Assembly: GCA_031272275.1 (NCBI GenBank)
Contig: JAISUC010000021.1
Span: 7,490-71,489, forward strand
Direction: 5' to 3'
Origin: Actinomycetes bacterium
GTDB taxonomy: Bacteria > Actinomycetota > Coriobacteriia > WRKU01 > WQUG01
Length of the DNA stretch: 64,000 nucleotides
Shown here: piece after piece, positions 1 to 64,000 of the stretch
How positions within the stretch are numbered: position 1 is the first letter of the stretch
How the letters are laid out: each line of letters starts with the position of its first letter
Notes under the pieces: model-generated
The model's database searches: none
What the model was told of the DNA's origin: nothing
Seen by the model: only the letters and a program-made list of their open reading frames with translations
Program-made: the position numbers and the translations under genes

Positions 1-38
1 GTTATTGCTTCTGTAAACTCTAGTTAAGGAGAGGATTT

Positions 39-1403
39 ATGTCACCACAAGAGAAGAAAGGCTATTACGGTTGGACAATCGTGTTCTGCTCTTTTATCGT
101 CATCTTCCTCAGCTTCTCCATCCGCGGTAGCTTTGGCGTGTTTATGCCGCAGATGCAGAAAGCTCTGGGATGGTCGGCGACAGCGCTGTCCGGCGGTATT
201 TCGATCTTTATGGTCGTGTATGGCATTTTCGCAATGATTTCCGGCATGGAGCTGGACAAGTTCGGGCCGAAACCCACTTTCCTGATCCATGGCATCCTGC
301 TGGGCCTGGGACTGTTCCTGGCCAGCTATTCAACCAAGCCCTGGCACTTCTATCTGACCTACGGCGTGATTTCCGGTATCGGTGCAGGCGCGTTGTTTGC
401 GCCCCCGACCCAGCTCGTCCGTAAGTGGTTCATCAAGGACTTGGGCAAGGCATTGGGCTTCACCACCGCCGGTTGTGGTCTGGGCTTCGGTCTGGCTCCG
501 CTGCTGGCAATGGTTATGATGGGCCCCCTGGGTTGGGACTGGTCCTTCTCTATGAAGGTTCTGGGTATCCTCCTGACTGTCGGTGTTGTGATCGTGGCGT
601 TCTTTACCAAGCCCACGCCTGAATCCATCGGGCTTCACCCGCCCGGATACGAAGAGGCTCAGGCCGCGGACAAGTCCGGTGGCACCTCGGCCAAGGCCGA
701 GTACAGCTTTACCCTGGGCGAGTCCCTGAAGACCTCCAGCTGGTGGCTGCTGGCAATTGCATGGTTCTGCTCGAACCTGTCCGAGTTCTGCTGCTTGACC
801 CACTCGCTGAACTACGCAAAGAAGGACTTGGTTCTGAACCCGAACATTCAGACCTACCTCTATGCACTGTCCGGTTTCGCCTACATGATTATCGGCCCCA
901 TCACCGGTGGTTTCATCGACCGCTTGACGGTCAAGTTCGCCGGTGACCAGCTGAAGGCCCGCAAGCGCTGCACCTTGATCTTCTACGGTTTGGCTGCGGT
1001 TGCCTGCGCCATCATGCTGGCAGGCGAGTTCATGCCTCACGGTACGCTGACCGAGGCCGGCGAAGTCGCCACTGCGGCTCCGTTCGCGACGCATGCGGTC
1101 TACACGCTGTACAGCCTGATCTTCGGTATCGCCTCCGGTTCCTACATTCCGTCCATCGTCGGTATCTCCGGCGTCATCTACGGACGCAAGTACGCCGGTT
1201 CCGTGTGGGGTACGCTTACCCTCATCGGAATGGGTGCCGGTGCCGGTCTCGGCCCGATCATGGCAGGTGCGCTGTATGACATCAGGGGCAGCTACCTGAT
1301 TCCGATCATCGTGGCCCTGGTTTCCTACGCTGCGGCAGCACTGCTGACCCAGACGCTCCACCGTCACAATCCGCCGGCTGATGCCGTCGCCCGTGGCGCG
1401 TAG
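39..1403 (+). CDS. MFS transporter (oxalate/formate antiporter-like family)
   Basis: 454 aa, about 12 hydrophobic segments, typical MFS N-terminus; RBS AGGAGAGG 7 nt upstream of ATG. Confidence 0.8.
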   Translation: MSPQEKKGYYGWTIVFCSFIVIFLSFSIRGSFGVFMPQMQKALGWSATALSGGISIFMVVYGIFAMISGMELDKFGPKPTFLIHGILLGLGLFLASYSTKPWHFYLTYGVISGIGAGALFAPPTQLVRKWFIKDLGKALGFTTAGCGLGFGLAPLLAMVMMGPLGWDWSFSMKVLGILLTVGVVIVAFFTKPTPESIGLHPPGYEEAQAADKSGGTSAKAEYSFTLGESLKTSSWWLLAIAWFCSNLSEFCCLTHSLNYAKKDLVLNPNIQTYLYALSGFAYMIIGPITGGFIDRLTVKFAGDQLKARKRCTLIFYGLAAVACAIMLAGEFMPHGTLTEAGEVATAAPFATHAVYTLYSLIFGIASGSYIPSIVGISGVIYGRKYAGSVWGTLTLIGMGAGAGLGPIMAGALYDIRGSYLIPIIVALVSYAAAALLTQTLHRHNPPADAVARGA

Positions 1404-1608
1404 TAACACTACTTGTACCACCCTTTGACGGCTGAGCCTCTCCTGCACCCGCCGTCGATTGTTTCAACACGTGTGTGGTCAGTCTGCCGAGTCTGAACCG
1501 CACAGCGCCTAGGAAGGGCGGGCGTCGTCTCCCGCCTGCCCTTTCAGGCGTACCCCCTGCAGGAGTACCTACAGTACTGCTCGTACTGAAGTAATACCGG
1601 GTTTACGG

Positions 1609-1660
1609 GAGTGCCGGTGTGGGGACAATCGAAAGATTGTACCAACCGGCACTCTTTTCA
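1609..1660 (+). terminator. Putative intrinsic terminator: 10-bp stem GAGTGCCGGT/ACCGGCACTC plus TTTTCA
   Basis: Perfect 10-bp inverted repeat with a 26-nt loop followed by a T-run, downstream of the MFS gene. Confidence 0.35.
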
Positions 1661-1840
1661 TACTGAAATGTGTCAGAAACTGGCACAAATAGAAGGCGAG
1701 ACAGACGTAACACAAACGTGAGACAATGCCAGTGTGGTAAGGTTCTGCCGGGCGTCCGGCAAACAGCGCATCCCCCGGATGCGGTCCAACTGGCACAGGC
1801 AGGTCGATGACGAATATCGACCGGACAGGAGCTGAGTATC

Positions 1841-2566
1841 GTGGAAGACACAAAAGACTATCTGGAAAAAATCGATCGGCTGTATGAAACGCTGCAGGAT
1901 GATGCAGCCGTGGAGGCCGCAATCAAGCAAATGATCGAGGACTATGCGGCAGAAAAGGGTACGGCTGATGCCGTATATGCAACCCTGAACAACGAGCTCG
2001 GTTCCTTTTACCGCCACCGCGAGCGCTACCCGGAAGGCGAAGCCGCCTTCCTGCAGGCCGTTGAGACCTTGACCGCGCTCGGGGATATCGCCGAAACCGA
2101 ACTTGCGGTGACGCGCAATAACCTGGCGGAGCTCTATCGCCTGCAGGGCAAACTGGACCAGGCCGAAGAACAACTGACCGCATCCCTGGAGGTCTTCATC
2201 GCCGCCGGAAACGATCAGGTGGTTCCCTATGCCGCCGCATTGAACTATTTGGGTCATGTAAAGCTGGACCGCGGCCTGTTCGACGAAGCCGTCGACAACT
2301 ACGAGCGCAGTCGCGATCTGTTGATTCGCACCGATGGCCCCACCTTTATGCTGATCACCGCCTATGCGAACCTGGTGTCCGCCTTCATCAAAGAGGGTAG
2401 GCTCCGCAAAGCGGTATCGACCGTCGACGAGGCACAGCAGCAGCTGGGAGACGCCGGCAACGATAACGATCAGTTCAAGATGCTGATTACGCTGCGCGGT
2501 GTGCTGGAAGACCAGGCAAACCAGCTGGGTCTGCCCGACGAAGAAGAAGGCATCTGCATGAAATAA
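1841..2566 (+). CDS. Tetratricopeptide-repeat protein
   Basis: GTG start after GGAGCTGAG; TPR-like helical repeats (AELYRLQGKLDQAEEQL, ALNYLGHVKLDRGLFDEA). Confidence 0.6.
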   Translation: MEDTKDYLEKIDRLYETLQDDAAVEAAIKQMIEDYAAEKGTADAVYATLNNELGSFYRHRERYPEGEAAFLQAVETLTALGDIAETELAVTRNNLAELYRLQGKLDQAEEQLTASLEVFIAAGNDQVVPYAAALNYLGHVKLDRGLFDEAVDNYERSRDLLIRTDGPTFMLITAYANLVSAFIKEGRLRKAVSTVDEAQQQLGDAGNDNDQFKMLITLRGVLEDQANQLGLPDEEEGICMK

Positions 2567-2608
2567 CCGGCACGGCCCCCGCTTGCCCGACTTTGACAGC
2601 ACGAAGGG

Positions 2609-2654
2609 GATTGAATCCGAATAAAAAGCTTCACAGCTTTTTCTCGGATCAATC
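2609..2654. terminator. Long AT-rich hairpin, bidirectional terminator-like (AAAAAGCT-tcac-AGCTTTTT core)
   Basis: About 20-bp imperfect stem GATTGAATCCGAATAAAAAGCT / AGCTTTTTCTCGGATCAATC; same architecture as the hairpins at 15349-15485. Confidence 0.5.
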
Positions 2655-2719
2655 CTTTCCGGATACCGCCGGGGGGCACTCCGTGCCCCCGCCGATTAAC
2701 GATTGAAAGTGGTGTTGCT

Positions 2720-3379
2720 ATGAGTACGTATGATTTCAGCTATTTGCGTGAATGTCCCGAGGTCGACGAAGTCACCGTAGAGATCGTCGGTCTGGAATGG
2801 GATATGTTCTCGACTGTTGATAACCGCGGCGGCAAAGCCAACTGCCAGGAAAACCCGCGCGAGTTCGGCGAAATGCGCGCGGCACAACTGTACGGCTGGA
2901 CGCCCGAACTGAAAAACGCCTGGCGCATGGACCTGTTGCAGGCAAGCGTCGAGGATCGCAACCTCATGAGCGAGAAATATGCGCGCATGATGGAAAGCTC
3001 ATTTCCCGAGGAATATGCCCGCATCGAGCACCTGCTGCCCAAACTGTCTTCGCAGCAAAAGGAGGGCATTGAGCGCTTGGTCGAAATCGTCGTCGGCTGG
3101 GCTGAGGAAACCGCGCGCGACTACCCCGCAATCGCCGGTGCCGGCCGCCCCTTGCACACATCCGAGGACAAGCCCTGGGCCACATCCATCGAGACCTACG
3201 CGCGCGGCGAGTATTCCACCTGGTCGCTGCACACGATCAACTGCGCGGTGAAATGCTACGAGTTGGCGCTGGAAAACGACATCAACCTGCAGCAAAAGGC
3301 CGATTACTTCGTGGCGCGTATGCGCGGCTACAATTCGCTGGAAGAGGCCGAAGAAGCCGCCGCGGGCAGGCAGGCATAA
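2720..3379 (+). CDS. Hypothetical protein (conserved-looking, no function assigned)
   Basis: 219 aa ORF on the coding strand of its neighbours; no motif recognised. Confidence 0.5.
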   Translation: MSTYDFSYLRECPEVDEVTVEIVGLEWDMFSTVDNRGGKANCQENPREFGEMRAAQLYGWTPELKNAWRMDLLQASVEDRNLMSEKYARMMESSFPEEYARIEHLLPKLSSQQKEGIERLVEIVVGWAEETARDYPAIAGAGRPLHTSEDKPWATSIETYARGEYSTWSLHTINCAVKCYELALENDINLQQKADYFVARMRGYNSLEEAEEAAAGRQA

Positions 3380-3431
3380 GCAGGAACTCCCGGGCATCAA
3401 CTCCCCCGGATATGATGCTCTTGTGAAGTGA

Positions 3432-3462
3432 TAGCACTCATAAAATCTATGTGTGCTATACT
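3432..3462 (+). promoter_or_regulatory. CIRCE-like inverted repeat (TAGCACTC-N9-GTGTGCTA) overlapping an extended -10 TGCTATACT, upstream of clpC
   Basis: Left arm matches the CIRCE consensus TTAGCACTC in 8 of 9 positions and the right arm matches GAGTGCTAA in 7 of 9; the arms are inverted with one mismatch; TGcTATACT at 3454-3462. Confidence 0.45.
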
Positions 3463-3565
3463 TACATTTCAAACACAGAAGTGTAAGACCGACCGACAGA
3501 AAAGCGATACAATCAGGTCAGGGACCGACCTGCAGGGACAATCGCGCTGAAGGAAGTGTGAAGCT

Positions 3566-6118
3566 ATGGCTGAGAATTTCAACTTGTTCGACCGTTTTAC
3601 CGAGGAAGCGAAACGCGCTATTTCCGGCTCGCAGGAAGAGGCGCGCGCACTGATGCAGGATCACGTGGGGACCGAGCATCTTTTGCTGGGACTGATTCAC
3701 AACCCCGGCGTCGTGACCGATGTGCTGGGCGAACTGGACATTGCCCCCGAAGATCTGCGTCTGATGGTCGAGCGCATGAACGAGCGCGCCGAATCGGCTC
3801 CTCCCGGAAACCTGAACTTCACACCCCGCGCGAAACACGTGATCGAGCTCTCAATGCGCGAGGCGATGCGTTTCGGGCACGAATACGTGGGACCCGAACA
3901 CTTGCTGTTGGGCATCTTGGACGAGCCCGACGGCACCGCCGCGCGTGTGCTGGTGAACTTGGGCGGGGACCTGGACCATATCCGCGCGACCATCGTGCAG
4001 GTGCTCTCGACGGCGCACGCCGGTGCCGATGCGGGACCGGGCGGTCGCAGCATGTCGATGCTCGACGAGTTCGGGCGCAACCTGACCGCAGAGGCACAGG
4101 ACGGCAAACTGGACCCGGTTATCGGGCGCACGCGTGAAATCGAGCGCGTGGTGCAGATTCTGTCGCGCCGCATGAAAAACAACCCCGTGCTGATCGGAGA
4201 GCCCGGCGTCGGTAAAACCGCCATTGTCGAGGGCTTGGCACAGCTGATCGCGGCAGACCTGGTGCCCGAGACCCTGCACGGCAAGCAAGTCTATTCACTC
4301 GACATCAGCGGCATGGTCGCGGGCAGTAAGTACCGCGGCGAATTCGAAGAACGCATGAAGCGCGTGATCGAAGAAATCCGCAAACGCGGTGACGTCATCA
4401 TCTTCATCGACGAAATCCACATGCTGGTAGGTTCCGGTTCTGCCGAGGGCTCGATTGACGGCGCGAACATCTTGAAGCCATCGCTTGCCCGTGGAGAGTT
4501 CCAGACGATTGGTGCCACCACCATCGAGGAGTACCGCAAATACATCGAAAAGGACGCCGCGCTGGAACGTCGTTTCCAGCAGGTCCAGGTAAACGAGCCC
4601 ACCAATCCCGAAACGCTGAAAATACTGCAGGGCATCATCGACCGTTACGAGGCATTCCACTGTGTCCATTACACAGAGGCCGCACTGGCCAGTGCCGTGA
4701 CACTCGCGGATCGCTATATTTCCGATCGCTTTATGCCGGACAAGGCCGTCGACCTGATTGACGAGGCGGGCGCGAAACTGCGCATCCAGCGTGCCACCGT
4801 CAGCCCCGAGATTCGCGAGCTGGACAAAAAGATCGAGGCCATCGACGCCGATAAGGAAACCGCGATTATCGCCGGCGAATATGAAAAGGCCTCGCGCCTG
4901 CGCGATGAGGTCAGCACGCTGATTTCCGAGCGCAAGAAACTGATCAAGAAATGGAAAAAGGACGGCGAAGACAATCCCGCCGTGGTGACGCCGTCTGAAA
5001 TTGCCGAGGTCCTGTCGGTCTGGACCGGGATTCCGGTGTCCGACCTGACCGTCGAGGAAAGCAAGCGCCTGATGCAGCTGGAATCCGAACTGCATAAACG
5101 CGTCGTCGGCCAAGACCGGGCAATCGAGGTCGTCAGCCGTGCGATACGCCGCGGTCGTGCGGGGCTCAAGGATCCGCGCCGCCCGGGTGGCAGCTTTATC
5201 TTCCTGGGCCCTAGCGGCGTGGGAAAGACCGAGGCCGCCAAGGCCTTGGCAGAGGTCGTATTCGGCAGCGAATCCGCGCTTATCTCGCTCGACATGAGCG
5301 AATACATGGAAAAGCACTCCATCTCGCGTCTGGTGGGATCACCTCCGGGATACATCGGATATGACGAGGGCGGTCAGCTGACCGAGCGCGTGCGTCGCCG
5401 CCCCTACAGTCTGATCTTGTTCGACGAGATTGAAAAGGCGCACCCGGATGTCTTTAACCTGTTGCTGCAGATTCTGGAAGAGGGCCGTTTGACCGACGGT
5501 CAGGGCCGCACGGTGGATTTCCGCAACACCATACTGATCATGACGTCAAACATCGGGGCGCGCAATATCACCAAGGGCGTGACTTTGGGCTTTTCGATGG
5601 AGCGCGACGAGTTCAGTCAGGACGCCGTGCGTGACAAGGTGACCAGTGAACTGAAAGACCTGTTCCGACCCGAGTTTCTGAACCGCTTGGACGAGGTCGT
5701 GGTGTTTGACGCCCTGACGCGCGATCAAATCGGCGAGATCGTCGACATCATGATCAAGACCACCCAGGACCAGCTGGCTCTGCACGGGCTGTTGCTGCAG
5801 CTGACGGATGGCGCGCGGAACTTCTTGGCGGATCACGGATTCGACAAGGCATCCGGTGCCCGTCCGCTGCGTCGCGCGATTCAGCGCTACATCGATGACG
5901 TCTTGAGCGAAGAGCTCCTCAGCGGGAAATGGGAGGCAGGCGACGTGATCGAGGCGCTGTTTGACGAAACGGCGGCAGAACCGCGCCTGCGTTTCGAGAA
6001 AGTCGAAGGCGCCGAGGGCATCCAACCGGTCGTCGGCGACCTGATGCCCGATGAATCCGCATCAACCCGGACTAAATCGCGTCGACGCACCCCGGCATCC
6101 GCCGGATCTGCCGCATAG
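3566..6118 (+). CDS. clpC: ATP-dependent Clp protease ATP-binding subunit ClpC
   Basis: 850 aa; two Clp_N repeats, two AAA+ modules (GEPGVGKT and GPSGVGKT), UVR-like linker; RBS GAAGGAAG. Confidence 0.95.
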
Positions 6119-6232
6119 GCACGCTCACGCAAACACTGCAAGCGGGCAGCACACACGCTGCCCGCTTGTGTTAATTCTAGGTAAATTCTTCATAATTTCT
6201 AACTGTATACTGTCGACAGTTTTGGTTTTTTG

Positions 6233-6318
6233 TGGTATAAACTATACCCATGGGGGGACCTCATCTACCCCCACGCACCCGAGGGCGGTTCTTCCCACCG
6301 GACCGCCCTCATTCTCTT
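6233..6318 (+). repeat. Repeat unit A: AT-rich box, hairpin GGGGGGAcctcatctaCCCCC, hairpin GGGCGGTtcttcccaccggACCGCCC
   Basis: Near-identical to unit C at 6451-6540; direct observation. Confidence 0.7.
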
Positions 6319-6352
6319 GCCAATCATAAAGGCGACGGGAGCGTGGTGCACT

Positions 6353-6390
6353 GGGCGGTTCTTCCCACCGAACCGCCCTCATTTTTTGCC
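6353..6390 (+). terminator. Partial copy B of the second hairpin plus a T-run (terminator-like)
   Basis: GGGCGGTTCTTCCCACCGAACCGCCC followed by TCATTTTTTGCC. Confidence 0.55.
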
Positions 6391-6450
6391 GCTCACCGAT
6401 GATTCGTTCAGATTGTCCCTGAATTTCCCGGAAAACCGTTTTGTTATGTT

Positions 6451-6540
6451 ATAACTATATGCATGGGGGGACCTCATCTACCCCCACGCACCCACGGGCG
6501 ATTCATCCCACCGGATCGCCCGCACTTCTTTTTTTGGGTC
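6451..6540 (+). repeat. Repeat unit C (second full copy) ending in hairpin plus T7 (terminator-like)
   Basis: ataactatatgCATGGGGGGACCTCATCTACCCCCACGCACCC...GGGCGATTCATCCCACCGGATCGCCC GCACTTCTTTTTTTGG. Confidence 0.7.
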
Positions 6541-6664
6541 TTTCCCCGGGTCTTTATTGTGGTCTTTTGGACCCGGAACCGGTCGTCGATAGTGTCCGGC
6601 ATATATCCGGCACCTCCCCGGACCACGGGCGCTAACCCCGGATCACTCCGAACCAACCGGGTCG

Positions 6665-7797
6665 CTATTCACCGATCAGCCAACGGGTGGCACGGAAACG
6701 TGCGAGCCCTGCCGACAGCACAAACGATACCACCAACAGTACCGCCCACAGCCCCAAAACAGGCAGCAAACCGGCCCATACACGCGCGTGCGCCGGCAAC
6801 AGCGCCTGAGCCGCAACCAGCAACAGCGGATGCACGAAATACACTCCGAACGACAGCGCCGACAGGCGCGTCAGCGGACGTTCGATCCGCCGCCAGACAG
6901 GCTCCAATGCCACCGCAACGGCGATCATGAACAACAACAAAACAGGGTACTTCAACGTCGCCAGCCAGCGTTTGGGCTGCAACAGGAACAGCGCGGCGGC
7001 GGCAGTATCACCGGCCGTGTCCGTTGCCGCTGAATCCGGGCGGTCCGGGCTACCGTCGCCGTCACTTAAGCGATTAACAGTGCGAGTTATCAACTCCCCC
7101 CATCGAATTGCCACCCACGCCCCCAGCATCATATGCGGCAGATGCACCAGCAGGTGTACCAACCACGCGTAGACGTCTGACTGCAGCTGTGTTTGCATCC
7201 AGGGGTTCACGGCGGGAAACAGCCCGACCTTTATGACCAGCGTGACGACGACCAGCAGCTCCGGGCACCACCGGCGCCACCGCAGCATACGGTCAACCAC
7301 CGGTGCCATCGCATACAAGGTCAGCAGCATGGGGACGAAATACAGGTGATACCACACGCGCCCGGACAGCAGCCGTAACAACAGCTCACCGATATGTGCG
7401 GCGTCACGCGGGACGTCTTGCAGCCAGCCGGTGCGGGCCGCCGGCAACAGCAATGCTGCAACCGCGTATAGCACAAACCACGCCAGATAGGGCAGACCCA
7501 CCCGAGTCAGGCGTCGGCGCATAAACCGCACGTAGGCGCCGCGTTCGCGCGCGAAGGGGCGGCCCCAAACCAGAATGCCCGACAGAAAGACCAGCAGCGG
7601 CACCGTGAAATGCAGCGCCGAATCCAGCGCCGCGACCGCACTGCCGCCGGCACCGCTATCGGTACCGGTCCCGCCGCCCGCAAAGCCGCGGGCCGTCATG
7701 CAGGCGTGTATTCCCACCACCGCACACATCGCAACCACGCGCAGCGCGTCATATCCCAGGACTCGTCGTTTGCCGCCGTTTGCCGTCATGCCACCCA
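6665..7797 (-). CDS. Acyltransferase family 3 (OatA-like) integral membrane protein
   Basis: The ORF is open to 8074, but the acyltransferase-3 homology (RRVLGYDALRVVAMCAVVGIHA) starts at the Met near 7797; about 10 TM helices. Confidence 0.65.
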
Positions 7798-7936
7798 TTG
7801 TCGCATGTCGCCCCGGTCTTTGCCCCATTCCTTGCCGCAATCCCCGCTGCAACCGCGGCTCCGCTCGGCAAATTCCCGCAAAAATACCTGCGGCCCCCTT
7901 GACAGCGCCCGCGAAAACCAGCACACTTGAACAGGT

Positions 7937-8044
7937 ATGAAAACGCTGCACACCGATATCACTTCGTTCGAACTGGCATTGCTCGGCCTTCCCTGCCTTA
8001 TCGCCGGCGGTCTGCTTGTGGGCGATAAGGGGACAGGACACTAA
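7937..8044 (+). other. Possible 35-aa leader peptide ORF followed by five GAACGAT direct repeats
   Basis: ATG..TAA ORF MKTLHTDITSFELALLGLPCLIAGGLLVGDKGTGH; the repeats run 8078-8150; speculative. Confidence 0.2.
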
Positions 8045-8165
8045 AGGACGGAGCCGGACGAACAGCAGCGTCATTCCCTAAACGATTGATCTGAACGATG
8101 ACCTGAACGATTGGAACGACTGAACGATTAACATCGTTTGAACATCGTGAAGGTACAGAGGGACG

Positions 8166-8199
8166 AAGGCTCCGTTGCACAGCGGAGCCTTCATTTTTT
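8166..8199 (+). terminator. Intrinsic terminator (AAGGCTCCG-ttgcacag-CGGAGCCTT plus CATTTTTTGG)
   Basis: 9-bp perfect stem plus a T6 run immediately upstream of the XRE-cupin gene; possible attenuator. Confidence 0.6.
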
Positions 8200-8243
8200 G
8201 GGCTCGAACACCACCGACGACCACGAAAGGACCGACACGAACC

Positions 8244-8855
8244 ATGACACCGAACAGTGAAAATGTCACCGCACCCGCAGGCGCCCAGGCCCTAAGCCAC
8301 GTGGGCAACCGCATCCGCACGCTGCGCGAAACGCATCGCGTCACCATCGACCAGCTGGCGGAACGCGCCGGGATGGACGCGGCCGAACTGACCGCCATCG
8401 AGGAATCGAACACCGCCCCCAGTCTGTCGCCGCTGATTAAAATCGCGCGCGCACTGGGCATGCGCCTGGGCACGCTGCTGGACGACGACAACGGCATGGG
8501 ACCTGCAATTACGCGCGCCGCCGACCTGGACAGCGGCAGCAAACGCGGCGCCCTGGAAACCGGCACCAGTGACGCCCCGCTGGATTTCTTCAGCCTGGCA
8601 GAGGGCAAAATTAGCCGTCACATGGACCCCTTCATCATCGACGTCGCGCCCAACACACCGCGCAACCTGGACACCCACGAGGGCGAGGAATTCATCTATT
8701 GCATGTCGGGCGCCATCAAAATCGAATACGGCAAAGACTCCTACCTGCTGGGCCCGGGCGACAGCATCTACTATGACACCGTCGTGCCCCATCAGGTCCG
8801 CGGCGCGGGCGACGGCATTTCGCGCATCCTGGCCTGCGTCTACACGCCGGCATAA
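8244..8855 (+). CDS. XRE-family HTH transcriptional regulator with C-terminal cupin domain
   Basis: HTH_3 motif ([30 protein letters not shown]); cupin motif ([19 protein letters not shown]...GDSIYYD..VPH); ATG preceded by AAAGGA. Confidence 0.75.
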
Positions 8856-8868
8856 GGGGGGGAGTCAG

Positions 8869-10674
8869 ATGTCTACACCTGATTACACAATCCCGGTCAA
8901 CCTGGCGGTCCACCGCGCGGTTGCTGAAAAACTGGGTCGCGACCTGTCGGTCTACGAGGAACCGGACATCGTAAAGGCGCAACCGCGCTACACCGGCCCC
9001 TTCACCGATCTGACGATCGGCGCGTTCCTGGAAAAAGAGGTCGCCGAACATCCCGACCGGGACTTTCTGGTCATGCCCGACCGGGGGCTGCGCTGGTCAT
9101 ATGCCGAATTCAACGACCGGGTGAACGCGCTGGCAAAGGGCCTGTTGGCCATCGGCATGAAAAAGGGAATGCACCTGGGCGTGTGGGCGCGTAACGTGCC
9201 GGATTGGCTGACCTTTATGTATGCCTGCGCGAAAATCGGCGTGGTGTTCGTGACCATGAACAGCGCCTATAAAAGCCACGAGCTGGCATACGTGCTGGAC
9301 CAGTCCGACATGGATGCGCTGGCCGTCATCGATGCCTTCCGCGATGTCGATTACGTCGAGACCATCCGCGAGCTGGTACCCGAATCAACCACGCAGCCGC
9401 GCGGGTATCTGCACAGCGAACGCTTCCCATTTTTGAAATGGCTGATTTACATGGGACCGGAGAAGCATCGCGGCTTTTTCAGCATGCCGGAACTGCTGCT
9501 GCTGGGCGAACACACCGATGATGTGGCGGTGATGGAGGCGTTGGCGGATACGCACCCCGACGACGTGATCAACATGCAGTACACCAGCGGCACCACCGGC
9601 TTTCCCAAAGGCGTGCAGCTGTCGCACAGAAATATTTTGAATGACGGCTACTTTATCGGCGAACGCCAGCATTTCACCGGCGCGGACCGAGTCTGTCTGC
9701 CTGTGCCGCTGTTCCATTGTTTTGGTTGCGTGCTGGGCATGATGGCGATTCTGACCCACGGGGCGACACACGTCATGCTGGAGGAATTCAACGCATTTCT
9801 GGTGTTGTCCGCCATCGAAAAGGAACGCGCGACGGCTGTCTACGGGGTACCGACCATGTTCATCGCCGAACTGGACCACCCGGCATTCGACAGCTTTGAC
9901 CTGACCAGCCTGCGAACCGGCATCATGGCGGGCTCGACCTGCCCGATCGAGACTATGCGGCAGGTCATGGACCGCATGCACATGCCCGAAATCACCATCA
10001 GTTACGGGCTGACCGAAACCAGCCCGGTGTTCATCATGAGCCACGCCGACGACACCGCCGAGCGCAAGGCCGAAACCATCGGCACGGTCATGCCGCACGC
10101 CGACGTGCGTGTCATCGACCCCGAAACCGGAAAGATCTGTGGTCCGGGCGAGGTGGGCGAGCTGTGCTGCCGGGGATACCAGGTCATGAAGGGCTACTAT
10201 AAGATGCCCCAGGCCACGGCAGAGGCCATCGACGCGGACGGGTTTTTGCATTCCGGCGACCTGGGGTGGTATGACGAAGAGGGTTACTATCGCGTGTCGG
10301 GTCGCATCAAAGACATGATCATCCGCGGTGGAGAGAACATATACCCGCGCGAGATCGAGGAGTTTCTCTATACGCTCCCCGAAATCAAAGACGTCCAAGT
10401 GGTGGCCGCCCCGGACGGCAAATACGGCGAGCTGCCGGCCGCGTTCATCATCTTGAATGAAGGCACCGAACTGACCGAAACGGATGTCAAAGAGGCCTGC
10501 TACAAGCGCATGGCACGGTTCAAGGCACCGAAATACGTGCTGTTTGTCGACGAATTCCCGCTGACGACTTCGGGGAAAATTATGAAGTTCAAGATGCGTG
10601 AAATGATAGCGGAAATGTTGGCAAATGGTGAAATCGAGGCCGCGCCCACCTATGATACAATTGCCGCACAATGA
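8869..10674 (+). CDS. AMP-dependent synthetase/ligase (acyl-CoA synthetase family)
   Basis: AMP-binding signature [20 protein letters not shown] plus GYGLTETSP and [15 protein letters not shown]; strong RBS GGGGGGAG; the ORF-track N-terminal extension was rejected. Confidence 0.85.
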
Positions 10675-10749
10675 GTGCGCAGAGGTAACATTAGGACGAC
10701 TGCGGGGCTCCGGAACGAACGATAGAACGAACGACAGAAAGGTACGAGG

Positions 10750-11769
10750 ATGTCACAGAGATTTTTCCGGGTGAAGTTTGCATCGGCGCTGCTGTGTGTG
10801 TGCGTGTGCGCCGCGGTGCCTGCATTGGCGGCTGCGGCAGAGCCGATCAAGCCGGGTGTCGTGGTGACCATCGCGACGAAAAGCGGCCTGAAAAAGGTCA
10901 AGGCCGGCGGCTTGTTGCCCGCCGAGCTCAAGGCGAAACTGGCGAAATACACGCTGAAAAAGGCGCCCTCGTACCTGTATTTCACCGAGCGTGACTACAC
11001 GAAAAAGGTCAAGACCGGGGACCTGAAGATGAAGCCGTCCGTGTCAAGTCTGGTGCAACAGGCATCCGTTGCGGCAACCGACACGGCCATCGGCGGCAAG
11101 TACGTGACGGCTGCCGCCGAAAAGAAACTGGCCAGCCGCATCAAGTCGCTGGCAAAGAAGGTCAAGGTCAAGGCGAAATCCGCAAAAGTCGCCGGCGGTG
11201 GCAAGGTCAAGAACCTGGGTGGCCGCACGCTGGATCAGGCAAAAGCACTGAAGGCGGCCGTAAAGGCGCTGAACAGTTACGGCACGGGCAAGGCGAAAAA
11301 GCCCAAGGTGTTGGCAGCGCCGATTATCCGGTCAAAGCCCAAGATGACCGGGCGCAGCGGCAAGGGCAAGGTGTTGGTGTCCACGCTGACCTCGCGGCGC
11401 GTGTACCTGTTCAAGGCTAACAAGCTGGTGGCGGAATACGGAATCTGCATCGGCATGCCGGGATATGCGACCCCGACCGGTACCTACCGGGTCGCACGGA
11501 AAGCCAAAAACCCCACCTGGCGCAATCCGGGTGCCGCCTGGTCACAGGGTATGGCGGAAAGCATCAGCGGTCCCTATGGTCCGTTGGGTAAACGCGCGCT
11601 GTACCTGACGAAGAACGGTCGCGACATCGGCATCCGTTTTCATGGGACCTACAAAAGCTACTCGATTGACAAGGCGCAGTCACACGGTTGCATGCGTCTA
11701 AAGAACGCAGACATCGTCAAGCTGTACCCGAAGGTACCGGTGGGTACCCTGGTCACGGTCGTCAAATAA
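10750..11769 (+). CDS. Secreted Lys-rich L,D-transpeptidase (YkuD domain) protein
   Basis: Signal peptide; K-rich linker; C-terminal YkuD catalytic motif SHGCMRL. Confidence 0.75.
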   Translation: MSQRFFRVKFASALLCVCVCAAVPALAAAAEPIKPGVVVTIATKSGLKKVKAGGLLPAELKAKLAKYTLKKAPSYLYFTERDYTKKVKTGDLKMKPSVSSLVQQASVAATDTAIGGKYVTAAAEKKLASRIKSLAKKVKVKAKSAKVAGGGKVKNLGGRTLDQAKALKAAVKALNSYGTGKAKKPKVLAAPIIRSKPKMTGRSGKGKVLVSTLTSRRVYLFKANKLVAEYGICIGMPGYATPTGTYRVARKAKNPTWRNPGAAWSQGMAESISGPYGPLGKRALYLTKNGRDIGIRFHGTYKSYSIDKAQSHGCMRLKNADIVKLYPKVPVGTLVTVVK

Positions 11770-11772
11770 CTC

Positions 11773-13059
11773 ATGGCGGTAAATCCGGTCACCGTTCCCG
11801 CAGGTTCGCGCGTCGTCGTGGTGGTATCCACCGGCGCTTTGGACGCCGATGCACTGCAGGCGATAGAAACAGACGACCTGACGATGCCCGATGTCTTGGG
11901 CATGAGCCAGGGGGCGGCGCTGGAAGCCGTCTCGCGCATTCGGCTGCGCCCGCGCGTGATATACGACTATCACGAGACCCTGCGCAAAGGCAGCGTTATG
12001 GCACAGCATCCGGCGTCGGGCACGCGCGTATCGCCCGACTTGGAGTCGCTGCTGCTGGTTTCCAGCGGGCCGTCCATCAATGAACGTGTCCCGGTGAACC
12101 TGCCGAATGTGGTGGGAATGAGTGAATCCGATGCGGCAGCCCGTCTGCGCGCGGCCGGCCTGTCCCCCCAGTTCGTGCACGAGAAATCCGCCACGGTACC
12201 GGCGGGCTTGGTATCGGCTCAGATACCGGACGAGGCGTCCCTGGCCGTGCGTCCCAAATCGCGCGGTTGGATCGCCTGGCTGCTGATTGCGCTGTTGGTA
12301 ATCGTGCTTGCGGTCTTCGGGATACCCTACCTCAGCCGCAGTTTCCGTTCACAAACGCCCGCGGACCAAGGCGTCACCCAGGTCAAGGTCCCCGATGTCG
12401 TGGGAAAGCAATTGGATGACGCGACCACAGCCATTCAGGACGCCGGGTTAAAGGTCGGAACGATTGTCTATGTGGAAGCCACGTCCGGCAAAAAGTCGGG
12501 TACTGTGACCGCCTCGACTCCGGCAGCGGGCCAATCGGTCGCCGCCGATTCTCCGGTGATTTTGGAGGTCGTCGGTAATGCGCCGGCCGATCAGCCCGAC
12601 AATGGGACGAAAGTGATCGAGGAAACCGCGACCGTCCCCGATGTGTCCGGTCTGACCGAAAAGGCCGCGCGCAAGGCCTTGGATGCAGCCGGTTTCAAGG
12701 TGTCGACGATCGACAGCCCGTCCGAAACGGTGAAGTCGGGCATGGTCATCACCCAGAGTCCTGCCGCCGGGGCTGCGGTCTCGCCCAAGAGCACGGTGGT
12801 TATCGTGCTGTCATCGGGGGCTCCGGCAGACCCCACCACTGTGGACGTGCCCGAGGTTGTGGGACTGCCCGTGGCTGACGCAACCCAGACCCTGCAGAAC
12901 TTGGGACTGGTGGTCAAGCTGACGCCCGATGGCGCGGCAGGAAACGTCACCGAGCAAGTACCCGCACAAGGCTCGACGGTACCCAAGGGCAGCGTCGTCA
13001 TCCTGACCGTCGCCGGCGACGACACAAACACCCCACCATCTACTGATACCCAGCAGTAA
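11773..13059 (+). CDS. PASTA-domain membrane protein (about four PASTA repeats, one TM helix)
   Basis: Repeated PDVxGxxxxxAxxxLxxAGL modules; TM segment GWIAWLLIALLVIVLAVFGIPYL; starts 4 nt after the Ldt stop. Confidence 0.7.
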   Translation: MAVNPVTVPAGSRVVVVVSTGALDADALQAIETDDLTMPDVLGMSQGAALEAVSRIRLRPRVIYDYHETLRKGSVMAQHPASGTRVSPDLESLLLVSSGPSINERVPVNLPNVVGMSESDAAARLRAAGLSPQFVHEKSATVPAGLVSAQIPDEASLAVRPKSRGWIAWLLIALLVIVLAVFGIPYLSRSFRSQTPADQGVTQVKVPDVVGKQLDDATTAIQDAGLKVGTIVYVEATSGKKSGTVTASTPAAGQSVAADSPVILEVVGNAPADQPDNGTKVIEETATVPDVSGLTEKAARKALDAAGFKVSTIDSPSETVKSGMVITQSPAAGAAVSPKSTVVIVLSSGAPADPTTVDVPEVVGLPVADATQTLQNLGLVVKLTPDGAAGNVTEQVPAQGSTVPKGSVVILTVAGDDTNTPPSTDTQQ

Positions 13060-13106
13060 TCATGTCCTCACCGGCACCGTTGACGGTCGCCGGTATACCG
13101 GTGGCT

Positions 13107-13204
13107 GTCATTCCGTGGGCGTCGTAGGCGGGCGCGGCAATCTACCGGCCGGGTTGCAATCCTCAAACGTCATTGCGAGCCCGCCGTAGGCGGGCGCGGC
13201 AATC
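13107..13204. repeat. Two copies of a REP-like palindromic element (GTCATTGCGAGC-core-GCGGCAATCC family)
   Basis: Copies at 13107-13143 and 13169-13204; the same family occurs at 24941-25075 and 27689-27757. Confidence 0.7.
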
Positions 13205-13246
13205 CGTCCGTTCGTGCAATCGCGTTGCTACCGCTGTCCGCGCCCT

Positions 13247-13255
13247 TGCTATAAT
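13247..13255 (+). promoter_or_regulatory. Extended -10 promoter TGCTATAAT placed 7 nt before the ispD ATG (leaderless)
   Basis: TGnTATAAT with no SD and the ATG at the expected TSS distance. Confidence 0.5.
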
Positions 13256-13262
13256 ATTTCCT

Positions 13263-14012
13263 ATGAAATTACTCGGAATAATAGCGGCAGGTGGTAGCGG
13301 TACCCGTTTGGGGCACGCGGGCGGCAAGCAGCTGCTGCCGCTGGCGGGTCGTCCCGTTGCGGCCTGGGCCGCCGATGCCTTGGCTCGCGCGTGTGCCATT
13401 GACGAGGTGGTCATCGTCTGTGACCCCGATCGCTTGGTGGACTACACCCAATCGATCCTGTCCGCATTGCAAACGGATAAACCGGTGACCTTCGTCGCCG
13501 GCGGCAACACACGCGCCGAATCGGTCGTCGCCGGCCTGTACGCGGCGCGCGAACTGGGTGCCGACTACGTCGCGATTCATGACGGTGCCCGCCCGCTGCT
13601 CGACCCGGCTGACACAGACGCGCTGGTCGCGGCTTTGCTCGATGCGCCTGCATATGCGGGTGCTGCACTGGCCTATCCCGTGACCGACACCATCAAATGC
13701 ATCGAACCTGTCACAGTGGCCGCACCCGGCAACCGCCACGCTGCGACGGTCACGCACACGGCGGATCGCAGCAGCTATTGGCAGGTGCAGACCCCCCAAC
13801 TGTTTGCGACCGACACGATAATCGACGCGTATGAAACCGCTGCTGCAAACGGTTTTTCCGGCACCGACGACGCATCATATGTCGAGGCGACCGGCGGCAC
13901 CATACTGCTGATACAGGGGCGGCGCAGCAACATCAAGGTCACCGAACCGGACGACCTGCTTGTGGTCGAGCCGCTGTTGCAGCAGCGCAATACCATGTGG
14001 AAGGCACGGTGA
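13263..14012 (+). CDS. ispD: 2-C-methyl-D-erythritol 4-phosphate cytidylyltransferase
   Basis: N-terminus MKLLGIIAAGGSGTRLG, the typical IspD glycine-rich CTP-binding loop; start chosen at the first ATG with homology. Confidence 0.85.
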   Translation: MKLLGIIAAGGSGTRLGHAGGKQLLPLAGRPVAAWAADALARACAIDEVVIVCDPDRLVDYTQSILSALQTDKPVTFVAGGNTRAESVVAGLYAARELGADYVAIHDGARPLLDPADTDALVAALLDAPAYAGAALAYPVTDTIKCIEPVTVAAPGNRHAATVTHTADRSSYWQVQTPQLFATDTIIDAYETAAANGFSGTDDASYVEATGGTILLIQGRRSNIKVTEPDDLLVVEPLLQQRNTMWKAR

Positions 14013-14019
14013 TGACAAA

Positions 14020-14508
14020 ATGAACCGCATCGGTCTGGGCTATGATGTGCACGCATTCGCCGACGCGGACGCCGGCCGCCCGTTGATCCTGGCCGGTGTC
14101 AACGTGCCGTACGCGCGCGGGCTTGCGGGCCATTCGGACGCCGATGTGGTGGCGCATGCGCTGGCAGACGCTTTGTTGGGGGCTGCCCGCGCGGGGGATA
14201 TCGGGGAGTATTTCCCCGACACTGATTCGACCTGGGCAGGCGCTGATTCTCTGGACCTGCTGGCGCGTGTGGCTGAAATTGTCCGCGAACGCGGGCTTGA
14301 ACCGGTGGACGCCGACATCGTCATTATCTGCGAACGACCGAAACTGGCACCTTACCGGGATGATATGCGCGCAAACCTGGCGCGGGCGATGGGGCTGGAT
14401 GTGTCCGCTGTCGGCCTGAAGGCGACGACGACCGAGCGGCTGGGTTTCACGGGGCGCGGCGAGGGGATTGCCGCCCAGGCGGTGGTGTTGGCACGATGTA
14501 GGTGTTAA
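14020..14508 (+). CDS. ispF: 2-C-methyl-D-erythritol 2,4-cyclodiphosphate synthase
   Basis: MNRIGLGYDVHAF...GHSDADVVAHAL, the IspF metal-binding motifs. Confidence 0.9.
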   Translation: MNRIGLGYDVHAFADADAGRPLILAGVNVPYARGLAGHSDADVVAHALADALLGAARAGDIGEYFPDTDSTWAGADSLDLLARVAEIVRERGLEPVDADIVIICERPKLAPYRDDMRANLARAMGLDVSAVGLKATTTERLGFTGRGEGIAAQAVVLARCRC

Positions 14509-14573
14509 GGGCGCGACGGGACGCGCTCCCCCTATTTATCAGCCATCACCGCTTGAGCGAAAGGAACACGACG

Positions 14574-15323
14574 ATGTTTACCACAATCAAAGACGCGGTC
14601 AGCGCCATCAAGGAACGCGATCCGGCCGCGACCAATACCCTGTCCGCACTGATTAACTACCCCGGGCTGCATGCGCTGCTGTTTCATCGCTGGCACCACT
14701 GGTTGCACGTACACGGGCTGCGGTTTTTGGCGCGCTGGGGCAGCCAGGTGGCGCGTTGGCTGACCGGCATCGAGATACACCCCGGCGCCACCATCGGCAG
14801 ACGCTTTTTCATCGACCACGGTATGGGCGTGGTGATCGGCGAGACCACGATTATCGGCGATGACGTGACGCTGTATCAGGGCGTGACGCTGGGCGGCACC
14901 GGCAAGGAAACCGGCAAGCGCCACCCGACGCTGCTGAACGGCGTGACGGTGGGGGTGGATGCGATTGTGCTGGGCGCCATCACGTTGGGCGAGCGCTGCA
15001 AAGTGGGTGGCGGTGCCGTGGTGGTCCATGACGTGCCTGCGGATTGCACCGTGGTGGGGATTCCGGCGCGTGCGGTGATACGTCGCAGTGCCGAGGAACG
15101 CGACCGGTTGCGCAGGACGCGGAACTTGGTCGCGCCCGAACTGCCGCACGAGGATTTGCCGGACCCGATCATCGACGTGTTCGCAACGTTGCTGGCGCGC
15201 ATCAAGCGGCTGGAAGGGCGCTGTGGCGTGCCGCTGGAACGCGACCCGGTGGACACGGAAAGCTACCTGTTCGAGATCGAGCAGATCGCAGACACCATGT
15301 TTCAGGACGGCGCCGGTATTTAG
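14574..15323 (+). CDS. cysE: Serine O-acetyltransferase
   Basis: SATase N-terminal domain plus hexapeptide repeats (GATIGRRFFIDHGMGVVIGETTIIGDDVTLYQGVTLGG); RBS AAAGGA. Confidence 0.85.
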   Translation: MFTTIKDAVSAIKERDPAATNTLSALINYPGLHALLFHRWHHWLHVHGLRFLARWGSQVARWLTGIEIHPGATIGRRFFIDHGMGVVIGETTIIGDDVTLYQGVTLGGTGKETGKRHPTLLNGVTVGVDAIVLGAITLGERCKVGGGAVVVHDVPADCTVVGIPARAVIRRSAEERDRLRRTRNLVAPELPHEDLPDPIIDVFATLLARIKRLEGRCGVPLERDPVDTESYLFEIEQIADTMFQDGAGI

Positions 15324-15348
15324 ACCTCGAGTAGACAGGAACGAATTT

Positions 15349-15391
15349 GAGCGAGTCAAAAAAAGCTGCAAAGCTTTTATTGATCTCGCTC
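15349..15391. repeat. 43-nt long hairpin element, copy 1 (GAGCGAGTCAAAAAAAGCTgcaAAGCTTTTATTGATCTCGCTC)
   Basis: Nested inverted repeat (outer GAGCGAG/CTCGCTC, inner AAAAGCT/AGCTTTT) inside the AT-rich cysE-cysS spacer. Confidence 0.6.
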
Positions 15392-15439
15392 ATATGGTCG
15401 AAACAGAAAGTACAGAAAAGTATTGTAGGTTCAGTGGGC

Positions 15440-15485
15440 GAGCGAGCCGAAAAAACCTGTGATAGGTTTTTATTGATCTCGCTCG
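15440..15485. repeat. Long hairpin element, copy 2 (GAGCGAGCCGAAAAAACCTgtgatAGGTTTTTATTGATCTCGCTCGC)
   Basis: Same architecture and flanks as copy 1. Confidence 0.6.
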
Positions 15486-15825
15486 CCTGCTGCAAGTTCA
15501 GCGACAGCGGAATTGTGATGTGGTCGATCAACGGGCGAGGTCGAGGAGTGTGAGTGGTTCTGCGAGGTAAGCGGGCTGTAGCCCGTGTCCGAGCACGGTT
15601 CCGAAACACGACAATGACATTCGCCCGTTCAGCGACCACATCCGATCACATAGGAAACGAGCCTCTTACTGAGGCCCGTTTCCCGACTGATGAGGGGAAC
15701 CCTGTTTATCGCCAAGCCGGTGCGTGCGACTTGACCCTTCGCGCACAGGATCCCATGCACCTAAATCGTAGCCGACATACCGCGCGTCAAAGGTTTTATC
15801 CTATACATCCCCCCGAATAATCCTT

Positions 15826-15834
15826 GCTATACTA
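15826..15834 (+). promoter_or_regulatory. Extended -10 promoter TGCTATACT placed 5 nt before the cysS ATG (leaderless)
   Basis: Shares CCTTGCTATAMT with the ispD promoter; no SD. Confidence 0.5.
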
Positions 15835-15839
15835 CGGAT

Positions 15840-17402
15840 ATGAAGATTTACAATACCATGACCCGCACAAAGGAAACCTTCGTACCGCGCGAGCCCGGGC
15901 GCGTCGCAATGTACGTCTGTGGACCGACCGTCTACAACTACATTCACATCGGTAACGCGCGCACATTCCTGTCCTTCGACGTGATTCGCCGCTACCTGAC
16001 TTGGCGCGGTTTTCAGGTGACCTTCATCCAAAATATCACCGATGTCGACGACAAAATCATCCGCCGCGCCGCCGAAGAGGCGCGCGAACCGTCCCAGGTG
16101 GCTGACGACTATACTCGCGCCTTCATCGACGAGATGCGCGCGCTGGGGGTTGCCGACCCCACGATTCGCCCCTTTGCGACGGCGATGATTCCGGCGATGA
16201 TCGACATGATCCGGCGCCTGATCGACACCGACCACGCTTACGTGGCCGGCGATCGTGACGACAGCGCGGACACCGACGGTTCCGCACCCGACAGCCCCGC
16301 TGCCCCCGCCGGCGACGTGTATTTTTCCGTGCGCTCATTTCCCGATTACGGCAAGCTGTCCGGCCGCAACGTCGACGAACTCCGCCATGGCGCGCGCATC
16401 GCGGTCGACGAACGCAAACGCGACCCGCTGGATTTCGCCCTGTGGAAAGCCGCAAAGCCCGGCGAACCGGCCTGGAACAGCCCCTGGGGCCCGGGACGTC
16501 CCGGCTGGCACATCGAATGTTCCGCCATGTCGGCAGACGAACTGGGCCTGCCCTTTGACATCCACGGCGGCGGCGTGGACCTGATATTCCCGCACCACGA
16601 AAACGAAATCGCCCAATCCGAGGCCGCGACCGGAACCCGCATGGCAAACTACTGGCTGCACGGCGGCATGCTGCAAACCGGCGGCGAAAAAATGAGCAAA
16701 TCCCTGGGCAACTTCCTGCTGCTGCACGACGTGCTGGAACGCTATGAACCGGCCGTCATCCGCCTGTTGATGCTGCAAACGCACTACCGCAGCCCCATCG
16801 AGTTCTCCGACGAACGCCTACAGGAAACCCGCAGCACCTTGGATCGCATCCGCGGCTTCCTGGACCGCGCGCGCAGGACACAGACAATAGGGCGGGGGAG
16901 CACGTCCCGCACCGACGATTTGAGTGCGGCTGTTACCGCGGCCCGCGACAAGTTCGTGACCGAAATGGACGACGACTTTAACGCGGCCGGTGCCCTGGCG
17001 GCTCTGTTCGAGTTGATACGGTACGGCAACCGGTATCTGGATGCGCTGCAGACAGCGGGCGATACCGGTGATACGGCTGATGCAGGCGACGACGGTGCCA
17101 CCGCCACCGACGCAAGCGCCGCCGCACCCGCCACCGACGCTCCCGACACGGCGCTGCAATCCGTCACCGACACTTTGGTCGAACTGCTGGATGTCTTAGG
17201 CATTGACCCGACGCCACCGGCAGACACTGCCGCAGACGCCCCCGATGCGCAGGCGCAACAGCTGCTGGAACAGCGCAGCGCCGCACGTGCCGCCAAAGAT
17301 TGGGCGCGTGCCGATGCGATTCGCGACGACCTGGACGCACGGGGCTACACCATCGAAGACACCGCGGCAGGCCCCCGCCTGGTCCGCAAACAACCGGCGT
17401 AA
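15840..17402 (+). CDS. cysS: Cysteine--tRNA ligase
   Basis: [17 protein letters not shown] (HIGH) and KMSKS; Asp/Ala/Thr-rich low-complexity insert and tail. Confidence 0.95.
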
Positions 17403-17418
17403 ACTCGCCTGCGCACCT

Positions 17419-18150
17419 ATGTATCTGGAAGGAAAAAACGCCGTACTGGAAGCCCTTCGGGCAGGCACCCCCTTGCAGCAACTGTTGCTGTTCGACGGCG
17501 CGCGCCCGGACGGTGCCCTGAACGAAATCGTCCGCCGCGCCGGACAGGCGTCTGTTCCGGTCACCCGTATGTCGCGCCGCAAACTGGACGAGCTCAGCGA
17601 ACGCGGCAAACACCAGGGCGTGATGGCACAGGTCGCACCGTTCGAATACACTCCGCTGCCGCGTATTCTGGATGCGGTCGATACCGTGGCAAACGCCCTC
17701 ATTATCGTGCTGGATCACGTGGTCGATCCGGTCAATGTCGGTGCCATCGCCCGTACGGCCGAGGTCGTGGGCGCCGCCGCCCTGGTCATCGCCGATCGTC
17801 GGGCGGCCGCCATCACGCCTGCGGCGCACAAAGCCGCAGCCGGTGCCTTGAACCATCTGCCTGTCGCGCGCGTCACCAACATCACGCGCGTCATCGAACA
17901 ATTGCAACAGGCGGGATTCTGGGTCGCGGGTGCCGACGGCAGCGCCGACACACTTGCCTGGGATGCCGCACTGACCGGAAAAATCGCCCTGGTCATGGGC
18001 TCCGAGGGCACGGGACTGGCGCGTTTGGTGCGTGAACGCTGTGACTTTCTGGTGAAACTGCCCCAGCACGGCAGGATCGGGTCGTTGAATGTCTCCCAGG
18101 CGACCTGTGCGTTGGCATACGAATGGCTGCGTCAGAACCGTGTGACCTGA
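17419..18150 (+). CDS. rlmB: TrmH-family 23S rRNA (Gm2251) 2'-O-methyltransferase
   Basis: SpoU_sub_bind plus SpoU methylase motifs (LDHVVDPVNVGAIARTAEVVGA...LVMGSEGTGL). Confidence 0.8.
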   Translation: MYLEGKNAVLEALRAGTPLQQLLLFDGARPDGALNEIVRRAGQASVPVTRMSRRKLDELSERGKHQGVMAQVAPFEYTPLPRILDAVDTVANALIIVLDHVVDPVNVGAIARTAEVVGAAALVIADRRAAAITPAAHKAAAGALNHLPVARVTNITRVIEQLQQAGFWVAGADGSADTLAWDAALTGKIALVMGSEGTGLARLVRERCDFLVKLPQHGRIGSLNVSQATCALAYEWLRQNRVT

Positions 18151-18214
18151 TGGGACGCACTCCCCCATATGTGCGTGATGCAGGCACACATCGCCACCTA
18201 CACGGGGAATCCTG

Positions 18215-18727
18215 ATGGCACGCAGCCACCTGATAATCGACGGCTACAACGTTATTTTCCAAGCGGAACCCTATGCCGCATTCGCTCGCGACGGGCAATG
18301 GGACCGCGCCCGCGATGCGCTGATATCAGACGTCGCAAGCTACGTGCGCCCCGGTTTTCGGGTGACGGTGGTGTTCGACGGGACGACCAACCCGCGCCCT
18401 GTGCGCGAACCACAGCGTATGTTGGGGGTCACAGTGCTCTTTTCCGCGCACGGACAGACGGCCGACGCGGTCATCGAGCGGCTGGCTCAGGAATCGCGCG
18501 GACGCGGGGATGCGGTCGAGGTCGTGACCGGCGACGCCATCGTGCAATGGACCGCGCTGGGACCGGGCGTCGTACGCCGCAGCGTGCGCGAGTTCATCGA
18601 CCAGCTGCAACACGGCTATGGGGACTGGGAGCGCGAACGCGATGCGCCCGCGAAACGCTCGACCTTGGAAACCCGCGTCAGCCCCGCCGCGCGTGACCTG
18701 CTGCGCCGCATCCGCGAGGGTGACTGA
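18215..18727 (+). CDS. NYN-domain (YacP-like) ribonuclease
   Basis: MARSHLIIDGYNVIF...VVFDG, the YacP/Rae1-like NYN signature; conserved position after rlmB. Confidence 0.8.
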   Translation: MARSHLIIDGYNVIFQAEPYAAFARDGQWDRARDALISDVASYVRPGFRVTVVFDGTTNPRPVREPQRMLGVTVLFSAHGQTADAVIERLAQESRGRGDAVEVVTGDAIVQWTALGPGVVRRSVREFIDQLQHGYGDWERERDAPAKRSTLETRVSPAARDLLRRIREGD

Positions 18728-18779
18728 GCGAACACGAACCGAACGCGCGCCTCATCACCCCACGTCTCGGCGCCGCACC

Positions 18780-19856
18780 TCACCCCACGCCCAAGCGGTA
18801 TTCCGTCCGTGTCGTGAACGGGCGCTCGGGTGTCAACGTGCACTGCGGAAAGCCGGGGTGGTTCGGGGCATCCGGCCAAAACTGCGTCTCCAGACAAAAA
18901 GCCGAATGCGGGGCGTAAAACTCCCCCTGTTTACCCGGACGTACGGTATCGCCCCGGTTGAACGTGTACAGTTGCAGACCCGGCAGGTCGGTATAGACCT
19001 CCAGCACGCGCCCGGTGTTGGGCTCGTATGCCATCGCGACCTGCCGAAAGCCCTCGCCGTTCAGGCAATAGTTCTGGTCGTAGCCGCCACAGGCGACCAG
19101 CAGCGCATCATCGGCCATGATGTCGCGCCCGATGGCTTTGCAGCGGCGGAAATCATAGGCACCGCCGGCAACCGCGCCCACGTCCGCCAGCTCGCCGGTG
19201 GGAATCAGATCCGTGTCGACGACCGTCAGATATTCCGCGTTGATTTCAAGCATCGTGTCCAGCACCGTATGCGCCGCATCCCCCGACAGGTTGAAAAACG
19301 CGTGATTGGTCGGGTTAAAGGGACAGTATTCATCGCATATCGCGCGGTAATCGATCCGCAGCGTCACCGCTTCCTCGTCGTCACCGGGCGGCAACAGGCT
19401 ATAGGTGACCTCGACGCGCATCGTTCCGGGAAAATAGCTCTCGCCATCCGGCGACACATAGCTGAAGCACACGGCCGGCGCGTCCCCGTCGCGCACCGAT
19501 TCGACCTCGAACAACACCTGGTGAAAGCCCTCATTCCCGCCGTGCAGATTGTGCGCCCCGTCGTTGCGGTCCAGCCGATAGACGGCACCGCCCGCCGGCA
19601 TCAGCGCGTTGCCGATGCGATTCGCAAACCGCCCGATGCACGCGCCCTGATAGTCTGCGCCCAGGTAGCCCGCCAAGTCGGCGCGCCCCAACACAATGTC
19701 GGCGCACACCCCGTCACGGTCCGGCGCCGTCAGTCCGATCACGCGCGCCCCGTACGCGATTACCTCCAGCGTCACATCCCCGCAGCGCAACGCGAACGCC
19801 CGCACCGCCCGCCCGTCGGGCAACGTCCCGAACTGCCGCTCATGTATCTGCGCCAT
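18780..19856 (-). CDS. Aldose 1-epimerase (galactose mutarotase) family protein
   Basis: 358 aa; motifs GGYDQNYCL, HSAFCLETQ, NLHGGNEGF typical of the aldose epimerase fold. Confidence 0.85.
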   Translation of the reverse strand: MAQIHERQFGTLPDGRAVRAFALRCGDVTLEVIAYGARVIGLTAPDRDGVCADIVLGRADLAGYLGADYQGACIGRFANRIGNALMPAGGAVYRLDRNDGAHNLHGGNEGFHQVLFEVESVRDGDAPAVCFSYVSPDGESYFPGTMRVEVTYSLLPPGDDEEAVTLRIDYRAICDEYCPFNPTNHAFFNLSGDAAHTVLDTMLEINAEYLTVVDTDLIPTGELADVGAVAGGAYDFRRCKAIGRDIMADDALLVACGGYDQNYCLNGEGFRQVAMAYEPNTGRVLEVYTDLPGLQLYTFNRGDTVRPGKQGEFYAPHSAFCLETQFWPDAPNHPGFPQCTLTPERPFTTRTEYRLGVG

Positions 19857-20006
19857 CGCTCCTCCTCAATCCCCGTCCGGAAATGCCCCGAATCGGATGG
19901 ACTCACGGCAAACCCAATCTCGCTTTGCCACCTGCTCGTATTGTACAATTGCCATTCTGCACGCAACGCAATTCAGGTAACCCGGAAGCAGGGGGAGTAC
20001 GTCCCA

Positions 20007-21089
20007 ATGTCCATGTGTGTCCCATACGCCGTCGGTATTGATGTCGGCGGAACCAAGCTCGCGGCGGCGCTGGTCGCACGTGACGGTGCGATCACGGCTC
20101 GTACCTTTCAGTTGACGCCCACCGGTATCGACGCCGCCGGCTTGCTGCGGCTGTTGGGGGACTTGGTGGCACAGGTAACCGGGGACGTGGCGCCTGCTGC
20201 TATCGCCGGCATCGGACTGGCGCTGCCGGCATTTATCGACTATCCCGCACAACGGGTGATGCACTGCGTGAACCTGCCGCTGGATGCTGCCGGTGGTTGC
20301 GACGTAGCGGCCGAACTGGCGCGCGCCACAGGGCTTACCGTGACCATCGACAACGATGCGAACGCCGCCGCAATCGGCGAGGGCACCTGGGGTGCCGCGC
20401 GCGATGTGCGTGACTTCATCATGGTGACGCTGGGTACCGGTGTGGGCGGCGGACTGGTTTTGGACGGCAAGCCCTACCGGGGATGGCGCGGTCTGGGTGC
20501 GGAGTTGGGTCATATCGTGGTGAATTGCGACGATGACACGCCCTGTCCCTGCGGCGGCGTCGGGCACTTGGAGGCCTATGTGGCGCGACCGGCGCTGACT
20601 CGGGCTGCGCGTTTGGCAGCCACCGGCCCACAGGGCGGTGCGCTGATGCGGGCCTGTGGCGGTGACGCGTCCGGCCTGGATGCCGAAATGCTGCTGGATG
20701 TGGCAGACGGCGGGGACCCTGCCGCCACCGCGGTCCTGTCCCGGGCAGGCAGCGTACTGGGCACAGCGTTGTCCGGATTGGTCAATCTGTTGAACCCGCA
20801 GATGATCGTCATCGGCGGGGGACTGGGCATGCGTGCCGACAGCCTGTTTGCCGCGGCGGATGCGCAGCTGCGCGCGTGTGCTCCCCCGGCTTTGGGGGAT
20901 CTGCAGCTGGTGCGCGCACAGCTGGGAAATGACGCCGGTCTGTTGGGGGCTGCGGCGTTGGCGTTTCAGCGGACGGACGGAGCCGAGAGCGCGGCGGATA
21001 CGGCGGCGGGAACGGTGAACGCGCACACGAACACGAACACGGATACGAACACAAACACGAACACAAACACGAACAGGACGGATGCATGA
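20007..21089 (+). CDS. ROK-family protein (sugar kinase or repressor)
   Basis: AVGIDVGGTKLAAAL, and a C-x-C-G-x(2)-G-H-x-E zinc motif (CPCGGVGHLE); the upstream 1.4 kb of the ORF-track frame was rejected as an antisense shadow of the epimerase. Confidence 0.8.
   Translation: MSMCVPYAVGIDVGGTKLAAALVARDGAITARTFQLTPTGIDAAGLLRLLGDLVAQVTGDVAPAAIAGIGLALPAFIDYPAQRVMHCVNLPLDAAGGCDVAAELARATGLTVTIDNDANAAAIGEGTWGAARDVRDFIMVTLGTGVGGGLVLDGKPYRGWRGLGAELGHIVVNCDDDTPCPCGGVGHLEAYVARPALTRAARLAATGPQGGALMRACGGDASGLDAEMLLDVADGGDPAATAVLSRAGSVLGTALSGLVNLLNPQMIVIGGGLGMRADSLFAAADAQLRACAPPALGDLQLVRAQLGNDAGLLGAAALAFQRTDGAESAADTAAGTVNAHTNTNTDTNTNTNTNTNRTDA
21025..21074 (+). repeat. Hexanucleotide microsatellite (AACACG)n, about 8 units, encoding a TN/TD repeat tail of the ROK protein
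   Basis: acacgaacacgaacacggatacgaacacaaacacgaacacaaacacgaac, directly upstream of the iorA start. Confidence 0.8.
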
Positions 21090-22978
21090 GCGCAGTCAAG
21101 CTGCTGATGGGAAACGAGGCGATCGCACTGGGTGCTCTGCGCGCAGGCGTGCGTGTGTGCACGGGATACCCCGGCACGCCCTCCAGCGAGATTCTGGAAA
21201 CCATCGCGCGTGAACATCCGGCGGGCGTGCATTATGAATGGTCGGTCAACGAAAAATCCGCGCTGGAGCTTGCGGCCGGTGCCGCCCAGTCAGGCGCGCG
21301 CAGCATGGTCACCATGAAACAGGTGGGGCTGAACGTGGCATCCGACCCGCTGATGAGCCTGAATTACACCGGTGTGGCAGGCGGCCTGGTGGTGGTGGTG
21401 GCAGACGATCCGGGCCCCATTTCGTCGCAGACCGAACAGGATTCGCGGCGTTTCGCGCAGTTCGCGCGTCTGTGCTGCTTTGACCCGGCGACGCCTGAAG
21501 AGGCCTATCTGATGATGGAACAGGCCTTTGAGCTCAGCGAACGCATCGGGCGCCCGGTGGTTCTGCGCCCCACGACGCGGGTCTGCCACAGCTATTCGAC
21601 CGTGCAGATGCGCCCCCGTGTGGACCGGTGCGTTCCTTCCGGTTTTCAGAAAGACGACAGTCGGTGGGTGATCTTTCCGCGATTGGCGTATGCGAACAAG
21701 CTGCAAATCGAGCAGGCGCTGGCAGACCTTGCGGCGTCCCGTCCGCCGATGGTGGGGGACACGTACCTGCAGGCGCCCGCCGCCGCAGCCGGTGGCGAAC
21801 GCATCGGCATTGCTGCGGGCGGTGTCACTTGGCAGTACCTGTTAGAGGCACTCGATCTGCTGAAAGACGCGCTTGCCGTCCGACCGGCCCTGTTGAAGGT
21901 CGGGGTCTACCCGCTGGCACAGGGGCAGTGCCGGGAATTCCTGTCCGCCTGCGACCGCGTCTTGGTGCTCGAGGAACTGGATGCTGTGATCGAGGACGCG
22001 TTGGCGCTGCTTGCGGCGCGCAGCTGCCTCAATACGCGGGTGTGCGGCAAGCGCACCGGCGACAGTTTCCTTGCGGGCGAAGCGAGTGTCGCGGGAATCT
22101 GTGACCTGCTGACGGCGTTCATTCCGGGTGCCGGCGGCGTGTCCGCGCCTACTCGGCATGACATCCCCGCACCGCCGCTGCCGCAACGCCCGCCGGTGCT
22201 CTGTGCGGGCTGCCCGCATCGCGGGTCGTTCTTTGCGGTGAAATACGCGATGCGCGGACGGCGCATCACCTGCAGCGGCGACATCGGCTGCTATACCTTG
22301 GGTAATGCCGCGCCGCTCGCGATGGTCGACACCTGTCTGTGCATGGGCGCGGGTATAACCCAGGCACAGGGCATCGCGGTGGTTGATAACCTGATACATA
22401 ACTCAGAGGAAGCCCCCGTCCACTTCGCATTCATCGGCGACTCCACCTTTTTGCACACCGGTGTTGCAGGACTGATGAACGCCGCGTGGAACGGCCACGA
22501 TATTGTGGTCTGCATTCTGGACAACTCGACCACTGCGATGACCGGCGGTCAGCCGCATCCCGGTATGGGCAGGCGCCTGGACGGCAGTCCCGCCCCGGTC
22601 ATCGACATCGAATCGGTCTGCCGCGCCGCCGGCGCCGACCGGATCTATCGCGCGAACGCCTTCGATTTCACCGGCAGCGTCGACATCGTACAGCGCGCGG
22701 CGGCGGACAGCGGCGTGCGCGTGATTATCTTTTCCGGTCCCTGCATCAACTTGGTCCCGCGCGGCACACCGCTGACCGTAACGCAATCCTGCACCGGCTG
22801 CGGTCGCTGCACGGCGCGCCTGGGTTGTCCCGCGCTCTCGATGCTTCCCGCTGACGGAACCGCACCCGCCCGCGCCCAGGTTGACGCGGTCCTCTGTACC
22901 GGCTGCGGGCTGTGTGCGCAGATCTGTCCCGCCGGCGCGCTCGTTTCCACCTCGCAAAATCGGGGTGATGGCGCATGA
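21086..22978 (+). CDS. iorA: Indolepyruvate ferredoxin oxidoreductase alpha subunit
   Basis: 630 aa; TPP-binding domains; two C-terminal 4Fe-4S motifs CTGCGRC...CP and CTGCGLCAQICP. Confidence 0.9.
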   Translation: MSAVKLLMGNEAIALGALRAGVRVCTGYPGTPSSEILETIAREHPAGVHYEWSVNEKSALELAAGAAQSGARSMVTMKQVGLNVASDPLMSLNYTGVAGGLVVVVADDPGPISSQTEQDSRRFAQFARLCCFDPATPEEAYLMMEQAFELSERIGRPVVLRPTTRVCHSYSTVQMRPRVDRCVPSGFQKDDSRWVIFPRLAYANKLQIEQALADLAASRPPMVGDTYLQAPAAAAGGERIGIAAGGVTWQYLLEALDLLKDALAVRPALLKVGVYPLAQGQCREFLSACDRVLVLEELDAVIEDALALLAARSCLNTRVCGKRTGDSFLAGEASVAGICDLLTAFIPGAGGVSAPTRHDIPAPPLPQRPPVLCAGCPHRGSFFAVKYAMRGRRITCSGDIGCYTLGNAAPLAMVDTCLCMGAGITQAQGIAVVDNLIHNSEEAPVHFAFIGDSTFLHTGVAGLMNAAWNGHDIVVCILDNSTTAMTGGQPHPGMGRRLDGSPAPVIDIESVCRAAGADRIYRANAFDFTGSVDIVQRAAADSGVRVIIFSGPCINLVPRGTPLTVTQSCTGCGRCTARLGCPALSMLPADGTAPARAQVDAVLCTGCGLCAQICPAGALVSTSQNRGDGA

Positions 22979-23658
22979 CGACCGGACGCAGCACAACGAA
23001 CGTCCTGATAGCCGGCGTCGGCGGCCAGGGAACCGTGCTTGCCGCACGGTTGGTGGGGTCTGCGGCACTCGCGTCGGGTCTGCAGGTCCGCGGCAGCGAA
23101 ACCATCGGCATGGCACAGCGCGGCGGCAGCGTGGTCAGCCATCTGCGCTTGGGGCATGATATCGCATCCCCGCTGATAGCCCCCGGCACCGCAGACGTGC
23201 TGATCGCCTTCGAACCCGGCGAGGCTGCACGTGCCGCCGCCTACCTGAAGCCGGACGGTGTCTTGGTCGCGTGCGACCGCGCCATCATTCCGGCCGTCGC
23301 TGCCGATTACGCGCCGCGCGATACACGGGCTTGGCTGCGGGACGCACTCCCCCATGTATATCTGTTGGATGGCGAGGCGATTCTGCGGACCTGCGGTGCG
23401 CGTGCGCTGAACGTGGTGTTGTTGGGCGCGACCGTGCAGCTGGGGTGTCTGCCCTTTGGTGCCGATGCGCTGGCAGATGCCATCCGCGCGCGGCTGCAGC
23501 CACAGTTCCATGATATGAACCTGCGCGCGCTGAACTACGGTGCCGAACTGGTCGCCGTCGCCGCTTCTGTTGTCCCCGACCCTACACCCGACGCCCCAGC
23601 CGACGCTCCCACCGACGCCCCACCCGGAAGGCAGGAACCCGCCCATGCAGATGACTGA
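22975..23658 (+). CDS. iorB: Indolepyruvate ferredoxin oxidoreductase beta subunit
   Basis: IAGVGGQGTVLAARL, the POR gamma-like fold; 4-nt overlap with iorA. Confidence 0.85.
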   Translation: MTTGRSTTNVLIAGVGGQGTVLAARLVGSAALASGLQVRGSETIGMAQRGGSVVSHLRLGHDIASPLIAPGTADVLIAFEPGEAARAAAYLKPDGVLVACDRAIIPAVAADYAPRDTRAWLRDALPHVYLLDGEAILRTCGARALNVVLLGATVQLGCLPFGADALADAIRARLQPQFHDMNLRALNYGAELVAVAASVVPDPTPDAPADAPTDAPPGRQEPAHADD

Positions 23659-24880
23659 TGAGATGCTCTCGGCCGTGCGCGCCAGCATCCGCCACGCAAA
23701 GAACAGCGAATTCTACCGGCGCCACTACGCCGACATCGAGCCCGACGACATTAAGACGCTCGCGGATTTCCGCCGGCTGCCCTTCACCGACAAAGAGGAT
23801 CTGCGCGGCGCATACCCGCTGGGACTGTGTGCGGTGCCGACCGATGAAATTGTGCGGATTCATTCGTCCAGCGGCACCACCGGCACCCCGGTGATTATCC
23901 CCTACACCGCCCGCGACGTGCACGACTGGGCGGTCATGTTCAAGCGCTGCTATGAAACGGCCGGCATCACGCGCGCCGACCGCATCCAGATTACGCCCGG
24001 TTACGGCCTCTGGACGGCGGGCATCGGGTTCCAACTGGGGGCAGAGCTGCTGGGCGCGATGGCGGTCCCGATGGGGCCGGGCAACACCGACAAACAGCTG
24101 CGGATGATGATGGACCTGCGCTCGACGGTGCTTTGCGCGACTTCGTCGTATGCGCTGCTCTTGGCCGAAGAAATCGAACGGCGCGGGGTGCACGACAGCA
24201 TCTGCCTGCGCAAAGGGGTGATCGGCTCCGAGCGCTGGGGCGAAAAGATGCGCCGGCGCATCGCGAACGAACTGGGCGTCGATCTGTACGACATCTACGG
24301 CCTGACCGAAATCTACGGACCGGGCATCGGGATCAACTGCGACTGCCAGGACGGCATGCACATCTGGACCGACTACATGTACTTCGAGATCATCGACCCC
24401 AAGACGGGGGAGTGCGTCCCGGACGGTGAATCGGGCGAAATCGTCATCACGACCCTGAAAAAAGAGGGCGCGCCGCTGATTCGTTACCGCACGCACGACC
24501 TGTCACGCGAGATTGCAGGCAGCTGTCCCTGTGGCAGTGATTACCCGCGCTTGGCGGCGATTATCGGCAGGTCGGACGACATGGTAAAGGTCAAGGGGAC
24601 CATCATCTATCCCAGCCGCATCGACGAGTTTCTGGCCGGGCTTGCCGGAGCCAGCAGCGAATACCAGGTCATGATCGATCACTTGAACGGGCGTGACCAG
24701 CTGACGCTCTTTTTCGAAACCGCCGTGGCGGAGGGGCCCGATCGCGCGCAACTGCAAAAGGCGGCCGAGGCCGGTTTCAAACAGGCGCTGGGTATTACCG
24801 CAAAGACCAAGCCGGTCAGTATCGGTGACCTGCCCCGCAGCGAGAAAAAGACGACGCGTATATTCGACAACCGCTACTAG
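23645..24880 (+). CDS. paaK: Phenylacetate-CoA ligase family (arylacetate-CoA ligase)
   Basis: PaaK N-terminus (FYRRHYADIEPDDIKTLADFRRLPFTDKEDLRGAYP) and SSGTTGTPV AMP-binding motif; RBS AGGAA. Confidence 0.85.
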   Translation: MQMTDEMLSAVRASIRHAKNSEFYRRHYADIEPDDIKTLADFRRLPFTDKEDLRGAYPLGLCAVPTDEIVRIHSSSGTTGTPVIIPYTARDVHDWAVMFKRCYETAGITRADRIQITPGYGLWTAGIGFQLGAELLGAMAVPMGPGNTDKQLRMMMDLRSTVLCATSSYALLLAEEIERRGVHDSICLRKGVIGSERWGEKMRRRIANELGVDLYDIYGLTEIYGPGIGINCDCQDGMHIWTDYMYFEIIDPKTGECVPDGESGEIVITTLKKEGAPLIRYRTHDLSREIAGSCPCGSDYPRLAAIIGRSDDMVKVKGTIIYPSRIDEFLAGLAGASSEYQVMIDHLNGRDQLTLFFETAVAEGPDRAQLQKAAEAGFKQALGITAKTKPVSIGDLPRSEKKTTRIFDNRY

Positions 24881-24940
24881 GGCTTAGGGGCGCGTTCGTT
24901 ATCCGCCTGTGCGGCATATGGCTCGACTCGCGTAACCGAC

Positions 24941-25075
24941 GTCATTGCGAGCATCGCGATAGCGATGCGTAGCAATCCACCGGTGCGGGCATCTGCCCGC
25001 CCACCGACGTCATTGCGAGCCCGCCGTAGGCGGGCGTGGCAATCCACCGGTGCGGGCATCTGCCCGCACCGGATC
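24941..25075. repeat. Tandem pair of composite REP-like elements (GTCATTGCGAGC-palindrome-GCAATCC plus hairpin CCGGTGCGGGCAtcTGCCCGCACCGG)
   Basis: Two units of about 68 nt, 24941-25008 and 25009-25075. Confidence 0.75.
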
Positions 25076-25461
25076 AATGACTCGGATGCGCGCGAGGGCG
25101 CAACCTCAAAATATCCCCCCGTAGGTCGCATTAACAGATGTGTACAGCGCGGTCGTCGGATCTGCTCCGGTTAACCGTTCATCGCTCATCGCCCGCAACC
25201 CCGGCTCAACAAAAGGCGGGCTCATCCGCGTCTCGCATCGCCGCCATCGTCACACTGTTTCCCGGCGCGCGAAAAATAATTTTACACTTCTGAGAATTGG
25301 CTGGTTTTGTGTTTGACCGTTTGTGCCCGCGGTGCCAGAATGGCTTCTTGTCGCTCGAATCGGTCACGGATGGCGCCCTGCGCGCGCCTTTGCAGCCGGA
25401 CACCGGCGGGTGACGCACCCGTCACTGTCCACCCCGACCCCACGAAAGGCACCCCACACCC

Positions 25462-27675
25462 ATGACCACCGTCCTTACCCGCTCGCACAGCACATCACGC
25501 GAAATCTGTGAAGCTCTGAACGTCCCCGCCGACGCTCCCGCATCAGCTATGCTGGTGCGCCTGGCACAACTGGCAACCGACCAGATTCGCAATCACGCGC
25601 ACGCAGAGGCCACGATCAGCCTAGACACTGCCTTGCAGTTGGTGCGTGCATCCGGGCAAAGCACGGCAGAGGCGGCACTGTTGCGTCGGCGCATCCTCTG
25701 TCATCTGGCGCTCTCGAACACCGACAGCCTGATGACGGATTACGAACAACTGGTGCGGATTACCCGCACTGCCGGCGTCACCGTCGATGAACTGCCGCTT
25801 GCCGAAAGTCTCTTGGGCGCGCGGGTGTTTGAAAGCTGCGGCAAAACGGACGACGCCCTCAATATGGCACTGAACGCGCTGGATCGGTGTTCCAATTCCG
25901 CCGAATTCGCCCTCTGCCAAACCATCGCCTGCCGCTTCGATTTGGCAATCAGCGGGGATGCACACGGTGTGGTTGAGTGCCTCTTACCCCTGGCAGCTGC
26001 CATCACGGGTACCACCGCAGGCACAGCCGACCTCGGGTCGATCGCGCCGCGGACTGCACAGCGGATGCTCAAGGCCACGCTCGCCTACGCGTGTCTCTGT
26101 ATCGGCAGACCGCGTCGTGCCGAGTCCTTTATCGAAGACATCGATCATCCGGCCTCACTTGCCGACATCGAGATGCTGGTTACGCACGCGCTCCATGCGA
26201 TCGCCGTCGGTGACTTCAGTCGTGCGGCCCGTTTGTGTCGGATTGCGCTCGCGGCGGACTCGGGTGCCTCTCGCGGTGAATGCAGCGAGGTGCTCTATAA
26301 AAGTTGCCTCATCTTGCAGGCCACCGGCCAGCGGCGCGAGGCAAAGGTCGTCGCCGAGGAACTGTCCGAGGTCACACTCACCGTATCCGCCCACCGCGCG
26401 ACCGCCGGGCACGCCCCGGATGTGCGCGCAGACCTCATGCTCGCCTCCTGTTGTCTGCAGCGCGCTGGCCTGAAACGTGCCCAAGCCCTGCTGCAGGACG
26501 TGGCGGCGGTCATCGACAACGCCGCCTCGACGTGCCCCCGTGAACGCCAGGCACAGGTGCTTTTGTCGGCTGTATTGGATGCAGCCTGCGGTGACATGCA
26601 GTCCGCCCTGGCGCGACTCCACCGGCACATCTCGGTCGTACTCAGCCGCGACCTGATCTTGTATGCGGCGCTCTATTGCTATATTCACCCACCCCTTTTC
26701 GGCCTCTTGTGTCAGGCCTACGGAATCGAGGCCTTACCCCTCGAAATGACCGACCTGCTGGACAGCTGGCAGTTTCACGGCACCTTCAATCGGGTGGTCG
26801 ACGCCTTGGGGTGCGACCAAAGCGCCGGTCTGGATGCCCGCTTCGAACACATCGGCGGCGACGGCGCCACAAACGTCACCGCTCCGCGCGAAATCCTCGA
26901 GGTCGATCTGTTGGGGGGCTTGCGCATGCGCGTCAACGGTCGCGCACTCGACCTCAGCACGTGGCGCAACAGCCGCGCGCGCGCGCTGTTGATCGCGCTG
27001 GCTGTTCATCGCGGAGACGAGGTTTCGCGCGACTGGCTGATGAACCTGTTCTGGCCCGACAAAACCGGCGAAGCCCTCTGCAATAACTTCTATGTCACCT
27101 GGGCCGGCATGAAAAAACTCATCGTCCGAACACTCCCCGCCGGCCTGCTGCATCTGGCAGACGAAATCAAAGCGGCCTTTCACAACTACGGGGGACGCTG
27201 CGCGCTGCTGCCCTCGTATTGCCGCATCGACCTGCGCACCTTTACGGATGCCCTGAACCGTGCGGCGGTGCTGATTACATCGGGGGAGCGTGATGAAGCC
27301 CTTTCTTTGTACCGAACCGCCGCGGATCTCTACCACGGGGATGTGTTGCCCGGGGACAGGCGTTTCGAATGGTTGGACTATCCCCGCAACCGCTATCATA
27401 AACAGTTCTTGGACGCCATGAGCACGGCGGCGGAACTGGCGTTGCAGGCGCATGCCCCCGAACTGGCACTCCACTTTACCGATCGTGCACTGGCAGTCAG
27501 CCGCGAACGCGAGGGGCTGTATAAACTTGCGATGCAGGCTTACGCCATGGCGGACCGCAGGCAGGAAGCCATGGAAACCTATCACGACTGCAAGCGCTAC
27601 CTGTCACGTGAACTGGGACTCGACCCCGGCCACAGCATTCAGGCGGTTTACGACAAACTCCTCAGCGACGGCTAA
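25462..27675 (+). CDS. Large transcriptional regulator: N-terminal helical domain plus OmpR/PhoB-type winged helix plus BTAD (SARP-like)
   Basis: C-terminal region (RNSRARALLIALAVHRGDEVSRDWLMNLFWPD ... BTAD helices LYRTAADLYHGDVLPG..) resembles the AfsR/DnrI DNA-binding plus BTAD unit; no Walker A motif found. Confidence 0.65.
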   Translation: MTTVLTRSHSTSREICEALNVPADAPASAMLVRLAQLATDQIRNHAHAEATISLDTALQLVRASGQSTAEAALLRRRILCHLALSNTDSLMTDYEQLVRITRTAGVTVDELPLAESLLGARVFESCGKTDDALNMALNALDRCSNSAEFALCQTIACRFDLAISGDAHGVVECLLPLAAAITGTTAGTADLGSIAPRTAQRMLKATLAYACLCIGRPRRAESFIEDIDHPASLADIEMLVTHALHAIAVGDFSRAARLCRIALAADSGASRGECSEVLYKSCLILQATGQRREAKVVAEELSEVTLTVSAHRATAGHAPDVRADLMLASCCLQRAGLKRAQALLQDVAAVIDNAASTCPRERQAQVLLSAVLDAACGDMQSALARLHRHISVVLSRDLILYAALYCYIHPPLFGLLCQAYGIEALPLEMTDLLDSWQFHGTFNRVVDALGCDQSAGLDARFEHIGGDGATNVTAPREILEVDLLGGLRMRVNGRALDLSTWRNSRARALLIALAVHRGDEVSRDWLMNLFWPDKTGEALCNNFYVTWAGMKKLIVRTLPAGLLHLADEIKAAFHNYGGRCALLPSYCRIDLRTFTDALNRAAVLITSGERDEALSLYRTAADLYHGDVLPGDRRFEWLDYPRNRYHKQFLDAMSTAAELALQAHAPELALHFTDRALAVSREREGLYKLAMQAYAMADRRQEAMETYHDCKRYLSRELGLDPGHSIQAVYDKLLSDG

Positions 27676-27688
27676 ACATCCCACGTCC

Positions 27689-27757
27689 GTCATTCCGGGC
27701 CCGCGGGTAGCACAACCGCCGTCTTTGCGAGCGCACGGTCGTGCGCGCGGCAATACA
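27689..27757. repeat. Two further REP-like elements of the GTCATTGCGAGC...GCGGCAAT family
   Basis: GTCATTCCGGGCCCGCGGGTAGCACAACC and GTCTTTGCGAGCGCACGGTCGTGCGCGCGGCAATAC. Confidence 0.6.
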
Positions 27758-27931
27758 TGCGGCGGCGTAGCCGCCGGAAAACAGGCCCGTCCGTCCGCAC
27801 GGGACAACTCTTCCGCAAACGGCCGCGCCGGGACGCACTCCCCCGAATTGGGGTGTCAGGCATGGTCATTACTGGGCTACAATGGGATGTGCCAGACGCT
27901 TGGCTTAATTCGGAACAGGAAGGGATGAACA

Positions 27932-29044
27932 ATGACGGATGTGGCAACGGACGGCTTGCAGCGCACGCCGTTGTATGACGAGCACGTGCAGCTGGGGGCA
28001 CGGATGGTGCCTTTCGCGGGCTATGAGATGCCGGTGCAATACGCGGGAATCCCCGAGGAACATCGGGCGACGCGTGAATCGGTCGGCATTTTCGATATTT
28101 CACACATGGCGGAGTTTCGGGTCAGCGACGGTTCCGGTGGCACGGCGGCAAAGGCATGGCTGCAGCGGATGCTGACCAATGACCTGGATCGCATCGATGA
28201 CATCGGGGCTGCGCAGTACACGCTGTTGCTGGATGATGCGGGACACATCATCGATGACCTGATTGTCTATAACACGGGTGCCGAGTACCTGATTATCGCG
28301 AATGCGTCGAACCGTGCGAATGATTTCGCGTGGCTGGAATCGCACCTGGATGACGGGGTGCAGATTGTCGACGAATCCGACCGGACCGCGCTGATTGCGG
28401 TCCAGGGACCGCAATCGGTGGATGTGGTAACGGAACTGGCGGGCGGTGCCGACGCATGGACGGCGCCCGAGCGGTTCCATATTGCACAGGCCACACTCGA
28501 CGGGACGATTCCGGTGCTGGTGGCGCGTACGGGATACACCGGCGAGGACGGGGTCGAGCTGGTGGTCCCGAACGAGGCCGCACCTGCCGTCTGGCGCCTG
28601 TTGCTCTCCTTTCCCCAGGTGACGCCGGTGGGCTTGGGCGCGCGTGATACCTTGCGGCTGGAAATGGGCTACCACTTGTACGGCAGCGACATGGACCGGA
28701 CGCGCAACCCCATCGAGGCAGGCTTGGGTTGGGTCTGCCCGAAATCCAAAAGTGGTTACAGCGGTGCCGACGTCGTTGCGGCTGCCCGCGAGGACGGAGT
28801 GGCCGAAAAGCTCGTTCACCTGCAGGTACAGGGCGGTATTCCGCGCGAAGGATACGGCGTCTACGACGGCGATACGCAAATCGGGGTCATCGGCAGCGGT
28901 TCGCATTCGCCGACGCTTTGCACCGGTGTTGCGACCGCGTATGTGCCGGCGCGCTATGCGGAGCCGGGTCGCGAGCTCACGGTGCACATCCGCAAGAAAG
29001 TGTCGCCCGCCGTTGTGGTGAAACCGCCGTTTTTGAAAAAATAG
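27932..29044 (+). CDS. gcvT: Glycine cleavage system T protein (aminomethyltransferase)
   Basis: TPLYDEHVQLGARMVPFAGYEMPVQYAG..., the full-length GcvT fold. Confidence 0.95.
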   Translation: MTDVATDGLQRTPLYDEHVQLGARMVPFAGYEMPVQYAGIPEEHRATRESVGIFDISHMAEFRVSDGSGGTAAKAWLQRMLTNDLDRIDDIGAAQYTLLLDDAGHIIDDLIVYNTGAEYLIIANASNRANDFAWLESHLDDGVQIVDESDRTALIAVQGPQSVDVVTELAGGADAWTAPERFHIAQATLDGTIPVLVARTGYTGEDGVELVVPNEAAPAVWRLLLSFPQVTPVGLGARDTLRLEMGYHLYGSDMDRTRNPIEAGLGWVCPKSKSGYSGADVVAAAREDGVAEKLVHLQVQGGIPREGYGVYDGDTQIGVIGSGSHSPTLCTGVATAYVPARYAEPGRELTVHIRKKVSPAVVVKPPFLKK

Positions 29045-29201
29045 TCTGCTAGTATGGCAGACGTGTTGTGTACTGACTGACGTTGTGTCTGCCGGTTTTT
29101 GCGGCAGACCGAGCGGCAGGCCGACATGAGTGCAAGAACATCCGGCGGGCTGATGTGCCGGAGTAACCGTTAGACCGACTGCAAGAGAAAGGGAAACACG
29201 C

Positions 29202-29579
29202 ATGGCTTATCCGAATGACCGCAAGTATTCCAGCGACCACGAGTGGCTCTTGGTGGAAGGCGACGAGGCCACCGTCGGTATCACCGACTTCGCACAGGAC
29301 CAATTGGGCGCTGTGGTGTACGTCGATCTGCCGGCACAGGGTGACAGCTTTTCTGCCGGAGATGCGATTGGCGAGGTCGAATCCGTCAAATCCGTATCCG
29401 AAATCTACCTGCCGGTGTCAGGCGAGGTCATCGCGGTAAACGAAGCCTTGACCGACAATCCGGGCACCATTAACGAGGATGCCTATGACGAGGGCTGGAT
29501 TGTCCGCATACGCCTGAACGATCCGTCCGAGGTCGACGCGCTGTTGGATGCCGCGGGCTACGAGGCCTCGCTGGGTTAA
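29202..29579 (+). CDS. gcvH: Glycine cleavage system H protein
   Basis: Lipoyl-attachment motif ESVKSVSEIYLPVSGEV. Confidence 0.95.
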   Translation: MAYPNDRKYSSDHEWLLVEGDEATVGITDFAQDQLGAVVYVDLPAQGDSFSAGDAIGEVESVKSVSEIYLPVSGEVIAVNEALTDNPGTINEDAYDEGWIVRIRLNDPSEVDALLDAAGYEASLG

Positions 29580-29682
29580 TCGAGTTTGGCGGCTGCGCTC
29601 GCGCCGAAACCTGCGCGATACCCGCACCGATACCCGCGCCACCCGTTTACCCATACACCTGAAAACACCCTGAGGAGGGGAT

Positions 29683-31065
29683 ATGAACTATCTGCCGATT
29701 ACCCGGCGGCAGCAACAGCAGATGCTCGATACCATCGGCGTTTCTGATGTGTCTCAGCTGTATACCGACGTGCCGGACAGCGTATTGTTGTCCGGCGCGC
29801 CGTCTGTGGCTGGCGGCATCAGCGAGGTCGCACTGACTCGCACGCTGGACGAACTGGCCGGACAAAACGCGAATGCCGCGAACGACTACGTCTGCTTTGC
29901 AGGCGGCGGCATCTATGACCATCACCGTCCCGCTTTCATCGACCACCTGATCCGCCGACCCGAGTTCTTCACCGCCTACACCCCCTATCAGCCCGAGGTC
30001 AGCCAGGGTACGCTGCAGGCCATCTATGAATACCAGACCGGCATCTGCCTGCTGACCGGACTGGACGTCGCGAACGCCAGTATGTATGACGGCGCCACCG
30101 CCCTGGTCGAGGCCGCGTTTATGGCGACCCGCATCAAGCGCGGACGGCGCGTGGTGTTGGCATCGGCCGCACTCTCGCCCGACAAACTGCAGACGCTTGC
30201 GACCTATGCGGCATCCGACCTGATCGAGGTCCGCCACATCCCCGTCTCAAGCGGTGTGACCGATGCGGCGGCACTGGCGGACGCGCTTGCGGCAGCCGAC
30301 GGACAAGTGGCAGCCGTGCTGTTGCCCTATCCGAACTATTACGGTCTGGTCGCTGACGTGTCTGTGATGATTGCCGCGACCCACGACGCCGGCGCGCTGG
30401 CGGTGCTCGACACCAATCCCATCATGCTGGGGGTGCTGGCATCCCCGGGCAGCCTGGGCGCAGACATTGCGGTGGGTGAAGGCCAGCCGCTGGGCAACGC
30501 CATGAGTTTCGGCGGTCCGGGTCTGGGCTATTTTGCCTGCACGGCAGCCTGCATGCGCCAGATTCCGGGACGGCTGGTCGGCCGCACCCATGACGTGGAC
30601 GGCAAACGCGGCTACGTGTTGACGCTCGCCACCCGCGAACAGCACATCCGCCGCGAAAAGGCGACCTCGAACATCTGCAGCAACCACGCCCTGAACGCGC
30701 TGATCGCCGGCATGTATCTGGCGGCAACAGGCCCGGACGGCCTGCGCTCGATTGCGCTCGATTGCCTGGCGAAAGCCGACTACCTGCGCGAACAGCTGCT
30801 TGCGACCGGTCTGTTCAGCGACCCCTTTGCCACAGACGATGGCTCTGACGGATCAAGCGGGGGAGCACGTCCCCACGGCTATGAGTTCACGCTGACCTGG
30901 ACGGGGCAGACACCGCTGCGCGACCTGCACGACGAACTGTTCGCACGCGGATACCTGGCCGGTATCATCACACCGGACGGGACGGGCCTGATATTGGCGA
31001 CAACCGAAAAGCGCACGATCGCAGAAATAGACGCATTTTGTCAGGAGGTGGTCCGTTGTGCCTGA
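29683..31065 (+). CDS. gcvPA: Glycine dehydrogenase (decarboxylating) subunit 1
   Basis: The GcvPA N-terminal half of the split P protein. Confidence 0.95.
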   Translation: MNYLPITRRQQQQMLDTIGVSDVSQLYTDVPDSVLLSGAPSVAGGISEVALTRTLDELAGQNANAANDYVCFAGGGIYDHHRPAFIDHLIRRPEFFTAYTPYQPEVSQGTLQAIYEYQTGICLLTGLDVANASMYDGATALVEAAFMATRIKRGRRVVLASAALSPDKLQTLATYAASDLIEVRHIPVSSGVTDAAALADALAAADGQVAAVLLPYPNYYGLVADVSVMIAATHDAGALAVLDTNPIMLGVLASPGSLGADIAVGEGQPLGNAMSFGGPGLGYFACTAACMRQIPGRLVGRTHDVDGKRGYVLTLATREQHIRREKATSNICSNHALNALIAGMYLAATGPDGLRSIALDCLAKADYLREQLLATGLFSDPFATDDGSDGSSGGARPHGYEFTLTWTGQTPLRDLHDELFARGYLAGIITPDGTGLILATTEKRTIAEIDAFCQEVVRCA

Positions 31066-32572
31066 GCAAAACACCGTGACGATCAACCGCGGACCGCGGG
31101 AAACGATCTATGATCTGTCGGATGCCGGCAAAAGGTGTCTGTACGTGGACGCGGATCCGGCTTTGCCGGCGGTGGATCCGGTCGCGCGATTCGGGCAATA
31201 CGCCGCAGCCGAACCCCCGGCGCTGCCACAGGTCAACGAAGTCGAGATCATGCGCCATTACGCGCATTTGGCATCCATGAACTTCGGCGTTGACGTCGGC
31301 ATGTATCCCTTGGGCTCGTGCACCATGAAGTACAACCCGCGCAGCTGCGAAGACGCGGCACGTCTGGCGGGTTTTGCCGAGCTGCATCCGGCGCAGCCCG
31401 CGCAATCGGTACAGGGTGCGCTGCGTCTGATGCATGAACTGCAGACCGACCTGGGTGAAATCGCCGGTTTCCCTGCTGTGTCCTTGCAGCCCGCCGCCGG
31501 TGCCCACGGGGAATACACGGCGCTGATGGTGTTTCGTGCAGCGCACGCGGCACGTGGAAACGTGCGGCGCAAGGTCATTTTGCCTGACACGGCACACGGC
31601 ACCAATCCGGCGTCGGTTGCAATGGCGGGCTACGAAGTCGTACAGATTGCCTCGACGCCCGAGGGTCTGGTCGACTTGGACGCACTGCGTGCGGCGCTCG
31701 ATCAGGATACGGCTGCGTTCATGTTGACGAACCCGAATACCGTCGGTATCTTTGACCCGAACATCCTGGAAATCACCGCTGCGGTGCATGCGGTGGGCGC
31801 GTATGCCTATTGTGACGGTGCGAACCTGAACGCGATTTTGGGTGTCGTGCGCCCCGGGGATTTGGGATTTGACGCGCTGCATATCAACCTGCACAAGACC
31901 TTTGCCACGCCACACGGTGGGGGAGGACCCGGCGCCGGCCCGATTTGCGTCACTGCAGAGCTTTCGCCCTACCTGCCCGGGCCGCTTGTGCAACACGTGG
32001 ACTCTGCGGAGGACTCATATCAGTTGAGCTATCCCGAACAGAGCATCGGGCGTGTCCGCAGTTTCTATGGCAACTTCGGCGTCATGGTACGTGCTTGGAC
32101 CTACATCCGTGCGCTGGGAGGTCAGGGCCTGCGTGATGCCGGCCAACAGGCTGTGTTGTCCGCAAACTACCTGCGCTGTCGCCTGCAGGATGCCTACCGG
32201 GTCGCGTATGATCGCATCTGCATGCACGAGTTCGTGCTGTCGGGATCCCCATTTGCAAAGGCATACGGCGTGCACACCCTCGATATCGCCAAGCGTCTGC
32301 TGGACTACGGTTTTCATCCGCCGACCATCTATTTCCCGCTGATCGTGGACGAGGCCATGATGATCGAGCCCACCGAGACCGAGCCGATGGACGCTCTGGA
32401 CGCGTTCGCCGATGCCCTGCTGGCGATAGCCGACGAAGCCGCGCGCGATCCCGAAATGCTGCATAACGCACCGTGGACAACCCCGGTGCGCCGGCTGGAC
32501 GAGGCCGCTGCCGCACGTACTCCCGATCTGTGTTGGCAGGCACCGACTGCCGACGCGCACGGTTCACGGTAA
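31058..32572 (+). CDS. gcvPB: Glycine dehydrogenase (decarboxylating) subunit 2
   Basis: PLP-binding region ...HINLHKTF...; overlaps gcvPA by 8 nt. Confidence 0.95.
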   Translation: MPEQNTVTINRGPRETIYDLSDAGKRCLYVDADPALPAVDPVARFGQYAAAEPPALPQVNEVEIMRHYAHLASMNFGVDVGMYPLGSCTMKYNPRSCEDAARLAGFAELHPAQPAQSVQGALRLMHELQTDLGEIAGFPAVSLQPAAGAHGEYTALMVFRAAHAARGNVRRKVILPDTAHGTNPASVAMAGYEVVQIASTPEGLVDLDALRAALDQDTAAFMLTNPNTVGIFDPNILEITAAVHAVGAYAYCDGANLNAILGVVRPGDLGFDALHINLHKTFATPHGGGGPGAGPICVTAELSPYLPGPLVQHVDSAEDSYQLSYPEQSIGRVRSFYGNFGVMVRAWTYIRALGGQGLRDAGQQAVLSANYLRCRLQDAYRVAYDRICMHEFVLSGSPFAKAYGVHTLDIAKRLLDYGFHPPTIYFPLIVDEAMMIEPTETEPMDALDAFADALLAIADEAARDPEMLHNAPWTTPVRRLDEAAAARTPDLCWQAPTADAHGSR

Positions 32573-32593
32573 AACGAACACGGGGGGAGTGGG

Positions 32594-32818
32594 ATGGCGC
32601 GCAAAAAGAAGCTGTTCGTGAACCTGTTGGAACAGCGCACGATTGATTACATTGTGCGCGAGCTGGGGCAGGGGCGCGAGTTGTTCGACATTTTGGACGA
32701 CCCATTTGTGCGCAATCGCATTCCTCCCGAGCGCATGCATGCTCTGCGCGAAGACGAGGACTTGCTGGCAGCCTTCCTGGCTGAAATCGAGGCGGTTCGT
32801 GATAAGATGAAACCATGA
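32594..32818 (+). CDS. Small hypothetical protein (74 aa)
   Basis: RBS GGGGGGAGTGGG; tightly packed between gcvPB and the FHA gene, which it overlaps by 4 nt. Confidence 0.4.
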   Translation: MARKKKLFVNLLEQRTIDYIVRELGQGRELFDILDDPFVRNRIPPERMHALREDEDLLAAFLAEIEAVRDKMKP

Positions 32819-33360
32819 GCACCGAGGGAAATGCAGGGATAGAAACCGGCAGCAACGCATCGGCAAACGCGCAGGCGAACGCCGCTGCGCAAACCTGTCC
32901 GAACTGCGGTGCCGACTATCAGGGGACATCCCCGCTCTGCCCGGAATGCGTTGCGGAAACGGCGGCACCCACGACTTCGTTTGCGCCGGTGGCACCTCCT
33001 GTTGCGGCAGCCGTTGATGCTCCGGCACCGTCGGTCACCGATATCTGCCTGTGTGTGGTTAAGGGCCCGCAAATCGGTGAGTGCTTTTATCTGGAGGGCG
33101 ACGAGGTCACCATTGGACGCGACCCCGCAGCCCAGTTGTTCTTGAACGATCGTACCGTCAGTCGCGAACACGCCCGTATTGTCCGCGAACCGGGTCGTGT
33201 GATGCTGTATGACGCGGGGTCGTTGAACGGCAGTTACGTGAACGGCGTCATCGTGGATGCGACCGAATTGCACGAAGGTGACGTTATTCAAATCGGCACC
33301 TTCCAGATGGCGTTTCATACCGCAGGCAGCCACAGCGCCCGGCCCGCACCCGCCGTCTGA
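32815..33360 (+). CDS. FHA-domain protein with N-terminal C4 zinc ribbon (OdhI/GarA-like position)
   Basis: CPNCG...CPEC zinc ribbon; FHA core VTIGRDPAAQLFLNDRTVSREHARI...GSLNGSYVNG. Confidence 0.75.
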   Translation: MSTEGNAGIETGSNASANAQANAAAQTCPNCGADYQGTSPLCPECVAETAAPTTSFAPVAPPVAAAVDAPAPSVTDICLCVVKGPQIGECFYLEGDEVTIGRDPAAQLFLNDRTVSREHARIVREPGRVMLYDAGSLNGSYVNGVIVDATELHEGDVIQIGTFQMAFHTAGSHSARPAPAV

Positions 33361-33383
33361 TACAGGATGGGTGACTGTTTGCG

Positions 33384-34112
33384 ATGAGCCCGCGCGACTA
33401 TCTGACCATCGGGGAAGTCGTTCGCAAGCTACAAACCGCCGGCTACGATCTGTCGGTGTCCAAGTTGCGTTTTCTGGAGGACGAGGGGCTGGTCACGCCC
33501 GAGCGTACCGAGGGGGGCTATCGCAAGTACAGCGCCGAGGACGGTAAACGTATCGAGCTGGTCTTGAAACTGCAGAGCGAAAAGTTCTTGCCGCTATTCG
33601 AAATCAAGAAACGTCTGGAGCGTATGGATGCCGGTCACCGGGTGGCTGAAATCGACGAGGTGTTGGCGGACGCGCGCCAGGCCGATGATGCACTTGCCGA
33701 TGATGCGCTCGATTATGCGGACGATTGCGAGCACATGGCGCTGGTCGAGCTGGCACGTACCGAGCACATTCCCGAGGCCTTTGTGTTCGACCTGAAAAAA
33801 TACGGCGTGGTCGAGGTGACCGCTGACCGCAACGGTAACTATGTGGATGCAGCCGATCTGTCCTGCATCCGGGCGGCGTGGGCGCTGCGTGCAGTCGGGG
33901 TCGAGCCCCGACACCTGCGGATGTATGCGACCTTCGCCGATAAGGAATCCCTGACCTACGAGCAGTTCTTACGGCCGACCTACCGACATAAAACTCCCGA
34001 GAGCAAAAAACAGCTGGCAGATTGCCTGCGTGATATCAACCGCAACACCGATGTGTTAAAGCGCCACCTCTTACGAAAAACGCTGTCCGCCCGCCTCAAC
34101 GATTTGTTGTGA
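33384..34112 (+). CDS. MerR-family transcriptional regulator
   Basis: MerR HTH YLTIGEVVRKLQTAGYDLSVSKLRFLEDEGLVTPERTEGGYRKYS. Confidence 0.75.
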   Translation: MSPRDYLTIGEVVRKLQTAGYDLSVSKLRFLEDEGLVTPERTEGGYRKYSAEDGKRIELVLKLQSEKFLPLFEIKKRLERMDAGHRVAEIDEVLADARQADDALADDALDYADDCEHMALVELARTEHIPEAFVFDLKKYGVVEVTADRNGNYVDAADLSCIRAAWALRAVGVEPRHLRMYATFADKESLTYEQFLRPTYRHKTPESKKQLADCLRDINRNTDVLKRHLLRKTLSARLNDLL

Positions 34113-34254
34113 CAGAAATGACAGTCAACACGATACCATTGACCCGTAGGGACGTGTGTATCGTGCGCCGCCGGTTTCGACCGGTTGCGACCGTTTCGAC
34201 CGGTCCCGCCCGTTTCGATAATGTTCGGCGTCACTGATGAGAAGGGGAAGTATC

Positions 34255-34782
34255 ATGGCTCGGATTGATTACAACGACTACATTCGCGTTATCGAGGGTT
34301 GGCCCTCACCGGAAATCTCTTTCAAGGACATCACCCCGCTGTTGGCCGATGCACAGGCATTCAAACAGGCCATCGACGATATGTGTCTGCCGTTTCGCGG
34401 CATGGGCGTGACCAAGGTATTCGGAGCAGAGGCGCGCGGGTTCTTTTTCGGCACCGCTATGGCCTACACTCTGGGAGCCGGTTTCGTGCCGGCGCGTAAA
34501 AAGGGCAAGCTGCCCTACAAGACCATCGGCGAAGAATACGTGTTGGAATACGGCACGGCCGTTATCGAGGTACACGAAGACGACGTCGATTCCGGCGACA
34601 AGATTCTGATTGTCGACGATGTGCTGGCAACCGGCGGCACCGCGGCGGCAAAGGCCAATCTGGTCGAGCGCCTGGGCGCGGAACTGCTGGGATTCAGTTT
34701 CTTCATCGAGCTGGATTTCCTGCACGGTCGCGACAAGATCAAGCACCTCGGGGTACCCATCAACTCGATCATCCACGGCTAA
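34255..34782 (+). CDS. apt: Adenine phosphoribosyltransferase
   Basis: PRTase motif ILIVDDVLATGGTAAA; Apt-length protein; RBS AAGGGGAAG. Confidence 0.85.
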   Translation: MARIDYNDYIRVIEGWPSPEISFKDITPLLADAQAFKQAIDDMCLPFRGMGVTKVFGAEARGFFFGTAMAYTLGAGFVPARKKGKLPYKTIGEEYVLEYGTAVIEVHEDDVDSGDKILIVDDVLATGGTAAAKANLVERLGAELLGFSFFIELDFLHGRDKIKHLGVPINSIIHG

Positions 34783-34910
34783 ACGCACCCCGATCGTGCG
34801 CGCGTTTCGCCGAATCGCGTCTTGGCACGCAGCTCGCTTGTGATACACTGACGGTGACGACGGCGCAGACGGGGAACGTGCGCCGCACGAGCTTATAAGG
34901 AGGACGTCTT

Positions 34911-35849
34911 ATGCCCAAAATCACCGCTGCCGACGTACGGGTACCCGCCGATGTTTCGGCCGAAATGCGCGACACCTACATCTCGAATTACCTGAAAGCG
35001 ACCCGCGAAACCGGCAGGCTGATGTTGTACGCCTGCGACCAAAAAGTCGAGCACTTAAACGACGACTTTTACGGCGAAGGCATCGATCCGGCCGATGCCC
35101 GCCCACTGCACCTGTTTGAAATCGCCGACCGGGGTGTAACCGGCATTCTGGCAGGTCAGCGCGGCCTGATTGCCGCCTACGCAAATGATTTTCCGGACAT
35201 CAACTATCTGGTCAAAATGAACAGCAAGACCCACCTGGTCAAAAAGGACCAGGACGACCCCTACAGCCCGCAGCTGTACAGCCTGGACGCCGTCTTGGAG
35301 CTGGCGCAAAACGGCGTGAACGTCGTCGGCATCGGCTACACCATTTATCTGGGCAGCGAATACGAAGCCCAGATGATGGCCGAGGCCGGCGAACTGATCG
35401 CCCAGGCACATGCGGCCGGCCTCATCGTCGTGCTGTGGATTTACCCGCGCGGCAAAGCGGTGGGCGACGAAAAGGACGCGCACCTGATTGCCGGTGCCGC
35501 CGGCGCGGCGCTGTGTCTGGGTGCCGATTTCGTCAAGGTCAACCCGCCCAAAGGCGACGACGCCGCGACCTCCGCGCAAAAACTGGTCGAGGCCAGCTCG
35601 GCATCCGGCCGTTGCGGCCTGGTCTGCGCGGGCGGGTCGACGGTGGCCGCTGACGTCTTTTTGCAGCAGCTTTGGGATCAGATTCACGTGGGAGGCGCCG
35701 CGGGCAACGCGACCGGTCGCAACATCCACCAGCGCTCGCTGGACGAGGCCGCGCGTCTGACCAAGGCCATCAGCGCCATCACCTTGGGTGATTACAGCGT
35801 CGCCGACGCGCTCGCGGTCTTCAACGGCGAACAGGACTTCACGCTCTGA
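34911..35849 (+). CDS. DhnA/FbaB-type class I aldolase family protein (DeoC/LacD superfamily)
   Basis: 312 aa TIM-barrel aldolase family; the Schiff-base Lys is probably in the motif DFVKVNPPK; RBS AAGGAGGA. Confidence 0.65.
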   Translation: MPKITAADVRVPADVSAEMRDTYISNYLKATRETGRLMLYACDQKVEHLNDDFYGEGIDPADARPLHLFEIADRGVTGILAGQRGLIAAYANDFPDINYLVKMNSKTHLVKKDQDDPYSPQLYSLDAVLELAQNGVNVVGIGYTIYLGSEYEAQMMAEAGELIAQAHAAGLIVVLWIYPRGKAVGDEKDAHLIAGAAGAALCLGADFVKVNPPKGDDAATSAQKLVEASSASGRCGLVCAGGSTVAADVFLQQLWDQIHVGGAAGNATGRNIHQRSLDEAARLTKAISAITLGDYSVADALAVFNGEQDFTL

Positions 35850-35986
35850 GCTCGCACACCGAACGATACGCGCGTTTCGCTGCAATCGGCCGCGACCTGT
35901 TCATCGCAGGTCTCATCAGCAGCCACGGCGGCAACCTCAGCGAACGCGAAGGCTCGCACATCCACATCACCCGCACCGGGTCTGCA

Positions 35987-36427
35987 TTGGGCCGATTGGG
36001 GGAGCGGGATGTCGTCACCGTTCCGTTTTCCGCCGACGCGCCCGGGGCTGCCGACGCCGATGTGTCCGCATCGGTTGAGCTGGTGGTGCACCGCAGGCTC
36101 TACCGGGCGCTGCCGGACGCGCGCGCGGTGGCACACGCGCACACGCCGTATGCGACCGCGCTGTCGTTTGGAACCGACTGGATCGAGCCTGCCGACAGCG
36201 AGGCGAAACTGATTTTGGGACGGGTGCCGGTGGTGGCGTGCGAAACCACCATCGGCTCACCCGTGGCAGCCGACCTGCTCGCGGCGGCACTGGTTGACAG
36301 CGGATGCCCGGTGGCGGTTCTGCGCGGACACGGCCCCTTTGCGGCGGCAGCCGACCTGTCGGATGCTTGGCGGGCGATATCGGTGCTGGAAATGAGCTGC
36401 AAGATCCTCACGATCCTGCACCCCTAA
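35987..36427 (+). CDS. Class II aldolase/adducin-family protein (minimal ORF; homology extends upstream to 35849 with no canonical start)
   Basis: HAHTPYATAL and HGPF motifs; the upstream in-frame sequence ...RFAAIGRDLFIAGLISSHGGNLSERE is the family N-terminus but holds no ATG/GTG/TTG. Confidence 0.45.
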   Translation: MGRLGERDVVTVPFSADAPGAADADVSASVELVVHRRLYRALPDARAVAHAHTPYATALSFGTDWIEPADSEAKLILGRVPVVACETTIGSPVAADLLAAALVDSGCPVAVLRGHGPFAAAADLSDAWRAISVLEMSCKILTILHP

Positions 36428-36429
36428 TC

Positions 36430-36816
36430 TCAGCGATACGTGTCGCTGTCGAATAACTGCAGCTGAAAGCCGCCCGGATAGGTCACTTCACTTTGAACAT
36501 GCAGTCTGCTCTGTTCTTCGATGAAGCTCAAGTCAATCCCATAGCCGGACAGCACTTCGAACAGCCGCTCAATGGCCGTGGGTCGTAAGGTATGCAGCAT
36601 CATCTGCAAAACTTCCAGGCCGGGTCGTGTCAGATTATGCTCATAACGGTATATGCTCTGGACCGAAATGTCGCATCCCGTGACGTGCTTGATGGCCTTG
36701 CTGAATACCCGTGGACTGGAAAAACCGGACGCCAGTCGCGCACGTCGCAAGACCTCTCCCAAGTCTGCGTGCTTGATTTTTCCTCCTGTGGGGTTGTCTG
36801 TGCCCGGTGTGTTCAT
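36430..36816 (-). CDS. HTH (XRE-like) transcriptional regulator
   Basis: 128 aa from the Met with RBS GGGAGG; HTH LGEVLRRARLASGFSSPRVFSKAIKHVTGCDISVQSIYRYEHN. Confidence 0.6.
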   Translation of the reverse strand: MNTPGTDNPTGGKIKHADLGEVLRRARLASGFSSPRVFSKAIKHVTGCDISVQSIYRYEHNLTRPGLEVLQMMLHTLRPTAIERLFEVLSGYGIDLSFIEEQSRLHVQSEVTYPGGFQLQLFDSDTYR

Positions 36817-37003
36817 CGTACCTCCCCGATTCCTTGAAAAGATGACATGACGGCACCTGTTCTCTCGGGGGCTTCTTGTCTCGCGACCGCGATCCCGTGG
36901 ACCGAATCGCTTGACAACCAACAATTACTGCGCTCACACAAACTATCAAGTAACTTCTCTGTATACAGTATGCAAAAATCTGCGCGTCTTGTCAACGGGC
37001 AAT

Positions 37004-37037
37004 CGCGCAAAATTTCGCGAAATCGCGCGAAATTTCC
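37004..37037. promoter_or_regulatory. Cluster of perfect palindromes (ATTTCGCGAAAT, TCGCGCGA) in the divergent HTH/two-component intergenic region
   Basis: cgcgcaaaATTTCGCGAAATcgcgcgaaatttccc; candidate operator sites. Confidence 0.4.
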
Positions 37038-37149
37038 CAACACCCGGAATTTGTGACATTTATGGAAAGACGCCACAAACATTCCCGCAAATCCCGCGGC
37101 GTTGCTACACTTACATACAGGTTGCACAGTGGACTTATGAGGAGGAACG

Positions 37150-37890
37150 ATGTCTGACGTCAGGCGCATTCTGGTAGTGGAAGACGAAAAAAGCATCCGC
37201 GATGCCGTGGCGGCATATCTCGAACGCGAGGGTTACTGGGTCACCCCGGCGGCGGATGGGGAGCAAGCACTCTACCAATTCGCTTTGCACCGTTTCGATA
37301 TGGTCGTGCTGGATTTGATGCTTCCCAAAGTTTCGGGTGAACAGGTCTGCCGCGAGATTCGCGACCGCAGCGACGTTCCCATCATCATGGTCACCGCCAA
37401 AGGCGAGGTCGAAGAACGCGTCCGCGGACTCGAGCTGGGTGCAGACGACTACATGGTTAAGCCCTTCAGCCCCCGCGAACTGATTGCGCGCATCAAAGCC
37501 TTGCTGCGCCGCACCCATTCCGACGAGCTGCCGCAACGCGACCGCTTCGTGTTCGGGGACCTGACGGTTGATATCGCCGGCCACCGTGCCATCCTGAAAG
37601 GGGTCGACCTCGATTTGACCGCCAGCGAGTTCAAACTGCTCTCCACGCTCGCCCGTTATCCGGGGCGCGTGTATTCGCGCATGGAACTCATCGAAAAGGT
37701 GTTGGGTTACGACTTCGAAGGATACGAACGCACCGTCGACTCCCACATCAAGAACCTCCGCGCAAAACTGGGCGACGATCCCAAGCACCCGCGTTACATC
37801 GCAACCGTGCACGGGGTGGGCTACCGCTTCGAGCCGCAATCGGCAACGACACCGCCCCAGAGCTCCTCCTCACCCGCAGATTCGAACTGA
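37150..37890 (+). CDS. OmpR-family response regulator
   Basis: REC domain (ILVVEDE..D, DMVVLDLMLP) plus winged-helix trans_reg_C. Confidence 0.9.
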   Translation: MSDVRRILVVEDEKSIRDAVAAYLEREGYWVTPAADGEQALYQFALHRFDMVVLDLMLPKVSGEQVCREIRDRSDVPIIMVTAKGEVEERVRGLELGADDYMVKPFSPRELIARIKALLRRTHSDELPQRDRFVFGDLTVDIAGHRAILKGVDLDLTASEFKLLSTLARYPGRVYSRMELIEKVLGYDFEGYERTVDSHIKNLRAKLGDDPKHPRYIATVHGVGYRFEPQSATTPPQSSSSPADSN

Positions 37891-37952
37891 GGACCGGTGA
37901 CCTTGACCCGACCGAACGCACCCACGGATTCGCACCCGAAAGCCGCCCCTCG

Positions 37953-39401
37953 ATGAACGCACGCGCACGTACCCGACACGCCCGCCGCCGCGCCAGCATT
38001 TTCGCCTCGCGCATCGGCTTCGCGTTCGCGATTGTGGCGGCCGTGACCGCCGTTCTGGCGGGTGTCATCACCTGGTTTGTGTGGTCCTGGCAGTTCGAAA
38101 ACTACATCAAGGCGAACCTACAGGACACCGCAGACACCGTCGCCGAACACGCGAGCGAAGCATACCAAACCTACGGCGGCTGGAATTTCCTGACGCTGCC
38201 GGTCATCCCCCAAGTCGCAACCCGCGTCGACGTCGCCGTCCAGATTCTGGACCAGAACGGGCGGATCATCTATGACGATGCGACGATGCGCGCTAGCTCG
38301 GCGATGCTTTCCGGCATCGACCCGAGCCTCTTGTTGGATACCCCCATCAACCTGGACCCCGGCAAGGAATCGGTGATGTCCAGCCCCATCTACGTCGGCA
38401 ACTATCGCGTAGGCGAAGTCCGCGTCTGGGCATTCGGCTCGGGCGGATTGCTGTCGGTCCACGACCTGCAAATGCGCAACTCGTCGTTGCTGGCCTTGGG
38501 TGTCGCCGGTTTCATCGCCATTGTGACCGCCACGGCAGCAGGCGTCGCCTATGCGCGCCGCTGGGTGCGTCCCATCAACCGCATCACGCAGACCGCCCGT
38601 GCGCTGCGTGCCGGCGACGAAGACGCACGCACCGAACTGACCGGCGACGATGAAATCGCCCAGCTGGGCATGACCTTCGACAAAATGGCGGACAGCATTC
38701 AAAACGACCGCCGCCTGGAACGCCGCCTGACCAGCGACGTCGCCCACGAACTGCGCACGCCGCTCATGGGCATACAGGCCACCATCGAGGCCATCGAGGA
38801 CGGCATCTATCCGGCCGACGCCGCACACCTGCAGGTCGTCACGAACGAAACGCGGCGCCTCTCGCGTCTGACCGACGGCATCCTGATGCTTTCGCACCTG
38901 GAAAACGCCGACCCCGACACCTTCCGCAGCGATACCCTGGATGTCGCCGACATCGTGCACGCAACCGTCGACGCGCACGCCGCACTGTTCGAGGCGGCGG
39001 GGCTGCAGCTGGTCGTCAATCTGACGCCGCAGCTGTTCGTGGCGGGGGATCGCGACAAACTGCAACAGGCACTCGGAAACCTGTTGTCGAATGCGGCGCG
39101 CTATACGCCCGAGGGCGGGACGGTCACCGTACAAACCGAGCTCGACAAAACGGGGGAGTACGTTCGCACGTCGGTCGGCGATACCGGAATCGGCATCAGT
39201 GCAGGTGATATGGGTAAGCTCTTCAGTCGCTTTTGGCGGGCGGATGCGGCGCGCAGCCGCGTGACCGGCGGCATCGGAATCGGCCTGTCCATTGTCAAGG
39301 AAATCGTGGATCGGCACCGAGGAACCGTTGAAGTCGAAAGCGTCGAGGGGGAGGGGACGACCTTCACGATCGTATTGCCCCGAGTCCGGCGACCGTCCTA
39401 G
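37953..39401 (+). CDS. Sensor histidine kinase (TM-HAMP-HisKA-HATPase_c)
   Basis: H-box SDVAHELRTPL; N, G1 and G2 boxes (NLLSNAARYT, GDTGIGI, GGIGIGLSIV). Confidence 0.9.
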   Translation: MNARARTRHARRRASIFASRIGFAFAIVAAVTAVLAGVITWFVWSWQFENYIKANLQDTADTVAEHASEAYQTYGGWNFLTLPVIPQVATRVDVAVQILDQNGRIIYDDATMRASSAMLSGIDPSLLLDTPINLDPGKESVMSSPIYVGNYRVGEVRVWAFGSGGLLSVHDLQMRNSSLLALGVAGFIAIVTATAAGVAYARRWVRPINRITQTARALRAGDEDARTELTGDDEIAQLGMTFDKMADSIQNDRRLERRLTSDVAHELRTPLMGIQATIEAIEDGIYPADAAHLQVVTNETRRLSRLTDGILMLSHLENADPDTFRSDTLDVADIVHATVDAHAALFEAAGLQLVVNLTPQLFVAGDRDKLQQALGNLLSNAARYTPEGGTVTVQTELDKTGEYVRTSVGDTGIGISAGDMGKLFSRFWRADAARSRVTGGIGIGLSIVKEIVDRHRGTVEVESVEGEGTTFTIVLPRVRRPS

Positions 39402-39468
39402 GTCGTGACGCGCGCGGGGACGTACTCCCCCTGAAAACAAGCTATGGACACGCCCGGATGCGTGTTGT

Positions 39469-39497
39469 TTGACAAGCTGCAGCAATTCGACTAATCT
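39469..39497 (+). promoter_or_regulatory. Sigma70-type promoter of the str operon: TTGACA-17-TAATCT
   Basis: Consensus -35, 17-nt spacer, -10 TAATCT, about 120 nt upstream of rpsL. Confidence 0.6.
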
Positions 39498-39617
39498 AAT
39501 ACGTCGCGACTCTTTTCGGGGTCTGTACGATGCTGCGTACGAGTTGCCTCCGAAATCAAGAAAAGTGCAGGAAAACACTGCTGTGAAACCTGCGAAACCT
39601 AGTGATAGGAGTTTGTT

Positions 39618-39989
39618 TTGCCGACTATTAACCAGTTGGTCCGCAAAGGCCGCAAGACGGTCGCAGAAAAGAAAAAGACGCCGGCGCTCAAGGGCAACCC
39701 CCAGCTGCGCGGTGTCTGCACACGCGTTTACACGACCACGCCGAAAAAGCCGAACTCGGCTTTGCGCAAGGTCTGCCGTGTGCGTCTCAGCAACCAGATG
39801 GAAGTCACCGCCTACATCCCCGGCATCGGCCATAACCTGCAGGAACACTCGATTGTTCTGATTCGTGGCGGTCGTGTCAAGGACCTGCCGGGTGTGCGCT
39901 ACAAGGTCATTCGCGGTTCGCTCGACGCGGCCAGCGTTTCCGACCGTGCACAGGCCCGCAGCCGTTATGGCGCAAAGAAGGAGAAGTAA
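39618..39989 (+). CDS. rpsL: 30S ribosomal protein S12
   Basis: TTG start after TAGGAG; [12 protein letters not shown]... Confidence 0.95.
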
Positions 39990-39990
39990 G

Positions 39991-40461
39991 ATGCCCCGTA
40001 GAGCAGCAGCGGAGCGTCGCGAAATCGCAGGCGACGCCCGATACAACAACCGCCTGGTCACCCAGCTCATCAACAAGATCCTGCTGAAGGGCAAGCGTTC
40101 GCTTGCCGAGAGCATCGTCTATGGTGCCTTCGACTTGATCGAAGAGCGCACCGGCGGCGATCCGTTGGCGGTATTCAAGAAAGCGATGGACAACGTGCGC
40201 CCGACCCTCGAGGTCAAGCCCAAGCGCGTCGGTGGTGCCACCTATCAGGTGCCGGTCGAGGTCAACGCCCGCCGTTCGACGACGCTTGCGATCCGTTGGA
40301 TCGTCGGGTATTCCCGTTCCCGTCGCGAAAAGACGATGACCGAGCGTCTCGCAGCCGAAATCATGGAAGCAGCCGAGGAAACCGGCTCTTCCGTCAAGAG
40401 GCGCGAAGACGTGTACAAGATGGCCGAAGCGAACCGTGCGTTCTCGCACTATCGCTGGTAG
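39991..40461 (+). CDS. rpsG: 30S ribosomal protein S7
   Basis: [12 protein letters not shown]...; 156 aa. Confidence 0.95.
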
Positions 40462-40481
40462 TAAGGATTGCGTTCTTAAGT

Positions 40482-42575
<2,094 letters not shown>

Positions 42576-42595
42576 GAAAACAGGAAGGACGCACA

Positions 42596-42901
42596 GTGGC
42601 ACAACGAATCAGGATCAGGCTCAAGGGTTACGATCACGAGATCGTCGACGCGAGCACCAAAAAGATTGTCGAGACCGCGCAAAAGACCGGTGCCAAGGTC
42701 GTAGGTCCGGTCCCGCTGCCGACCTCGCGCAATCTGTACTGTGTCATCCGCTCGCCGCACAAGTATAAGGACAGTCGCGAGCAGTTTGAGATCCGCACAC
42801 ACAAGCGTCTGATCGATATTATCGACGCGACGCCCAAGACGGCGGACTCGCTGGGTCGACTCGACCTTCCCGCGGGCGTCGAAATTGAAATCAAGGCCTA
42901 A
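42596..42901 (+). CDS. rpsJ: 30S ribosomal protein S10
   Basis: GTG start; [12 protein letters not shown]; follows fusA directly, with no tuf between. Confidence 0.95.
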
Positions 42902-42917
42902 GGAAAGGGAGCGAGTA

Positions 42918-43538
42918 ATGACTACCATCTTAGGGAAAAAGCTGGGCATGACCCAGACCTGGACCGAGGGCGGCGACTTGTTGCCGGTCACGGTTATCGA
43001 GGCAGGACCCTGCACCGTCATTCAGGTGAAAAGCACTGCCAAAGAAGGATACGACGCCATCCAAATCGGGTTTGGCGAGATTCGTGAAACCCTGGTGAAC
43101 AAGCCGGCTGCCGGTCACTTCGCCAAGGCAAAGGTCAAGCCCCTGCGCCACTTGGCGGAGATTCGCTTGGACGGACCCGGAGACTTCAAGGTCGGCGACA
43201 CCATCGCCGTCGACGCTTTGGCGGATGCCAAGGTCGTCAATATCTCGGGCGTCAGCAAGGGTAAGGGTTTTGCCGGTTCCATGAAGCGCCATAACTTCGG
43301 TGGTGGACCGGGTGGACACGGCTCGCACTTTCACCGTATCCCCGGTTCCGTCGGTCAGGCATCAACCCCCTCACGCGTGTTCAAGGGAAAGAAACTCCCG
43401 GGACACATGGGAACCGATAAAGTGACCGTCCGTAACCTCGACATCGTCGATATCAAGCCGGAAGAAAACCTGCTGCTGGTCAAGGGCGCCGTGCCGGGAG
43501 GCAAAGGGGCGCTCCTCACCATCACGGTGGCGAAGTAA
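42918..43538 (+). CDS. rplC: 50S ribosomal protein L3
   Basis: MTTILGKKLGMTQTW. Confidence 0.95.
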   Translation: MTTILGKKLGMTQTWTEGGDLLPVTVIEAGPCTVIQVKSTAKEGYDAIQIGFGEIRETLVNKPAAGHFAKAKVKPLRHLAEIRLDGPGDFKVGDTIAVDALADAKVVNISGVSKGKGFAGSMKRHNFGGGPGGHGSHFHRIPGSVGQASTPSRVFKGKKLPGHMGTDKVTVRNLDIVDIKPEENLLLVKGAVPGGKGALLTITVAK

Positions 43539-43561
43539 GCGGTAACAAGGAGAACATGCTC

Positions 43562-44188
43562 ATGACAACCATCAAAGTCAAAGACGTACACGGGGCAGAC
43601 GCCGGCAGTCTCAAAGCGGCTGACGACGTCTTCAAGATCGAGCCGAACAGCTTCGCGGTGCACCAGGTTGTGCGCAGCCAGCTCGCCGGTGCCCGTGCTG
43701 GTACGCATCAGACCAAGACCCGCGGCGAGGTCCGCGGCGGCGGTAAAAAGCCTTGGCGCCAAAAGGGCACCGGTCGTGCCCGTCAGGGTACGATCCGCGC
43801 ACCCCAGTGGAAAGGCGGCGGCGTTGTCTTTGGACCGCATCCGCGTGACTATGCCTTCAAGGTCCCCAACAAGGTCGTAAAGCTCGCCATGCGCAGCGCT
43901 CTGTCCGCCAAGCTGGCGGAAAAGGCCCTGCATGTCGTCGATGCTCTCGATTTCGAGGCACCTTCGACCAAGCAGGCGCTGGCTGCTCTCGATGCCTTGG
44001 GGCTGAAAGACACCAAAATCACCGTAGTGTTGGGCAACGAGGACACCAACGCGTTTCTCTCGCTGCGTAACATCCCGCGCGTTCGACCGATTTTCGCTTT
44101 CGAGGCGAATACCTATGATTTGGTCGATAACGCGGCTCTGTTGTTCACCAAGGAATCCCTGAGCTGGCTTGAGGGGGTGCTCAACTGA
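43562..44188 (+). CDS. rplD: 50S ribosomal protein L4
   Basis: Second ATG chosen for SD spacing (AAGGAGA); 43556 is the alternative start. Confidence 0.9.
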
Positions 44189-44475
44189 TGTACGATCCGC
44201 GCCAAGTCATATTGAAACCCATCGTGTCCGAGAAATCCTACGACCTGATCGAGACGGCAAACCGCTACACCTTCGAGGTGCACAAAAATGCGACCAAGCC
44301 CCAGATCGCCCAGGCGATTGAAGAGATCTTCAACGTCAAGGTGACCAAGGTCAACACGATGAATGTCGTCGGCAAGCCGCGCCGCGTGCGCGTCGCCAAA
44401 GGCAAGACCCGTTCTTGGAAAAAGGCAATCGTCACCCTGGCTGCAGGGGACACGATCGAGTTGTTCGCGAACTAG
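44188..44475 (+). CDS. rplW: 50S ribosomal protein L23
   Basis: 95 aa; TGA/ATG overlap with rplD. Confidence 0.95.
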
Positions 44476-44485
44476 GAGAGGACTT

Positions 44486-45316
44486 ATGGCTGTCAAGAAA
44501 TACAAGCCGACTTCACCCGGTCGTCGCGGGATGTCGGTCTCCGATTTCGCGGAGATCACTGAAACGACGCCGGAAAAGTCGCTGCTCGAGCCGCTGCACA
44601 AAAAGGGCGGACGAAACAACAACGGTCGTATCACGGTGCGTCACCAGGGTGGCGGACACAAGCGCCGCTATCGCGTGATTGATTTCAAGCGCGATAAGGA
44701 TGCCATCCCCGCCAAGGTTGCGACCATCGAGTACGATCCCAACCGCAGTGCCCGTATCGCGCTGCTGCATTACGCAGACGGCGAGAAGCGCTACATCTTG
44801 GCGCCGAAGGGTCTCGAAGTCGGGACCACTGTGGAATCCGGACCGGAAGCCGACATCAAGCCGGGTAACGCCCTGCCGCTCGCATCCATTCCGGTCGGTA
44901 CCGTGGTGCACGCCGTCGAGATGCAACCGGGCAAGGGTGCGGCGTTGGCACGCAGTGCCGGCACCTCCATTCAGCTGATGGGCAAAGAGGGCAAGTACGC
45001 CATCCTGCGTATGCCTTCGTCCGAAATGCGTCGCGTGCTTGCGACCTGTCGGGCAACCGTCGGCGAGGTCGGTAATGCCGATCACTCGAACATCAACATC
45101 GGTAAAGCCGGTCGCAAGCGCCACATGGGAGTTCGCCCGACGGTGCGCGGTACGGTCATGAACCCGGTTGATCACCCGCACGGAGGCGGCGAGGGACGTA
45201 ACAAGTCCGCCGGTCGCCACCCGGTCACCCCTTGGGGTGTGCCGACCAAGGGTCATCGCACTCGTCAGAAGAACAAGGCCAGCAACCGTCTGATCATCAG
45301 GCGCCGCAAGAAGTAG
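44486..45316 (+). CDS. rplB: 50S ribosomal protein L2
   Basis: [15 protein letters not shown]. Confidence 0.95.
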
Positions 45317-45333
45317 AAAGGACAAGCGAACCG

Positions 45334-45606
45334 ATGAGCAGAAGTCTCAAAAAAGGACCTTTCGTCGAGGCGCGGCTGCTTTCCCGCATCAGCGCGATGA
45401 ACGAGTCCGGCGACAAGCAGGTTGTCAAAACCTGGTCGCGCGCATCGACGATTTTCCCGGAAATGGTCGGCCACACCATCGCGATTCACGATGGACGCAA
45501 GCACGTGCCGATTTACATCACCGAGTCCATGGTCGGGCACAAGTTGGGCGAGTTTTCCCCGACGCGTACCTTCCGCGGGCACGCCGGCGACAAGAAGGGA
45601 CGGTAA
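45334..45606 (+). CDS. rpsS: 30S ribosomal protein S19
   Basis: [11 protein letters not shown]. Confidence 0.95.
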
Positions 45607-45609
45607 GCC

Positions 45610-45954
45610 ATGTTCTCTAAAGCAGTCGCCAAACATCAGCGCATCGCACCGCGCAAGGCACGCTTGGTCGTCGATCTGATTCGCGGCAAGTCGGTTGATG
45701 AAGCACGCGCAATCGTCAAGTTCTCGACGCGTGCCGCCGCCGAAACGGTCGAAAAGGTGTTGAACAGTGCCGTCGCCAATGCCGAGCACAAAGAGGACCA
45801 CGTCAAGGCCGAGACGCTGTATGTCTCCGAAGCCTATGTGGACGAAGGTCCGACGCTCAAGCGTATTCGTGCCGGAGCAAAGGGAATGGCCAAGCGCATC
45901 AACAAGCGCAGCTGTCACATCACCATCGTCCTCGACCAGATCAAGGAGGCCTGA
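45610..45954 (+). CDS. rplV: 50S ribosomal protein L22
   Basis: 114 aa. Confidence 0.95.
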
Positions 45955-45956
45955 GC

Positions 45957-46685
45957 ATGGGCCAAAAAGTATCACCCATAGGTTTTCGTCTGGGTATTAT
46001 CGAGCGCCATCGCAGCCGTTGGTTTGCGGGTAAAGATTATGCCAAGAACCTTGAAAATGACATCAAACTCCGCCGTTTCCTCGAAAAGAAACTCGAGCGC
46101 GCCGCCGTTTCCGGCATCGTGATCGAGCGTAAAGGCGAGGATCGCGTCGAGGTTGAGATAGCAACCGCCCGCCCCGGTATCGTCATCGGCAAGAAAGGCG
46201 CCGATATCGACGAGCTGCGCCGCGAGCTGGAGCAAATCGCAGGTGTCGGAGTCGACGTCAAAATCGTCGAGATCATCCGCCCCGAGCTGGATGCAAAACT
46301 GACGGCACAGTCCGTCGCCGACCAGCTGGTCGGACGCGTCGCCTTCCGTCGTGCTATGCGCAAGGCGGTCACCAGTGCGATGAAGAGCGGTGCTCTGGGC
46401 ATCCGTATTCAGTGCTCCGGTCGTCTGGGCGGTGCGGAAATGTCGCGTCGCGAATGGTATCGCGAGGGTCGCGTGCCTCTGCATACGCTGCGCGCAAAGA
46501 TTGACTATGGTTTCGCCGAGGCGAACACCACCATGGGCATGATCGGTATCAAGGTCTGGATCTATCACGGCGAAACCTTGCCGGGACAGACTCCGCCGAA
46601 CCCCGCGACCGAGGGTACGCGTGCACCGCGCACCGGTCGTCGCGGTGACCGTGATCGCGATCATAGAGGACCAAGGAGAGGATAG
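45957..46685 (+). CDS. rpsC: 30S ribosomal protein S3
   Basis: [13 protein letters not shown]; RG/RD-rich tail. Confidence 0.95.
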
Positions 46686-46687
46686 GA

Positions 46688-47218
46688 ATGCTCAGTCCCA
46701 AACGAGTCCGTCACCGCAAAGTTCAGCGCGGTTCGATGAAGGGTCAGGCCAAAGGCGGGACCCGGGTTGTATTCGGCGACTATGGCTTGCAGGCATTGCA
46801 GCCGGCGTGGATTACCAACCGTCAGATCGAGGCCGCCCGTGTTGCGATGACCCGTCATATGAAGCGTGGCGGCAAGGTCTGGATCAACATTTTCCCGGAC
46901 AAGCCGATCACCAAGAAACCTGCCGAGACCCGCATGGGTTCGGGTAAGGGTAACCCGGAAGATTGGGTTGCCGTAGTCAAGCCCGGTCGCGTGATGTTCG
47001 AGATCGCCGGCGTGACCGAAGAGGTCGCCCGCGAAGCGCTGCGCCTGGCCGCCCACAAGCTGCCCATCAAGGTCAAGTTCGTGATGAGCGAAGAGGCCGC
47101 ACAGCCCGGTTTCACGCCGATTCAATTCAAGTCCGCGCGCTTGGAAGAGCCGGTCGCCGTGGCAGGCGAAGGCGAAGGCGCCGAGGCTGCACCTGCCGAA
47201 AGCAACGGGGAGGAGTAA
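46688..47218 (+). CDS. rplP: 50S ribosomal protein L16 (with acidic C-terminal extension)
   Basis: L16 core plus about 35-aa Glu/Ala-rich tail. Confidence 0.95.
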
Positions 47219-47220
47219 GC

Positions 47221-47439
47221 ATGAAACCCGCCGAGATTGCAAAAATGAGCGATGAGCAACTTGCCGCCGCTCTGAAGGATACACGCGCCGAGTTGTTCAA
47301 CCTGCGTTTCCGTCATGCGACCGGACAGCTGGATGACACCTCAAAGATTCCGTCCATCAAAAAGGACATCGCGCGCGTTCAAACCGAGATCCGCTCCCGT
47401 GAGCTGGCGGCAACCGCCGCCGTCGCGGATGCGAACTGA
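47221..47439 (+). CDS. rpmC: 50S ribosomal protein L29
   Basis: MKPAEIAKMSDEQL..LFNLRF. Confidence 0.9.
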   Translation: MKPAEIAKMSDEQLAAALKDTRAELFNLRFRHATGQLDDTSKIPSIKKDIARVQTEIRSRELAATAAVADAN

Positions 47440-47461
47440 AAGGCTAAGGTGAGCAGACGCG

Positions 47462-47722
47462 ATGACTGACACTCGTAACAGCCGCAAGACCCGTCAGGGC
47501 GTCGTCGTTTCGGCGTCGTCTGACAAAACCTGTGTGGTCAAAATCGAGGAGCGCAAAAAGCACCCCTTGTACAACAAGATGATCACCAGCAGCAAGAAAC
47601 TGCACGCCCACGATGAAGAAAACAGCGCAGGCGTCGGGGATACCGTCGTTGTGATGGAGACCCGTCCGCTGTCCAAGCTGAAGCGTTGGCGTCTGACCGA
47701 GATCGTCGAGAAAGCCAAGTAG
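47462..47722 (+). CDS. rpsQ: 30S ribosomal protein S17
   Basis: 86 aa. Confidence 0.95.
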
Positions 47723-47738
47723 GAGGAGCGAGAGAGCT

Positions 47739-48107
47739 ATGATTCAAGCTGAAACCAGGCTCAAGGTCGCCGACAACAGCGGCGCGCGCAAGCTCGCCTG
47801 CATCAAGGTGTTGGGCGGCAGTAAGCGCCGGTACGCACACGTCGGAGACGTTATCGTCTGTTCGGTGAAAGAGGCATTGCCGGCAGGTAACGTCAAAAAG
47901 GGCGAGGTTGTTAAAGCCGTTGTCGTCCGCACGGTGAAAGAGATTCGTCGCAGTGACGGAAGCTACATCTCATTCGACGAGAATGCAGCCGTCGTCATCG
48001 ATGAACAAGGCAACCCGCGCGGAACCCGTATCTTCGGGCCGGTCGCCCGCGAGCTGCGTGACCGCAAGTACATGAAAATCGTCTCGTTGGCTCCGGAGGT
48101 ACTGTAA
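47739..48107 (+). CDS. rplN: 50S ribosomal protein L14
   Basis: [16 protein letters not shown]. Confidence 0.95.
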
Positions 48108-48427
48108 TGGCGAAACTGAAGATTCATAAAGATGACAAAGTCGTCGTGATTGCCGGTAAGGACAAGGGCAAGGAGGGGCGTGTTCTGCGCGCTCTTCCGA
48201 CGCGCGAACGCGTGATTGTCGAGCGCGTCGCCGTCGCGAAAAAGACCCAGCGTCCCACCCAGAAAAACCCGCAAGGCGGCTTTGCCCAAATCGAGCAGCC
48301 CATCCACGTGAGCAACGTCAAGCTGATTTGCCCGAAGTGCGGTCAGCCCACCCGCGTGTCCTCGCGTCGCGATGATGACGGCAAGAAAATCCGCGTATGC
48401 AAGAAATGTGGGAAGGATATCGACTAA
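48107..48427 (+). CDS. rplX: 50S ribosomal protein L24 (C-terminus carries a C4 zinc-ribbon-like motif CPKCG...CKKCG)
   Basis: KOW motif [13 protein letters not shown]; the C-terminal Cys residues replace the usual DPKTG.../AKKSG. Confidence 0.9.
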
Positions 48428-49011
48428 TGGCAACAAAGACAAAGACGAAAACGCCGGCTGTCGCAGCCGACTCACCGCGCCTCAAAAAGCAATACCTTGA
48501 AGAGGTTGCGCCCGCGCTGAAAGAACAGCTGGGATTGGCAAACGTCATGCAGATTCCGCGTCTGGAGAAAATCGTGGTCAACATGGGTGTCGGTGCCGCT
48601 GTTGCGGACGCCAAGCAGCTGGATCACGCCGTTGAGGATTTGCGCGTGATCACCGGGCAGCAGCCCCGCATCAACCGCGCCAAGAAATCGATCGCAAGCT
48701 TCAAGCTGCGCACCGGTATGCCCATCGGCTGCAAGGTGACGCTGCGTGGAGACCGCATGTGGGAGTTCTTCGACCGTCTGCTGGCAACTGCGATTCCGCG
48801 TATCCGCGACTTCCGTGGACTGCCCAAGACCTCGTTTGATGGTCGCGGCAATTATTCGATGGGAATCACCGAGCAGTTGATTTTCCCCGAGGTTGAATAT
48901 GACAAGGTTGACAAGACGCGCGGCATGGACATTACCTTTGTTACGTCTGCGCCCGATGACGAAGGTGCTCAGGCACTGTTGGCCGCCTTTGGCTTTCCCT
49001 TTAAGGCATAA
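48427..49011 (+). CDS. rplE: 50S ribosomal protein L5
   Basis: TAATG overlap with rplX; 194 aa. Confidence 0.95.
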
Positions 49012-49049
49012 GGCCCGGATAATCAGGGCTTACAGAAAGGATATGTGAA

Positions 49050-49235
49050 GTGGCTAAGAAATCGATGATCGCCCGTTCGCGCCGAGCAGCGAAGTTCTCG
49101 ACGCGTGAGCACAACCGCTGCAACCGTTGTGGCAGGCCGCGCGCCTATTACCGCCAGTTCGGCCTGTGCCGCGTGTGTTTGCGCGAGTTGGCAAACAAAG
49201 GCGAGCTCCCCGGCGTCCGCAAGGCCAGCTGGTAA
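49050..49235 (+). CDS. rpsN: 30S ribosomal protein S14, type Z (zinc-binding)
   Basis: 61 aa; CNRCGRP...CRVC. Confidence 0.95.
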
Positions 49236-49342
49236 GCGACGACGAGGAGTCGGCCGGCAGTAGCGCATGTGCCACGGGTACCTGCGAACCTGCAAGCCGA
49301 GCATCCGGAACCATACGATAAGCGCATCGGAAAGGAACGACC

Positions 49343-49741
49343 ATGAGTATGACTGACCCCATCGCGGATATGCTGACACGCATACGTAACGCGAACTCGG
49401 CGTTCAAAGAGACGACCGACATCCCGACGAGCAAGAAGCTCGTGGATATCGCGCGCGTACTCAAAGACGCCGGCTACATCAGCGACTACACCGTCACGCC
49501 CGCCAAACCGGTCGGGACGTTGACCGTCACGCTGAAGTACGGAAAAGACAAGGACCGCGCGATTCGTGGTTTGCGCCGCATCAGCAAGCCCGGTTTGCGC
49601 GTGTACGCGAAAAAGGAAGATCTGCCCCGTGTCTTTGGAGGACTGGGGATTGCCATAGTGTCAACTTCGTCGGGAGTCATGACCGACGTCGAGGCGCGCA
49701 AAGCGGGCGTCGGCGGCGAAGTCTTGGCTTACGTCTGGTAA
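49343..49741 (+). CDS. rpsH: 30S ribosomal protein S8
   Basis: [17 protein letters not shown]. Confidence 0.95.
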
Positions 49742-49767
49742 GAATCGGAACAGGAGGAGGCAGTCAG

Positions 49768-50304
49768 ATGTCACGTATCGGTAAGATGCCCATTCCGGTT
49801 CCCGCCGGAGTCGAGGTGAAAATCGACGGTAGCACCGTTACCGTCAAGGGAAAGCTGGGAGAGTTGACCCAGACCTTCCAGCCGCAGGTATCCATTCGCC
49901 AGGAAGACGATCAGGTTATCGTCGAGCGCGTCGATGACAGCCGCGAGGCTCGCAGCTTTCACGGTTTGACGCGCACGCTGCTGAATAACATGGTCGTCGG
50001 CGTCAGCGAGGGCTACAGCCGCAATCTCGAGATTGTCGGTGTCGGTTACCGCGCAACACTGAAGGGCGCAGACATCGAGCTTGCGTTGGGTTATTCGCAT
50101 CCCGTGTTGGTCAAGCCCGAGCCGGGCATCACTTTTGAAGTCCCCGCTCCGACCAAGATCACGGTCAAGGGTATCGATAAGCAGCGCGTCGGACAGGTTG
50201 CAGCCGACATCCGTAAATGGCGCAAGCCCGAGCCGTACAAGGGCAAGGGTATTCGCTATGAAGGAGAGTACGTCCGCCGCAAGCTGGGTAAGGCCGCCGG
50301 ATAA
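49768..50304 (+). CDS. rplF: 50S ribosomal protein L6
   Basis: 178 aa. Confidence 0.95.
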
Positions 50305-50400
50305 ACCGTATCGTAGGGTGCCGAATGTCCTCGGGACACAGGCGCCGTCGGTCAGTGGTCACCACTGCCCCTACGACAGGGATAAGGAGAAGAAACAGGT

Positions 50401-50772
50401 ATGGAAAAGTCGAAAGCAAAGAACGCAGGTCTGGCGCGCCGCCAGCGCCGCGTCCGCGCAAAGGTCTCCGGCACCGCCTCGCGTCCGCGCCTGCGCGTGA
50501 CCCGTACGAATGCACATATTTCAGCTCAGCTGATTGACGATGTCAACGCCGTTACCTTGGCTTCCGCCGCTTCAAACGAGGCGGAACTGGCCAAAGCCAT
50601 CAAGGGCGTTGCCTCGAACGCGGATGCCGCCAAGCAGGTCGGAGAGCTTCTGGCCCGCCGTGCGACGGACGCCGGCATCAGCGAAGTTGTCTTTGATCGT
50701 GGTGGGCGCATTTATCACGGTCGTGTGAAGGCTCTGGCAGAAGGCGCGCGCAGCGCCGGTCTGAAGTTTTAG
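50401..50772 (+). CDS. rplR: 50S ribosomal protein L18
   Basis: 123 aa; preceded by a 96-nt structured spacer. Confidence 0.95.
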
Positions 50773-50784
50773 GAAGGACTGGAA

Positions 50785-51387
50785 ATGGCTCGTAACGTAG
50801 CGCCGATATCAGAACTGCAGGAAAAGGTTGTTTCCATCAACCGCGTTTCAAAGGTCGTCAAGGGTGGACGTCGTTTTGCCCTGAGCGCCTTGGTGGTTGT
50901 CGGTGACGGCGAAGGCCGCGTGGGTGTCGGGATGGGTAAATCCACCGAAGTTCCCAACGCGATCAAAAAGGGCATCGAAGATGCCAAAAAGAACATGTTC
51001 GACGTGCCGATTGTGAACGGTACGTTGCCGCACGAGGTCATCGGAGAGTTCGGTGCCGGTCGCGTGCTGTTAAAGCCGGCTGCACCCGGTACCGGTATCA
51101 TCGCCGGTGGTCCGGTGCGCGCCGTGGTCGAGCTCGCGGGAATCACCGACGTGCTGAGCAAATCCTTGGGCAGCGACAATGCGATTAACATCGTGCGCGC
51201 CACCGCTCAGGGGCTGCAGTCGCTGCAGTCCGCCCGGGACGTCGCCGCACGTCGCGGCAAGACGGTCGCCGAGCTCTACGGTCGCGAAAAAGTGGTCGAG
51301 CCGGTTGCGGACGTGCCCGCCGAGGTCGCTGCACCCCAGACTCCCGAGGCCGTTCAGGCCGTCGCAGTCGAAGGGAGTGAGGCATAA
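50785..51387 (+). CDS. rpsE: 30S ribosomal protein S5 (with C-terminal extension)
   Basis: [24 protein letters not shown]. Confidence 0.95.
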
Positions 51388-51578
51388 TGGCCGCAAAAAC
51401 CAAGAAGCTCAAGATTACACAGGTTCGCTCGACGGTCGGATGCAAGCACGATCAGGTCGGCACAATCCGTGCCTTGGGACTGAAGCGCATCAACCATTCG
51501 GTCGAACAGGACGATACGCCCGTTATTCGTGGTATGGTGTTCAAGGTGAAGCACCTGATAGAAGTAGAGGAGCTGTAG
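51387..51578 (+). CDS. rpmD: 50S ribosomal protein L30
   Basis: 63 aa. Confidence 0.95.
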
Positions 51579-51579
51579 C

Positions 51580-52023
51580 ATGCAACTGAACGACTTGATG
51601 CCCGCACCGGGTTCACGCAAGACGCGCAAGCGCGTCGGGCGCGGTCATGGCTCGGGCCACGGTGGTACCTCCACCCGTGGTGCAAACGGTCAGCTGTCCC
51701 GCGCAGGCGGTGGCAAGGGCGCCGGTTTCGAGGGTGGTCAGCTGCCGCTCGCGATGCGCCTGCCCAAGCTGGGCGGTTTCATAAACCATAACCGTGTCGA
51801 GTACGCCGTGGTTAACGTCGCCCGCTTGGACGAGTTGTTTGCCGACGGCGACATCGTCACTCCCGAGGCACTGGAAGAAAAGGGAGCCATCAAGAGCGCC
51901 CTGAAGGCTCCGGTGAAAGTCTTGGGTAATGGCGACATCTCGAAAAAGCTCACCGTCAAGGTCGAGAAAGTGTCCGCGTCCGCCAAAGAGAAAATTGAGA
52001 AAGCCGGAGGAAAGGTCGAATAA
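51580..52023 (+). CDS. rplO: 50S ribosomal protein L15
   Basis: 147 aa; Gly-rich N-terminal region. Confidence 0.95.
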
Positions 52024-52025
52024 CC

Positions 52026-53351
52026 ATGTTCTCTGCGATTATCAATGCGTTCAAAATAGAGGATCTGCGTAAAAAGATCCTGTTCACGTTGTTCATCGTG
52101 TTGTTGTACCGCGTTGGATGTCATATCCCGGCCCCCGGTGTCGATGTGAACTTGGTCGCAGAGACGGTCAAGAACAACGCGGCCTTGGGCTTTTTGAACT
52201 TGTTTACCGGAAGCGCGCTGCAGCAGCTTTCGGTCTTTGCACTGGGTGTAATGCCCTACATCACTTCCTCGATCATCATGCAGCTGTTGCAAGCTGCCAT
52301 CCCCACCATCGAGGAGTGGAGCAAAGACGAAGCCGGCCAGCGCAAAATCACACAGATCACCCGCTACATCACCATCGGTATCGGCTTGGTCGAGTCAATC
52401 GGTCTGCTCTACACGTTCCGCAGCGCCATCCGCAGCGTCGCAAGCATCCCCGGCTGGTTGACGCCGGTGATGATTGTGGGATCCCTGCTTGCAGGTACGG
52501 CTCTGATCATGTGGATCAGCGAGCTGATTACCCAGCGAGGCGTCGGAAACGGTATGTCGATGATCATCTTCAGCTCGATCGTCGCGCGTTTTCCCGCCGC
52601 CCTGATCGAAAGCCTCAAGGACACCGTGACCGGTGCCTGGAAGGTCTGGTGGCAGCTGCTGATCACCGCAGCCGTCATCATCATTGTGCTGTTGGTCGTG
52701 ATTTTTGTGGTCATCTATATTGAGGAAGGACAGCGTCGCATCCCCGTCCAGTACGCCAAGCGTGTGGTCGGTCGTCGCGTCTTTGGCGGGTCGGGTACGT
52801 ATATCCCCCTGAAGGTGAACGGCGCAAACGTCGTGCCGATGATTTTTGCCTCTGCCATTCTGACGATTCCGCTGCAGCTGTCGCAGATTTTCCCGCAGGC
52901 GAATTGGCTGTCAAAGATCGCGAACTTTGTGTCCCCCCAGTCGTCCAGCGCGACGGCGGCTTTGCTGCCTTGGTATTCCGGTTGGGGAAACTGGCTGATA
53001 ACGTTTATCCTGATTGTGTTTTTTGCGTATTTCTATACGGCGCTGGTTTTCAACCCCATTGACATCAGCGACAACCTGCGCAAACAGGGCGGCTTTATCC
53101 CGGGTATCCGTCCCGGTAACAACACGACCCGCTATATCGAGCAGGTCATGAACCGCATCACGCTGCCGGGGGCTTTGTTCCTGGGCTGTATCGCGGTGGG
53201 TACCTCGGTTGTGTTTGCTTTGACGAAAAGCCCGATGGTCAACCAGTTCGGTGGCACCAGCATCTTGATTATGGTGGGTGTCGCGCTGGAAACCATGCAG
53301 CAAATCGAGTCGCAGCTGACCATGCGGCACTACGAGGGCTTCTTTAAATAG
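52026..53351 (+). CDS. secY: Preprotein translocase subunit SecY
   Basis: 441 aa; 10 TM helices. Confidence 0.95.
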   Translation: MFSAIINAFKIEDLRKKILFTLFIVLLYRVGCHIPAPGVDVNLVAETVKNNAALGFLNLFTGSALQQLSVFALGVMPYITSSIIMQLLQAAIPTIEEWSKDEAGQRKITQITRYITIGIGLVESIGLLYTFRSAIRSVASIPGWLTPVMIVGSLLAGTALIMWISELITQRGVGNGMSMIIFSSIVARFPAALIESLKDTVTGAWKVWWQLLITAAVIIIVLLVVIFVVIYIEEGQRRIPVQYAKRVVGRRVFGGSGTYIPLKVNGANVVPMIFASAILTIPLQLSQIFPQANWLSKIANFVSPQSSSATAALLPWYSGWGNWLITFILIVFFAYFYTALVFNPIDISDNLRKQGGFIPGIRPGNNTTRYIEQVMNRITLPGALFLGCIAVGTSVVFALTKSPMVNQFGGTSILIMVGVALETMQQIESQLTMRHYEGFFK

Positions 53352-53414
53352 GGTCTTTGAATAGGAAAGCCGTGGGTCGGTTTTCGGCTTACTGCGTTTC
53401 ACGCTTGTTTCATG

Positions 53415-53450
53415 TCAGGGCATTCGGTACCACCGGATGCCCTGTTTTCT
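53415..53450 (+). terminator. Intrinsic terminator after secY (CAGGGCATTCGG-taccac-CGGATGCCCTG plus TTTTCTT)
   Basis: 11-bp stem with one bulge followed by a T-run; it ends the ribosomal cluster, and adk/map/infA do not follow. Confidence 0.6.
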
Positions 53451-53456
53451 TATAAT
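53451..53456 (+). promoter_or_regulatory. -10 TATAAT placed 6 nt before the eutBC ATG (leaderless)
   Basis: Same geometry as the ispD and cysS promoters; no SD. Confidence 0.45.
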
Positions 53457-53462
53457 AGCCGC

Positions 53463-55568
53463 ATGTACACAACCACCCTGCATGATCGCAGTTTCACCTT
53501 CGCGACGCTGAAAGCGCTCCTTGCCTGTGCCAGCGAGGAAAAAACCGGTGATGTGATGGCGGGTATCGCCGCCACCACCGAGCTGGAACGAATCGCCGCG
53601 CGCCGTATTCTGGCGGACTTACCCCTCAGCACGCTCTATGAAAACCCCGTCATTGCCTATGACACCGACGAAGTCACCCGCGTGATGATTGATGCGATTG
53701 ATGCGACCGCCTACGGCCGCATCAAAGACCTGACCGTGGGGGCATTCCGCGAACTGATTCTGGCGTCATCCCCGTCCTACCTGGCAAGCATCCGTGACGG
53801 CATCACGGCAGAGATGGCAAGTGCCACCGCGAAACTGATGAGCAACCTGGACCTGGTCTACGCCGCAGCCAAGCTCCCCGTAACGGCGACCTGCAACACG
53901 ACCATCGGGCTGCCCGGCACTTTCAGCGTGCGCTGCCAGCCGAACCACCCGACCGATGACGTCGCAGGAATCCTGGCTTCCACTGCCGAGGGACTCAGCT
54001 ACGGATGCGGGGATGCGGTTATCGGCGTGAACCCCGCCACCGACGACCCCGACAGCGTACGTGAAATCCTAACGGCGCTCCGCCGCCTGGTCGACGAATA
54101 CGCCATCCCGACCCAGAACTGCGTACTCGCGCACGTCAGCACCCAGATGGCAGCCCTTGCCTCTGGAGCCCCGGTTGACCTGATGTTCCAGTCGATTGCC
54201 GGCAGCCAACGTGCCAACGCAGCCTTTGGCATCGATGTGGCACTACTGGACGAAGCCGACCACATGATGCGACAGCTGAAAAACAGCACCGGCCCCAACT
54301 ATTTCTACTTTGAAACCGGCCAGGGCAGCGCGCTTTCTGCCGACGGGCACCACGGCGCCGACCAGCAAACGCTCGAGGCCCGCGCCTACAGCTTGGCAAA
54401 ACGCTACCGCCCCTTCCTGGTGAACACGGTGGTGGGCTTCATCGGCCCGGAATATCTGTATGACGGCCGCCAAATCATCCGCGCCGGCCTGGAAGACCAC
54501 TTCATGGGCAAACTGCTGGGCGTCCCCGCAGGCGTGGACGTCTGCTACACCAACCACGCCCGCGCCGACCAAAACGACGTAGACGTGCTGGTCGCGCTGC
54601 TTGCCCAGGCGGGTTGCAACTACATCATGGGCATCCCCACAACCGATGACGTGATGCTGGCATACCAAAGCTCCAGTTTCCACGACACGGCGACCATGCG
54701 CGAGCTCTTGGGTAAACATGCCATCCGGCCCTTCGAGCACCGCATGGAACAGCTCGGCGTTCTGTCGGACGGCCGGCTGACCACGCGCGCCGGCAACCCG
54801 CGCCTATTCGGCTACGACCCGCCGACCACGCACACAGCGAACACAGCGCAAGCCACACAATCGGCGGGGGAGCACGTCCCGACGCCCGCCCGTTTGGATG
54901 TCGGTCACGCCGGCCCGCGCCTGCGCACAGCGACACTTTTGGACCTGCGAGCCGACCACGCAATTGCACGCGATGCCGTTTGGGACGATACCGACTGCAG
55001 CGTGGCGGATGACCTGGGCTTTGTCACCGTGCAGACGCTGGTGAACGATAAAGAGGAATACCTGCGCCGCCCCGATTTGGCGCGTGGTTTCAGTGACGAA
55101 TCGCTGGCCTACCTGCGCCGCCACGCAGCCCCGGGTGCAGACCTGCAGATTATCGCAGCTGACGGATTGTCGGTCGCGGCCGTTCAGGAAAACCTGGCGC
55201 GGATCTATCCGGAACTGATCCGACTGGCGGGTGCTCGCGGCTACAGCACGGGCACACCCATCTATGTGCGTTATGGGCGTGTGGCGACGATGGACAAGAT
55301 TTCAGAAGCCCTGCAGGCAAAGGTCACCGTCCTGTTGGTGGGGGAACGCCCCGGCCTGGGTTGCCGCACCTCGATGAGTTGCTACATGGCTTGGGAGGCA
55401 AGCCCGGACAAGCCCGAGGCACAACGCAACGTAGTCTCGAACATCCACGACGGCGGTCTGCCACCCGAAGCTGCCGCCGAACGCATCATCTCGATTGCCG
55501 CCGATATGTTTCGGTACCGCACATCGGGCGTCGAACTGAACCGACTGCTCCATCGCGTCGCCCGCTGA
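53463..55568 (+). CDS. eutBC: Ethanolamine ammonia-lyase, large and small subunits fused (EutB-EutC)
   Basis: N-terminal about 455 aa is EutB-like and the C-terminal about 220 aa is EutC-like (LVGERPGLG..), joined by a Thr/Ala-rich linker; the ORF-track start at 53412 was rejected in favour of MYTTTLHDRSFTF. Confidence 0.8.
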   Translation: MYTTTLHDRSFTFATLKALLACASEEKTGDVMAGIAATTELERIAARRILADLPLSTLYENPVIAYDTDEVTRVMIDAIDATAYGRIKDLTVGAFRELILASSPSYLASIRDGITAEMASATAKLMSNLDLVYAAAKLPVTATCNTTIGLPGTFSVRCQPNHPTDDVAGILASTAEGLSYGCGDAVIGVNPATDDPDSVREILTALRRLVDEYAIPTQNCVLAHVSTQMAALASGAPVDLMFQSIAGSQRANAAFGIDVALLDEADHMMRQLKNSTGPNYFYFETGQGSALSADGHHGADQQTLEARAYSLAKRYRPFLVNTVVGFIGPEYLYDGRQIIRAGLEDHFMGKLLGVPAGVDVCYTNHARADQNDVDVLVALLAQAGCNYIMGIPTTDDVMLAYQSSSFHDTATMRELLGKHAIRPFEHRMEQLGVLSDGRLTTRAGNPRLFGYDPPTTHTANTAQATQSAGEHVPTPARLDVGHAGPRLRTATLLDLRADHAIARDAVWDDTDCSVADDLGFVTVQTLVNDKEEYLRRPDLARGFSDESLAYLRRHAAPGADLQIIAADGLSVAAVQENLARIYPELIRLAGARGYSTGTPIYVRYGRVATMDKISEALQAKVTVLLVGERPGLGCRTSMSCYMAWEASPDKPEAQRNVVSNIHDGGLPPEAAAERIISIAADMFRYRTSGVELNRLLHRVAR

Positions 55569-55648
55569 CAGCCGTATCAACGTGCATTTTTGTATCGACT
55601 TTGTTTGAACGGGAACAATTCCCCGCCGTCTTGTGCTACCATCAGCGC

Positions 55649-58600
55649 ATGGCACTACGGGGGAAATGTCGTCTGCTCTTGCCGGTCTGCGTTGTTCTCA
55701 CACTCTGCGGAATAGCTATCCGTGCGTTTGCGACAGAACCCATCAGCGGCTATACGCCACCCGCCATTGATTCCACAGACATAAACGAAGCCGACTACGA
55801 GTCGTTGCTGGACATCCCGCGGCAGGCGGTGCGGGGTCTGCGCACGACGGTCAGCGCTGACCCCTTGCCCGCCAGTTTCGATTGGCGAACAGAAAACCCA
55901 CAGATTCTGGTGGCAGCCCGCGATCAGAACCCCTATGGCAGTTGCTGGGCATTTGCCGCCACGGCGGTCATGGAGGGCAGTGCCGTTCAAAACGGATTGA
56001 CGGCAACCTCGATTATGCTCTCTCCGAAACAATTGGTGTATGCCGCCTATAACAGTCAAACCTTCGAGACACCCGCCGGTTACAGTGCGCTGAATGCCGG
56101 CGGAAACAGCCTGTATTCGGCGGCGGCATTGGGCAAATGGTTCGGTCCGGTTGACGAGGCGCGCGTGCCCTACGGAACCTCGACCGCGATTACCGACCCT
56201 GCCATCTATGCTGCCAGCGACTATCACCTGCGCGAGATGCGCATGTTGCCGATGCCGAAAAACAACACGACGGCACAGGCAGCCTATTCCGCCGAAAATG
56301 TGGAAACGATTAAGCGGGCGGTCAAAACGTGGGGACCTGTCGCGACCGCGTTTTACTGGGGGAATTATTGGAAGTCATCGACGAACAGTCCCTACAATTC
56401 GACGGTTTATTACTACTGCAACAACTCCCATTACAATCCCGCCGATCCTTATGGCAACCCACTCGGTGTCAATATCCCGAACCATGCGGTGGTGATCGTG
56501 GGCTGGGACGACAGCATTTCCCGGACGAATTTCAATACAAACATCGATAGCCAACCCCCGGGTGACGGGGCGTGGTTGATTCGCAACAGCTGGGGTCCGA
56601 CCTTTGGACAGGCAGGCTATTTCTGGATGTCGTATTACGACAAATCCATGGACACCAGCGAATACTTCAGCATCGAGGATGTTTCGAACTACGACCACAA
56701 CTATTACTGGGACGCGATGGGCTGGATCGGCGGCGAAATCGAAAACGATGGCGACGCCGCAGACGCCGCGCAAATCGCAAACGTGTTCACATCAACGGCA
56801 ACGACCACGGTGGCACAGGAACTGCGTGCCGTCAGCTTTTACACCGACGAACCGGACACCGACTACGAGATCGCCGTCTACCTGAACCCGACCGATGGCA
56901 GTCCGACAGGTCCTTTGCAGGCAGATGTCGCAGACGGCGCCGCGCTGACGATCACCGGAAACAAAGTCTACGCGGGGCTTTATACCGTCGACCTGGACAT
57001 TCCGGTGTATTTGCCCGCAGGGCAGACCTTCTCGGTGGTTGTCACCTTGTCACGCACGGATGGCGTGGACGCAATCCCGGTCGAGGCCAGCGACAGCGGC
57101 ACGACCCTGCAGGGCGATCCGGCTTCCGGGCTGCTGTCAACCGGCGTCGACGGGTTGGATATCGCCCCGGGTCAAAGCTACTATCGCTTCACCGCAGCCC
57201 CGGGCGACAGCAGCCCCGTCACCGACCCCGTCTGGACCGACGTCTATGACACGGTCTCGGCGCCCAATTCAGACTACGCCGACTGTGGCAACGTGAACGT
57301 GAAAGCCCTGACGGTCGACACCTCCGCAACCGCAGCCGCGCGTTATACGATCGGCTTTGATTCCTGCGGTGGCACATCCGTGCCGGCGACCACCATCGCC
57401 TCCGGTGCCCCGTACGGCACGCTTCCCACCCCCACGCGCGCCGGCTGCGACTTCCTGGGCTGGTTCACCGAATCGGTCGAGGGCACGCAGGTCACCGCAG
57501 CCACCACCGCGACCGAAAATCGCATCCTCTACGCACACTGGGGCTACGTCATCACCTTTGATGCACGCGGTCACAGCGCCGACACAACCGTTACCTTGTC
57601 CGGCGGACACGCGCTGACCACCCTGCCGGCAGACATCACGCGCGCCGGCTACACTTTCGCCGGCTGGTGGACTGAACCCGACGGCGGTTTTCCCATCGCC
57701 GCCGGCATCTTTCCCGCAGGTAGCACGGCCTATTACGCCCGCTGGACCTGCACGATTACCTATGACGCGCGCGGCGGCAGCAGCACCCCCGCCACCCAGA
57801 CGGTCTTTGACGGCGCAACCGTCACGCTACCCACAGCGACGCGCGCCGGTTACACCTTCGGCGGCTGGTGGACCGCCGCCACCGCAGGATCGCAGGTCGG
57901 TTCGGACTGGCACGCCGGTGGAGACATCACGCTCCACGCCCATTGGAACAGCACCGTCAGTTTTGATGTCAACGGGGGGGATACCGCCACGACGCCACCG
58001 CCCATCGTGGTCGCCCAGGACAGCGCCTATGGCCCGCTGCCGACGGCGATGCGCGCCGGCTATACCTTCGACGGTTGGTATACGGCACCCGGCGGGGGAG
58101 TACGGGTCGGCAGCGACGATTATCCCGCCGGCGGGGATGCGACCCTGTACGCCCGGTGGGTCAGCGTTGTCGTGTGGGATGCGCGCGGTTTCAGCACTGA
58201 CACCACCCGGGCGGTTGCGTTCGGGTCTGCGGTCGGTACCTTGCCGGCTGACGTGACGCGCGCCGGCTACACATTTGCCGGCTGGTGGACGGCTGCGGAC
58301 GGTGGTACGCAGGTCACGGCCGCCGCGGTGCCTCCCGGAAATGTGACCTATTATGCGCGCTGGACCTGTACGGTGAGCTTTGACACGCACGGCGGCACGG
58401 CGGCACCGGCGCTGACCGTGTTTCAGGGACAGTCGGTCACGTTGCCTGCGGTTTCGCGCGTCAGCTACAGTTTCGCCGGCTGGTGGACGGACGCGACCGG
58501 CGGCACGCAGCTGACCGGTTCGTATACGCCTGCCGGCGACATCACGCTGCACGCGCACTGGTGCAGCCGTATCGTCCTGAACGCGAACGGCGGAATCACA

Positions 58601-59989
58601 CCGGTCACCACGCAGCTGCTGATTGCAGACGGAGATGCGTACGGTGCGCTGCCCACGACGACGCGGATCGGCTATACCTTCGGTGGCTGGTGGACGGACG
58701 CGACCGGCGGCACGCAGGTTCAGGCAGGCGACATCGCGACCGGTAACCGAACCCTGTACGCCCACTGGCTCAGCACTGTGACTTTTAATGCCCGCGGTGG
58801 CAGCGCCGTTGCGGCACGTACGGTCGACTATGGGCAGCCCTTGGGGGCGCTGCCATCCGGTGTCACCCGTGCCGGCTATACGTTCGGTGGCTGGTGGACG
58901 GCTGCTGACGGCGGCACGCAGGTCACGGCCGCCACGGTGCCCACAGGCGACGTCACCTATTACGCGCGCTGGACCTGGACGGTGAGTTTTGATACGCGCG
59001 GGGGCAGCACGGTCAGCGCGCTGACGCGCTATGACAACCAAACGGCGGCTCCGGGTAACCCGACCAAGCCGGGCTACACGTTTGATGGCTGGTGGACCGC
59101 CGGCACGGGCGGCACGCGGGTTGCGACCCCGATTGCTGCCGGCTCCACCAACGGCAGCATCACCCTGTATGCCCACTGGGGCAGCACCGTGACCTGGGAC
59201 GCCCGTGGTGGCAGCACCGTCGGCTTGCGCCTGGTTCCCGAAGGATCCGCCATCGGCAGCCTACCGACTCCGACCCGTACCAAAGCCCGTCTGCTGGGCT
59301 GGTACACGCTGCCTGCGGGCAACGGCGTACAGGTTGATGCCGGTTTCGTGCCGAACGGCAACACGCAGCTGTATGCGCACTGGATGATGCAGGTGGCGTT
59401 TAACACGCGCGGCGGCAGCTCGGTTTCCACAACTGAAATCGCCCAGGGCTCGGTCATCGGCACGTTGCCGGTCACGACGCGCGCCGGTTACGTGTTCGCC
59501 GGCTGGAGCACTGACGGCGCGGACTCCGGCGGCGGCATCATCGACGCCGGCTTCGTCGTCTACGACCCGCTGACCTTGTACGCGCGCTGGACCGCCATCG
59601 GGGGCAGCTCGCAGACGGGTGGTTCGCAAACCGGGCAAGCAACCACCCCGGGCGGTAATACGGGCACGTCTGCATCGACCACGCAGCAAACGGTACAAGT
59701 TGCCAAGCCCAAACGCACCGCCATCAAGAAGCTGACCGTCGGCAAACGAAAAGTCACCGTCACCTGGAAAAAGGTCGGCAGCATCAGCAAATACCAGCTG
59801 CGCTATCGCATCCGCGGGAAAAAGGCTTGGAAGTACAAGCTGGTCAGCGCCAAACAGACCAAGCTGGTCCTGAAAAAGCTGAAGCGCGCCAAACGCTACC
59901 AAATCCAGGTGCGCAGCTACTGCCTGCGCGGCAGCAAACGCCTCTATTCCCCTTGGTCTGCCACCAAAACCACCAAACGCGTACGGTGA
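55649..59989 (+). CDS. Secreted papain-family (C1) cysteine peptidase with about 14 Listeria-Bacteroides (Flg_new-type) repeats and a C-terminal basic Ig/FN3-like domain
   Basis: Signal peptide MALRGKCRLLLPVCVVLTLCGIAIRAFA; C1 motifs QNPYGSCWAFA, NHAVVIVGWDD, WLIRNSWG; repeated ...RAGYTFAGWWT..GGTQV.. modules; K/R-rich tail; no LPXTG. Confidence 0.8.
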   Translation: MALRGKCRLLLPVCVVLTLCGIAIRAFATEPISGYTPPAIDSTDINEADYESLLDIPRQAVRGLRTTVSADPLPASFDWRTENPQILVAARDQNPYGSCWAFAATAVMEGSAVQNGLTATSIMLSPKQLVYAAYNSQTFETPAGYSALNAGGNSLYSAAALGKWFGPVDEARVPYGTSTAITDPAIYAASDYHLREMRMLPMPKNNTTAQAAYSAENVETIKRAVKTWGPVATAFYWGNYWKSSTNSPYNSTVYYYCNNSHYNPADPYGNPLGVNIPNHAVVIVGWDDSISRTNFNTNIDSQPPGDGAWLIRNSWGPTFGQAGYFWMSYYDKSMDTSEYFSIEDVSNYDHNYYWDAMGWIGGEIENDGDAADAAQIANVFTSTATTTVAQELRAVSFYTDEPDTDYEIAVYLNPTDGSPTGPLQADVADGAALTITGNKVYAGLYTVDLDIPVYLPAGQTFSVVVTLSRTDGVDAIPVEASDSGTTLQGDPASGLLSTGVDGLDIAPGQSYYRFTAAPGDSSPVTDPVWTDVYDTVSAPNSDYADCGNVNVKALTVDTSATAAARYTIGFDSCGGTSVPATTIASGAPYGTLPTPTRAGCDFLGWFTESVEGTQVTAATTATENRILYAHWGYVITFDARGHSADTTVTLSGGHALTTLPADITRAGYTFAGWWTEPDGGFPIAAGIFPAGSTAYYARWTCTITYDARGGSSTPATQTVFDGATVTLPTATRAGYTFGGWWTAATAGSQVGSDWHAGGDITLHAHWNSTVSFDVNGGDTATTPPPIVVAQDSAYGPLPTAMRAGYTFDGWYTAPGGGVRVGSDDYPAGGDATLYARWVSVVVWDARGFSTDTTRAVAFGSAVGTLPADVTRAGYTFAGWWTAADGGTQVTAAAVPPGNVTYYARWTCTVSFDTHGGTAAPALTVFQGQSVTLPAVSRVSYSFAGWWTDATGGTQLTGSYTPAGDITLHAHWCSRIVLNANGGITPVTTQLLIADGDAYGALPTTTRIGYTFGGWWTDATGGTQVQAGDIATGNRTLYAHWLSTVTFNARGGSAVAARTVDYGQPLGALPSGVTRAGYTFGGWWTAADGGTQVTAATVPTGDVTYYARWTWTVSFDTRGGSTVSALTRYDNQTAAPGNPTKPGYTFDGWWTAGTGGTRVATPIAAGSTNGSITLYAHWGSTVTWDARGGSTVGLRLVPEGSAIGSLPTPTRTKARLLGWYTLPAGNGVQVDAGFVPNGNTQLYAHWMMQVAFNTRGGSSVSTTEIAQGSVIGTLPVTTRAGYVFAGWSTDGADSGGGIIDAGFVVYDPLTLYARWTAIGGSSQTGGSQTGQATTPGGNTGTSASTTQQTVQVAKPKRTAIKKLTVGKRKVTVTWKKVGSISKYQLRYRIRGKKAWKYKLVSAKQTKLVLKKLKRAKRYQIQVRSYCLRGSKRLYSPWSATKTTKRVR

Positions 59990-59998
59990 TTTCGGTCG

Positions 59999-60658
59999 TC
60001 ACTCTTCTGTATCCTCACTAAAGTCAAGAGCGAGTTGCTCTCCTGCTTTCAGGTGTTCCTCTTCTGCTTTCAGGAGTTTCTCGAACCGTTTTTGCACGAT
60101 TTCTTCCAATGATTTCACGAGTTCTTGCAAATCTTCAATATCTTTCAGTTCGCGTAGCGAAAAAAGGGTGTCACCAAATTCATCTCGATATCGACGATAC
60201 AGAACAACGGGTTTGTTGTTCAGCAGTAGCTGGATTGCATTTCTCAGACTTCCCGAGCTTACCGATAGCTGTCCGTAACGTGGGTGCATATACGTATCCT
60301 GCCACACAATCAAACCATATTTGCACGCGTCACCCATTGCCCGGTCTTTTTCTGTTTCCCGTTCTTTTTGCTTACGTGGTTTACCGTCTTCACTAGATTT
60401 TTCTTCGGCCTTTGGTGAAACCTGAACTATGTCCCAGTCCTCCGGCACCTTTATCCGGGGCGTATCGTGAATGGTGTATACCGTGACGTTGGTATACTTA
60501 CGTTTTCTGAGATCTTCAGCGATACGAGCATCAACCCCCCTCTCAGAGTCACCGATCAACACGGGGATATCTTGGTCGACAATGTTGGCAATTCGTTCCT
60601 CTAACTCCTCGGGCAGAGAATCAATCTGTCGTGATCCGCTAATGAACACAGAACCCAT
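59999..60658 (-). CDS. SLOG/DprA-like Rossmann-fold protein (N-terminal FISGSR...VLIGDSERGVD) with an acidic coiled-coil C-terminus
   Basis: 219 aa; low-GC island gene; the pattern resembles DprA/YpsA/LOG-type nucleotide-binding modules; the family assignment is tentative. Confidence 0.5.
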   Translation of the reverse strand: MGSVFISGSRQIDSLPEELEERIANIVDQDIPVLIGDSERGVDARIAEDLRKRKYTNVTVYTIHDTPRIKVPEDWDIVQVSPKAEEKSSEDGKPRKQKERETEKDRAMGDACKYGLIVWQDTYMHPRYGQLSVSSGSLRNAIQLLLNNKPVVLYRRYRDEFGDTLFSLRELKDIEDLQELVKSLEEIVQKRFEKLLKAEEEHLKAGEQLALDFSEDTEE

Positions 60659-60718
60659 TAAATACTCCTTAAATTCTTCAGTTAATCTGTCGAGACTCCA
60701 TTGTACCCGCCCCGTCCC

Positions 60719-61468
60719 TTAAAAGGGAATGTCTTCGGTCAGGACCTCGACGCTCGGGCCGTTTTGTCGAGACTCAGCTGTACCCACCCCGTCCTTTTTT
60801 ATACCACCACCGGTGTTTTTGCAGAGTGACAGGAAGTATATGTGACCGGCTCCGTTCTTCTGCAGTTCCTTAATACAGGCCCGTAAGGTGGCACCTTCCT
60901 CATACGTGTCATCAACAATCAAGGTGGGAAGGCCATTCAAAGTATAAGTGCACGAGAAATCACCTTCAGAAAAATTAGATCCCCTCTCTTTTCTTTTCGA
61001 CTCCACACACGTCTTCTTCAGTAAGGCTTCAACGTATCGGTATTCAGGTGTTGCGAGTCCTTGTGCGATTGCATAGACGTGCTGAATATCTCGGTCTTTC
61101 GAGGACGGAGCCGGCACGATCAAAAGAGACCCGAGGTCTTCTGCCGCAACCAGGTTTTTGATTACACCGGATTTCTTTATTCTACTTACCGCATCACTGA
61201 TGAGTTCCAGCTTTTCCTTCCTACCAAGATTCTTCCAATACTTTAAGTGATTGATAGTCTCCCCGAAATCAGAGCGATTGGCAGCGTCCTTATGATACGG
61301 TTGGATTGCCAAGCCCTTGGTAAGACCGTCTGCAGTGATGGGAAGAAAAAGCCTACTGCCACAACCACCGAACCAGTCTTTGCAATAGTACTCACCTTCA
61401 TGGAGTTTACTCTTCATAATATCGGTGTTGCCACAAAACGGGCATCGCTCTATTCCTAGGAATTCCAT
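60719..61468 (-). CDS. ComF-like phosphoribosyltransferase-domain protein with N-terminal C4 zinc ribbon
   Basis: CPFCGN..C..GGCG zinc ribbon; PRTase type I motif LIVDDTYEEGATLRACIKEL; strong RBS GAGGAGGTG. Confidence 0.75.
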   Translation of the reverse strand: MEFLGIERCPFCGNTDIMKSKLHEGEYYCKDWFGGCGSRLFLPITADGLTKGLAIQPYHKDAANRSDFGETINHLKYWKNLGRKEKLELISDAVSRIKKSGVIKNLVAAEDLGSLLIVPAPSSKDRDIQHVYAIAQGLATPEYRYVEALLKKTCVESKRKERGSNFSEGDFSCTYTLNGLPTLIVDDTYEEGATLRACIKELQKNGAGHIYFLSLCKNTGGGIKKDGVGTAESRQNGPSVEVLTEDIPF

Positions 61469-61569
61469 TTCTTCACCTCCTCACAAAACGGGCATCGCTT
61501 TTTCTCGATTACCTTGACCCTGCCTTGTTTCTGCATCTCTTTAAATAAATCCAACATACTCTTAGCCAT
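61456..61569 (-). CDS. 37-aa ORF (MAKSMLDLFKEMQKQGRVKVIEKKRCPFCEEVKKWNS) that duplicates the PRTase N-terminal half zinc ribbon and overlaps the PRTase start
   Basis: RBS GAGGTGG 7 nt upstream; an 18-nt direct repeat cacaaaacgggcatcgct sits at 61432-61449 and 61482-61499; not in the supplied ORF track (under 60 aa). Confidence 0.3.
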   Translation of the reverse strand: MAKSMLDLFKEMQKQGRVKVIEKKRCPFCEEVKKWNS

Positions 61570-61581
61570 CTTTTCCACCTC

Positions 61582-62904
61582 TCACTGCAGACCGCGTTTT
61601 ATGATCTTCATATGACGCTTTGTTCCCTTGAATAGTGACGGGCTTCGTTCGAATGTTCGATGGGATCGCTTTACGTAGTTCAGGAAATTCGGCTGCTTTC
61701 GATCCCCCTTCTCCGAATAGATCTGATAGAGCATCCTTCTTGATTTTGCCCCTTTATGTGGGTCTTGTGCCGCAATGGCGTTTACCGTATTGATCTTTCG
61801 GCGTAGGCGATAGTGGTATTTTGAAATGGTCTTATCGCGAATGCGGACTTCCGTGCCGTCAATAGCGAAACCCAGATATTCCAACACATCTTTCGTGTTC
61901 GGTGTATCCGGCAGATAGTCCTCGTTGCAGTTGTGGATTGCACTGTGCACACGGTGATAAACACGGGTTTTGTCCGGCTGCAGGTCGAGCCCGGGGATTG
62001 AATCAATAATGCCGACCAGCCTTTTGTAGATACAATCAAAACCGACTCCGTCCGTTTCGTCGGAAGGGATGATGACGATGAAGTCATCACAATAGCGCAT
62101 GTATTTACCGGAGTATTCCGTCACCAAATCATGTATCAACTTGTCGAATTCCAGCATATAGACGTTTGATAAAACCCCACTGATGGGGGAGCCTTGCGGT
62201 ATCCCATAGTCGTTGTCATTACGTGCGATAGCACCACTGCGCGATTCGCGTTTACTCAACTGCCTGTATTGCTCAGGGGTCAACACACGCTTTTTTCGGT
62301 CGAGCTCTCTGCGCGTCTTAACCCCATTGATTTCCAGCAAGGACTTCAGGCTCCAATCAGAATAGCGCGTGATGTTCTTGTAGACCGCATAATAATCAGC
62401 AGGGAGCTTTGGGGCACCAAACAATGAAAGAAGTCGTTCTTTCAAGTACCGATGATCCAAGTGGTCAAAGAAGCCCGTAAAATCCCCAATCAACACAAAA
62501 CACTCCGGATGCTCGGCAATACAATCAAAGGCCGCTTTCGCGAAGTCTATGTTGCATTTTTTCAGGTCTGACCGATATGCAATGGCACAATCAGCGGTGC
62601 CGTCAACAGCAATGCGCCGAACGTACTTTTCCTCCAACAGCAGCGAATAGTATTGATAGATGCAGCGATCGATGTGCGCGGCATAGCGAATGGGGCGTTC
62701 TTTTGCCTTGGTACCGGTTCCCTTGTGGTATTTCCGCGTATGCTCGACGTAGTGAATAAAAGGATAGAATCCGTGTCGCGCAACTTTTTCGGGATCCGTG
62801 ATGTAATCCCATTTGCTGTCGCAGCTTACGCGCAGATCAAAGTGCGCGTAGCCTTTTGGCTTGCTGTGTTTATTTCGCCACTCGTGCAGCTGTTCGGGGG
62901 TCAT
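61582..62904 (-). CDS. Reverse transcriptase (retron/defence-associated RT-like, canonical motifs 1-7)
   Basis: RPIRYAAHIDRCIYQYY (motifs 1/2), DFTGFFDHLDH (motif A, D..FF), GIPQGSPISGVLSNVYM (B'), YCDDFIVI (YxDD), LGFAIDG (motif 7); 440 aa with a basic C-terminal tail. Confidence 0.85.
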   Translation of the reverse strand: MTPEQLHEWRNKHSKPKGYAHFDLRVSCDSKWDYITDPEKVARHGFYPFIHYVEHTRKYHKGTGTKAKERPIRYAAHIDRCIYQYYSLLLEEKYVRRIAVDGTADCAIAYRSDLKKCNIDFAKAAFDCIAEHPECFVLIGDFTGFFDHLDHRYLKERLLSLFGAPKLPADYYAVYKNITRYSDWSLKSLLEINGVKTRRELDRKKRVLTPEQYRQLSKRESRSGAIARNDNDYGIPQGSPISGVLSNVYMLEFDKLIHDLVTEYSGKYMRYCDDFIVIIPSDETDGVGFDCIYKRLVGIIDSIPGLDLQPDKTRVYHRVHSAIHNCNEDYLPDTPNTKDVLEYLGFAIDGTEVRIRDKTISKYHYRLRRKINTVNAIAAQDPHKGAKSRRMLYQIYSEKGDRKQPNFLNYVKRSHRTFERSPSLFKGTKRHMKIIKRGLQ

Positions 62905-63167
62905 ATTGTTGTCCCCGAATGCACAAAAGCCACCGGCACGGGGTACGACATCCCTAATCCGGTGGCCCTAAAACGATAATACCTGATGTCATTGACATCG
63001 TCGGCCGTACTCAATTGCACACAAAGTGCGATCATGTAGTTCAATACTTCCCTTATCCCTGCGGATAAGGCGTCCCCATTGTAGATGATTTGCGTTGGGC
63101 TGTCAACGCTCGTTTCGAAGCCGACCAATTGCCTCTCCTGCTCTTCCAGCGGAATAATACTTCCCAT
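62901..63167 (-). CDS. 88-aa hypothetical ORF translationally coupled to the RT (ATGA overlap); alternatively a non-coding RNA region
   Basis: Its stop overlaps the RT start codon; the region holds several stable hairpins (62930-62965, 62985-62999, 63051-63070), so a structured ncRNA is equally possible. Confidence 0.35.
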   Translation of the reverse strand: MGSIIPLEEQERQLVGFETSVDSPTQIIYNGDALSAGIREVLNYMIALCVQLSTADDVNDIRYYRFRATGLGMSYPVPVAFVHSGTTI

Positions 63168-63336
63168 CGTAGAGGCCGTTCTCTTTCAGGATGCGAATCT
63201 GATTTGAGGTCGCATGATGATTCCACATTTCAGAGTTATGATACTGGCTACGATAGCCATGCTGCGCACTTCTATAGATAGCCTTACGGTTATGATAGCC
63301 ATCGCTATAATCGGAATATGAGTTGCGCCTTGCCAT
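63103..63336 (-). CDS. 77-aa Tyr/His/Ser-rich small protein, first gene of the island operon
   Basis: Strong RBS GAGGAAGGG 8 nt upstream of ATG; unusual composition (12 Y, 7 H). Confidence 0.4.
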   Translation of the reverse strand: MARRNSYSDYSDGYHNRKAIYRSAQHGYRSQYHNSEMWNHHATSNQIRILKENGLYDGKYYSAGRAGEAIGRLRNER

Positions 63337-63403
63337 TTGGCATACCCCTTCCTCAACTACTGTTTCCGGTAATCCACCTCAAACCCGAAAATGTGCCAGC
63401 GCA

Positions 63404-63431
63404 AAAATAGCACAGGGGGGGGGGCTGTCAA
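63404..63431 (-). promoter_or_regulatory. Promoter of the island operon: TTGACA - G/C10 homopolymer in the 16-nt spacer - TATTTT
   Basis: Minus-strand TTGACAG-C10-TGTGC-TATTTT; the 10-nt homopolymer tract is at 63415-63424. Confidence 0.45.
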
Positions 63432-63670
63432 GGAGGCTTTTTTCAGTTGCAGATGGGGTACCGATTACGATGAAATCCGCAGTTCAAGCTGCCTCCGCAC
63501 GCCGTCCACCAAACAGAGCCACACTAAAGCGGGGGAGTACGTCCCGGCGTCTGCGTTGGGCTGCGCGCCTGCTGCCGGATGGGCGCTGCTGCGGGACGCA
63601 CTCCCCCCCCTGAAAACGTGGGATTCCGTGTTCAGTTAACTGCAAAATACGTGAAAGTAACTGTCAATAG

Positions 63671-63693
63671 TTTTGCGGTTACAAACCGCAAAA
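63671..63693. terminator. Perfect 10-bp hairpin TTTTGCGGTT-aca-AACCGCAAAA (bidirectional terminator-like) at the island edge
   Basis: Perfect inverted repeat flanked by A- and T-runs. Confidence 0.5.
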
Positions 63694-63720
63694 CAGACAG
63701 CAAAAACACCCGAATCTGCA

Positions 63721-63790
63721 AATCACCGAATGAATCGCCTGCAAACTATCGACTGAAACACCTGCAAATCATCGAACGCGCAGGTAAATC
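63721..63790. repeat. Three 23-nt iteron-like direct repeats (CTGCAAATCANCGAA...)
   Basis: CTGCAAATCACCGAAtgaatcgc / CTGCAAACTATCGACtgaaacac / CTGCAAATCATCGAAcgcgcagg. Confidence 0.55.
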
Positions 63791-64000
63791 ACTCACGCGT
63801 GCGGCGTGGGTACGTGTGGCCCGCTGCCTAACGTATCGCGCAGTATCCGCCAAAAGGCCGCACGATCGACGTCGCACGTAATATCCACATTGCCCTTCGC
63901 ATCATCGGGCGTGAATGCTGTTTGGCCATCTTGCGCCCCGACGCGGACCCGCCCACGCCTCAACGTGCACACCTCGGGGCAGAACACGTTGACGCCGACC

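Follow-up and report, generated by a model that had tools for sequence, protein, structure and literature searches.

The gap downstream of clpC in an uncultured actinobacterium holds two near-identical copies, and a third decayed copy, of a compact module in which a promoter-like AT-rich box, a first hairpin (HP1), a C-rich linker and a second, GC-rich hairpin (HP2) with a T-run follow one another on the plus strand. This repeat is real, non-random and structurally constrained. It is most economically read as two sibling small RNA (sRNA) genes accompanied by a decaying third copy, and we regard the two units as a plausible orphan pair. More precisely, we propose that units A and B are paralogous genes for sRNAs of ~65-75 nt, next to a decayed copy, that would work like the C-rich-loop sRNAs LhrC, 6C and RsaE. 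This is a tentative proposal to which we give slightly less than even weight, and in which the likeness in mode of action to LhrC and 6C is suggested by loop composition only.

The repeat units border a lineage-specific segment

The window analysed here is a 64-kb stretch of DNA from a metagenome-assembled genome (MAG) of an uncultured actinobacterium. Its ClpC protein is 100% identical to NCBI entry MDR1775873.1, and the next-best matches, at 75-81% identity, are labelled Coriobacteriia. The gene is followed by a gap, which a preliminary description of this DNA had correctly placed after clpC but given as 545 nt instead of 546 nt, and then by a convergent acyltransferase gene (Table 1). Since ClpC and the acyltransferase have consecutive protein accessions, no CDS was annotated by NCBI in this gap. 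The 469-aa open reading frame (ORF) called mechanically for the acyltransferase is probably too long: the identical protein is called at 374-377 aa in public data (NCBI, Logan), and this shorter call would put the true start at ~7798, with a larger non-coding region (~7799-8243) upstream of it.

In the nearest ClpC relatives (six loci, 75-81% amino acid identity), ispD, ispF and a hexapeptide transferase gene come immediately after clpC with no gap, whereas in the window these genes and cysS begin only at position 13173. The extra ~7 kb (6119-13172) contain the units, the Acyl_transf_3 gene and the genes for an XRE-cupin regulator, an AMP-binding enzyme, a YkuD L,D-transpeptidase and a 5xPASTA protein. 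Considering that clpC abuts ispD in the relatives while ~7 kb separate them in the window, the units therefore stand at the left edge of a lineage-specific segment. The genes of this segment are of cell-envelope type, with no integrase or other mobility gene seen; a reading of the repeat as an att site was rejected, as no integrase was found in the segment.

A hairpin resembling an intrinsic terminator lies directly 3' of the clpC stop codon and is stronger than the hairpins of the units. Because clpC has this hairpin of its own, the units are not just the clpC terminator, and they are not needed for ending clpC. As the next gene is convergent, neither of the flanking genes is thus served by the units in a usual manner.

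Table 1. Features of the clpC locus, with positions in the window (CM, score with the covariance model)
Feature	Position	Strand	Description
clpC	3566-6118	+	
Gap 3' of clpC	6119-6664		546 nt
Intrinsic-terminator-like hairpin of clpC	6137-6170	+	13-14 bp, -27.4 kcal/mol, tail TTAATTCT
Palindrome ACTGTCGACAGT	6209-6220	not applicable	perfect, 12 bp; unique in window
Unit A, full module	6225-6318	+	T-rich stretch, TGGTATAAACT box, HP1, linker, HP2, weak T-rich tail; CM 99.3 bits
Promoter-like box of unit A, TGGTATAAACT	6233-6243	+	extended -10 TGnTATAAA, or TAAACT-N6-AUG
HP1 of unit A	6251-6273	+	6-bp U/G5 stem, 11-nt loop GACCUCAUCUA, -10.7 kcal/mol
Linker of unit A	6274-6280	+	C-rich, unpaired, CGCACCC
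HP2 of unit A	6281-6310	+	11-bp GC-rich stem, loop UUCCCACC, -21.1 kcal/mol; then ATTCTCTTG
Middle decayed unit	6325-6387	+	CATAAAG box, HP2 copy, T6; CM 31.5 bits, E 3e-5
Unit B, full module	6438-6536	+	T-rich stretch, TGTTATAACT box, HP1, linker, HP2, T7; CM 96.9 bits
Promoter-like box of unit B, TGTTATAACT	6447-6456	+	extended -10 TGnTATAAC
HP1 of unit B	6464-6486	+	identical to HP1 of unit A
HP2 of unit B	6495-6522	+	10-bp stem, loop AUCCCACC; two compensatory double changes relative to unit A
T-run TTCTTTTTTT after HP2 of unit B	6527-6535	+	T7 at 6529-6535
Acyltransferase gene (Acyl_transf_3)	6665-8074	-	convergent with clpC

The module itself was duplicated

Ungapped repeat finding paired 6225-6311 with 6438-6524 over 87 nt at 83% identity, and it recovered the 31-nt hairpin segment of HP2 in three copies (6283-6313, 6353-6383 and 6496-6526). 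Two near-identical units and a half unit after clpC, as claimed in the preliminary description, were thus confirmed; the unit coordinates given there were right in place but not in onset, as the similarity between units A and B starts ~8 nt further upstream, at 6224 and 6437, respectively. The middle unit has ~20 unrelated nucleotides in place of HP1, and its HP2 copy (6353-6378) is 97% identical to HP2 of unit A. A 31-nt core (ATGGGGGGACCTCATCTACCCCCACGCACCC) occurs exactly twice in the window, and the 26-mer of HP2 occurs three times when up to three mismatches are allowed, with zero occurrences expected from dinucleotide shuffles in both cases. The block of exact identity extends over 32 nt and corresponds to HP1 plus the linker (6249-6280 and 6462-6493).

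Neither mismatch searches nor a covariance model that was derived from the two full units and run with its filters off detected further copies in the 64-kb window, where the copy number is two full units and a decayed third. The next match of the covariance model, at 57671 with 13.7 bits, falls within the ORF of a 1542-aa repeat protein and was dismissed as spurious. A reading of the units as MITE or REP elements was also rejected, since there are no terminal inverted repeats and no dispersed copies, the only three in 64 kb being local.

The copied segment extends from ~25 nt upstream of the putative start site to the terminator tail, with no relation between the stretches of DNA that separate the units or lie outside them. 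Since the ends of the repeat match the ends of the module in otherwise unrelated DNA, it is the module itself that was copied and kept. A Logan contig from an independent k=31 assembly (SRR14710912) is 100% identical to the window over 6464-6680 and breaks off at the repeated core, the behavior expected with a true repeat of 31 nt or more. This contig probably comes from the same sample, in which case it confirms the sequence of unit B and not an independent conservation.

Hairpins, terminator signals and constraint

The anatomy described earlier, namely an AT box, a G6/C5 hairpin and a GC-rich hairpin with a T-run, all duplicated, holds, and both hairpins fold on the plus strand. Folding of whole units A and B on this strand gave -33.9 and -33.8 kcal/mol (z-scores of -4.2 and -4.4), compared to z-scores of -2.4 to -2.9 on the minus strand. 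HP2 alone reaches -17 to -21 kcal/mol with z-scores of about -4.5 to -5. HP1, the G6/C5 hairpin, whose 11-nt loop includes CCUC, is weak when taken alone (z-score of -0.6) and hence no better than shuffles of its own composition.

A terminator scan was passed by all three HP2 copies, and on the plus strand only, each displaying the GC-rich stem-loop followed by a T-run that characterizes intrinsic (Rho-independent) terminators; the T-run of unit A (TCATTCTCTT) is weak, and that of the middle copy is a T6 at 6382-6387. Five terminator-like sites were observed in the region when 0.9 was expected from shuffles, and four of the five strongest terminator-like hairpins of the first 20 kb fall within 6137-6522, all on the plus strand. 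The scan of the region found no T-run after a hairpin on the minus strand, showing that the hairpins do not terminate the acyltransferase gene and bearing out the earlier view that the units are not simply its terminators. A reading of the units on the minus strand was rejected on the same ground, together with the less pronounced z-scores of that strand. An additional strand argument from a G-U pair in HP2 was dropped, both strands having similar total folding energies. Directly after the T-run of unit B and before the 3' end of the acyltransferase gene, (G)GGTCTTT is found three times with a 12-nt spacing (6527-6567).

The differences between units A and B are unevenly spread: none falls in the 32 positions of the HP1-linker core, as opposed to 13 in the 58 aligned flanking positions, and 7 of 33 positions differ in HP2. 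Under uniform divergence, a clean block of 32 nt would have a probability of ~3e-4 by our own calculation. Such an identical core could result either from selection acting on the primary sequence or from a local gene conversion. In HP2, both double changes affect the two sides of a pair (G-C to A-U and A-U to C-G), one G-U pair became A-U in the middle copy, and only the outermost pairs are lost. Across the three copies, 90.9% of the cells are paired, clearly set apart from the 21-49% obtained when the partner column is slid; the shuffle control is weak with three sequences, 110 out of 500 shuffles reaching the observed value. HP1 shows no covariation because its two copies are identical.

Like tandem intrinsic terminators, the units stack GC-rich hairpins and T-runs in one orientation within a convergent intergenic gap. 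Together with the clpC hairpin, the three HP2 copies might then act as four plus-strand intrinsic terminators in series, that is, as a stacked terminator or insulator that would mop up read-through from clpC and shield the convergent acyltransferase gene from antisense transcription, with the AT boxes and HP1 as mere passengers. We consider this rather unlikely, albeit a serious alternative. The four terminator-like hairpins do stand serially on the plus strand between convergent genes, HP2 is the only part found in three copies and the only one with structure-preserving substitutions, HP1 is thermodynamically ordinary and the promoter-like boxes deviate from the consensus; furthermore, the tails of the clpC terminator and of unit A are both imperfect, so that read-through would be plausible under such a reading. 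What this scenario leaves unexplained is that HP1 and the linker are the best-conserved part of the units, ahead of HP2, and that a rare TGnTATAA box stands at the start of the copied segment: unlike in ordinary terminator stacks, the hairpins with T-runs are preceded by a duplicated, rare -10-like box and by a perfectly conserved extra hairpin with its linker. Moreover, the relatives manage with clpC running straight into ispD, and one strong terminator (-27 kcal/mol) is already present upstream of the units. The preliminary description had left the choice between sRNA genes and a repeated terminator cassette. Considering that clpC has its own terminator, that HP2 carries compensatory changes, that the core is conserved while its flanks have diverged and that the box is rare and resembles those in front of clpC and cysS, sRNA genes are favored over a plain clpC terminator, even though the sequence alone cannot separate sRNA genes from a repeated terminator cassette.

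Searches for homologues

Scanning the whole window against Rfam with cmscan at gathering thresholds returned zero matches, and scanning 6000-6800 with E-values up to 10 returned five chance matches to unrelated families, none of which was 6C or LhrC. No tRNA or tmRNA was found by ARAGORN. The exact 21-mer of HP1 had zero matches in 185,579 species genomes and JGI metagenomes, and a degenerate, stem-free pattern of the loop and linker had 12 matches in metagenomes, which is about the chance expectation, none of them with stems or HP2. Purine/pyrimidine (R/Y)-degenerate patterns of HP1 and HP2 had zero matches in a viral contig collection, and blastn against plasmids and phages gave no match either.

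The covariance model was applied to a total of 20 loci from relatives. It found no match at the six clpC loci described above, and none that was credible at 14 loci from genomes with relatives of the acyltransferase (26-38% identity), where the best score was 17.8 bits with no stems paired. A closer acyltransferase homologue (48% identity) lies on a 1.2-kb contig of which the 59 nt of downstream flank are uninformative. Thus, the two checks suggested in the preliminary description, against Rfam and for conservation in relatives, yielded no family match and no homologue in any relative or collection. The conservation considered here is consequently that between paralogues only, for which gene conversion could also account.

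This absence of homologues in genomes, metagenomes, viruses, plasmids, phages and relatives' loci is also what may be seen if the units were neutral duplication debris at a rearrangement junction, generated by slippage or duplication along with the ~7-kb insertion between clpC and ispD. The identical core would then reflect a recent gene conversion and not selection, and the hairpins would be incidental. The position of the units coincides exactly with the left edge of the lineage-specific segment, the middle copy is visibly decaying and short direct repeats (GGGTCTTT, three times) adjoin, all of which fit with such an origin. We nevertheless find it distinctly improbable: two compensatory double substitutions and a G-U to A-U change in HP2 would be unexpected for drifting junk, a gene conversion limited to exactly HP1 and the linker is an ad hoc assumption, and an ordered series of box, hairpin, terminator hairpin and T-run on a single strand is unlikely to be random.

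Promoter-like boxes and the possibility of leaderless transcripts

In both units, a TGnTATAA box is found 8-9 nt before an AUG or a G-run, the AUG being followed by the run of six Gs. The TGNTATAA motif has four sites in the 64 kb when both strands are considered, and two of these four are the boxes of the units. The unit hexamers (TATAAA and TATAAC) do not have the canonical final T, and a generic sigma-70 scan did not call the unit boxes. Boxes of the TGnTAYACT type are found upstream of clpC (3454), cysS (15825) and other genes, so that an extended -10 seems to be the local promoter style. Upstream of unit A, a -35-like TCGACA (6213-6218) is located inside the palindrome ACTGTCGACAGT, 17 nt before the TATAAA of TGgTATAAA, making this palindrome a possible candidate operator or -35 element, for unit A only; no -35 match was found upstream of the box of unit B. 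The TGCTATACT boxes of clpC and cysS are at 3454-3462 and 15825-15842, respectively. The former is 112 nt upstream of the clpC ATG, and the cysS ATG comes exactly 7 nt after the hexamer (TATACT-N6-ATG), which suggests that the cysS mRNA may be leaderless.

The TAAACT-N6-AUG arrangement of unit A has the same geometry as that of cysS, with an AUG at the expected start site. The units might therefore be read as genes for leaderless small proteins starting at the A of the AUG (6250 and 6463) and encoding a short peptide that begins with MGGPHLPPRT(R/H)GRF(F/I)PPDRPH. In the first 21 codons, five of the seven differences between units A and B are at third positions and four of the six changed codons are synonymous (P ~0.05, our own calculation). 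The two compensatory stem pairs, with columns that happen to be 15 and 27 nt apart, explain this excess at third positions. The frames of 50 aa (unit A) and 155 aa (unit B) have no common stop and diverge completely after codon 21, the 155-aa frame runs antisense into the acyltransferase gene, every terminator comes ahead of the stop codons, and the third copy of HP2 falls in another frame. NCBI annotated no CDS in the gap, a Pfam search of six ORFs of the gap gave no match, and the 50-aa ORF had no homologue among 5.8 billion proteins. Lacking a Pfam match and a homologue, the coding reading was rejected, and we only keep it as a minor rival of very low probability.

The slimmest chance of all is given to a variant of this idea. 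With a predicted start at the AUG, a genome that apparently uses leaderless mRNAs and terminators located before any in-frame stop, the units could be dedicated leaderless non-stop mini-transcripts on which ribosomes would load at the 5' AUG, run to the 3' end and be rescued by trans-translation, generating a tagged Clp substrate beside clpC. If so, the units could serve as a built-in probe or regulator of the ribosome-rescue and Clp capacity.

A proposed model with two putative sibling sRNA genes

The sRNA reading is favored by the order of box, hairpin, linker and terminator, all on one strand. In this model, each unit would be a self-contained transcription unit of the plus strand, in which RNA polymerase would start 7-9 nt after the TGnTATAA extended -10, at or near A6250 in unit A and A6463 in unit B. 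The transcript would then consist, from its 5' end, of HP1, the C-rich linker and the strong GC-rich hairpin HP2, and transcription would stop at the T-run, giving predicted RNAs of ~65-75 nt. Since the T-rich tail of unit A is weak, transcription of this unit may sometimes continue to the HP2 and T6 of the middle copy, resulting in an RNA of ~135 nt. Three C-rich segments would be exposed, namely loop 1 (GACCUCAUCUA), the linker (CGCACCC) and loop 2 (UUCCCACC), and these may pair with G-rich sequences of the Shine-Dalgarno (SD) type on mRNAs from elsewhere in the genome, thereby repressing translation. The activity of the box as a promoter, the ends of the transcripts and the trans-acting mechanism are all predictions. 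Pairing with SD-type sequences that represses translation is experimentally established for LhrC, RsaE and 6C. When the 64-kb window was scanned for target duplexes, the best non-self duplex had -31.4 kcal/mol, compared to -30 to -35 kcal/mol for shuffled queries, so that no candidate target in the window rose above this background.

A close parallel in terms of arrangement is offered by LhrC1-5 of Listeria monocytogenes, which are encoded by several near-identical gene copies, some of them adjacent, each giving a short RNA with two stem-loops of which the second is the terminator (PMC4132741). The units similarly combine near-identical copies with two stem-loops, the terminator being the second. 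The UCCC motifs of LhrC are located in loop A, in a single-stranded stretch and in the terminator loop; in the units, loop 2 has UCCC in all three copies (UUCCCACC/AUCCCACC), whereas loop 1 (CCUC) and the linker (CACCC) are C-rich but not UCCC. Unlike LhrC, the units belong to another phylum (a high-GC actinobacterial MAG) and their predicted RNAs are shorter (~65-75 nt), and the two have no similarity in sequence or covariance model (Rfam).

The 6C sRNA (B11) of Actinobacteria uses C-rich loops to bind G-rich mRNA sites without a chaperone, and it is a single-copy sRNA conserved across Actinobacteria and defined by its conserved sequence and structure (PMC6486639). A high-GC Gram-positive host and stem-loops with C-rich loops are common to 6C and the units, a shared mode of action being only proposed for the latter. 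In contrast with 6C, the units fail the Rfam 6C model and have no copies in the genome and metagenome collections or at relatives' loci. Altogether, the units belong to neither the LhrC nor the 6C family.

Sibling sRNAs, such as Qrr and the C-rich sRNAs of the RsaE/RoxS type, are encoded by paralogous genes in tandem or close to each other, every gene having a promoter and a terminator of its own, with an identical seed region between diverged flanks. Another example is the NgncR_162/163 pair of Neisseria (PMC9973317). The units follow this pattern with their identical 32-nt core and diverged promoter and terminator regions; while sibling sRNA pairs are verified and conserved across species, the units are known from their sequence anatomy and we infer the rest.

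Should the units turn out to be transcribed, this uncultured, Coriobacteriia-related lineage would have its first described candidates for regulatory sRNAs, and the units would cleanly illustrate how sibling sRNA genes arise where a rearrangement has recently taken place. With one intact copy that has a -35, one intact copy that has none and one copy that is decaying, they would then bear on how sRNA genes are born, duplicated and lost. Their practical value is limited, as they are an orphan in one MAG and as the mechanism proposed is already established for LhrC, RsaE and 6C. If they are only a terminator stack or debris, they would be ordinary.

Other features of the window

In the divergent region between the acyltransferase gene and the gene of the XRE-HTH/cupin regulator (8244-8855, plus strand), CTGAACGATT is repeated four times with a spacing of 12-17 nt and is accompanied by inverted ATCGTT copies (8078-8200). 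A strong terminator-like hairpin of the plus strand (8165-8192, -20.1 kcal/mol) with a T6 run lies 3' of this array, ~50 nt before the ATG of the regulator gene. Rfam had no match at 8078-8200, which could be an operator array with an attenuator or another small transcript.

Near the other end of the window, a 440-aa ORF of the minus strand (61582-62904) was identified as a DRT2 (UG2) defence-associated reverse transcriptase (PADLOC Drt2, E-value of 8e-142; Pfam RVT_1). Its flanks (59999-63578) include an upstream gap of 674 nt on the minus strand (62905-63578), which we take to be where the DRT2 template ncRNA would be expected; Rfam had no match in this gap. The next ORF downstream of DRT2 (60719-61468, minus strand) has a weak likeness to ShosT/PsyrT-type proteins (E-value of 3e-7). 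Two direct repeats of 33 nt, 85% identical and 77 nt apart (60688-60720 and 60765-60797), straddle the end of this ORF and the gap before ORF 59999-60658. Their sequence on the minus strand reads GGACGGGG(T/C)GGGTACA..GAGTCTCGACA, and they are preceded on that strand by a TGGTATAAAA box that is one of the four TGNTATAA sites of the window.

Follow-up and report, generated by a model that had tools for sequence, protein, structure and literature searches.

A single 15-nt word, GGGGGAGYRCGTCCC (GGGGGAG-YR-CGTCCC), is present in 12 exact copies in the stretch of Actinomycetota DNA analysed here (64 kb, hereafter the window). Our preferred reading, to which we give a probability of about one in three (0.35), is that it may be a lineage-specific, DNA-level signature of the same kind as the uptake sequences DUS and USS, accumulating by substitution. 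The word is not itself a member of either family.

The limits of the word are sharp. The window contains 12 exact copies, no match with one mismatch, one with two and five with three. Since about 12 chance matches to the 15-mer are expected at up to three mismatches, those with three mismatches are noise. Such a sharp edge is in line with recognition that is still going on and not with the decay of copied elements. Using the 14-mer core and allowing up to two mismatches, 15 matches were obtained against 1.18 expected, and none of 100 shuffles reached this number. The over-representation described in the first-pass annotation is real at the places it had named, and stronger than claimed. That annotation had counted 11 copies: its exact copies were recovered, but two others had been missed (23339, minus strand; 24406, plus strand), and a ‘partial copy’ near 58088 in fact sits at 58094 with three mismatches, which is chance level. 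Conversely, its looser variant at 14516 is an exact copy, at 14518, with a CG centre.

In the sequence logo, 13 of the 15 positions are invariant (2 bits each), position 8 being Y and position 9 R. The central dinucleotide is TG in five copies, CA and TA in three each and CG in one. Outside the word the flanks are unrelated and the logo is almost empty, with a weak preference for A at −3 (9/12). The word is only an imperfect palindrome (10/14) and both strands are used equally (6:6). Over 21.9 kb the window is matched identically by an independent assembly of run SRR14710912 from Logan (L001, L116), which carries a 13th exact copy ∼790 nt past the window end. Density in the window is ∼1 copy per 5 kb; the core shared with related lineages (see below) occurs at 0.20/kb, whereas in random genome loci (844 kb) and viral loci (733 kb) its rate is ∼0.02/kb.

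The two regions for which genes were called are ∼89–95% coding, yet seven of the 12 copies are intergenic. The copy at 14518–14532 (minus strand) lies 10 nt past the ispF stop (14508) and ∼42 nt ahead of the likely ATG of a serine-acetyltransferase-like gene. That at 18152–18166 (minus, TG centre) lies 1 nt past the stop of a SpoU/TrmH-type methylase gene (18150), ahead of a YacP/NYN gene (18215), and another (27830–27844, minus, TG) is located between the stop of a BTAD regulator (27675) and the gcvT start (27932). In a divergent intergenic region, the copy at 19991–20005 (plus, TA) provides with its GGAG the Shine-Dalgarno sequence of a ROK gene, as previously noticed: the ATG (20007) is 1 nt past the motif and 9 nt past GGAG. 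The copy at 39417–39431 (minus, TA) is found 16 nt past a histidine-kinase stop (39401). The last two, 63531–63545 (plus, TA) and 63593–63607 (minus, TG), are the left and right arms of an inverted pair. As had been reported, two copies in reverse-complement orientation, 39417 and 63593, are followed by a shared sequence, CTGAAAAC, read on the plus strand; after 63593 the plus strand reads CCCCTGAAAAC.

The five intragenic copies (cysS, gcvPA, eutBC, iorB and paaK) between them cover the three sense frames and one of the antisense frames. In cysS (15840–17402), the copy at 16894–16908 (plus, CA) encodes G-S-T-S, within RGSTSR, in the variable linker that connects the catalytic domain to the DALR domain. 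In gcvPA (29683–31065), that at 30859–30873 (plus, CA) encodes G-G-A-R-P (GGARPH) in a C-terminal part without alignment to solved homologues, and the copy at 54866–54880 (plus, CA) encodes G-E-H-V-P (GEHVPT) in the EutB–EutC linker of one ORF (53412–55568). These are the three intragenic copies, in three reading frames, of the first-pass annotation, whose view that they occupy spots where proteins tolerate change also holds. The copy at 23339–23353 (minus, TG) is antisense within iorB (22975–23658, plus), a gamma-type subunit of an indolepyruvate/pyruvate oxidoreductase; the residues encoded at this place are D-A-L-P, in a segment that aligns poorly. Finally, the copy at 24406–24420 (plus, TG) in a PaaK-like ligase gene (23540–24880) falls on the conserved T-G-E-x-V-P, where x is Cys. 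The sole near-copy, GGGGGAGTACGTTCG (39152–39166, plus, two mismatches), is located within the histidine-kinase gene and encodes G-E-Y-V-R; it may be a chance match or a proto-site and was left out of the member count. The use of both strands and several frames points, as proposed earlier, to nucleic acid and not peptide as the conserved entity, in our reading at the DNA level.

Judging from alignments, the copies are substitutions, not insertions. The paaK copy aligns without gap to PDB PaaK sequences (TGEVLP, TGEPVP); its Gly is encoded by GGG, a minor codon (15% of Gly codons), and it includes a Cys (1.4% of residues). The CysS linker comprises 52 aa, compared to a median of 56, and is shorter in only 2 of 87 homologues. 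In a relative, L183, a copy in the SpoU gene swaps four residues one for one, with no gap. The idea that motif-bearing segments would appear as insertions among orthologues is thus contradicted by the absence of length gain in the CysS linker and paaK.

The inverted pair (63531–63607) consists of two copies and a 47-nt GC-rich spacer and forms a 77-nt hairpin folding at −50 kcal/mol, in agreement with the arms recognised at 63527/63594 in the first inspection. The z-score of the fold is −2.6 on the plus strand and −4.3 on the minus strand. The arms vary independently at their centre, leaving an A·C mismatch. The pair is found downstream of a minus-strand gene, 185 nt from its stop, and upstream of a promoter-like site (∼100 nt away) preceding a DRT2 reverse-transcriptase gene. 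Metagenome pairs, on termite-gut-type contigs, have conserved arms and spacers that are all different. Of eight pairs for which an upstream gene is clear, six sit 11–48 nt past its stop codon, where a terminator would be expected; a ninth (L147) has no such gene. The gene content of the pair-bearing contigs is unrelated (transposase, ATPases, transporters), and several of them break off at the pair or close to it, as is expected of contigs at repeats. In the eight metagenome contigs that bear pairs (24 kb, GC 0.44–0.61) we found no additional single copies, where ∼3.8 would be expected at window density.

Dialects of the word, with GAG-YR-CGTCC as common core, occur in three uncultured Actinomycetota lineages related to that of the window. 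L117 has 10 exact copies and one one-mismatch copy of AGTGAGYRCGYCCA in 21.6 kb, compared to 0.05 expected, one of them in the same CysS linker and the same frame as in the window. L183 has four exact copies of GAGTRCGTCCA in 7.7 kb (0.28 expected with one mismatch allowed). L118 and seven further termite-gut-type contigs carry GGGGAGTRCGTCCA, the full GGGGGAGTGCGTCCA being present in 6/7. No motif copies were found in the relatives L181, L270 and L271. L117 also contains six composite hairpin elements, in 62-nt and 49-nt forms, which keep their internal spacer from copy to copy and share the internal hairpin CCCCCGG-TCAAG-CCGGGGG.

These composite elements resemble REPINs. A REP/REPIN-like or MITE-like repeat, with the inverted doublet hairpin as the unit copied by a trans-acting transposase (e.g. 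RAYT) and the singles as remnants or half-sites, is nevertheless a doubtful explanation. Such repeats do share with the 15-mer over-represented words of 16-mer scale, hairpin-forming inverted doublets and intergenic enrichment (PMC3116915), and the seven intergenic copies, the pairs in both window and metagenome and the contigs ending at pairs would all be accommodated. However, doublets make up the majority in REPINs (61% of REPs, with 18% as singlets) and show the better conservation of the two forms (PMC3116915), whereas here singles outnumber doublets 10:1 in the window and every single is perfect. Moreover, REPs are extragenic, in contrast to the five intragenic copies without length change. 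The unrelated spacers of the metagenome pairs and the imperfect palindrome also argue against this explanation, and no Y1/RAYT gene was found in the loci examined (∼150 kb). Flexible central pyrimidine-purine steps are typical for DNA-kinking proteins, and in GGGnnG-YR-CnnCCC such a step falls exactly on the pseudo-dyad. A chromosomal DNA-binding protein specific to the lineage (a ParB/Noc/MatP/SlmA-type organiser, a global regulator or a termination factor), with each of its sites kept by selection, would account for this and for a sharp, nearly invariant sequence used on both strands, within and between genes. The long loci showing single copies in relatives were all retrieved via cysS (cysS/ribosomal-protein neighbourhood), so that the word may be clustered in a single part of the chromosome, in the manner of ParB/Noc-type sites; this would count against uptake. 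This explanation is unlikely too: the asymmetric GA and GT positions are invariant with no symmetrised variant, which argues against a homodimer site, the gene content around pairs is unrelated, and 13 sites in 65 kb, one of which falls on a conserved motif of an enzyme and costs a Cys codon there, are hard to obtain via site-by-site selection.

Cyanobacterial HIP1 (GCGATCGC) is likewise an abundant, substitution-derived word of coding and non-coding DNA, but it is a perfect 8-nt palindrome and far more frequent, whereas the 15-mer is asymmetric. By the scheme proposed for HIP1, sequence-specific methylation and biased short-patch repair would convert near-matches. The substitution origin in coding and non-coding DNA alike and the restriction of the centres to CG, TG, CA and TA, the set that a methylated central CpG would yield by deamination, are consistent with it; yet we know of no methyltransferase or Vsr-type site approaching a 13-position asymmetric specificity, and pairs past stop codons are left unexplained, so that we consider it improbable. 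Even less probable is an RNA-level element (a small-RNA or RNA-binding-protein target, or a pause or initiation signal resembling a Shine-Dalgarno sequence). Nine of 12 intragenic copies (window, L116, L117 and L183) are sense, the ROK copy is at a working ribosome-binding position, and the central Y and R would keep pairing with G and U via wobble. Against this, four of the five single intergenic window copies are antisense to flanking genes, strand use is balanced overall, no Rfam family match was found, and the window pair shows a mismatch instead of a compensated pair. Rickettsia RPEs are also repeats tolerated within protein-coding genes, and the presence of copies in the variable linkers of three proteins, each in a different frame, had suggested such an in-frame insert, or else a restriction-modification target. 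Both are hardly credible. RPEs insert ∼100–150 nt and add a peptide segment, whereas the unit here is 15 nt, an imperfect palindrome with no conserved flank, and adds no length wherever this could be judged (paaK and L183 SpoU replaced one for one, CysS linker short). A restriction-modification target is not supported because such targets are avoided in genomes, whereas the motif is enriched ten-fold.

Among the three analogies initially offered, only that with DUS/USS survives, owing to the use of both orientations, the permissive intragenic and intergenic sites, the absence of length change, the dialects with a common core and the pairs just past stops. The DUS of Neisseriaceae (GCCGTCTGAA or the AT-DUS 12-mer) are similarly short, non-palindromic and highly over-represented on both strands; they occupy permissive genic positions with intergenic enrichment, form inverted pairs in terminator position and differ between lineages as dialects that share an invariant core (PMC3630211; PMC2817400). 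The USS of Pasteurellaceae (AAGTGCGGT core with AT-rich flanks) are built by substitution, alter the peptide content of proteins, prefer poorly conserved positions and form terminator pairs (PMC2817400; bioRxiv 10.1101/2025.10.24.684340); their flank preference has a weak counterpart here. In N. meningitidis, A. pleuropneumoniae and H. influenzae, 34.5–65% of uptake sequences are within ORFs (PMC2817400), compared to 5/12 here. There are also differences: the 15-mer is unrelated in sequence to both, has a two-position degenerate centre, occurs less densely than USS or DUS (∼1 per kb in DUS genomes), and belongs to another phylum, in a Gram-positive host without known ComP-type receptor.

Several observations count against the uptake reading. 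Sequence-specific uptake is, to our knowledge, limited to two proteobacterial families, whose DUS/USS genomes are roughly 2 Mb, and no competence gene was found within the 64 kb. Window density is several-fold below that of classical DUS/USS genomes, with 1,471–1,892 copies per genome (PMC2817400). The kept spacers of L117 look like copying of a unit, as for MITE/REPIN, not like independent substitution. Uptake sequences are reported to be absent from genes without homologues in related genomes (PMC2817400), and a pair lies within a defence island of 49% GC that was probably acquired recently. Finally, the pair-bearing metagenome contigs lack additional single copies.

Under the uptake reading, the DNA-exchange machinery, most likely that of DNA uptake for natural transformation, would have a sequence-specific DNA-binding component preferring double-stranded DNA that bears the word. 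Because better-matching fragments would be taken up and recombined more often, point substitutions creating or perfecting the word would be fixed where tolerated, i.e. between genes, in protein linkers and at codon positions that are synonymous or neutral. Inverted copies just downstream of a gene could serve in addition as terminator-type hairpins, as is well documented for pairs of DUS and USS (PMC3630211; bioRxiv 10.1101/2025.10.24.684340). Recognition specificity would drift between lineages and the word with it, giving dialects around GAG-YR-CGTCC; dialects around a conserved core are a known pattern for DUS (PMC3630211). The reading presupposes that the word is bound by some factor, that it biases exchange, that it is spread genome-wide and that the organism is competent. 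One word kept in many perfect copies, in genes and between them, with related words in relatives, would extend to this uncultured Actinomycetota lineage a pattern so far known mainly from the uptake tags of Neisseria and Haemophilus.

Scanning the window with the 14-mer described in the first-pass annotation gave 15 matches at up to two mismatches, where 1.18 are expected, and none of 100 shuffled sequences reached this number. Extended by one base to the 15-mer GGGGGAGYRCGTCCC (GGGGGAG-YR-CGTCCC), the word was found in 12 exact copies over the 64 kb, with no match at one mismatch, one at two and five at three mismatches; about 12 matches are expected by chance when up to three mismatches are allowed. 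The over-represented motif is present at the places first reported, two further exact copies had been overlooked (23339, minus strand; 24406, plus strand), and a partial copy listed near 58088 is at chance level. Thirteen positions are invariant in the 12 copies. Position 8 is always C or T and position 9 always A or G, the centre dinucleotides being TG (five copies), TA (three), CA (three) and CG (one). The flanks carry near-zero information, except for an A at position -3 (9/12 copies) and a G at +16 (8/12). Both strands are equally represented (6:6) with orientations interleaved through the window, and symmetrised variants, as the site of a homodimer would allow, do not occur in it. Over 21.9 kb, the window is matched without any difference by a Logan assembly of run SRR14710912, which includes a 13th exact copy just past the window end. 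Since the motif is present in this identical assembly, it is not an assembly artefact.

Gene context of the copies was taken from Pfam scans. Seven are intergenic: one between ispF and a serine-acetyltransferase-like gene, one 1 nt past the stop of a SpoU-type methylase gene, one at the ribosome-binding site of the ROK gene (ATG 9 nt after GGAG), one upstream of gcvT, one 16 nt past a histidine-kinase stop and two forming an inverted pair at 63531-63607. As the coding share is 89-95% in the two regions with gene calls, 7/12 represents a strong enrichment. The five intragenic copies lie in the cysS linker (encoding GSTS), the C-terminal part of gcvPA (GGARP), the EutB-EutC linker (GEHVP), the gene for a PaaK-like ligase (24406, plus strand; TGECVP) and, in antisense, that for an oxidoreductase gamma-type subunit (23339, minus strand; DALP). 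They are found in linkers or variable segments, or are built by synonymous and neutral codons. EutB and EutC of ethanolamine ammonia-lyase are fused in a single ORF (53412-55568; called at 701 aa in Logan), and the linker joining them, about 24 residues long, is the one with a motif copy inside. The glycine-cleavage operon (gcvT, gcvH, gcvPA, gcvPB) shows no glycine riboswitch match upstream of gcvT (27676-27931), and the whole 64-kb window has neither Rfam matches at gathering score nor tRNA genes.

The window stems from an uncultured MAG, and no relative of its CysS exceeds 62% identity, the next matches being Coriobacteriia- or Anaerosomatales-like MAGs. Versions of the word (dialects) were found in three relatives. 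In L117 (GCA_031268615.1), whose CysS is 59% identical to that of the window, AGTGAG-YR-CG(T/C)CCA is present in 10 exact and one near-exact copies in 21.6 kb, against 0.05 expected, with conservation often reaching about 27 nt; one copy is at the same CysS linker and in the same frame (VSTS, compared to GSTS in the window). At the L183 locus (JGI 3300010167; CysS 60% identical), GAGTRCGTCCA occurs four times without mismatch in 7.7 kb, and three of these copies are intragenic. In L118, a locus from the same sample, GGGGGAGTGCGTCC-ATTAT-GGGCGCACTCCCCC precedes cysS by about 15-20 nt. The window and these three loci have in common the core GAG-YR-CGTCC, always with a pyrimidine-purine centre, and they differ in the flanks. 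No word was found in three other relatives (L181, L270 and L271; 64 kb together). Core density is 0.20/kb in the window, compared to about 0.02/kb both in unrelated genome loci (844 kb) and in viral loci (733 kb). The observation is confirmed and extends to a small clade. At CysS residues ~135-157 (window 16240-16310), an Asp/Gly/Ser-rich insertion follows the HAY motif; it is shared only by the L117 relative (P0003), where it is longer, and this suggests that the window lineage and L117 are each other's closest sampled relatives.

Rfam searches of the window, its relatives and the hairpin region returned no family matching any repeat, and a full-text literature search for motif strings returned only unrelated primer sequences. 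A genome-collection scan with GGGGGAGTRCGTCCC, which served as a negative control, gave only single chance-level occurrences among the matches listed, and viral-contig scans with two dialects gave one match per locus to the searched word, which is consistent with background. The string GGGGAGTACG resembles what we take to be a conserved 16S rRNA segment, GGGGAGTACGGCCGCAAGG; we consider this a coincidence, since neither the dialects nor the CGTCC half agree with it. A TadA-type UACG editing hairpin was likewise rejected, the flanks being unable to form the required anticodon-like stem.

Whether copies were inserted or arose by substitution discriminates between a mobile element and a recognition word. 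In the PaaK-like ligase, the motif overlies the conserved T-G-E-x-V-P, and no gap is needed to align it to PaaK proteins of solved structure (TGEVLP, TGEPVP). This copy consists of codon choices, including the minor Gly codon GGG (15% of Gly codons), and of a Cys (1.4% of residues) at the variable position. In CysS, it falls within a linker variable in all homologues, and the anchor-to-anchor distance is 52 residues against a median of 56, only 2/87 homologues being shorter. In the SpoU methylase of L183, the copy takes the place of four residues, and the alignment is gapless there. The gcvPA and EutB-EutC copies fall outside the parts alignable to solved structures. Because the PaaK and SpoU copies are gapless and the CysS linker is not lengthened, we conclude that copies are made in place by substitution and not by insertion of an element. 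Rickettsia palindromic elements (RPEs), to which the motif had been likened, are inserted palindromes of about 100 nt or more which add a peptide segment, whereas the unit here is only 15 nt, without conserved flanks and with no added length; an in-frame insertion of this type is therefore unsupported.

A strict scan for inverted pairs in metagenome contigs, using a collection without the source contig, gave no match. A relaxed pair pattern retrieved 62 metagenome loci, mostly unrelated GC-rich palindromes, of which eight carry inverted motif arms and come from termite-gut-type samples (series Ga0123353, Ga0123355 and Ga0209628). Their arms are GGGGGAGTGCGTCCA ... TGGACGCACTCCCCC in most cases, slightly changed in L123, L152 and L176, and their spacers (5-25 nt) are all different. 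The pair is located 11-48 nt past a stop codon in 6/8 pairs with a clear upstream gene (L147 has none), one other pair 219 nt and the window pair 185 nt past a stop. Inverted pairs thus sit at putative terminator positions. The two arms vary independently at their centre, giving G.T pairs and, in the window pair, an A.C mismatch, as would be expected of a DNA word present in two independent copies more than of an RNA helix under selection. Genes on the pair-bearing contigs are ordinary accessory genes (ATPases, DDE transposase, transporters), with no tyrosine transposase among them, and the eight contigs carry no extra single copies, compared to about 3.8 expected at window density. A MITE was rejected: pair spacers are wholly different between loci and there is no target-site duplication at the flanks. 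A MITE-like conserved interior was seen only in the L117 composite hairpins, 62 nt (5600-5661, 6893-6954, 8096-8157) or 49 nt long (9273-9321, 9893-9941, 17457-17505). Each has a conserved inner hairpin, CCCCCGG-TCAAG-CCGGGGG, between a motif-like arm (AAGTGAG-YR-CGCCCA) and a partial inverted one (ACTCACTT). Hardly any intergenic region of the 21.6-kb L117 contig lacks both the motif and such a composite.

Other repeats were also observed. A distinct hairpin, CAGGGACT-GGGGAGTGCGTCC...GGGCGCACTCCCC-AATTCCTG, is kept across several metagenomes (L128, L130, L148, L157, L160, L169, L172, L174 and L178) and shares the GGGGAGTGCGTCC string with the motif; its interior is variable and it matches no Rfam family. 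Tandem arrays ggcctagtGGGGAGTACGCCC...GGGCGTACTCCCCactaggccacca, with a period of ~81-102 nt on contigs of about 50% GC (L129, L133, L135, L149, L161 and others related to them), were caught only by the relaxed pair pattern and seem to have no relation to the window motif. A second family of small intergenic repeats, ACGTCATTGCGAGC...GCAATCCACCGGTGCGGGCATCTGCCCGCACCGG, whose arms form hairpins, is present in the window itself (13167-13200, 24939-24990, 25007-25075), including two tandem copies downstream of the PaaK-like gene, and pieces at 7428 and 51598. A paralogue search with the large surface protein gave no match above 37% identity. An island of 49% GC (about 60000-64000) carries three minus-strand genes (59999-62904): a DRT2-type defence reverse transcriptase (61582-62904; PADLOC Drt2, E 8e-142), then a protein of 249 aa, weakly ShosT/PsyrT-like, and one of 219 aa without family match. 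Minus-strand promoter-like sites are found at 63431-63404 and 63106-63078. Upstream of the reverse transcriptase, at the expected place of the DRT2 non-coding template RNA, an 88-aa ORF is called (62901-63167), and no Rfam match was obtained in this region.

Inverted pairs and the L117 composites would both fit a REP/REPIN-like system with its transposase. The extragenic location of such sequences fails here, however, 5/12 window copies and 3/4 L183 copies being inside genes, and the intragenic copies cause no length change. In REPINs, most REPs (61%) are in doublets, with singlets as the less conserved form (PMC3116915), whereas the window has one doublet against 10 perfect singlets. A RAYT gene flanked by the repeat, as would accompany such a system, was not found in the ~150 kb of window and related loci. 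A site bound by a chromosomal protein of the ParB/Noc/MatP type would agree with the sharpness of the word and its flexible central step; sites of this type are palindromic and regionally clustered, whereas the palindrome of the word is imperfect and its asymmetric positions never vary, and this asymmetry fits poorly, as does the cost paid in coding sequence.

The origin by substitution and the CG/TG/CA/TA series at the centre would both be expected of a by-product of methylation or repair, but not a specificity extending over 13 positions. The target of a restriction-modification system, as also proposed at first, should be avoided or neutral, and the word is about ten-fold enriched over background. 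Antisense intergenic copies, the 6:6 strand distribution and the lack of an Rfam match weaken a role at the RNA level. An FtsK/KOPS- or Chi-like polar sequence was rejected because the orientations are interleaved.

We favour, with a probability of about 35%, a recognition word of the kind represented by the DNA uptake sequences of Neisseriaceae (DUS) and Pasteurellaceae (USS), which would be maintained by biased DNA exchange and recombination. Like these, it is a sharp, asymmetric and over-represented oligomer found on both strands, at permissive sites and with an excess between genes, with copies arising by point substitution, pairs at terminator positions and dialects sharing a core. In three classical genomes, 34.5-65% of uptake-sequence copies are in ORFs, at poorly conserved residues (PMC2817400). 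In Neisseriaceae, the dialects share a conserved core and terminators contain inverted pairs (PMC3630211), and pairs in terminators are known in both families (bioRxiv 10.1101/2025.10.24.684340). Taken together, these features correspond to the footprint described in the literature for DNA uptake sequences; among the comparisons made in the first-pass annotation, that with DUS/USS was retained and those with RPEs and restriction targets were not. Direct comparison with the known DUS (GCCGTCTGAA) and USS (AAGTGCGGT) revealed unrelated sequences. For this reason the window word is not placed in either family, and the likeness would concern what it works like.

The probability is kept at this level for several reasons: word density is about five times below that of the classical cases; the 62-nt and 49-nt composites of L117, with their conserved interior, look like copied units; one pair is inside the low-GC defence island; pair-bearing contigs lack extra singles; and it was through cysS that all long loci with single copies were obtained. 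The word may be clustered regionally rather than spread. There are no com or pil genes within the 64-kb window.

In Neisseriaceae and Pasteurellaceae, self-DNA tagging influences recombination, the barriers between species and even the composition of proteins, and to our knowledge sequence-tagged recognition of self-DNA is documented only in these two families. The host lineage here probably consists of gut symbionts of termites. It is possible, though less likely than not, that the word acts as a 'self-DNA' tag of the uptake-sequence kind in these uncultured, Gram-positive Actinomycetota, and the dialects of co-resident relatives would then be exchange barriers. Whatever its function, the word provides a compact marker for binning and lineage tracing in metagenomes, and the dialects could be used for mapping gene flow among co-resident gut symbionts. 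If it belongs instead to a REP-like or protein-binding system that is new, it would still be an unusual case of these classes in having intragenic copies that arose by substitution. If the word is functional as a tag, such tagging would seem to occur more widely than assumed so far: this case would be the first one beyond the Proteobacteria, and DNA uptake in actinobacteria, or some other exchange route, would have to involve a new receptor able to read sequence.

Follow-up and report, generated by a model that had tools for sequence, protein, structure and literature searches.

We found that the 64-kb window, the whole stretch of DNA analysed here, carries a ribosomal operon whose seemingly irregular layout would be inherited, followed by a stand-alone gene, eutBC, that encodes both halves of ethanolamine ammonia-lyase in one polypeptide; in the account of the locus that we consider likely, this gene was gained horizontally and is transcribed from a leaderless promoter of its own. 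Sequence comparison places the window in a Coriobacteriia-type actinobacterial metagenome-assembled genome (MAG) most closely related to Coriobacteriia MAGs from termite guts, and among the relatives compared, eutBC appears to be the only element specific to the window genome.

Ribosomal gene cluster and its relatives

The ribosomal cluster lies on the forward strand and opens with rpsL (39618-39989, N-terminus MPTINQL), rpsG (39991-40461) and fusA (40482-42575), which we placed by inspecting start codons and ribosome-binding sites (RBS) and by tblastn against relatives; the 697-aa fusA product contains all EF-G Pfam domains. Between the fusA stop codon, TAA, and the GTG start of rpsJ at 42596 lie exactly 20 nt (gaaaacaggaaggacgcaca, 42576-42595, forward strand) that hold an RBS and no tuf, so the 20-nt gap reported in the first-pass annotation can be read directly. 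From there the S10 and spc clusters run without interruption from rpsJ through rplO and on to secY (42596-53351, forward strand), as identified gene by gene with tblastn against five relatives (L001-L005) and with Pfam on the Logan contig L018; secY itself (52026-53351, forward strand) matches the SecY Pfam family at 5e-103. We propose that rpsL-rpsG-fusA-S10-spc-secY may be transcribed as a single long operon, from a dedicated promoter to a strong intrinsic terminator 3' of secY. A candidate for this promoter, read from the bases upstream of rpsL, is a site with TTGACA, 17 nt and TAATCT (39469-39503, forward strand), which our consensus promoter scan did not list because of its −10 rule.

From rpsL to secY the genes stand in the fully canonical order of the str-S10-spc-alpha clusters of Escherichia coli and Bacillus subtilis, and the window differs from these clusters in having no tuf after fusA and in the detachment of adk-map-infA-rpmJ-rpsM-rpsK-rpsD-rpoA-rplQ from secY. 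A tblastn search of the whole 64 kb with the E. coli proteins found none of tuf, adk, map, infA, rpsM and rpoA, the sole match being to the G-domain of EF-G. What follows secY instead of adk-map-infA-rpmJ-rpsM is, as had been noted before, a set of accessory genes, namely eutBC and a surface peptidase.

Both departures are found again in the relatives, which comprise an Actinomycetes-labelled MAG (L001) with a SecY 82% identical to that of the window, four Coriobacteriia-labelled MAGs (L002-L005) at 67-73%, and further loci. The direct passage from fusA to rpsJ occurs in all six visible junctions (L001, L003, L005, L026, L027 and the window) across 61-100% SecY identity, and the arrangement without tuf therefore appears to be the norm of the class and no peculiarity of this genome. 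Likewise, adk is absent 3' of secY in all eight relatives' loci with a visible downstream side (L002-L005, L024, L149, L150 and L151; 67-76% SecY identity), and the genes found there differ among these subclade loci, with a small ferredoxin gene directly after secY common to L024, L149 and L150/151. Two relatives at 61-64% SecY identity (L026 and L027) keep secY-adk-map-infA-(rpmJ)-rpsM-rpsK-rpsD-rpoA-rplQ intact, while in L025 the run from secY through adk to rplQ is broken by 3 kb. By this comparison of gene orders, termination of the cluster after secY is a derived character that belongs to the subclade and is not specific to the genome. None of the eight loci carries eutBC after secY; the contig of L001 stops 59 nt past secY and so falls outside this comparison.

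These patterns suggest that tuf is unlinked to fusA anywhere in this class and that both apparent anomalies were inherited: the adk...rpoA segment would have been separated from secY in the ancestor of the subclade, leaving a breakpoint that was then filled with different genes in each genome. The view of the first-pass annotation that this is an atypical super-operon is not sustained, since relatives share both of its oddities. Anomalies of ribosomal gene order are better judged against the lineage than against E. coli, and the position after secY may be regarded as a clade-specific, repeatedly refilled breakpoint that could be useful as a marker and act as a natural site for genes to land.

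The junction between secY and eutBC

An intrinsic terminator with a 13-bp stem, a 3-nt loop and a T-run follows secY (53416-53454, forward strand). Its hairpin (53416-53444), followed by TTTTCTT, is the top-ranked terminator-like site in 39.3-56 kb and is present in both the minimum free energy and centroid folds (z = −3.35), bearing out the strong terminator that had been described here. We also considered a riboswitch or attenuator upstream of eutBC and rejected it, as the whole window gave no Rfam match at gathering thresholds; at E ≤ 1, the region 53100-53700 gave a single sub-threshold small RNA match with 23.9 bits against a threshold of 80.

A perfect TATAAT hexamer (53451-53456, forward strand) ends 7 nt 5' of the A of the eutBC ATG at 53463, with no RBS between them, and is a candidate promoter for a leaderless mRNA. 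We suggest that eutBC probably has its own leaderless promoter, with the TATAAT placed inside the T-tract of the terminator, and this is the weakest step of our explanation: the −35 region is poor, and the promoter scan found no sigma-70-type promoter for eutBC. Transcripts could come just as simply from ribosomal-operon transcription that reads through the terminator. In that case eutBC would lack a promoter, and its level would track ribosomal-operon transcription through partial read-through, which we consider possible though doubtful. The negative promoter scan, the mere 18 nt from hairpin to ATG and the short, interrupted T-run are consistent with read-through, but such an mRNA would present an ATG without RBS beside a very stable hairpin, and the spacing of the perfect TATAAT is ideal for a leaderless start.

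The join between ribosomal and accessory genes was also weighed as an artefact, either an assembly chimera near 53400, the possibility that the first-pass annotation had raised against its own reading, or a sequencing error that erased the stop codon of eutB. The source is a metagenome-assembled contig, and the contig of a close relative breaks directly after secY. However, a separately assembled Logan contig (L018, run SRR14710912) is 100% identical over 42026-58507 (16.5 kb), which takes in the junction as well as the complete gene; the GC content of eutBC (0.63) lies near that of the window (0.60); the architecture of EutB, linker and EutC recurs in at least 13 homologues from other samples; and the N-terminal extension of EutC is truly deleted, not merely read through. 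A chimera or an erased stop codon is thus extremely improbable.

A single-chain ethanolamine ammonia-lyase

The eutBC open reading frame (53412/53463-55568, forward strand; Pfam EutB and EutC) encodes a chain of 701 aa from 53463, a start that agrees with the N-termini of homologues and with an independent gene call. Its EutB, or large-subunit, half (residues 1-449, 53463-54809, forward strand) matches Pfam PF06751 with 658.5 bits (6e-198; profile positions 1-434 of 435) and exceeds the cut-off of NCBIfam NF011649 (635.2 against 554 bits), and it aligns with residues 4-452 of the 453 in E. coli EutB at 53% identity in a structural alignment. The EutC, or small-subunit, half (residues 474-701, 54882-55568, forward strand) matches Pfam PF05985 with 243 bits (3.5e-72) and exceeds the cut-off of the NCBIfam equivalog NF003971 (248.6 against 230 bits); it corresponds to residues 73-295 of E. 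coli EutC at 41% identity, again by structural alignment, and lacks the N-terminal ~72 residues. The gene is a true single-chain fusion, and the earlier description of EutB and EutC in one chain of 701 aa stands, with both domains above curated cut-offs at 53463-55568.

Between the two halves lies a low-complexity, disordered linker rich in T, A and Q (residues 450-473, GYDPPTTHTANTAQATQSAGEHVP; 54810-54881, forward strand), which contains a 9-nt tandem duplication at 54832-54849 and is ~14 residues longer than the linkers of the closest fused homologues. The AlphaFold model of the 701-aa chain has a pLDDT of 87.8 and a pTM of 0.88, with pLDDT falling below 50 only in the linker (residues 455-473) and one loop. 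In Foldseek comparisons of this model, the EutB half matched 3abo_A with a TM score of 0.96 and the EutC half matched 3abo_B and 7xrm_B with 0.83, giving the TIM-barrel fold of the large subunit and the Rossmann-like fold of the small subunit. In E. coli EutB, substrate binding and catalysis reportedly involve R160, Q162, N193, E287 and D362, as described by Shibata et al. in 2010. In an HMMER alignment to 3abo_A, all five are identical in the EutB half, where they are R157, Q159, N190, E284 and D359, and they do not vary among 60 homologues, fused and unfused alike. The chain thus has the same two folds and the same five substrate-binding residues as the E. coli EutB6EutC6 enzyme (PDB 3ABO, 5YSN and 7XRM), which differs in being made of two separate chains; here the C-terminus of EutB is covalently joined to EutC, and a 24-residue linker takes the place of the ~72 extra N-terminal residues of E. 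coli EutC.

Proposed function

We assessed the protein as an ethanolamine ammonia-lyase (EC 4.3.1.7). The enzyme would consist of a catalytic half with the complete EutB TIM barrel, a disordered linker of ~24 residues and a cobalamin-covering EutC core, and its conserved catalytic residues and predicted fold indicate that it most likely works like E. coli EutB6EutC6, deaminating ethanolamine to acetaldehyde and ammonia through adenosylcobalamin-dependent radical chemistry. The single chain would differ from the E. coli enzyme in fixing the subunit ratio at 1:1, and single-chain lyases may thus be attractive for biochemistry and engineering as a minimal B12 enzyme of fixed stoichiometry. Its substrate could instead be some other vicinal amino alcohol or amine: some fused homologues adjoin genes of the acetamidase/formamidase family and a copper amine oxidase, or else a phosphonate-type ABC/HAD/GntR cluster, and the authors of a paper on Pelobacter speculated on separate substrate roles for its two copies (PMC3543383). 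We consider this very unlikely, because the five residues with which E. coli EutB contacts ethanolamine are all conserved and the score of the EutB half exceeds the cut-off of the NCBIfam EutB model.

Within the window, eutBC is an orphan. Its neighbours are secY and the surface peptidase, with no microcompartment shell genes (EutM/K/L/S or EutN), eutA or eutH adjoining; tblastn found no homologues of EutA, microcompartment shell proteins or EutN in the 64 kb, and EutA, EutH and Eat were absent among the larger Pfam-annotated open reading frames of the window. This agrees with the earlier statement that no eutA, eutH or microcompartment genes are nearby, within a view of the genome that covers 64 kb plus about 0.85 kb. 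In Salmonella-type systems, the N-terminal extension of EutC carries the peptide for encapsulation in the microcompartment. This peptide is absent here, as the EutC half begins at the position that matches E. coli residue 73, with the T/A/Q-rich linker before it, and the missing extension, together with the lack of shell genes nearby, argues that the enzyme acts free in the cytoplasm.

Such use of the lyase would resemble that in Pseudomonas and Acinetobacter, whose short eut loci, eutBC-eat-aldehyde dehydrogenase in Pseudomonas aeruginosa (PMC5821096) and eutBC in Acinetobacter baumannii (PMC9426561), use the lyase without shell proteins. In those loci, however, eutB and eutC are separate and stand next to a transporter, a dehydrogenase and a regulator, none of which adjoins eutBC here. 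A probable role for the enzyme is the scavenging of nitrogen and carbon from ethanolamine derived from membrane lipids, and eutBC suggests that this ethanolamine may serve an uncultured gut actinobacterium as a nitrogen source.

Fused homologues and origin of eutBC

The single-chain architecture is already known. Two fused EutB-EutC genes were reported in 2012 in Pelobacter carbinolicus, whose genome has no eutA, within a 43-gene cluster that also holds transporters and cobalamin biosynthesis genes (PMC3543383). By description, as distinct from sequence, these genes resemble eutBC in encoding EutB and then EutC in one polypeptide, in the lack of eutA (in that genome and in this window) and in having no described microcompartment association (PMC3543383), but they belong to that large cluster, whereas eutBC stands alone behind secY.

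We found at least 13 protein clusters with the fused architecture from metagenomes and genomes. A set of 5.8 billion proteins yielded, besides the window protein, 13 fused homologues with 44-63% identity, and both domains were present in all nine proteins checked of the ~15 long (≥600 aa) two-half matches in a set of 1.84 billion representatives; named examples include Sorangium and Pelomyxa. Two of the fused genes (P0001 and P0005) stand alone amid housekeeping genes, and no shell genes were seen in any fused-homologue context examined. Others, P0008 among them, adjoin EutA, and independence from the reactivase is therefore no property of the fused architecture. Single-chain lyases thus seem to be rare but widely scattered, occurring in Coriobacteriia, an Oscillospiraceae MAG, Pelobacter, Sorangium and the amoeba Pelomyxa, to lack the EutC end that targets the microcompartment, and often to travel as a single gene.

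The closest homologue of eutBC (63% identity) is from an Oscillospiraceae-labelled MAG, and the EutB half is 61-63% identical to EutB of Negativicutes and Clostridium, as near as it is to most fused proteins. Neighbour-joining bootstraps of the EutB half, computed without Pelobacter, grouped the window with P0001 and P0002 in 53% and P0007, P0008 and P0010 together in 100%, while all near fused proteins were united in 0 of 100, with poorly supported deep nodes. The run from which the closest homologue was assembled has an SRA accession number neighbouring that of the window's run.

The GC content of eutBC (0.63, against 0.60 for the window) is host-like, and the gene is therefore neither a recent arrival nor compositionally foreign. 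We suggest that eutBC is a one-gene cassette, most likely acquired horizontally in a transfer whose direction and timing we infer, and that the donor was probably another gut bacterium. The alternative, that eutBC is ancestral at the position after secY and later disappeared from the sampled relatives by loss or replacement, is unlikely. It would fit the host-like GC content, the clear replacement hotspot after secY and the end of the contig of the nearest relative, L001, so soon past secY, but eutBC is carried by 0 of the 8 relatives' loci, the ferredoxin gene shared by L024, L149 and L150/151 suggests another ancestral neighbour, and the best homologues are not Coriobacteriia-labelled, with the EutB half equally near to EutB of Negativicutes and Clostridium.

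A repeated 15-mer in the linker

The over-represented motif that the first-pass annotation had placed within the fusion linker is most likely GGGGGAGYRCGTCCC, and one copy, GGGGGAGCACGTCCC, does lie there (54866-54880, forward strand), encoding AGEHVP. The window holds 12 exact copies of GGGGGAGYRCGTCCC; shuffled sequences are expected to give ~1 match when up to 2 mismatches are allowed, and a count of 13 matches was reached in none of 100 shuffles. The linker motif is thus real. None was found in L001-L005, but these loci consist largely of ribosomal genes, a region in which the window has none either. A metagenome-wide scan for GGGGGAGTRCGTCCC returned at least 120 loci from many unrelated samples, essentially all of them single-copy, which is consistent with chance. 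Neisseria and Haemophilus have DNA uptake sequences, and we know of no genome-wide DNA word of this type described in Coriobacteriia. We raise as a speculative and rather improbable reading that GGGGGAGYRCGTCCC acts as a signal at the level of the DNA, which drive, either uptake-sequence-like or of another site-generating kind, has carried through the genome and which settles in permissive spots of proteins such as the lengthened linker between EutB and EutC. If so, a genome-wide DNA word would shape protein linkers, and the single-chain lyase would be a one-gene cassette resident for long enough to gain the word of its host.

Downstream neighbours

Downstream of eutBC lies a gene for a giant secreted surface protein (55649-59989, forward strand), identified from Pfam and NCBIfam matches, its start and a signal-peptide-like N-terminus, with a papain C1 peptidase domain, a lectin-like domain, 11 Listeria-Bacteroides repeats and fn3. 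This protein is a neighbour without functional link to eutBC.

Beyond it, the GC profile, PADLOC and NCBIfam delimit a low-GC (0.44-0.52) defence island on the reverse strand (59950-63450), which comprises orf219 (59999-60658), a PRTase-like protein (60719-61468) and a DRT2 reverse transcriptase (61582-62904), all on the reverse strand, with ~550 nt of non-coding sequence upstream of the genes. The gene found past the island is that of a nucleoside hydrolase, not adk. The reverse transcriptase exceeds the cut-off of the NCBIfam Drt2 equivalog NF041746 (400.9 against 390 bits) and matches Drt2 in PADLOC at 8.2e-142. We rejected a joint arrival of eutBC, the peptidase and the reverse transcriptase as one inserted block, since GC is host-like (0.63) in eutBC and the peptidase and low only in 59.95-63.45 kb; the first-pass annotation had asked whether the three form an insertion, and the reverse transcriptase belongs to a separate, low-GC DRT2 defence island.

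Ribosomal gene context

The ribosomal cluster opens with rpsL (39618-39989), rpsG (39991-40461) and fusA (40482-42575, 697 aa), followed after a gap of exactly 20 nt by rpsJ (from 42596), and the uninterrupted run of S10 and spc genes ends at secY (52026-53351). The top terminator-like site within 39.3-56 kb was a 13-bp hairpin just behind secY (53416-53444), followed by a T-run. With the E. coli proteins EF-Tu, Adk, Map, IF1, S13 and RpoA as queries, tblastn found no tuf, adk, map, infA, rpsM or rpoA in the 64 kb. Larger ORFs upstream of the cluster matched Pfam families of housekeeping genes, including ClpB-like, ispDF, cysS, iorAB and the glycine cleavage system. Directly 5' of rpsL lies a two-component system (37150-39401; OmpR-type response regulator and HAMP histidine kinase) instead of rpoB-rpoC, so the str operon is detached on its 5' side too.

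The first-pass annotation described these features correctly, but its reading of them as an atypical super-operon did not survive comparison of secY neighbourhoods across relatives of graded divergence (61-82% identity to the window SecY). In every visible junction fusA was joined directly to rpsJ and tuf was absent: L001 (SecY 82%), L003 and L005 (70-71%), L026 (64%) and L027 (61%, a complete 2.5-Mb genome); the missing tuf 3' of fusA is therefore a class-level trait. The most divergent relatives, L026 and L027 (SecY 61-64%), continue after secY with the canonical adk-map-infA-(rpmJ)-rpsM-rpsK-rpsD-rpoA-rplQ order, and loci at 67-76% (L002, L003, L004, L005, L024, L149 and L150/L151) lack adk and carry different cargo at each locus, including homoserine O-succinyltransferase, BlaI/BlaR, a giant DUF11 protein, prephenate dehydratase alongside birA and bioY, or a small ferredoxin followed by unrelated genes. 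Because adk is kept at 61-64% SecY identity and gone at 67-76%, the break after secY is not particular to this genome but a derived trait of a subclade and a hotspot of gene replacement. The ribosomal context is thus typical of the lineage, and of the three points raised as unusual only eutBC proved specific relative to the relatives examined: it was absent after secY in all those scored (L002-L005, L024, L149, L150/L151). The nearest relative, L001, stops 59 nt past secY and was left out of downstream scoring.

Two further observations concern the breakpoint itself. At L025 (SecY 66%), 3 kb of opposite-strand genes, among them genes for an Exo_endo_phos-family protein and a DinB-type polymerase (L025:5492-8197), separate secY from adk-map, which is followed by unrelated genes; this arrangement appears to show the spc-alpha linkage partway through breaking up. 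Three relatives (SecY 70-76%) carry a gene for a 56-59-aa ferredoxin 14-30 nt after secY (L024:8200-8376; L149:3521-3691; L150:3455-3634; L151:1778-1957), which may be an older neighbour at the breakpoint and is absent from the window.

A single-chain ethanolamine ammonia-lyase

Behind the secY terminator, eutBC (53463-55568) encodes the claimed 701-aa single chain, with EutB (Pfam, 6e-198) and EutC (3.5e-72) domains in one ORF and both halves above NCBIfam curated cut-offs. Nothing pointed to an assembly chimera at 53400: window positions 42026-58507, which take in the whole fusion gene and its junction with secY, are matched at 100% identity by a Logan contig assembled separately from run SRR14710912, and the GC of eutBC (0.63) is in line with the window (0.60).

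The EutB half is complete: residues 3-449 align over their full length with positions 4-452 of the 453 in E. coli EutB. Residues 473-694 correspond to positions 73-295 of the 295-residue E. coli EutC, leaving a linker of ~24 residues (GYDPPTTHTANTAQATQSAGEHVP) in place of EutC's first ~72. In Salmonella, the first ~19 residues of EutC form the microcompartment encapsulation peptide (reviewed in PMC5821096). EutBC has no counterpart of that region, and, as first annotated, no EutA, BMC-shell or EutN homologue was found within the 64-kb window. An AlphaFold2 model built from a 60-sequence alignment reached a mean pLDDT of 87.8 and a pTM of 0.88, with pLDDT below 50 only at residues 391-404 and in the linker (455-473); its EutB half superimposed on 3abo_A (TM 0.96, rmsd 1.8 Å) and its EutC half on 3abo_B and 7xrm_B (TM 0.83, rmsd 1.4 Å). 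Residues R160, Q162, N193, E287 and D362 (E. coli numbering), which we take to be the active-site residues of Shibata et al. 2010, are all kept and are invariant across the 60 sequences. The fused lyase is thus real, probably functional and has no microcompartment; it would most likely work by the mechanism of the classical enzyme, the covalent link fixing subunit stoichiometry, and would act in the cytoplasm with no shell around it.

Fused homologues and the origin of eutBC

The fusion architecture is known and rare rather than new. In a collection of 5.8 billion proteins, the 10 best matches, at 53-63% identity, were all fused, as were three remoter ones at 44-47%; these 13 proteins, of 680-752 aa, were nearly all metagenomic singleton clusters, and the best was labelled as coming from an Oscillospiraceae MAG. 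In a library of 1.84 billion representatives, ~15 matches of at least 600 aa covered both halves of the query, and both Pfam domains were present in all nine checked. Among the named fused members are those of Sorangium sp. So ce128 and of Pelomyxa schiedti, an anaerobic amoeba whose 1144-aa protein (P0252, KAH3732714.1) is a eukaryotic single-chain EutB-EutC with a ~470-residue N-terminal extension that had no Pfam match at E ≤ 1e-5.

No shell genes accompany the four fused homologues whose genomic contexts were examined. P0001 stands alone upstream of rimP-nusA-infB, and P0005 alone beside an ABC/HAD/GntR/MgtC cluster, near rpsL-rpsG-fusA; upstream of P0008 lie eutA and a gene of the FmdA_AmdA family, and upstream of P0061 a gene of that family together with a copper amine oxidase. 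From these contexts, the orphan habit is common in the family. On two metagenome contigs with fused EutBC (L022:7494-9891 and L023:6842-9996) the FmdA_AmdA-family (acetamidase/formamidase) gene precedes the fusion, one locus adding eutA and the other copper amine oxidase; such neighbours hint at a broader module for scavenging amine and amide nitrogen.

We suggest that eutBC was probably acquired horizontally rather than inherited from an ancestor, because it is missing from every relative's locus scored, because its best homologue, found in a MAG whose label places it in another phylum, was also assembled from a run close by in SRA accession number (SRR14710898, beside the window's SRR14710912), and because its EutB half resembles EutB of Negativicutes and Clostridium (61-63%) roughly as closely as it does most fused proteins. 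Its host-like GC argues that any such acquisition was not recent. Neighbour-joining of the EutB half grouped the window protein with P0001 and P0002 (53% of bootstraps), P0007 with P0008 and P0010 (100%) and P0003 with P0006 (99%), and grouped all near fused proteins together in 0/100 bootstraps; linker length and sequence vary between these fused groups.

No riboswitch or known RNA element for eutBC was present. Only 18 nt, with no ribosome-binding site, separate the terminator stem from the eutBC ATG, and a perfect TATAAT (53451-53456) ends 7 nt before its A. Leaderless mRNAs are common in Actinobacteria, and this spacing would fit leaderless-mRNA geometry; alternatively, eutBC may be expressed by read-through from the ribosomal operon.

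Downstream neighbours

Directly downstream of eutBC, with no terminator detected in between, a gene for a secreted protein of ~1446 aa (55649-59989) combines a papain-family C1 peptidase, a lectin-like domain, 11 Listeria-Bacteroides repeats and an fn3 domain. Beyond it lies a low-GC defence island (~59.95-63.45 kb; GC 0.44-0.52). Its antiviral reverse transcriptase, on the minus strand at 61582-62904, is of the DRT2 type (400.9 bits in NCBIfam, where the cut-off is 390; PADLOC 8e-142). The island also holds a phosphoribosyltransferase-like protein (60719-61468) weakly similar to ShosT/PsyrT and a 219-aa ORF with no family assigned. The reverse transcriptase is preceded by some 550 nt of non-coding DNA (62905-63450), the expected place for a DRT2 non-coding RNA. 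Since this island is a distinct low-GC block and is followed by a nucleoside hydrolase gene rather than adk, we rejected the earlier suggestion that eutBC, the peptidase and the island form one insertion between secY and adk.

A repeated 15-mer

The linker also holds, as claimed, a copy of an over-represented motif: the 15-mer GGGGGAGYRCGTCCC occurs as 12 exact copies in the window (plus strand at 16894, 19991, 24406, 30859, 54866 and 63531; minus strand at 14518, 18152, 23339, 27830, 39417 and 63593) and once with two mismatches (39152, plus), when ~1 match was expected and 13 were reached in 0/100 shuffles. A further copy lies just past the window end (L148:54-68). Copies have sharp edges and unconserved flanks, and occur on both strands, in intergenic and coding DNA and in all three phases, often in poorly conserved segments such as the EutBC linker (54866), the tail of GcvPA, the stretch between CysS domains and the region ahead of a ROK domain. 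The 15-mer was absent from the window's ribosomal cluster and from the relatives' loci fetched, making it specific to this organism among everything fetched. By analogy, its behaviour might resemble that of uptake-signal-type words.

The window's linker is ~14 residues longer than in the closest homologues, and the extra part contains the 15-mer and a 9-nt tandem duplication (ACACAGCGA/ACACAGCGC, 54832-54849), which suggests that replication slippage lengthened it. Successive exact copies flip strand at 10 of 11 steps (binomial tail ~0.6% if orientation is random), a suggestive alternation that may be chance. One oppositely oriented pair, 39417 (minus) and 54866 (plus), flanks the whole ribosomal operon and two thirds of eutBC. 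Another inverted pair, 47 nt apart (63531-63607), lies at the right-hand border of the low-GC island and could fold into a hairpin in which 14 of 15 positions pair.

Follow-up and report, generated by a model that had tools for sequence, protein, structure and literature searches.

A DRT2 reverse transcriptase without its neo template and a PRTase-SLOG gene pair in a low-GC actinobacterial island

When a reverse transcriptase (RT) gene, a PRTase gene and a SLOG gene follow one another in an islet of foreign composition, do they form one defence system or several? The question arises at a locus of an Actinomycetes bacterium (assembly GCA_031272275.1), which was analysed as a window of 64,000 nt (contig JAISUC010000021.1, positions 7,490 to 71,489). 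The first-pass annotation had read the locus as a candidate retron or DRT-type defence system, possibly a new three-gene combination. Our verdict is that it holds two or three juxtaposed defence-type modules and not a single three-gene system; what the earlier reading overlooked is that the ncRNA at the RT gene is neo-less.

The island and its reverse transcriptase

GC content is 0.45-0.51 over positions ~59,900-63,400 as against 0.66-0.69 at 57,400-59,400, and the genes of this ~3.5-kb island all run in the same direction on the minus strand, as had been described. The island does not directly follow secY, as had been proposed; a eutBC fusion gene and a gene of ~4.3 kb for a C1-peptidase surface protein intervene. 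The low GC common to all parts suggests joint arrival, and the earlier view of a horizontally acquired, defence-type island is supported; the DRT2 relatives of the RT come mostly from Firmicutes, while the genome here is an actinobacterial MAG of high GC. The whole arrangement occurs in one genome only, plus an identical SRA contig (L001). As first noted, no integrase is present in the searched sequence, and Rfam and repeat searches of it returned no group II intron RNA and no DGR repeats.

By sequence the RT (61582..62904, minus strand; 440 aa) is a DRT2 (UG2) enzyme, neither a retron RT nor a new RT type: it scores 400.9 bits against the Drt2 equivalog model NF041746 of NCBIfam (cut-off 390) and E=8e-142 against the Drt2 model of PADLOC, and the tree agrees. 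Its homologues number 2661, the best being 49-50% identical. That it is not degenerate, as previously claimed, is borne out by an intact YCDD active site (Y271, D273 and D274 are invariant in the family) and by the retention of 69 out of 72 residues that do not vary among 25 relatives; Pfam finds RVT_1 only, with no fused effector domain. The RT is nested inside a neo-type Firmicutes clade, sister to locus L015, on a terminal branch of 0.279, the longest of its subclade (median 0.161 over the whole 77-sequence tree). With its relatives it shares a median of 47% identity, less than the 49-60% of the other members; the long branch and lower identity are compatible with relaxed constraint. Two further affiliations, which the first-pass annotation had named as grounds for abandoning its reading, were rejected: the RT reaches 65 bits against the group_II_RT_mat model (cut-off 300) and Rfam finds no intron RNA, and the repeat search found no TR/VR-like repeats of a DGR.

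The ncRNA scaffold and the missing neo template

DRT2 is the textbook example of a gene that comes into being only through reverse transcription. KpnDRT2 (UG2) was reportedly presented as a defence-associated RT by Gao in 2020. By rolling-circle reverse transcription the canonical DRT2 enzyme passes again and again over an ncRNA template of ~120 nt; in the concatemer so formed a promoter and the stop-less ORF of a toxic gene, neo, are reconstituted, and the Neo protein puts the infected cell into arrest (Tang et al. 2024, PMC11100668; Wilkinson et al. 2024, PMC12039810). All 44 examined members of the surrounding clade carry a canonical upstream ncRNA of ~296 nt with a neo template of 105-186 nt; its two invariant ATTG motifs stand 105-186 nt apart, a distance divisible by 3 in 44/44, the same antisense frame of the circularised unit is stop-free in 44/44, and a junction promoter of the TTGACA-17-TATAAT type is present in 41. 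The hairpin and pseudoknot of these relatives covary, with 98.9% of cells paired and double changes in 18 of 22 pairs.

Covariance models and the predicted fold place a DRT2-type ncRNA of ~150 nt, without a neo template, at 62919..63071 on the minus strand. It lies behind a sigma-70-type promoter for the ncRNA/RT transcript (63078..63106, minus strand; TTGACA-17-TACAAT, 11/12 consensus), whose position with respect to SL1 is that of the TTGAC..TATAAT promoters in the homologues. Its elements, all on the minus strand, are SL1 (63071-63050), an ATTG motif (63045-63042), the pseudoknot 5' arm GUACGGC (63010-63004), a small hairpin (62999-62985) and a 3' hairpin (62968-62929) whose loop, GUCGUAC (62949-62943), is the pseudoknot 3' arm. 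The covariance model of the 3' scaffold (R1) has its sole window match at 62919-62978 (30.1 bits, E=1.3e-3; 1.4e-5 locally), which covers model positions 84-143 only. The model of SL1 plus ATTGTTGTCAA (R2) has its best window match at 63047-63070 with 14.9 bits, an SL1 match that is weak by itself (E=0.21); it is restricted to model positions 3-26 and, since it stops at position 26, TTGTCAA is absent. A pseudoknot complement arises in 1.9% of shuffles (p~0.02), and the RNA scaffold contains compensatory pseudoknot changes.

The ncRNA spans ~152 nt here as against 246-329 nt (median 296) in the homologues, with only ~39 nt between SL1 and the pseudoknot arm. An nhmmer search left the segment reaching from −10 box to pseudoknot arm unmatched in the window ncRNA, which has no TTGTCAA, CCTCC or ATTATA block, and no ATTGTTGTCAA-like site occurs on the RNA strand across the whole island. 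Judged from the alignment, then, the RNA lacks ~130 nt, and with them the −35 box, the neo ORF, the RBS and the −10 box, the exact boundaries of the deletion being those of a manual, feature-anchored alignment. The loss of neo would be secondary, because the window RT is nested in a neo-type clade. Two ATTG motifs in the residual region are spaced by 30 nt, which is divisible by 3, an observation made post hoc. This residual 'template' aligns less well as a purpose-built mini-template than as the final 20 nt of the deleted unit.

The PRTase-SLOG pair and the small ORFs

Downstream of the RT gene, and 113 nt from it, lies a co-directional gene for a 249-aa ComF-like protein with a zinc ribbon and a PRTase domain (60719..61468, minus strand; assigned from HMMs, Foldseek and motifs), a putative toxin, and after it the gene for a 219-aa SLOG-fold protein (59999..60658, minus strand), its putative antitoxin or partner. 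A scan of the RT-PRTase gap found no consensus promoter and no terminator, and since the two genes are also co-directional and close together they may be co-transcribed. The earlier description of a ComF-like, zinc-ribbon PRTase is confirmed by the invariant ribbon (C9-P-x-C12...C29...C36), the PRPP loop VDDTYEEGAT and a best Foldseek match to H. pylori ComF (E=1e-6; ShosT, E=7e-3); a genuine ComF it is not on the comF model TIGR00201, with 25.3 bits against a cut-off of 233.6 and no com genes nearby. PADLOC gives weak matches to ShosT (3.4e-7) and PsyrT (4.7e-6) over the PRTase part only; ShosT belongs to ShosTA, which is said to have been described by Millman in 2022. The label SLOG/DprA-like also held at the level of fold: the partner has a SLOG-type Rossmannoid fold with a long C-terminal helix. 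Sequence and profile searches gave no match to DprA, the flanking domains of DprA are absent, the ShosA HMM matched no member of the SLOG family, and Pfam and PDB profile searches gave no sequence-level match of the family to YpsA.

The window shares the order PRTase then SLOG, and the adjacency, with 12 other loci, of which none (0/12) has an RT and several sit among TA or defence genes; the SLOG-protein family comprises at least 64 clusters. Conversely, the 5-kb surroundings of 80 DRT2 loci (0/80) contain no PRTase and no SLOG gene, even by profile search. PADLOC does not recognise the PRTase-SLOG family, and both proteins fall below the threshold of every ShosTA model. On this sequence evidence the zinc-ribbon PRTase and SLOG genes are a separate two-gene module, and the earlier proposal of a three-gene unit does not stand; we infer the roles of toxin and antitoxin for the pair by analogy.

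Nor does the island hold five or six genes, as had been counted. A 37-40-aa ORF between the RT and PRTase genes (61456..61578, minus strand) includes a duplicated 5' fragment of the PRTase gene (an exact 18-nt repeat, 61432-61449 and 61482-61499) and has no homologue at any compared locus; it is doubtful as a gene. Of two small upstream ORFs that had been listed, the 88-aa one (62901..63167, minus strand) overlies the RT promoter and the ncRNA, overlapping the covariance-model matches; it has no tblastn match in the 80 DRT2 loci and no Pfam, PADLOC or PHROG match, and is most likely not a gene. The other, which encodes a 77-aa protein (63103..63336, minus strand), is a real gene outside the DRT2: it has its own promoter (63404-63431, 10/12 consensus), 23 cluster representatives match its last 40 aa with E down to 5e-7, and none of the 80 DRT2 loci contains it.

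One system or several, and how they compare with known ones

We put at roughly 65% the reading that the island consists of independent defence modules side by side, with a DRT2 that is neo-less. The first module would be a DRT2 in which one promoter serves a cis ncRNA and the RT gene and the RT-binding RNA scaffold (SL1, pseudoknot, 3' hairpin) is retained; the neo cassette (−35 box, ORF, RBS, −10 box) is missing, and Neo therefore cannot be made. Most likely this DRT2 was put out of action recently, its RT ORF remaining intact. The intact ORF and the compensatory pseudoknot changes argue that the RT-RNA pair was selected until recently, and it might be working still in some non-canonical way. 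The second module would be a two-gene operon, zinc-ribbon PRTase then SLOG-fold protein. If ShosTA and PsyrTA/RqlHI are a guide, the PRTase would act as a PRPP-dependent toxin and its DprA-like SLOG neighbour as a non-binding antitoxin or sensor. The 77-aa gene with its own promoter would be a third, unrelated passenger.

Retrons with PRTase-domain effectors have been described, and the RT adjoins a PRTase gene here, yet a retron whose msDNA, made from an msr/msd locus, guards a PRTase/SLOG effector is exceedingly improbable: retron RT models give 22-42 bits against cut-offs of 235-600 while the Drt2 equivalog cut-off is passed (401 against 390), the best match to a PADLOC retron model has E~1e-9 over ~40 residues, and the upstream RNA fits DRT2 scaffold models and not msr/msd, with nothing in Rfam. 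The DRT half of the original retron-or-DRT proposal thus survives and the retron half does not. The pair might instead belong to a natural-competence locus as its housekeeping ComFC and DprA, as the place of H. pylori ComF at the top of the Foldseek list and the co-operation of ComFC and DprA in transformation (PMC9005727) would allow; this is very improbable given the comF score (25 bits against 234), a SLOG protein with neither DprA-like sequence or profile nor flanking domains, the low-GC setting here with TA or defence neighbours elsewhere, and the lack of other com genes nearby.

A DRT2 that still functions non-canonically, its neighbours irrelevant, by turning a residual or trans template into a product other than Neo such as non-coding repeat DNA, is unlikely. 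An intact RT and scaffold elements preserved with compensatory changes speak for it, as do divergent DRT2 clades in which Tang et al. could annotate no Neo (PMC11100668) and the non-coding repeat or homopolymer DNA produced by other DRTs, DRT10 and DRT9 (PMC12632851, PMC12483538); however, 44 of 44 members of the surrounding clade encode Neo, and any new function of an RT inside an all-Neo clade must therefore be very recent, there is no DRT2 protein effector for such a product, and the branch of 0.279 and 47% median identity would fit relaxed constraint. It is distinctly unlikely that all three genes are a single integrated system, in which infection would prompt the neo-less RT and ncRNA to produce a short non-coding cDNA, single-stranded or of tandem repeats, and the protein pair would replace Neo, the DprA-like SLOG protein sensing or titrating the cDNA and the PRTase toxin being released. 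The tight co-directional layout with no promoter or terminator detected between RT and PRTase, the uniformly low GC, the loss of the effector-coding template from an otherwise intact RT and scaffold, the reported ssDNA sensitivity of ShosA antitoxin activity (PMC12961424) and the ATTG pair 30 nt apart, noticed post hoc, are consistent with it; against it, the co-occurrence is seen once (the pair in 0/80 DRT2 loci, an RT in 0/12 pair loci), the nearest RT relatives are all stand-alone and neo-type, and the residual 'template' fits the last 20 nt of the deleted unit better. The narrower proposal of an RT rewired to the pair, with single-stranded cDNA of the residual template read by SLOG and unleashing the PRTase, is improbable.

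An intact RT and scaffold without a neo template could be a clean natural 'knock-out' that shows how such systems decay; less likely, the neo-less DRT2 could be a lead to an output other than Neo. A rewired system, if real, would be a hybrid of cDNA-synthesising DRT immunity and ShosTA-like abortive infection. The pair extends the ShosTA/PsyrTA theme to a ComFC-like architecture, which makes this compact family, unrecognised by PADLOC, a good candidate for a new subtype of toxin-antitoxin or defence system. Neighbouring genes in a low-GC islet need not be a single system; the neo-less DRT2 and the unclassified PRTase-SLOG family are both worth following.

The RT gene resembles DRT2 (KpnDRT2) in its stand-alone ~440-aa RT with YCDD that passes the curated Drt2 model, in the order of one upstream promoter, cis ncRNA and RT, and in an ncRNA that keeps the family's 5' stem-loop, pseudoknot and covarying 3' hairpin; unlike DRT2, the ncRNA has ~150 nt instead of ~280-300 nt, the template is wholly gone and no neo gene can be assembled. 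Gene pairs of a YpsA-clade SLOG protein and a PRTase are ascribed to Burroughs et al. 2015 in the relevant passage of Brzozowski et al. 2019 (PMC6459960). With ComFC-DprA the pair shares a zinc finger and PRTase alongside a SLOG-fold ssDNA-binding protein (PMC9005727), but its scores are far under the family thresholds and it lies in a mobile island, not a competence locus. It is most like ShosTA and PsyrTA, with a PRTase toxin and a DprA-like antitoxin, although it fails their sequence models. PsyrTA/RqlHI likewise joins a PRTase-containing toxin to a DprA-like partner, but PsyrT/RqlH is a RecQ-like helicase fused to a PRTase (PMC4670107) and no helicase is present here. ShosTA, a PRTase toxin with a DprA-like antitoxin (PMC11961720, PMC12961424), likewise has two genes in one operon, the PRTase first and the SLOG/DprA-like partner second; ShosT has 424 aa and an N-terminal pyrophosphatase-like domain whereas the PRTase here has 249 aa and an N-terminal zinc ribbon, and ShosA has a SAM domain and a larger DprA domain whereas the SLOG partner here has 219 aa.

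A DRT2 reverse transcriptase and its neo-type relatives

The GC content of the window falls from 0.66-0.69 at 57,400-59,400 to 0.45-0.51 across the minus-strand islet at about 59,900-63,400, and is about 0.54 at the window end. The 440-aa reverse transcriptase (RT) of the islet, one of several mechanically called ORFs discussed here (61582-62904, minus strand), had been proposed to belong to a retron or DRT-type system, with a search against RT-family profiles as the means of deciding. That search returns DRT2: the PADLOC Drt2 model matches at E=8e-142, with UG39, Drt3a and others at 1e-19 or worse, and the protein passes the NCBIfam equivalog 'antiviral reverse transcriptase Drt2' (400.9 bits; cut-off 390). 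By its sequence, then, the RT belongs to DRT2. The retron proposal is not borne out, as the NCBIfam retron models score 22-42 bits against cut-offs of 235-600; PADLOC retron models reach only about 1e-9 across about 40 residues. A group II intron or DGR origin was likewise rejected (group II intron maturase model, 65 bits; cut-off 300).

The RT has 2661 homologues; the best non-self matches, mostly from Firmicutes, are only 49-50% identical, and a collection of 5.8 billion proteins holds no relative above 50% identity. The record that the window comes from is an 'Actinomycetes bacterium' MAG. Of the 72 positions that do not vary among 25 relatives the RT retains 69, the YCDD box included. A neighbour-joining tree of 77 RTs places it inside a 36-member clade, as sister to the RT of database locus L015, on a long terminal branch (0.279 vs. 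a whole-tree median of 0.161); its median identity to relatives is 47%, compared with 49-60% for the others.

DRT2 consists of an RT and an upstream pseudoknotted ncRNA of about 280 nt, and nothing else; a template of about 120 nt is copied repeatedly, with template jumping between short repeated motifs, and the double-stranded concatemer, in which a promoter is rebuilt across the junction, codes for neo, a stop-less ORF antisense to the ncRNA whose product arrests growth (Tang et al. PMC11100668; Wilkinson et al. PMC12039810). We aligned the regions upstream of related RTs at 80 genomic loci. Their order is a TTGAC..TATAAT promoter, the 5' hairpin SL1, the motif ATTGTTGTCAA, a variable stretch, CCTCC...ATTATA..CATAGTT.AG.ATTG, GGATAGCTGG, a variable hairpin and a strongly covarying 3' hairpin with compensatory changes in 12 of 15 pairs. 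For this hairpin together with a GGAUAGC/GCUAUCC pseudoknot, 98.9% of cells are paired and double changes occur in 18 of 22 pairs, a result equalled by none of 500 shuffles. In antisense the conserved blocks spell TTGACA (−35), TATAAT (−10) and GGAGG (RBS).

With the repeat unit defined as the distance between two invariant ATTG motifs (44 loci tested, L005-L070, of the Firmicutes DRT2 clade), unit length is a multiple of three at 44 of 44 loci (105-186 nt), the same antisense frame of the circularised unit is stop-free at all 44, and a TTGACA-17-TATAAT-type promoter forms at the unit junction at 41. SL1 and the end of the 3' hairpin lie 246-329 nt apart (median 296). The RT's relatives are therefore a clade of textbook neo-type DRT2 systems, in which ATTG seems to take the role of the KpnDRT2 ACA-1/ACA-2 motifs. 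At one related locus (L075, 4670-6061) the RT looks disrupted and the SL1 module is matched only in part.

A window ncRNA without its template

When the region upstream of the window RT was compared with the 80 loci by blastn, only matches of about 40 nt adjoining the RT start were obtained; covariance models were therefore used, R1 for the 3' scaffold and R2 for SL1 plus ATTGTTGTCAA, both of which match end to end in about 50 relatives. The single R1 match in the 64-kb window (minus strand, 62919-62978; 30.1 bits; E=1.3e-3 window-wide, 1.4e-5 locally) lies 15 nt upstream of where the RT begins and covers model positions 84-143 only, which are the 3' hairpin. The best R2 match, at 63047-63070, is weak alone (14.9 bits, E=0.21) and covers positions 3-26 only, which is the hairpin and not TTGTCAA; it lies directly downstream of TTGACA-17-TACAAT at 63106-63078 (11/12 consensus), the best sigma-70-type promoter in the island, an arrangement also seen in the relatives. 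A 7-bp complement to the loop of the 3' hairpin (GUCGUAC, 62949-62943) is present at 63010-63004 (GUACGGC); compared with the family consensus GGAUAGC/GCUAUCC, both sides of three pairs have changed, and shuffling the intervening 68 nt yields such a complement in 1.9% of cases. Still present in the window RNA, for which a fold was predicted, are the promoter, SL1, the pseudoknot, a small variable hairpin and the 3' hairpin.

The distance from SL1 to the pseudoknot arm is only about 39 nt, compared with about 130-210 nt in relatives, and the island has no ATTGTTGTCAA-like site on the RNA strand. Global MAFFT alignment misplaced the window RNA, and feature anchors and the covariance models were used in its place. 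The feature-anchored manual alignment matches window 63041-63022 (AACTACATGATCGCACTTTG) to the final 20 nt of the L015 unit (13 of 20 identities), implying an internal deletion of about 130 nt that would start right after the first ATTG (63045-63042) and would have taken out the −35 and −10 boxes and the neo ORF together with its RBS and start codon. An nhmmer search of the window with the 5' half of the scaffold, from ATTATA to GGATAGC, gave no match, so the manual alignment of 63041-63011 is suggestive only; the deletion boundaries are tentative. Since the window RT sits inside a clade of neo-type systems, its short RNA arose by secondary loss, and no neo gene can be assembled from the window locus. 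A designed mini-template bounded by two ATTG motifs 30 nt apart was also considered and given less weight: the idea was post hoc, neither a promoter nor an RBS or ATG is present, and a better alignment of the stretch (13/20) is obtained with the end of the L015 unit.

The 88-aa ORF at 62901-63167 (minus strand), counted as a small gene in the first-pass annotation, covers exactly the promoter and the RNA, and neither homologues at the related loci nor family matches were found for it; it is therefore most likely not a gene. The 77-aa ORF at 63103-63336 (minus strand) is probably real. It comes with a promoter of its own (63431-63404, 10/12) and a strong RBS and ends in a stop codon that overlaps the −35 box of the ncRNA, and its C-terminal 40 residues match, with E down to 5e-7, a module of about 40 aa (NSxMWxxPATxxQIxxLKxxGxYDGKYYSxGRAGxxIG) in 23 cluster representatives. 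The module stands at the N-terminus of proteins of 120-520 aa, several with a C-terminal S1 RNA-binding domain and often 400-500 aa long; we found no association of the 77-aa gene with DRT2 elsewhere. One 77-aa relative adjoins an NYN-domain gene (L089, another database locus).

Flanks of the islet and the PRTase/SLOG pair

The first-pass annotation placed the island where the rest of the spc/alpha ribosomal operon would be expected after secY. Downstream of secY (52026-53351) stand, however, a single plus-strand ORF fusing eutB and eutC, the large and small subunits of ethanolamine ammonia-lyase (53412-55568), and the gene for a very large C1-peptidase/lectin/repeat surface protein of about 1,400 aa (about 55650-59989, plus strand), convergent with the island, which is therefore about 6.6 kb from secY. 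On the right, a minus-strand inosine-uridine nucleoside hydrolase gene runs off the window; it was identified from L001, an identical 6.2-kb SRA contig. No tRNA marking an integration site and no direct repeats flanking the island ends were found, the window has no integrase, and an Rfam scan of 59,000-64,000 at E<=1 gave no match. Between the hydrolase gene and the island, 63700-63790 (minus strand) bears four spaced GATTTGCAG-like motif copies and a TTGCGGTT-TGT-AACCGCAA hairpin, which could be operator sites or an element end.

Downstream of the RT, an unconserved 40-aa ORF (61456-61578, minus strand) repeats the N-terminal 'RCPFC' codons of the PRTase exactly over 18 nt (direct repeat 61432-61449 / 61482-61499; about 28 nt with mismatches), which suggests a small duplication at the RT/PRTase junction. 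The PRTase (60719-61468, minus strand, 249 aa) has an invariant CPxC...C...C zinc ribbon and the PRPP loop VDDTYEEGAT. It matches the ShosT (3.4e-7) and PsyrT (4.7e-6) models weakly, over the PRTase core; a competence-locus reading of the two genes was rejected, since the comF model gives 25 bits against a cut-off of 234. Comparison of the core of a moderate AF2 model (pLDDT 67) ranks H. pylori ComF first (E=1e-6, 220 columns), with ShosT at E of about 7e-3. Among PRTase-invariant positions in the seven closest relatives, the window protein differs at 16 of 99 and each relative at 1-5, and G190E changes DDTYGEGAT to DDTYEEGAT inside the PRPP-binding loop; judged from these residues, it may be an outgroup or functionally altered. 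A 33-nt direct repeat, 85% identical, lies at 60688-60720 and 60765-60797 (PRTase 3' end and intergenic region), and one copy coincides with an 8-residue insertion (GVGTAESR-like) unique to the window protein among its relatives.

The 219-aa SLOG-fold protein (59999-60658, minus strand) has no family match in Pfam, PADLOC, NCBIfam or PHROGs, and none of 62 members of its family matches ShosA. Searching the PDB with its sequence and profile found no relative, and PDB searches with both partner proteins and their profiles found none of the ShosA, DprA, YpsA or ShosT/ComF type; it is by fold comparison alone that the two proteins are tied to these.

The pair recurs away from the window, with the SLOG gene directly after the PRTase gene at database loci L002, L003, L004, L085, L086/87 and L088, and six further metagenome contigs show the same order. 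No RT was detected at these pair loci, RT profile included, some contigs having only about 1-1.5 kb of upstream flank. Their neighbours include toxin-antitoxin pairs (HigB/HTH, Phd/YoeB, HicA, HepT/MNT, ParE/Phd), an IS110 transposase, and NERD, Fic, DEAD/DUF559 and AAA_15/21 proteins. Conversely, neither a PRTase nor a SLOG gene lies within 5 kb of 80 DRT2 RTs (tblastn plus profile search, all six-frame ORFs). These results make the PRTase and SLOG genes a two-gene module that is autonomous and mobile, and the three-gene RT, PRTase and SLOG system of the first-pass annotation is not supported. At L004 (9102-9705), where the PRTase has a Sel1 extension, the SLOG gene downstream of it occupies two reading frames and is possibly an antitoxin pseudogene.

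Reading of the islet and comparison with known systems

Our preferred reading, to which we give a probability of roughly 0.65, is that the islet juxtaposes a Neo-incapable DRT2, a PRTase/SLOG module that resembles ShosTA and is independent of it, and, as a passenger, one small gene. Alternatives to juxtaposition would join the genes from the RT to the SLOG/PRTase pair in one integrated system, or would let the RT and its RNA act as a stand-alone, non-canonical DRT2. They draw on the intact RT ORF and RNA scaffold, on the gap of 113 nt between RT and PRTase, in which neither a promoter nor a terminator is predicted, and on the uniform GC across the island; given these features, we regard both alternatives as unlikely, the integrated system slightly more so than the stand-alone one.

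For the juxtaposed islet, the RT family and its mechanism are known already, as are, in kind, PRTase plus DprA-like pairs. New are a naturally template-less DRT2 ncRNA beside an intact RT, and an unclassified zinc-ribbon-PRTase/SLOG family with at least 64 SLOG-protein clusters. The known analogues of the pair are ShosTA, in which the PRTase toxin depends on binding PRPP and its DprA-like antitoxin binds not the toxin but ssDNA and RecA (PMC11961720, PMC12961424), and PsyrTA/RqlHI (PMC4670107); comparative genomics has also pointed to a branch of gene pairs with 'YpsA coupled with a PRTase' (cited in PMC6459960). Toxin and antitoxin roles for the window proteins would follow by analogy only. 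The pair differs from ShosTA and PsyrTA/RqlHI in that a zinc ribbon replaces the pyrophosphatase or helicase; unlike ShosTA it has no SAM domain, and it fails the ShosTA and PsyrTA sequence models.
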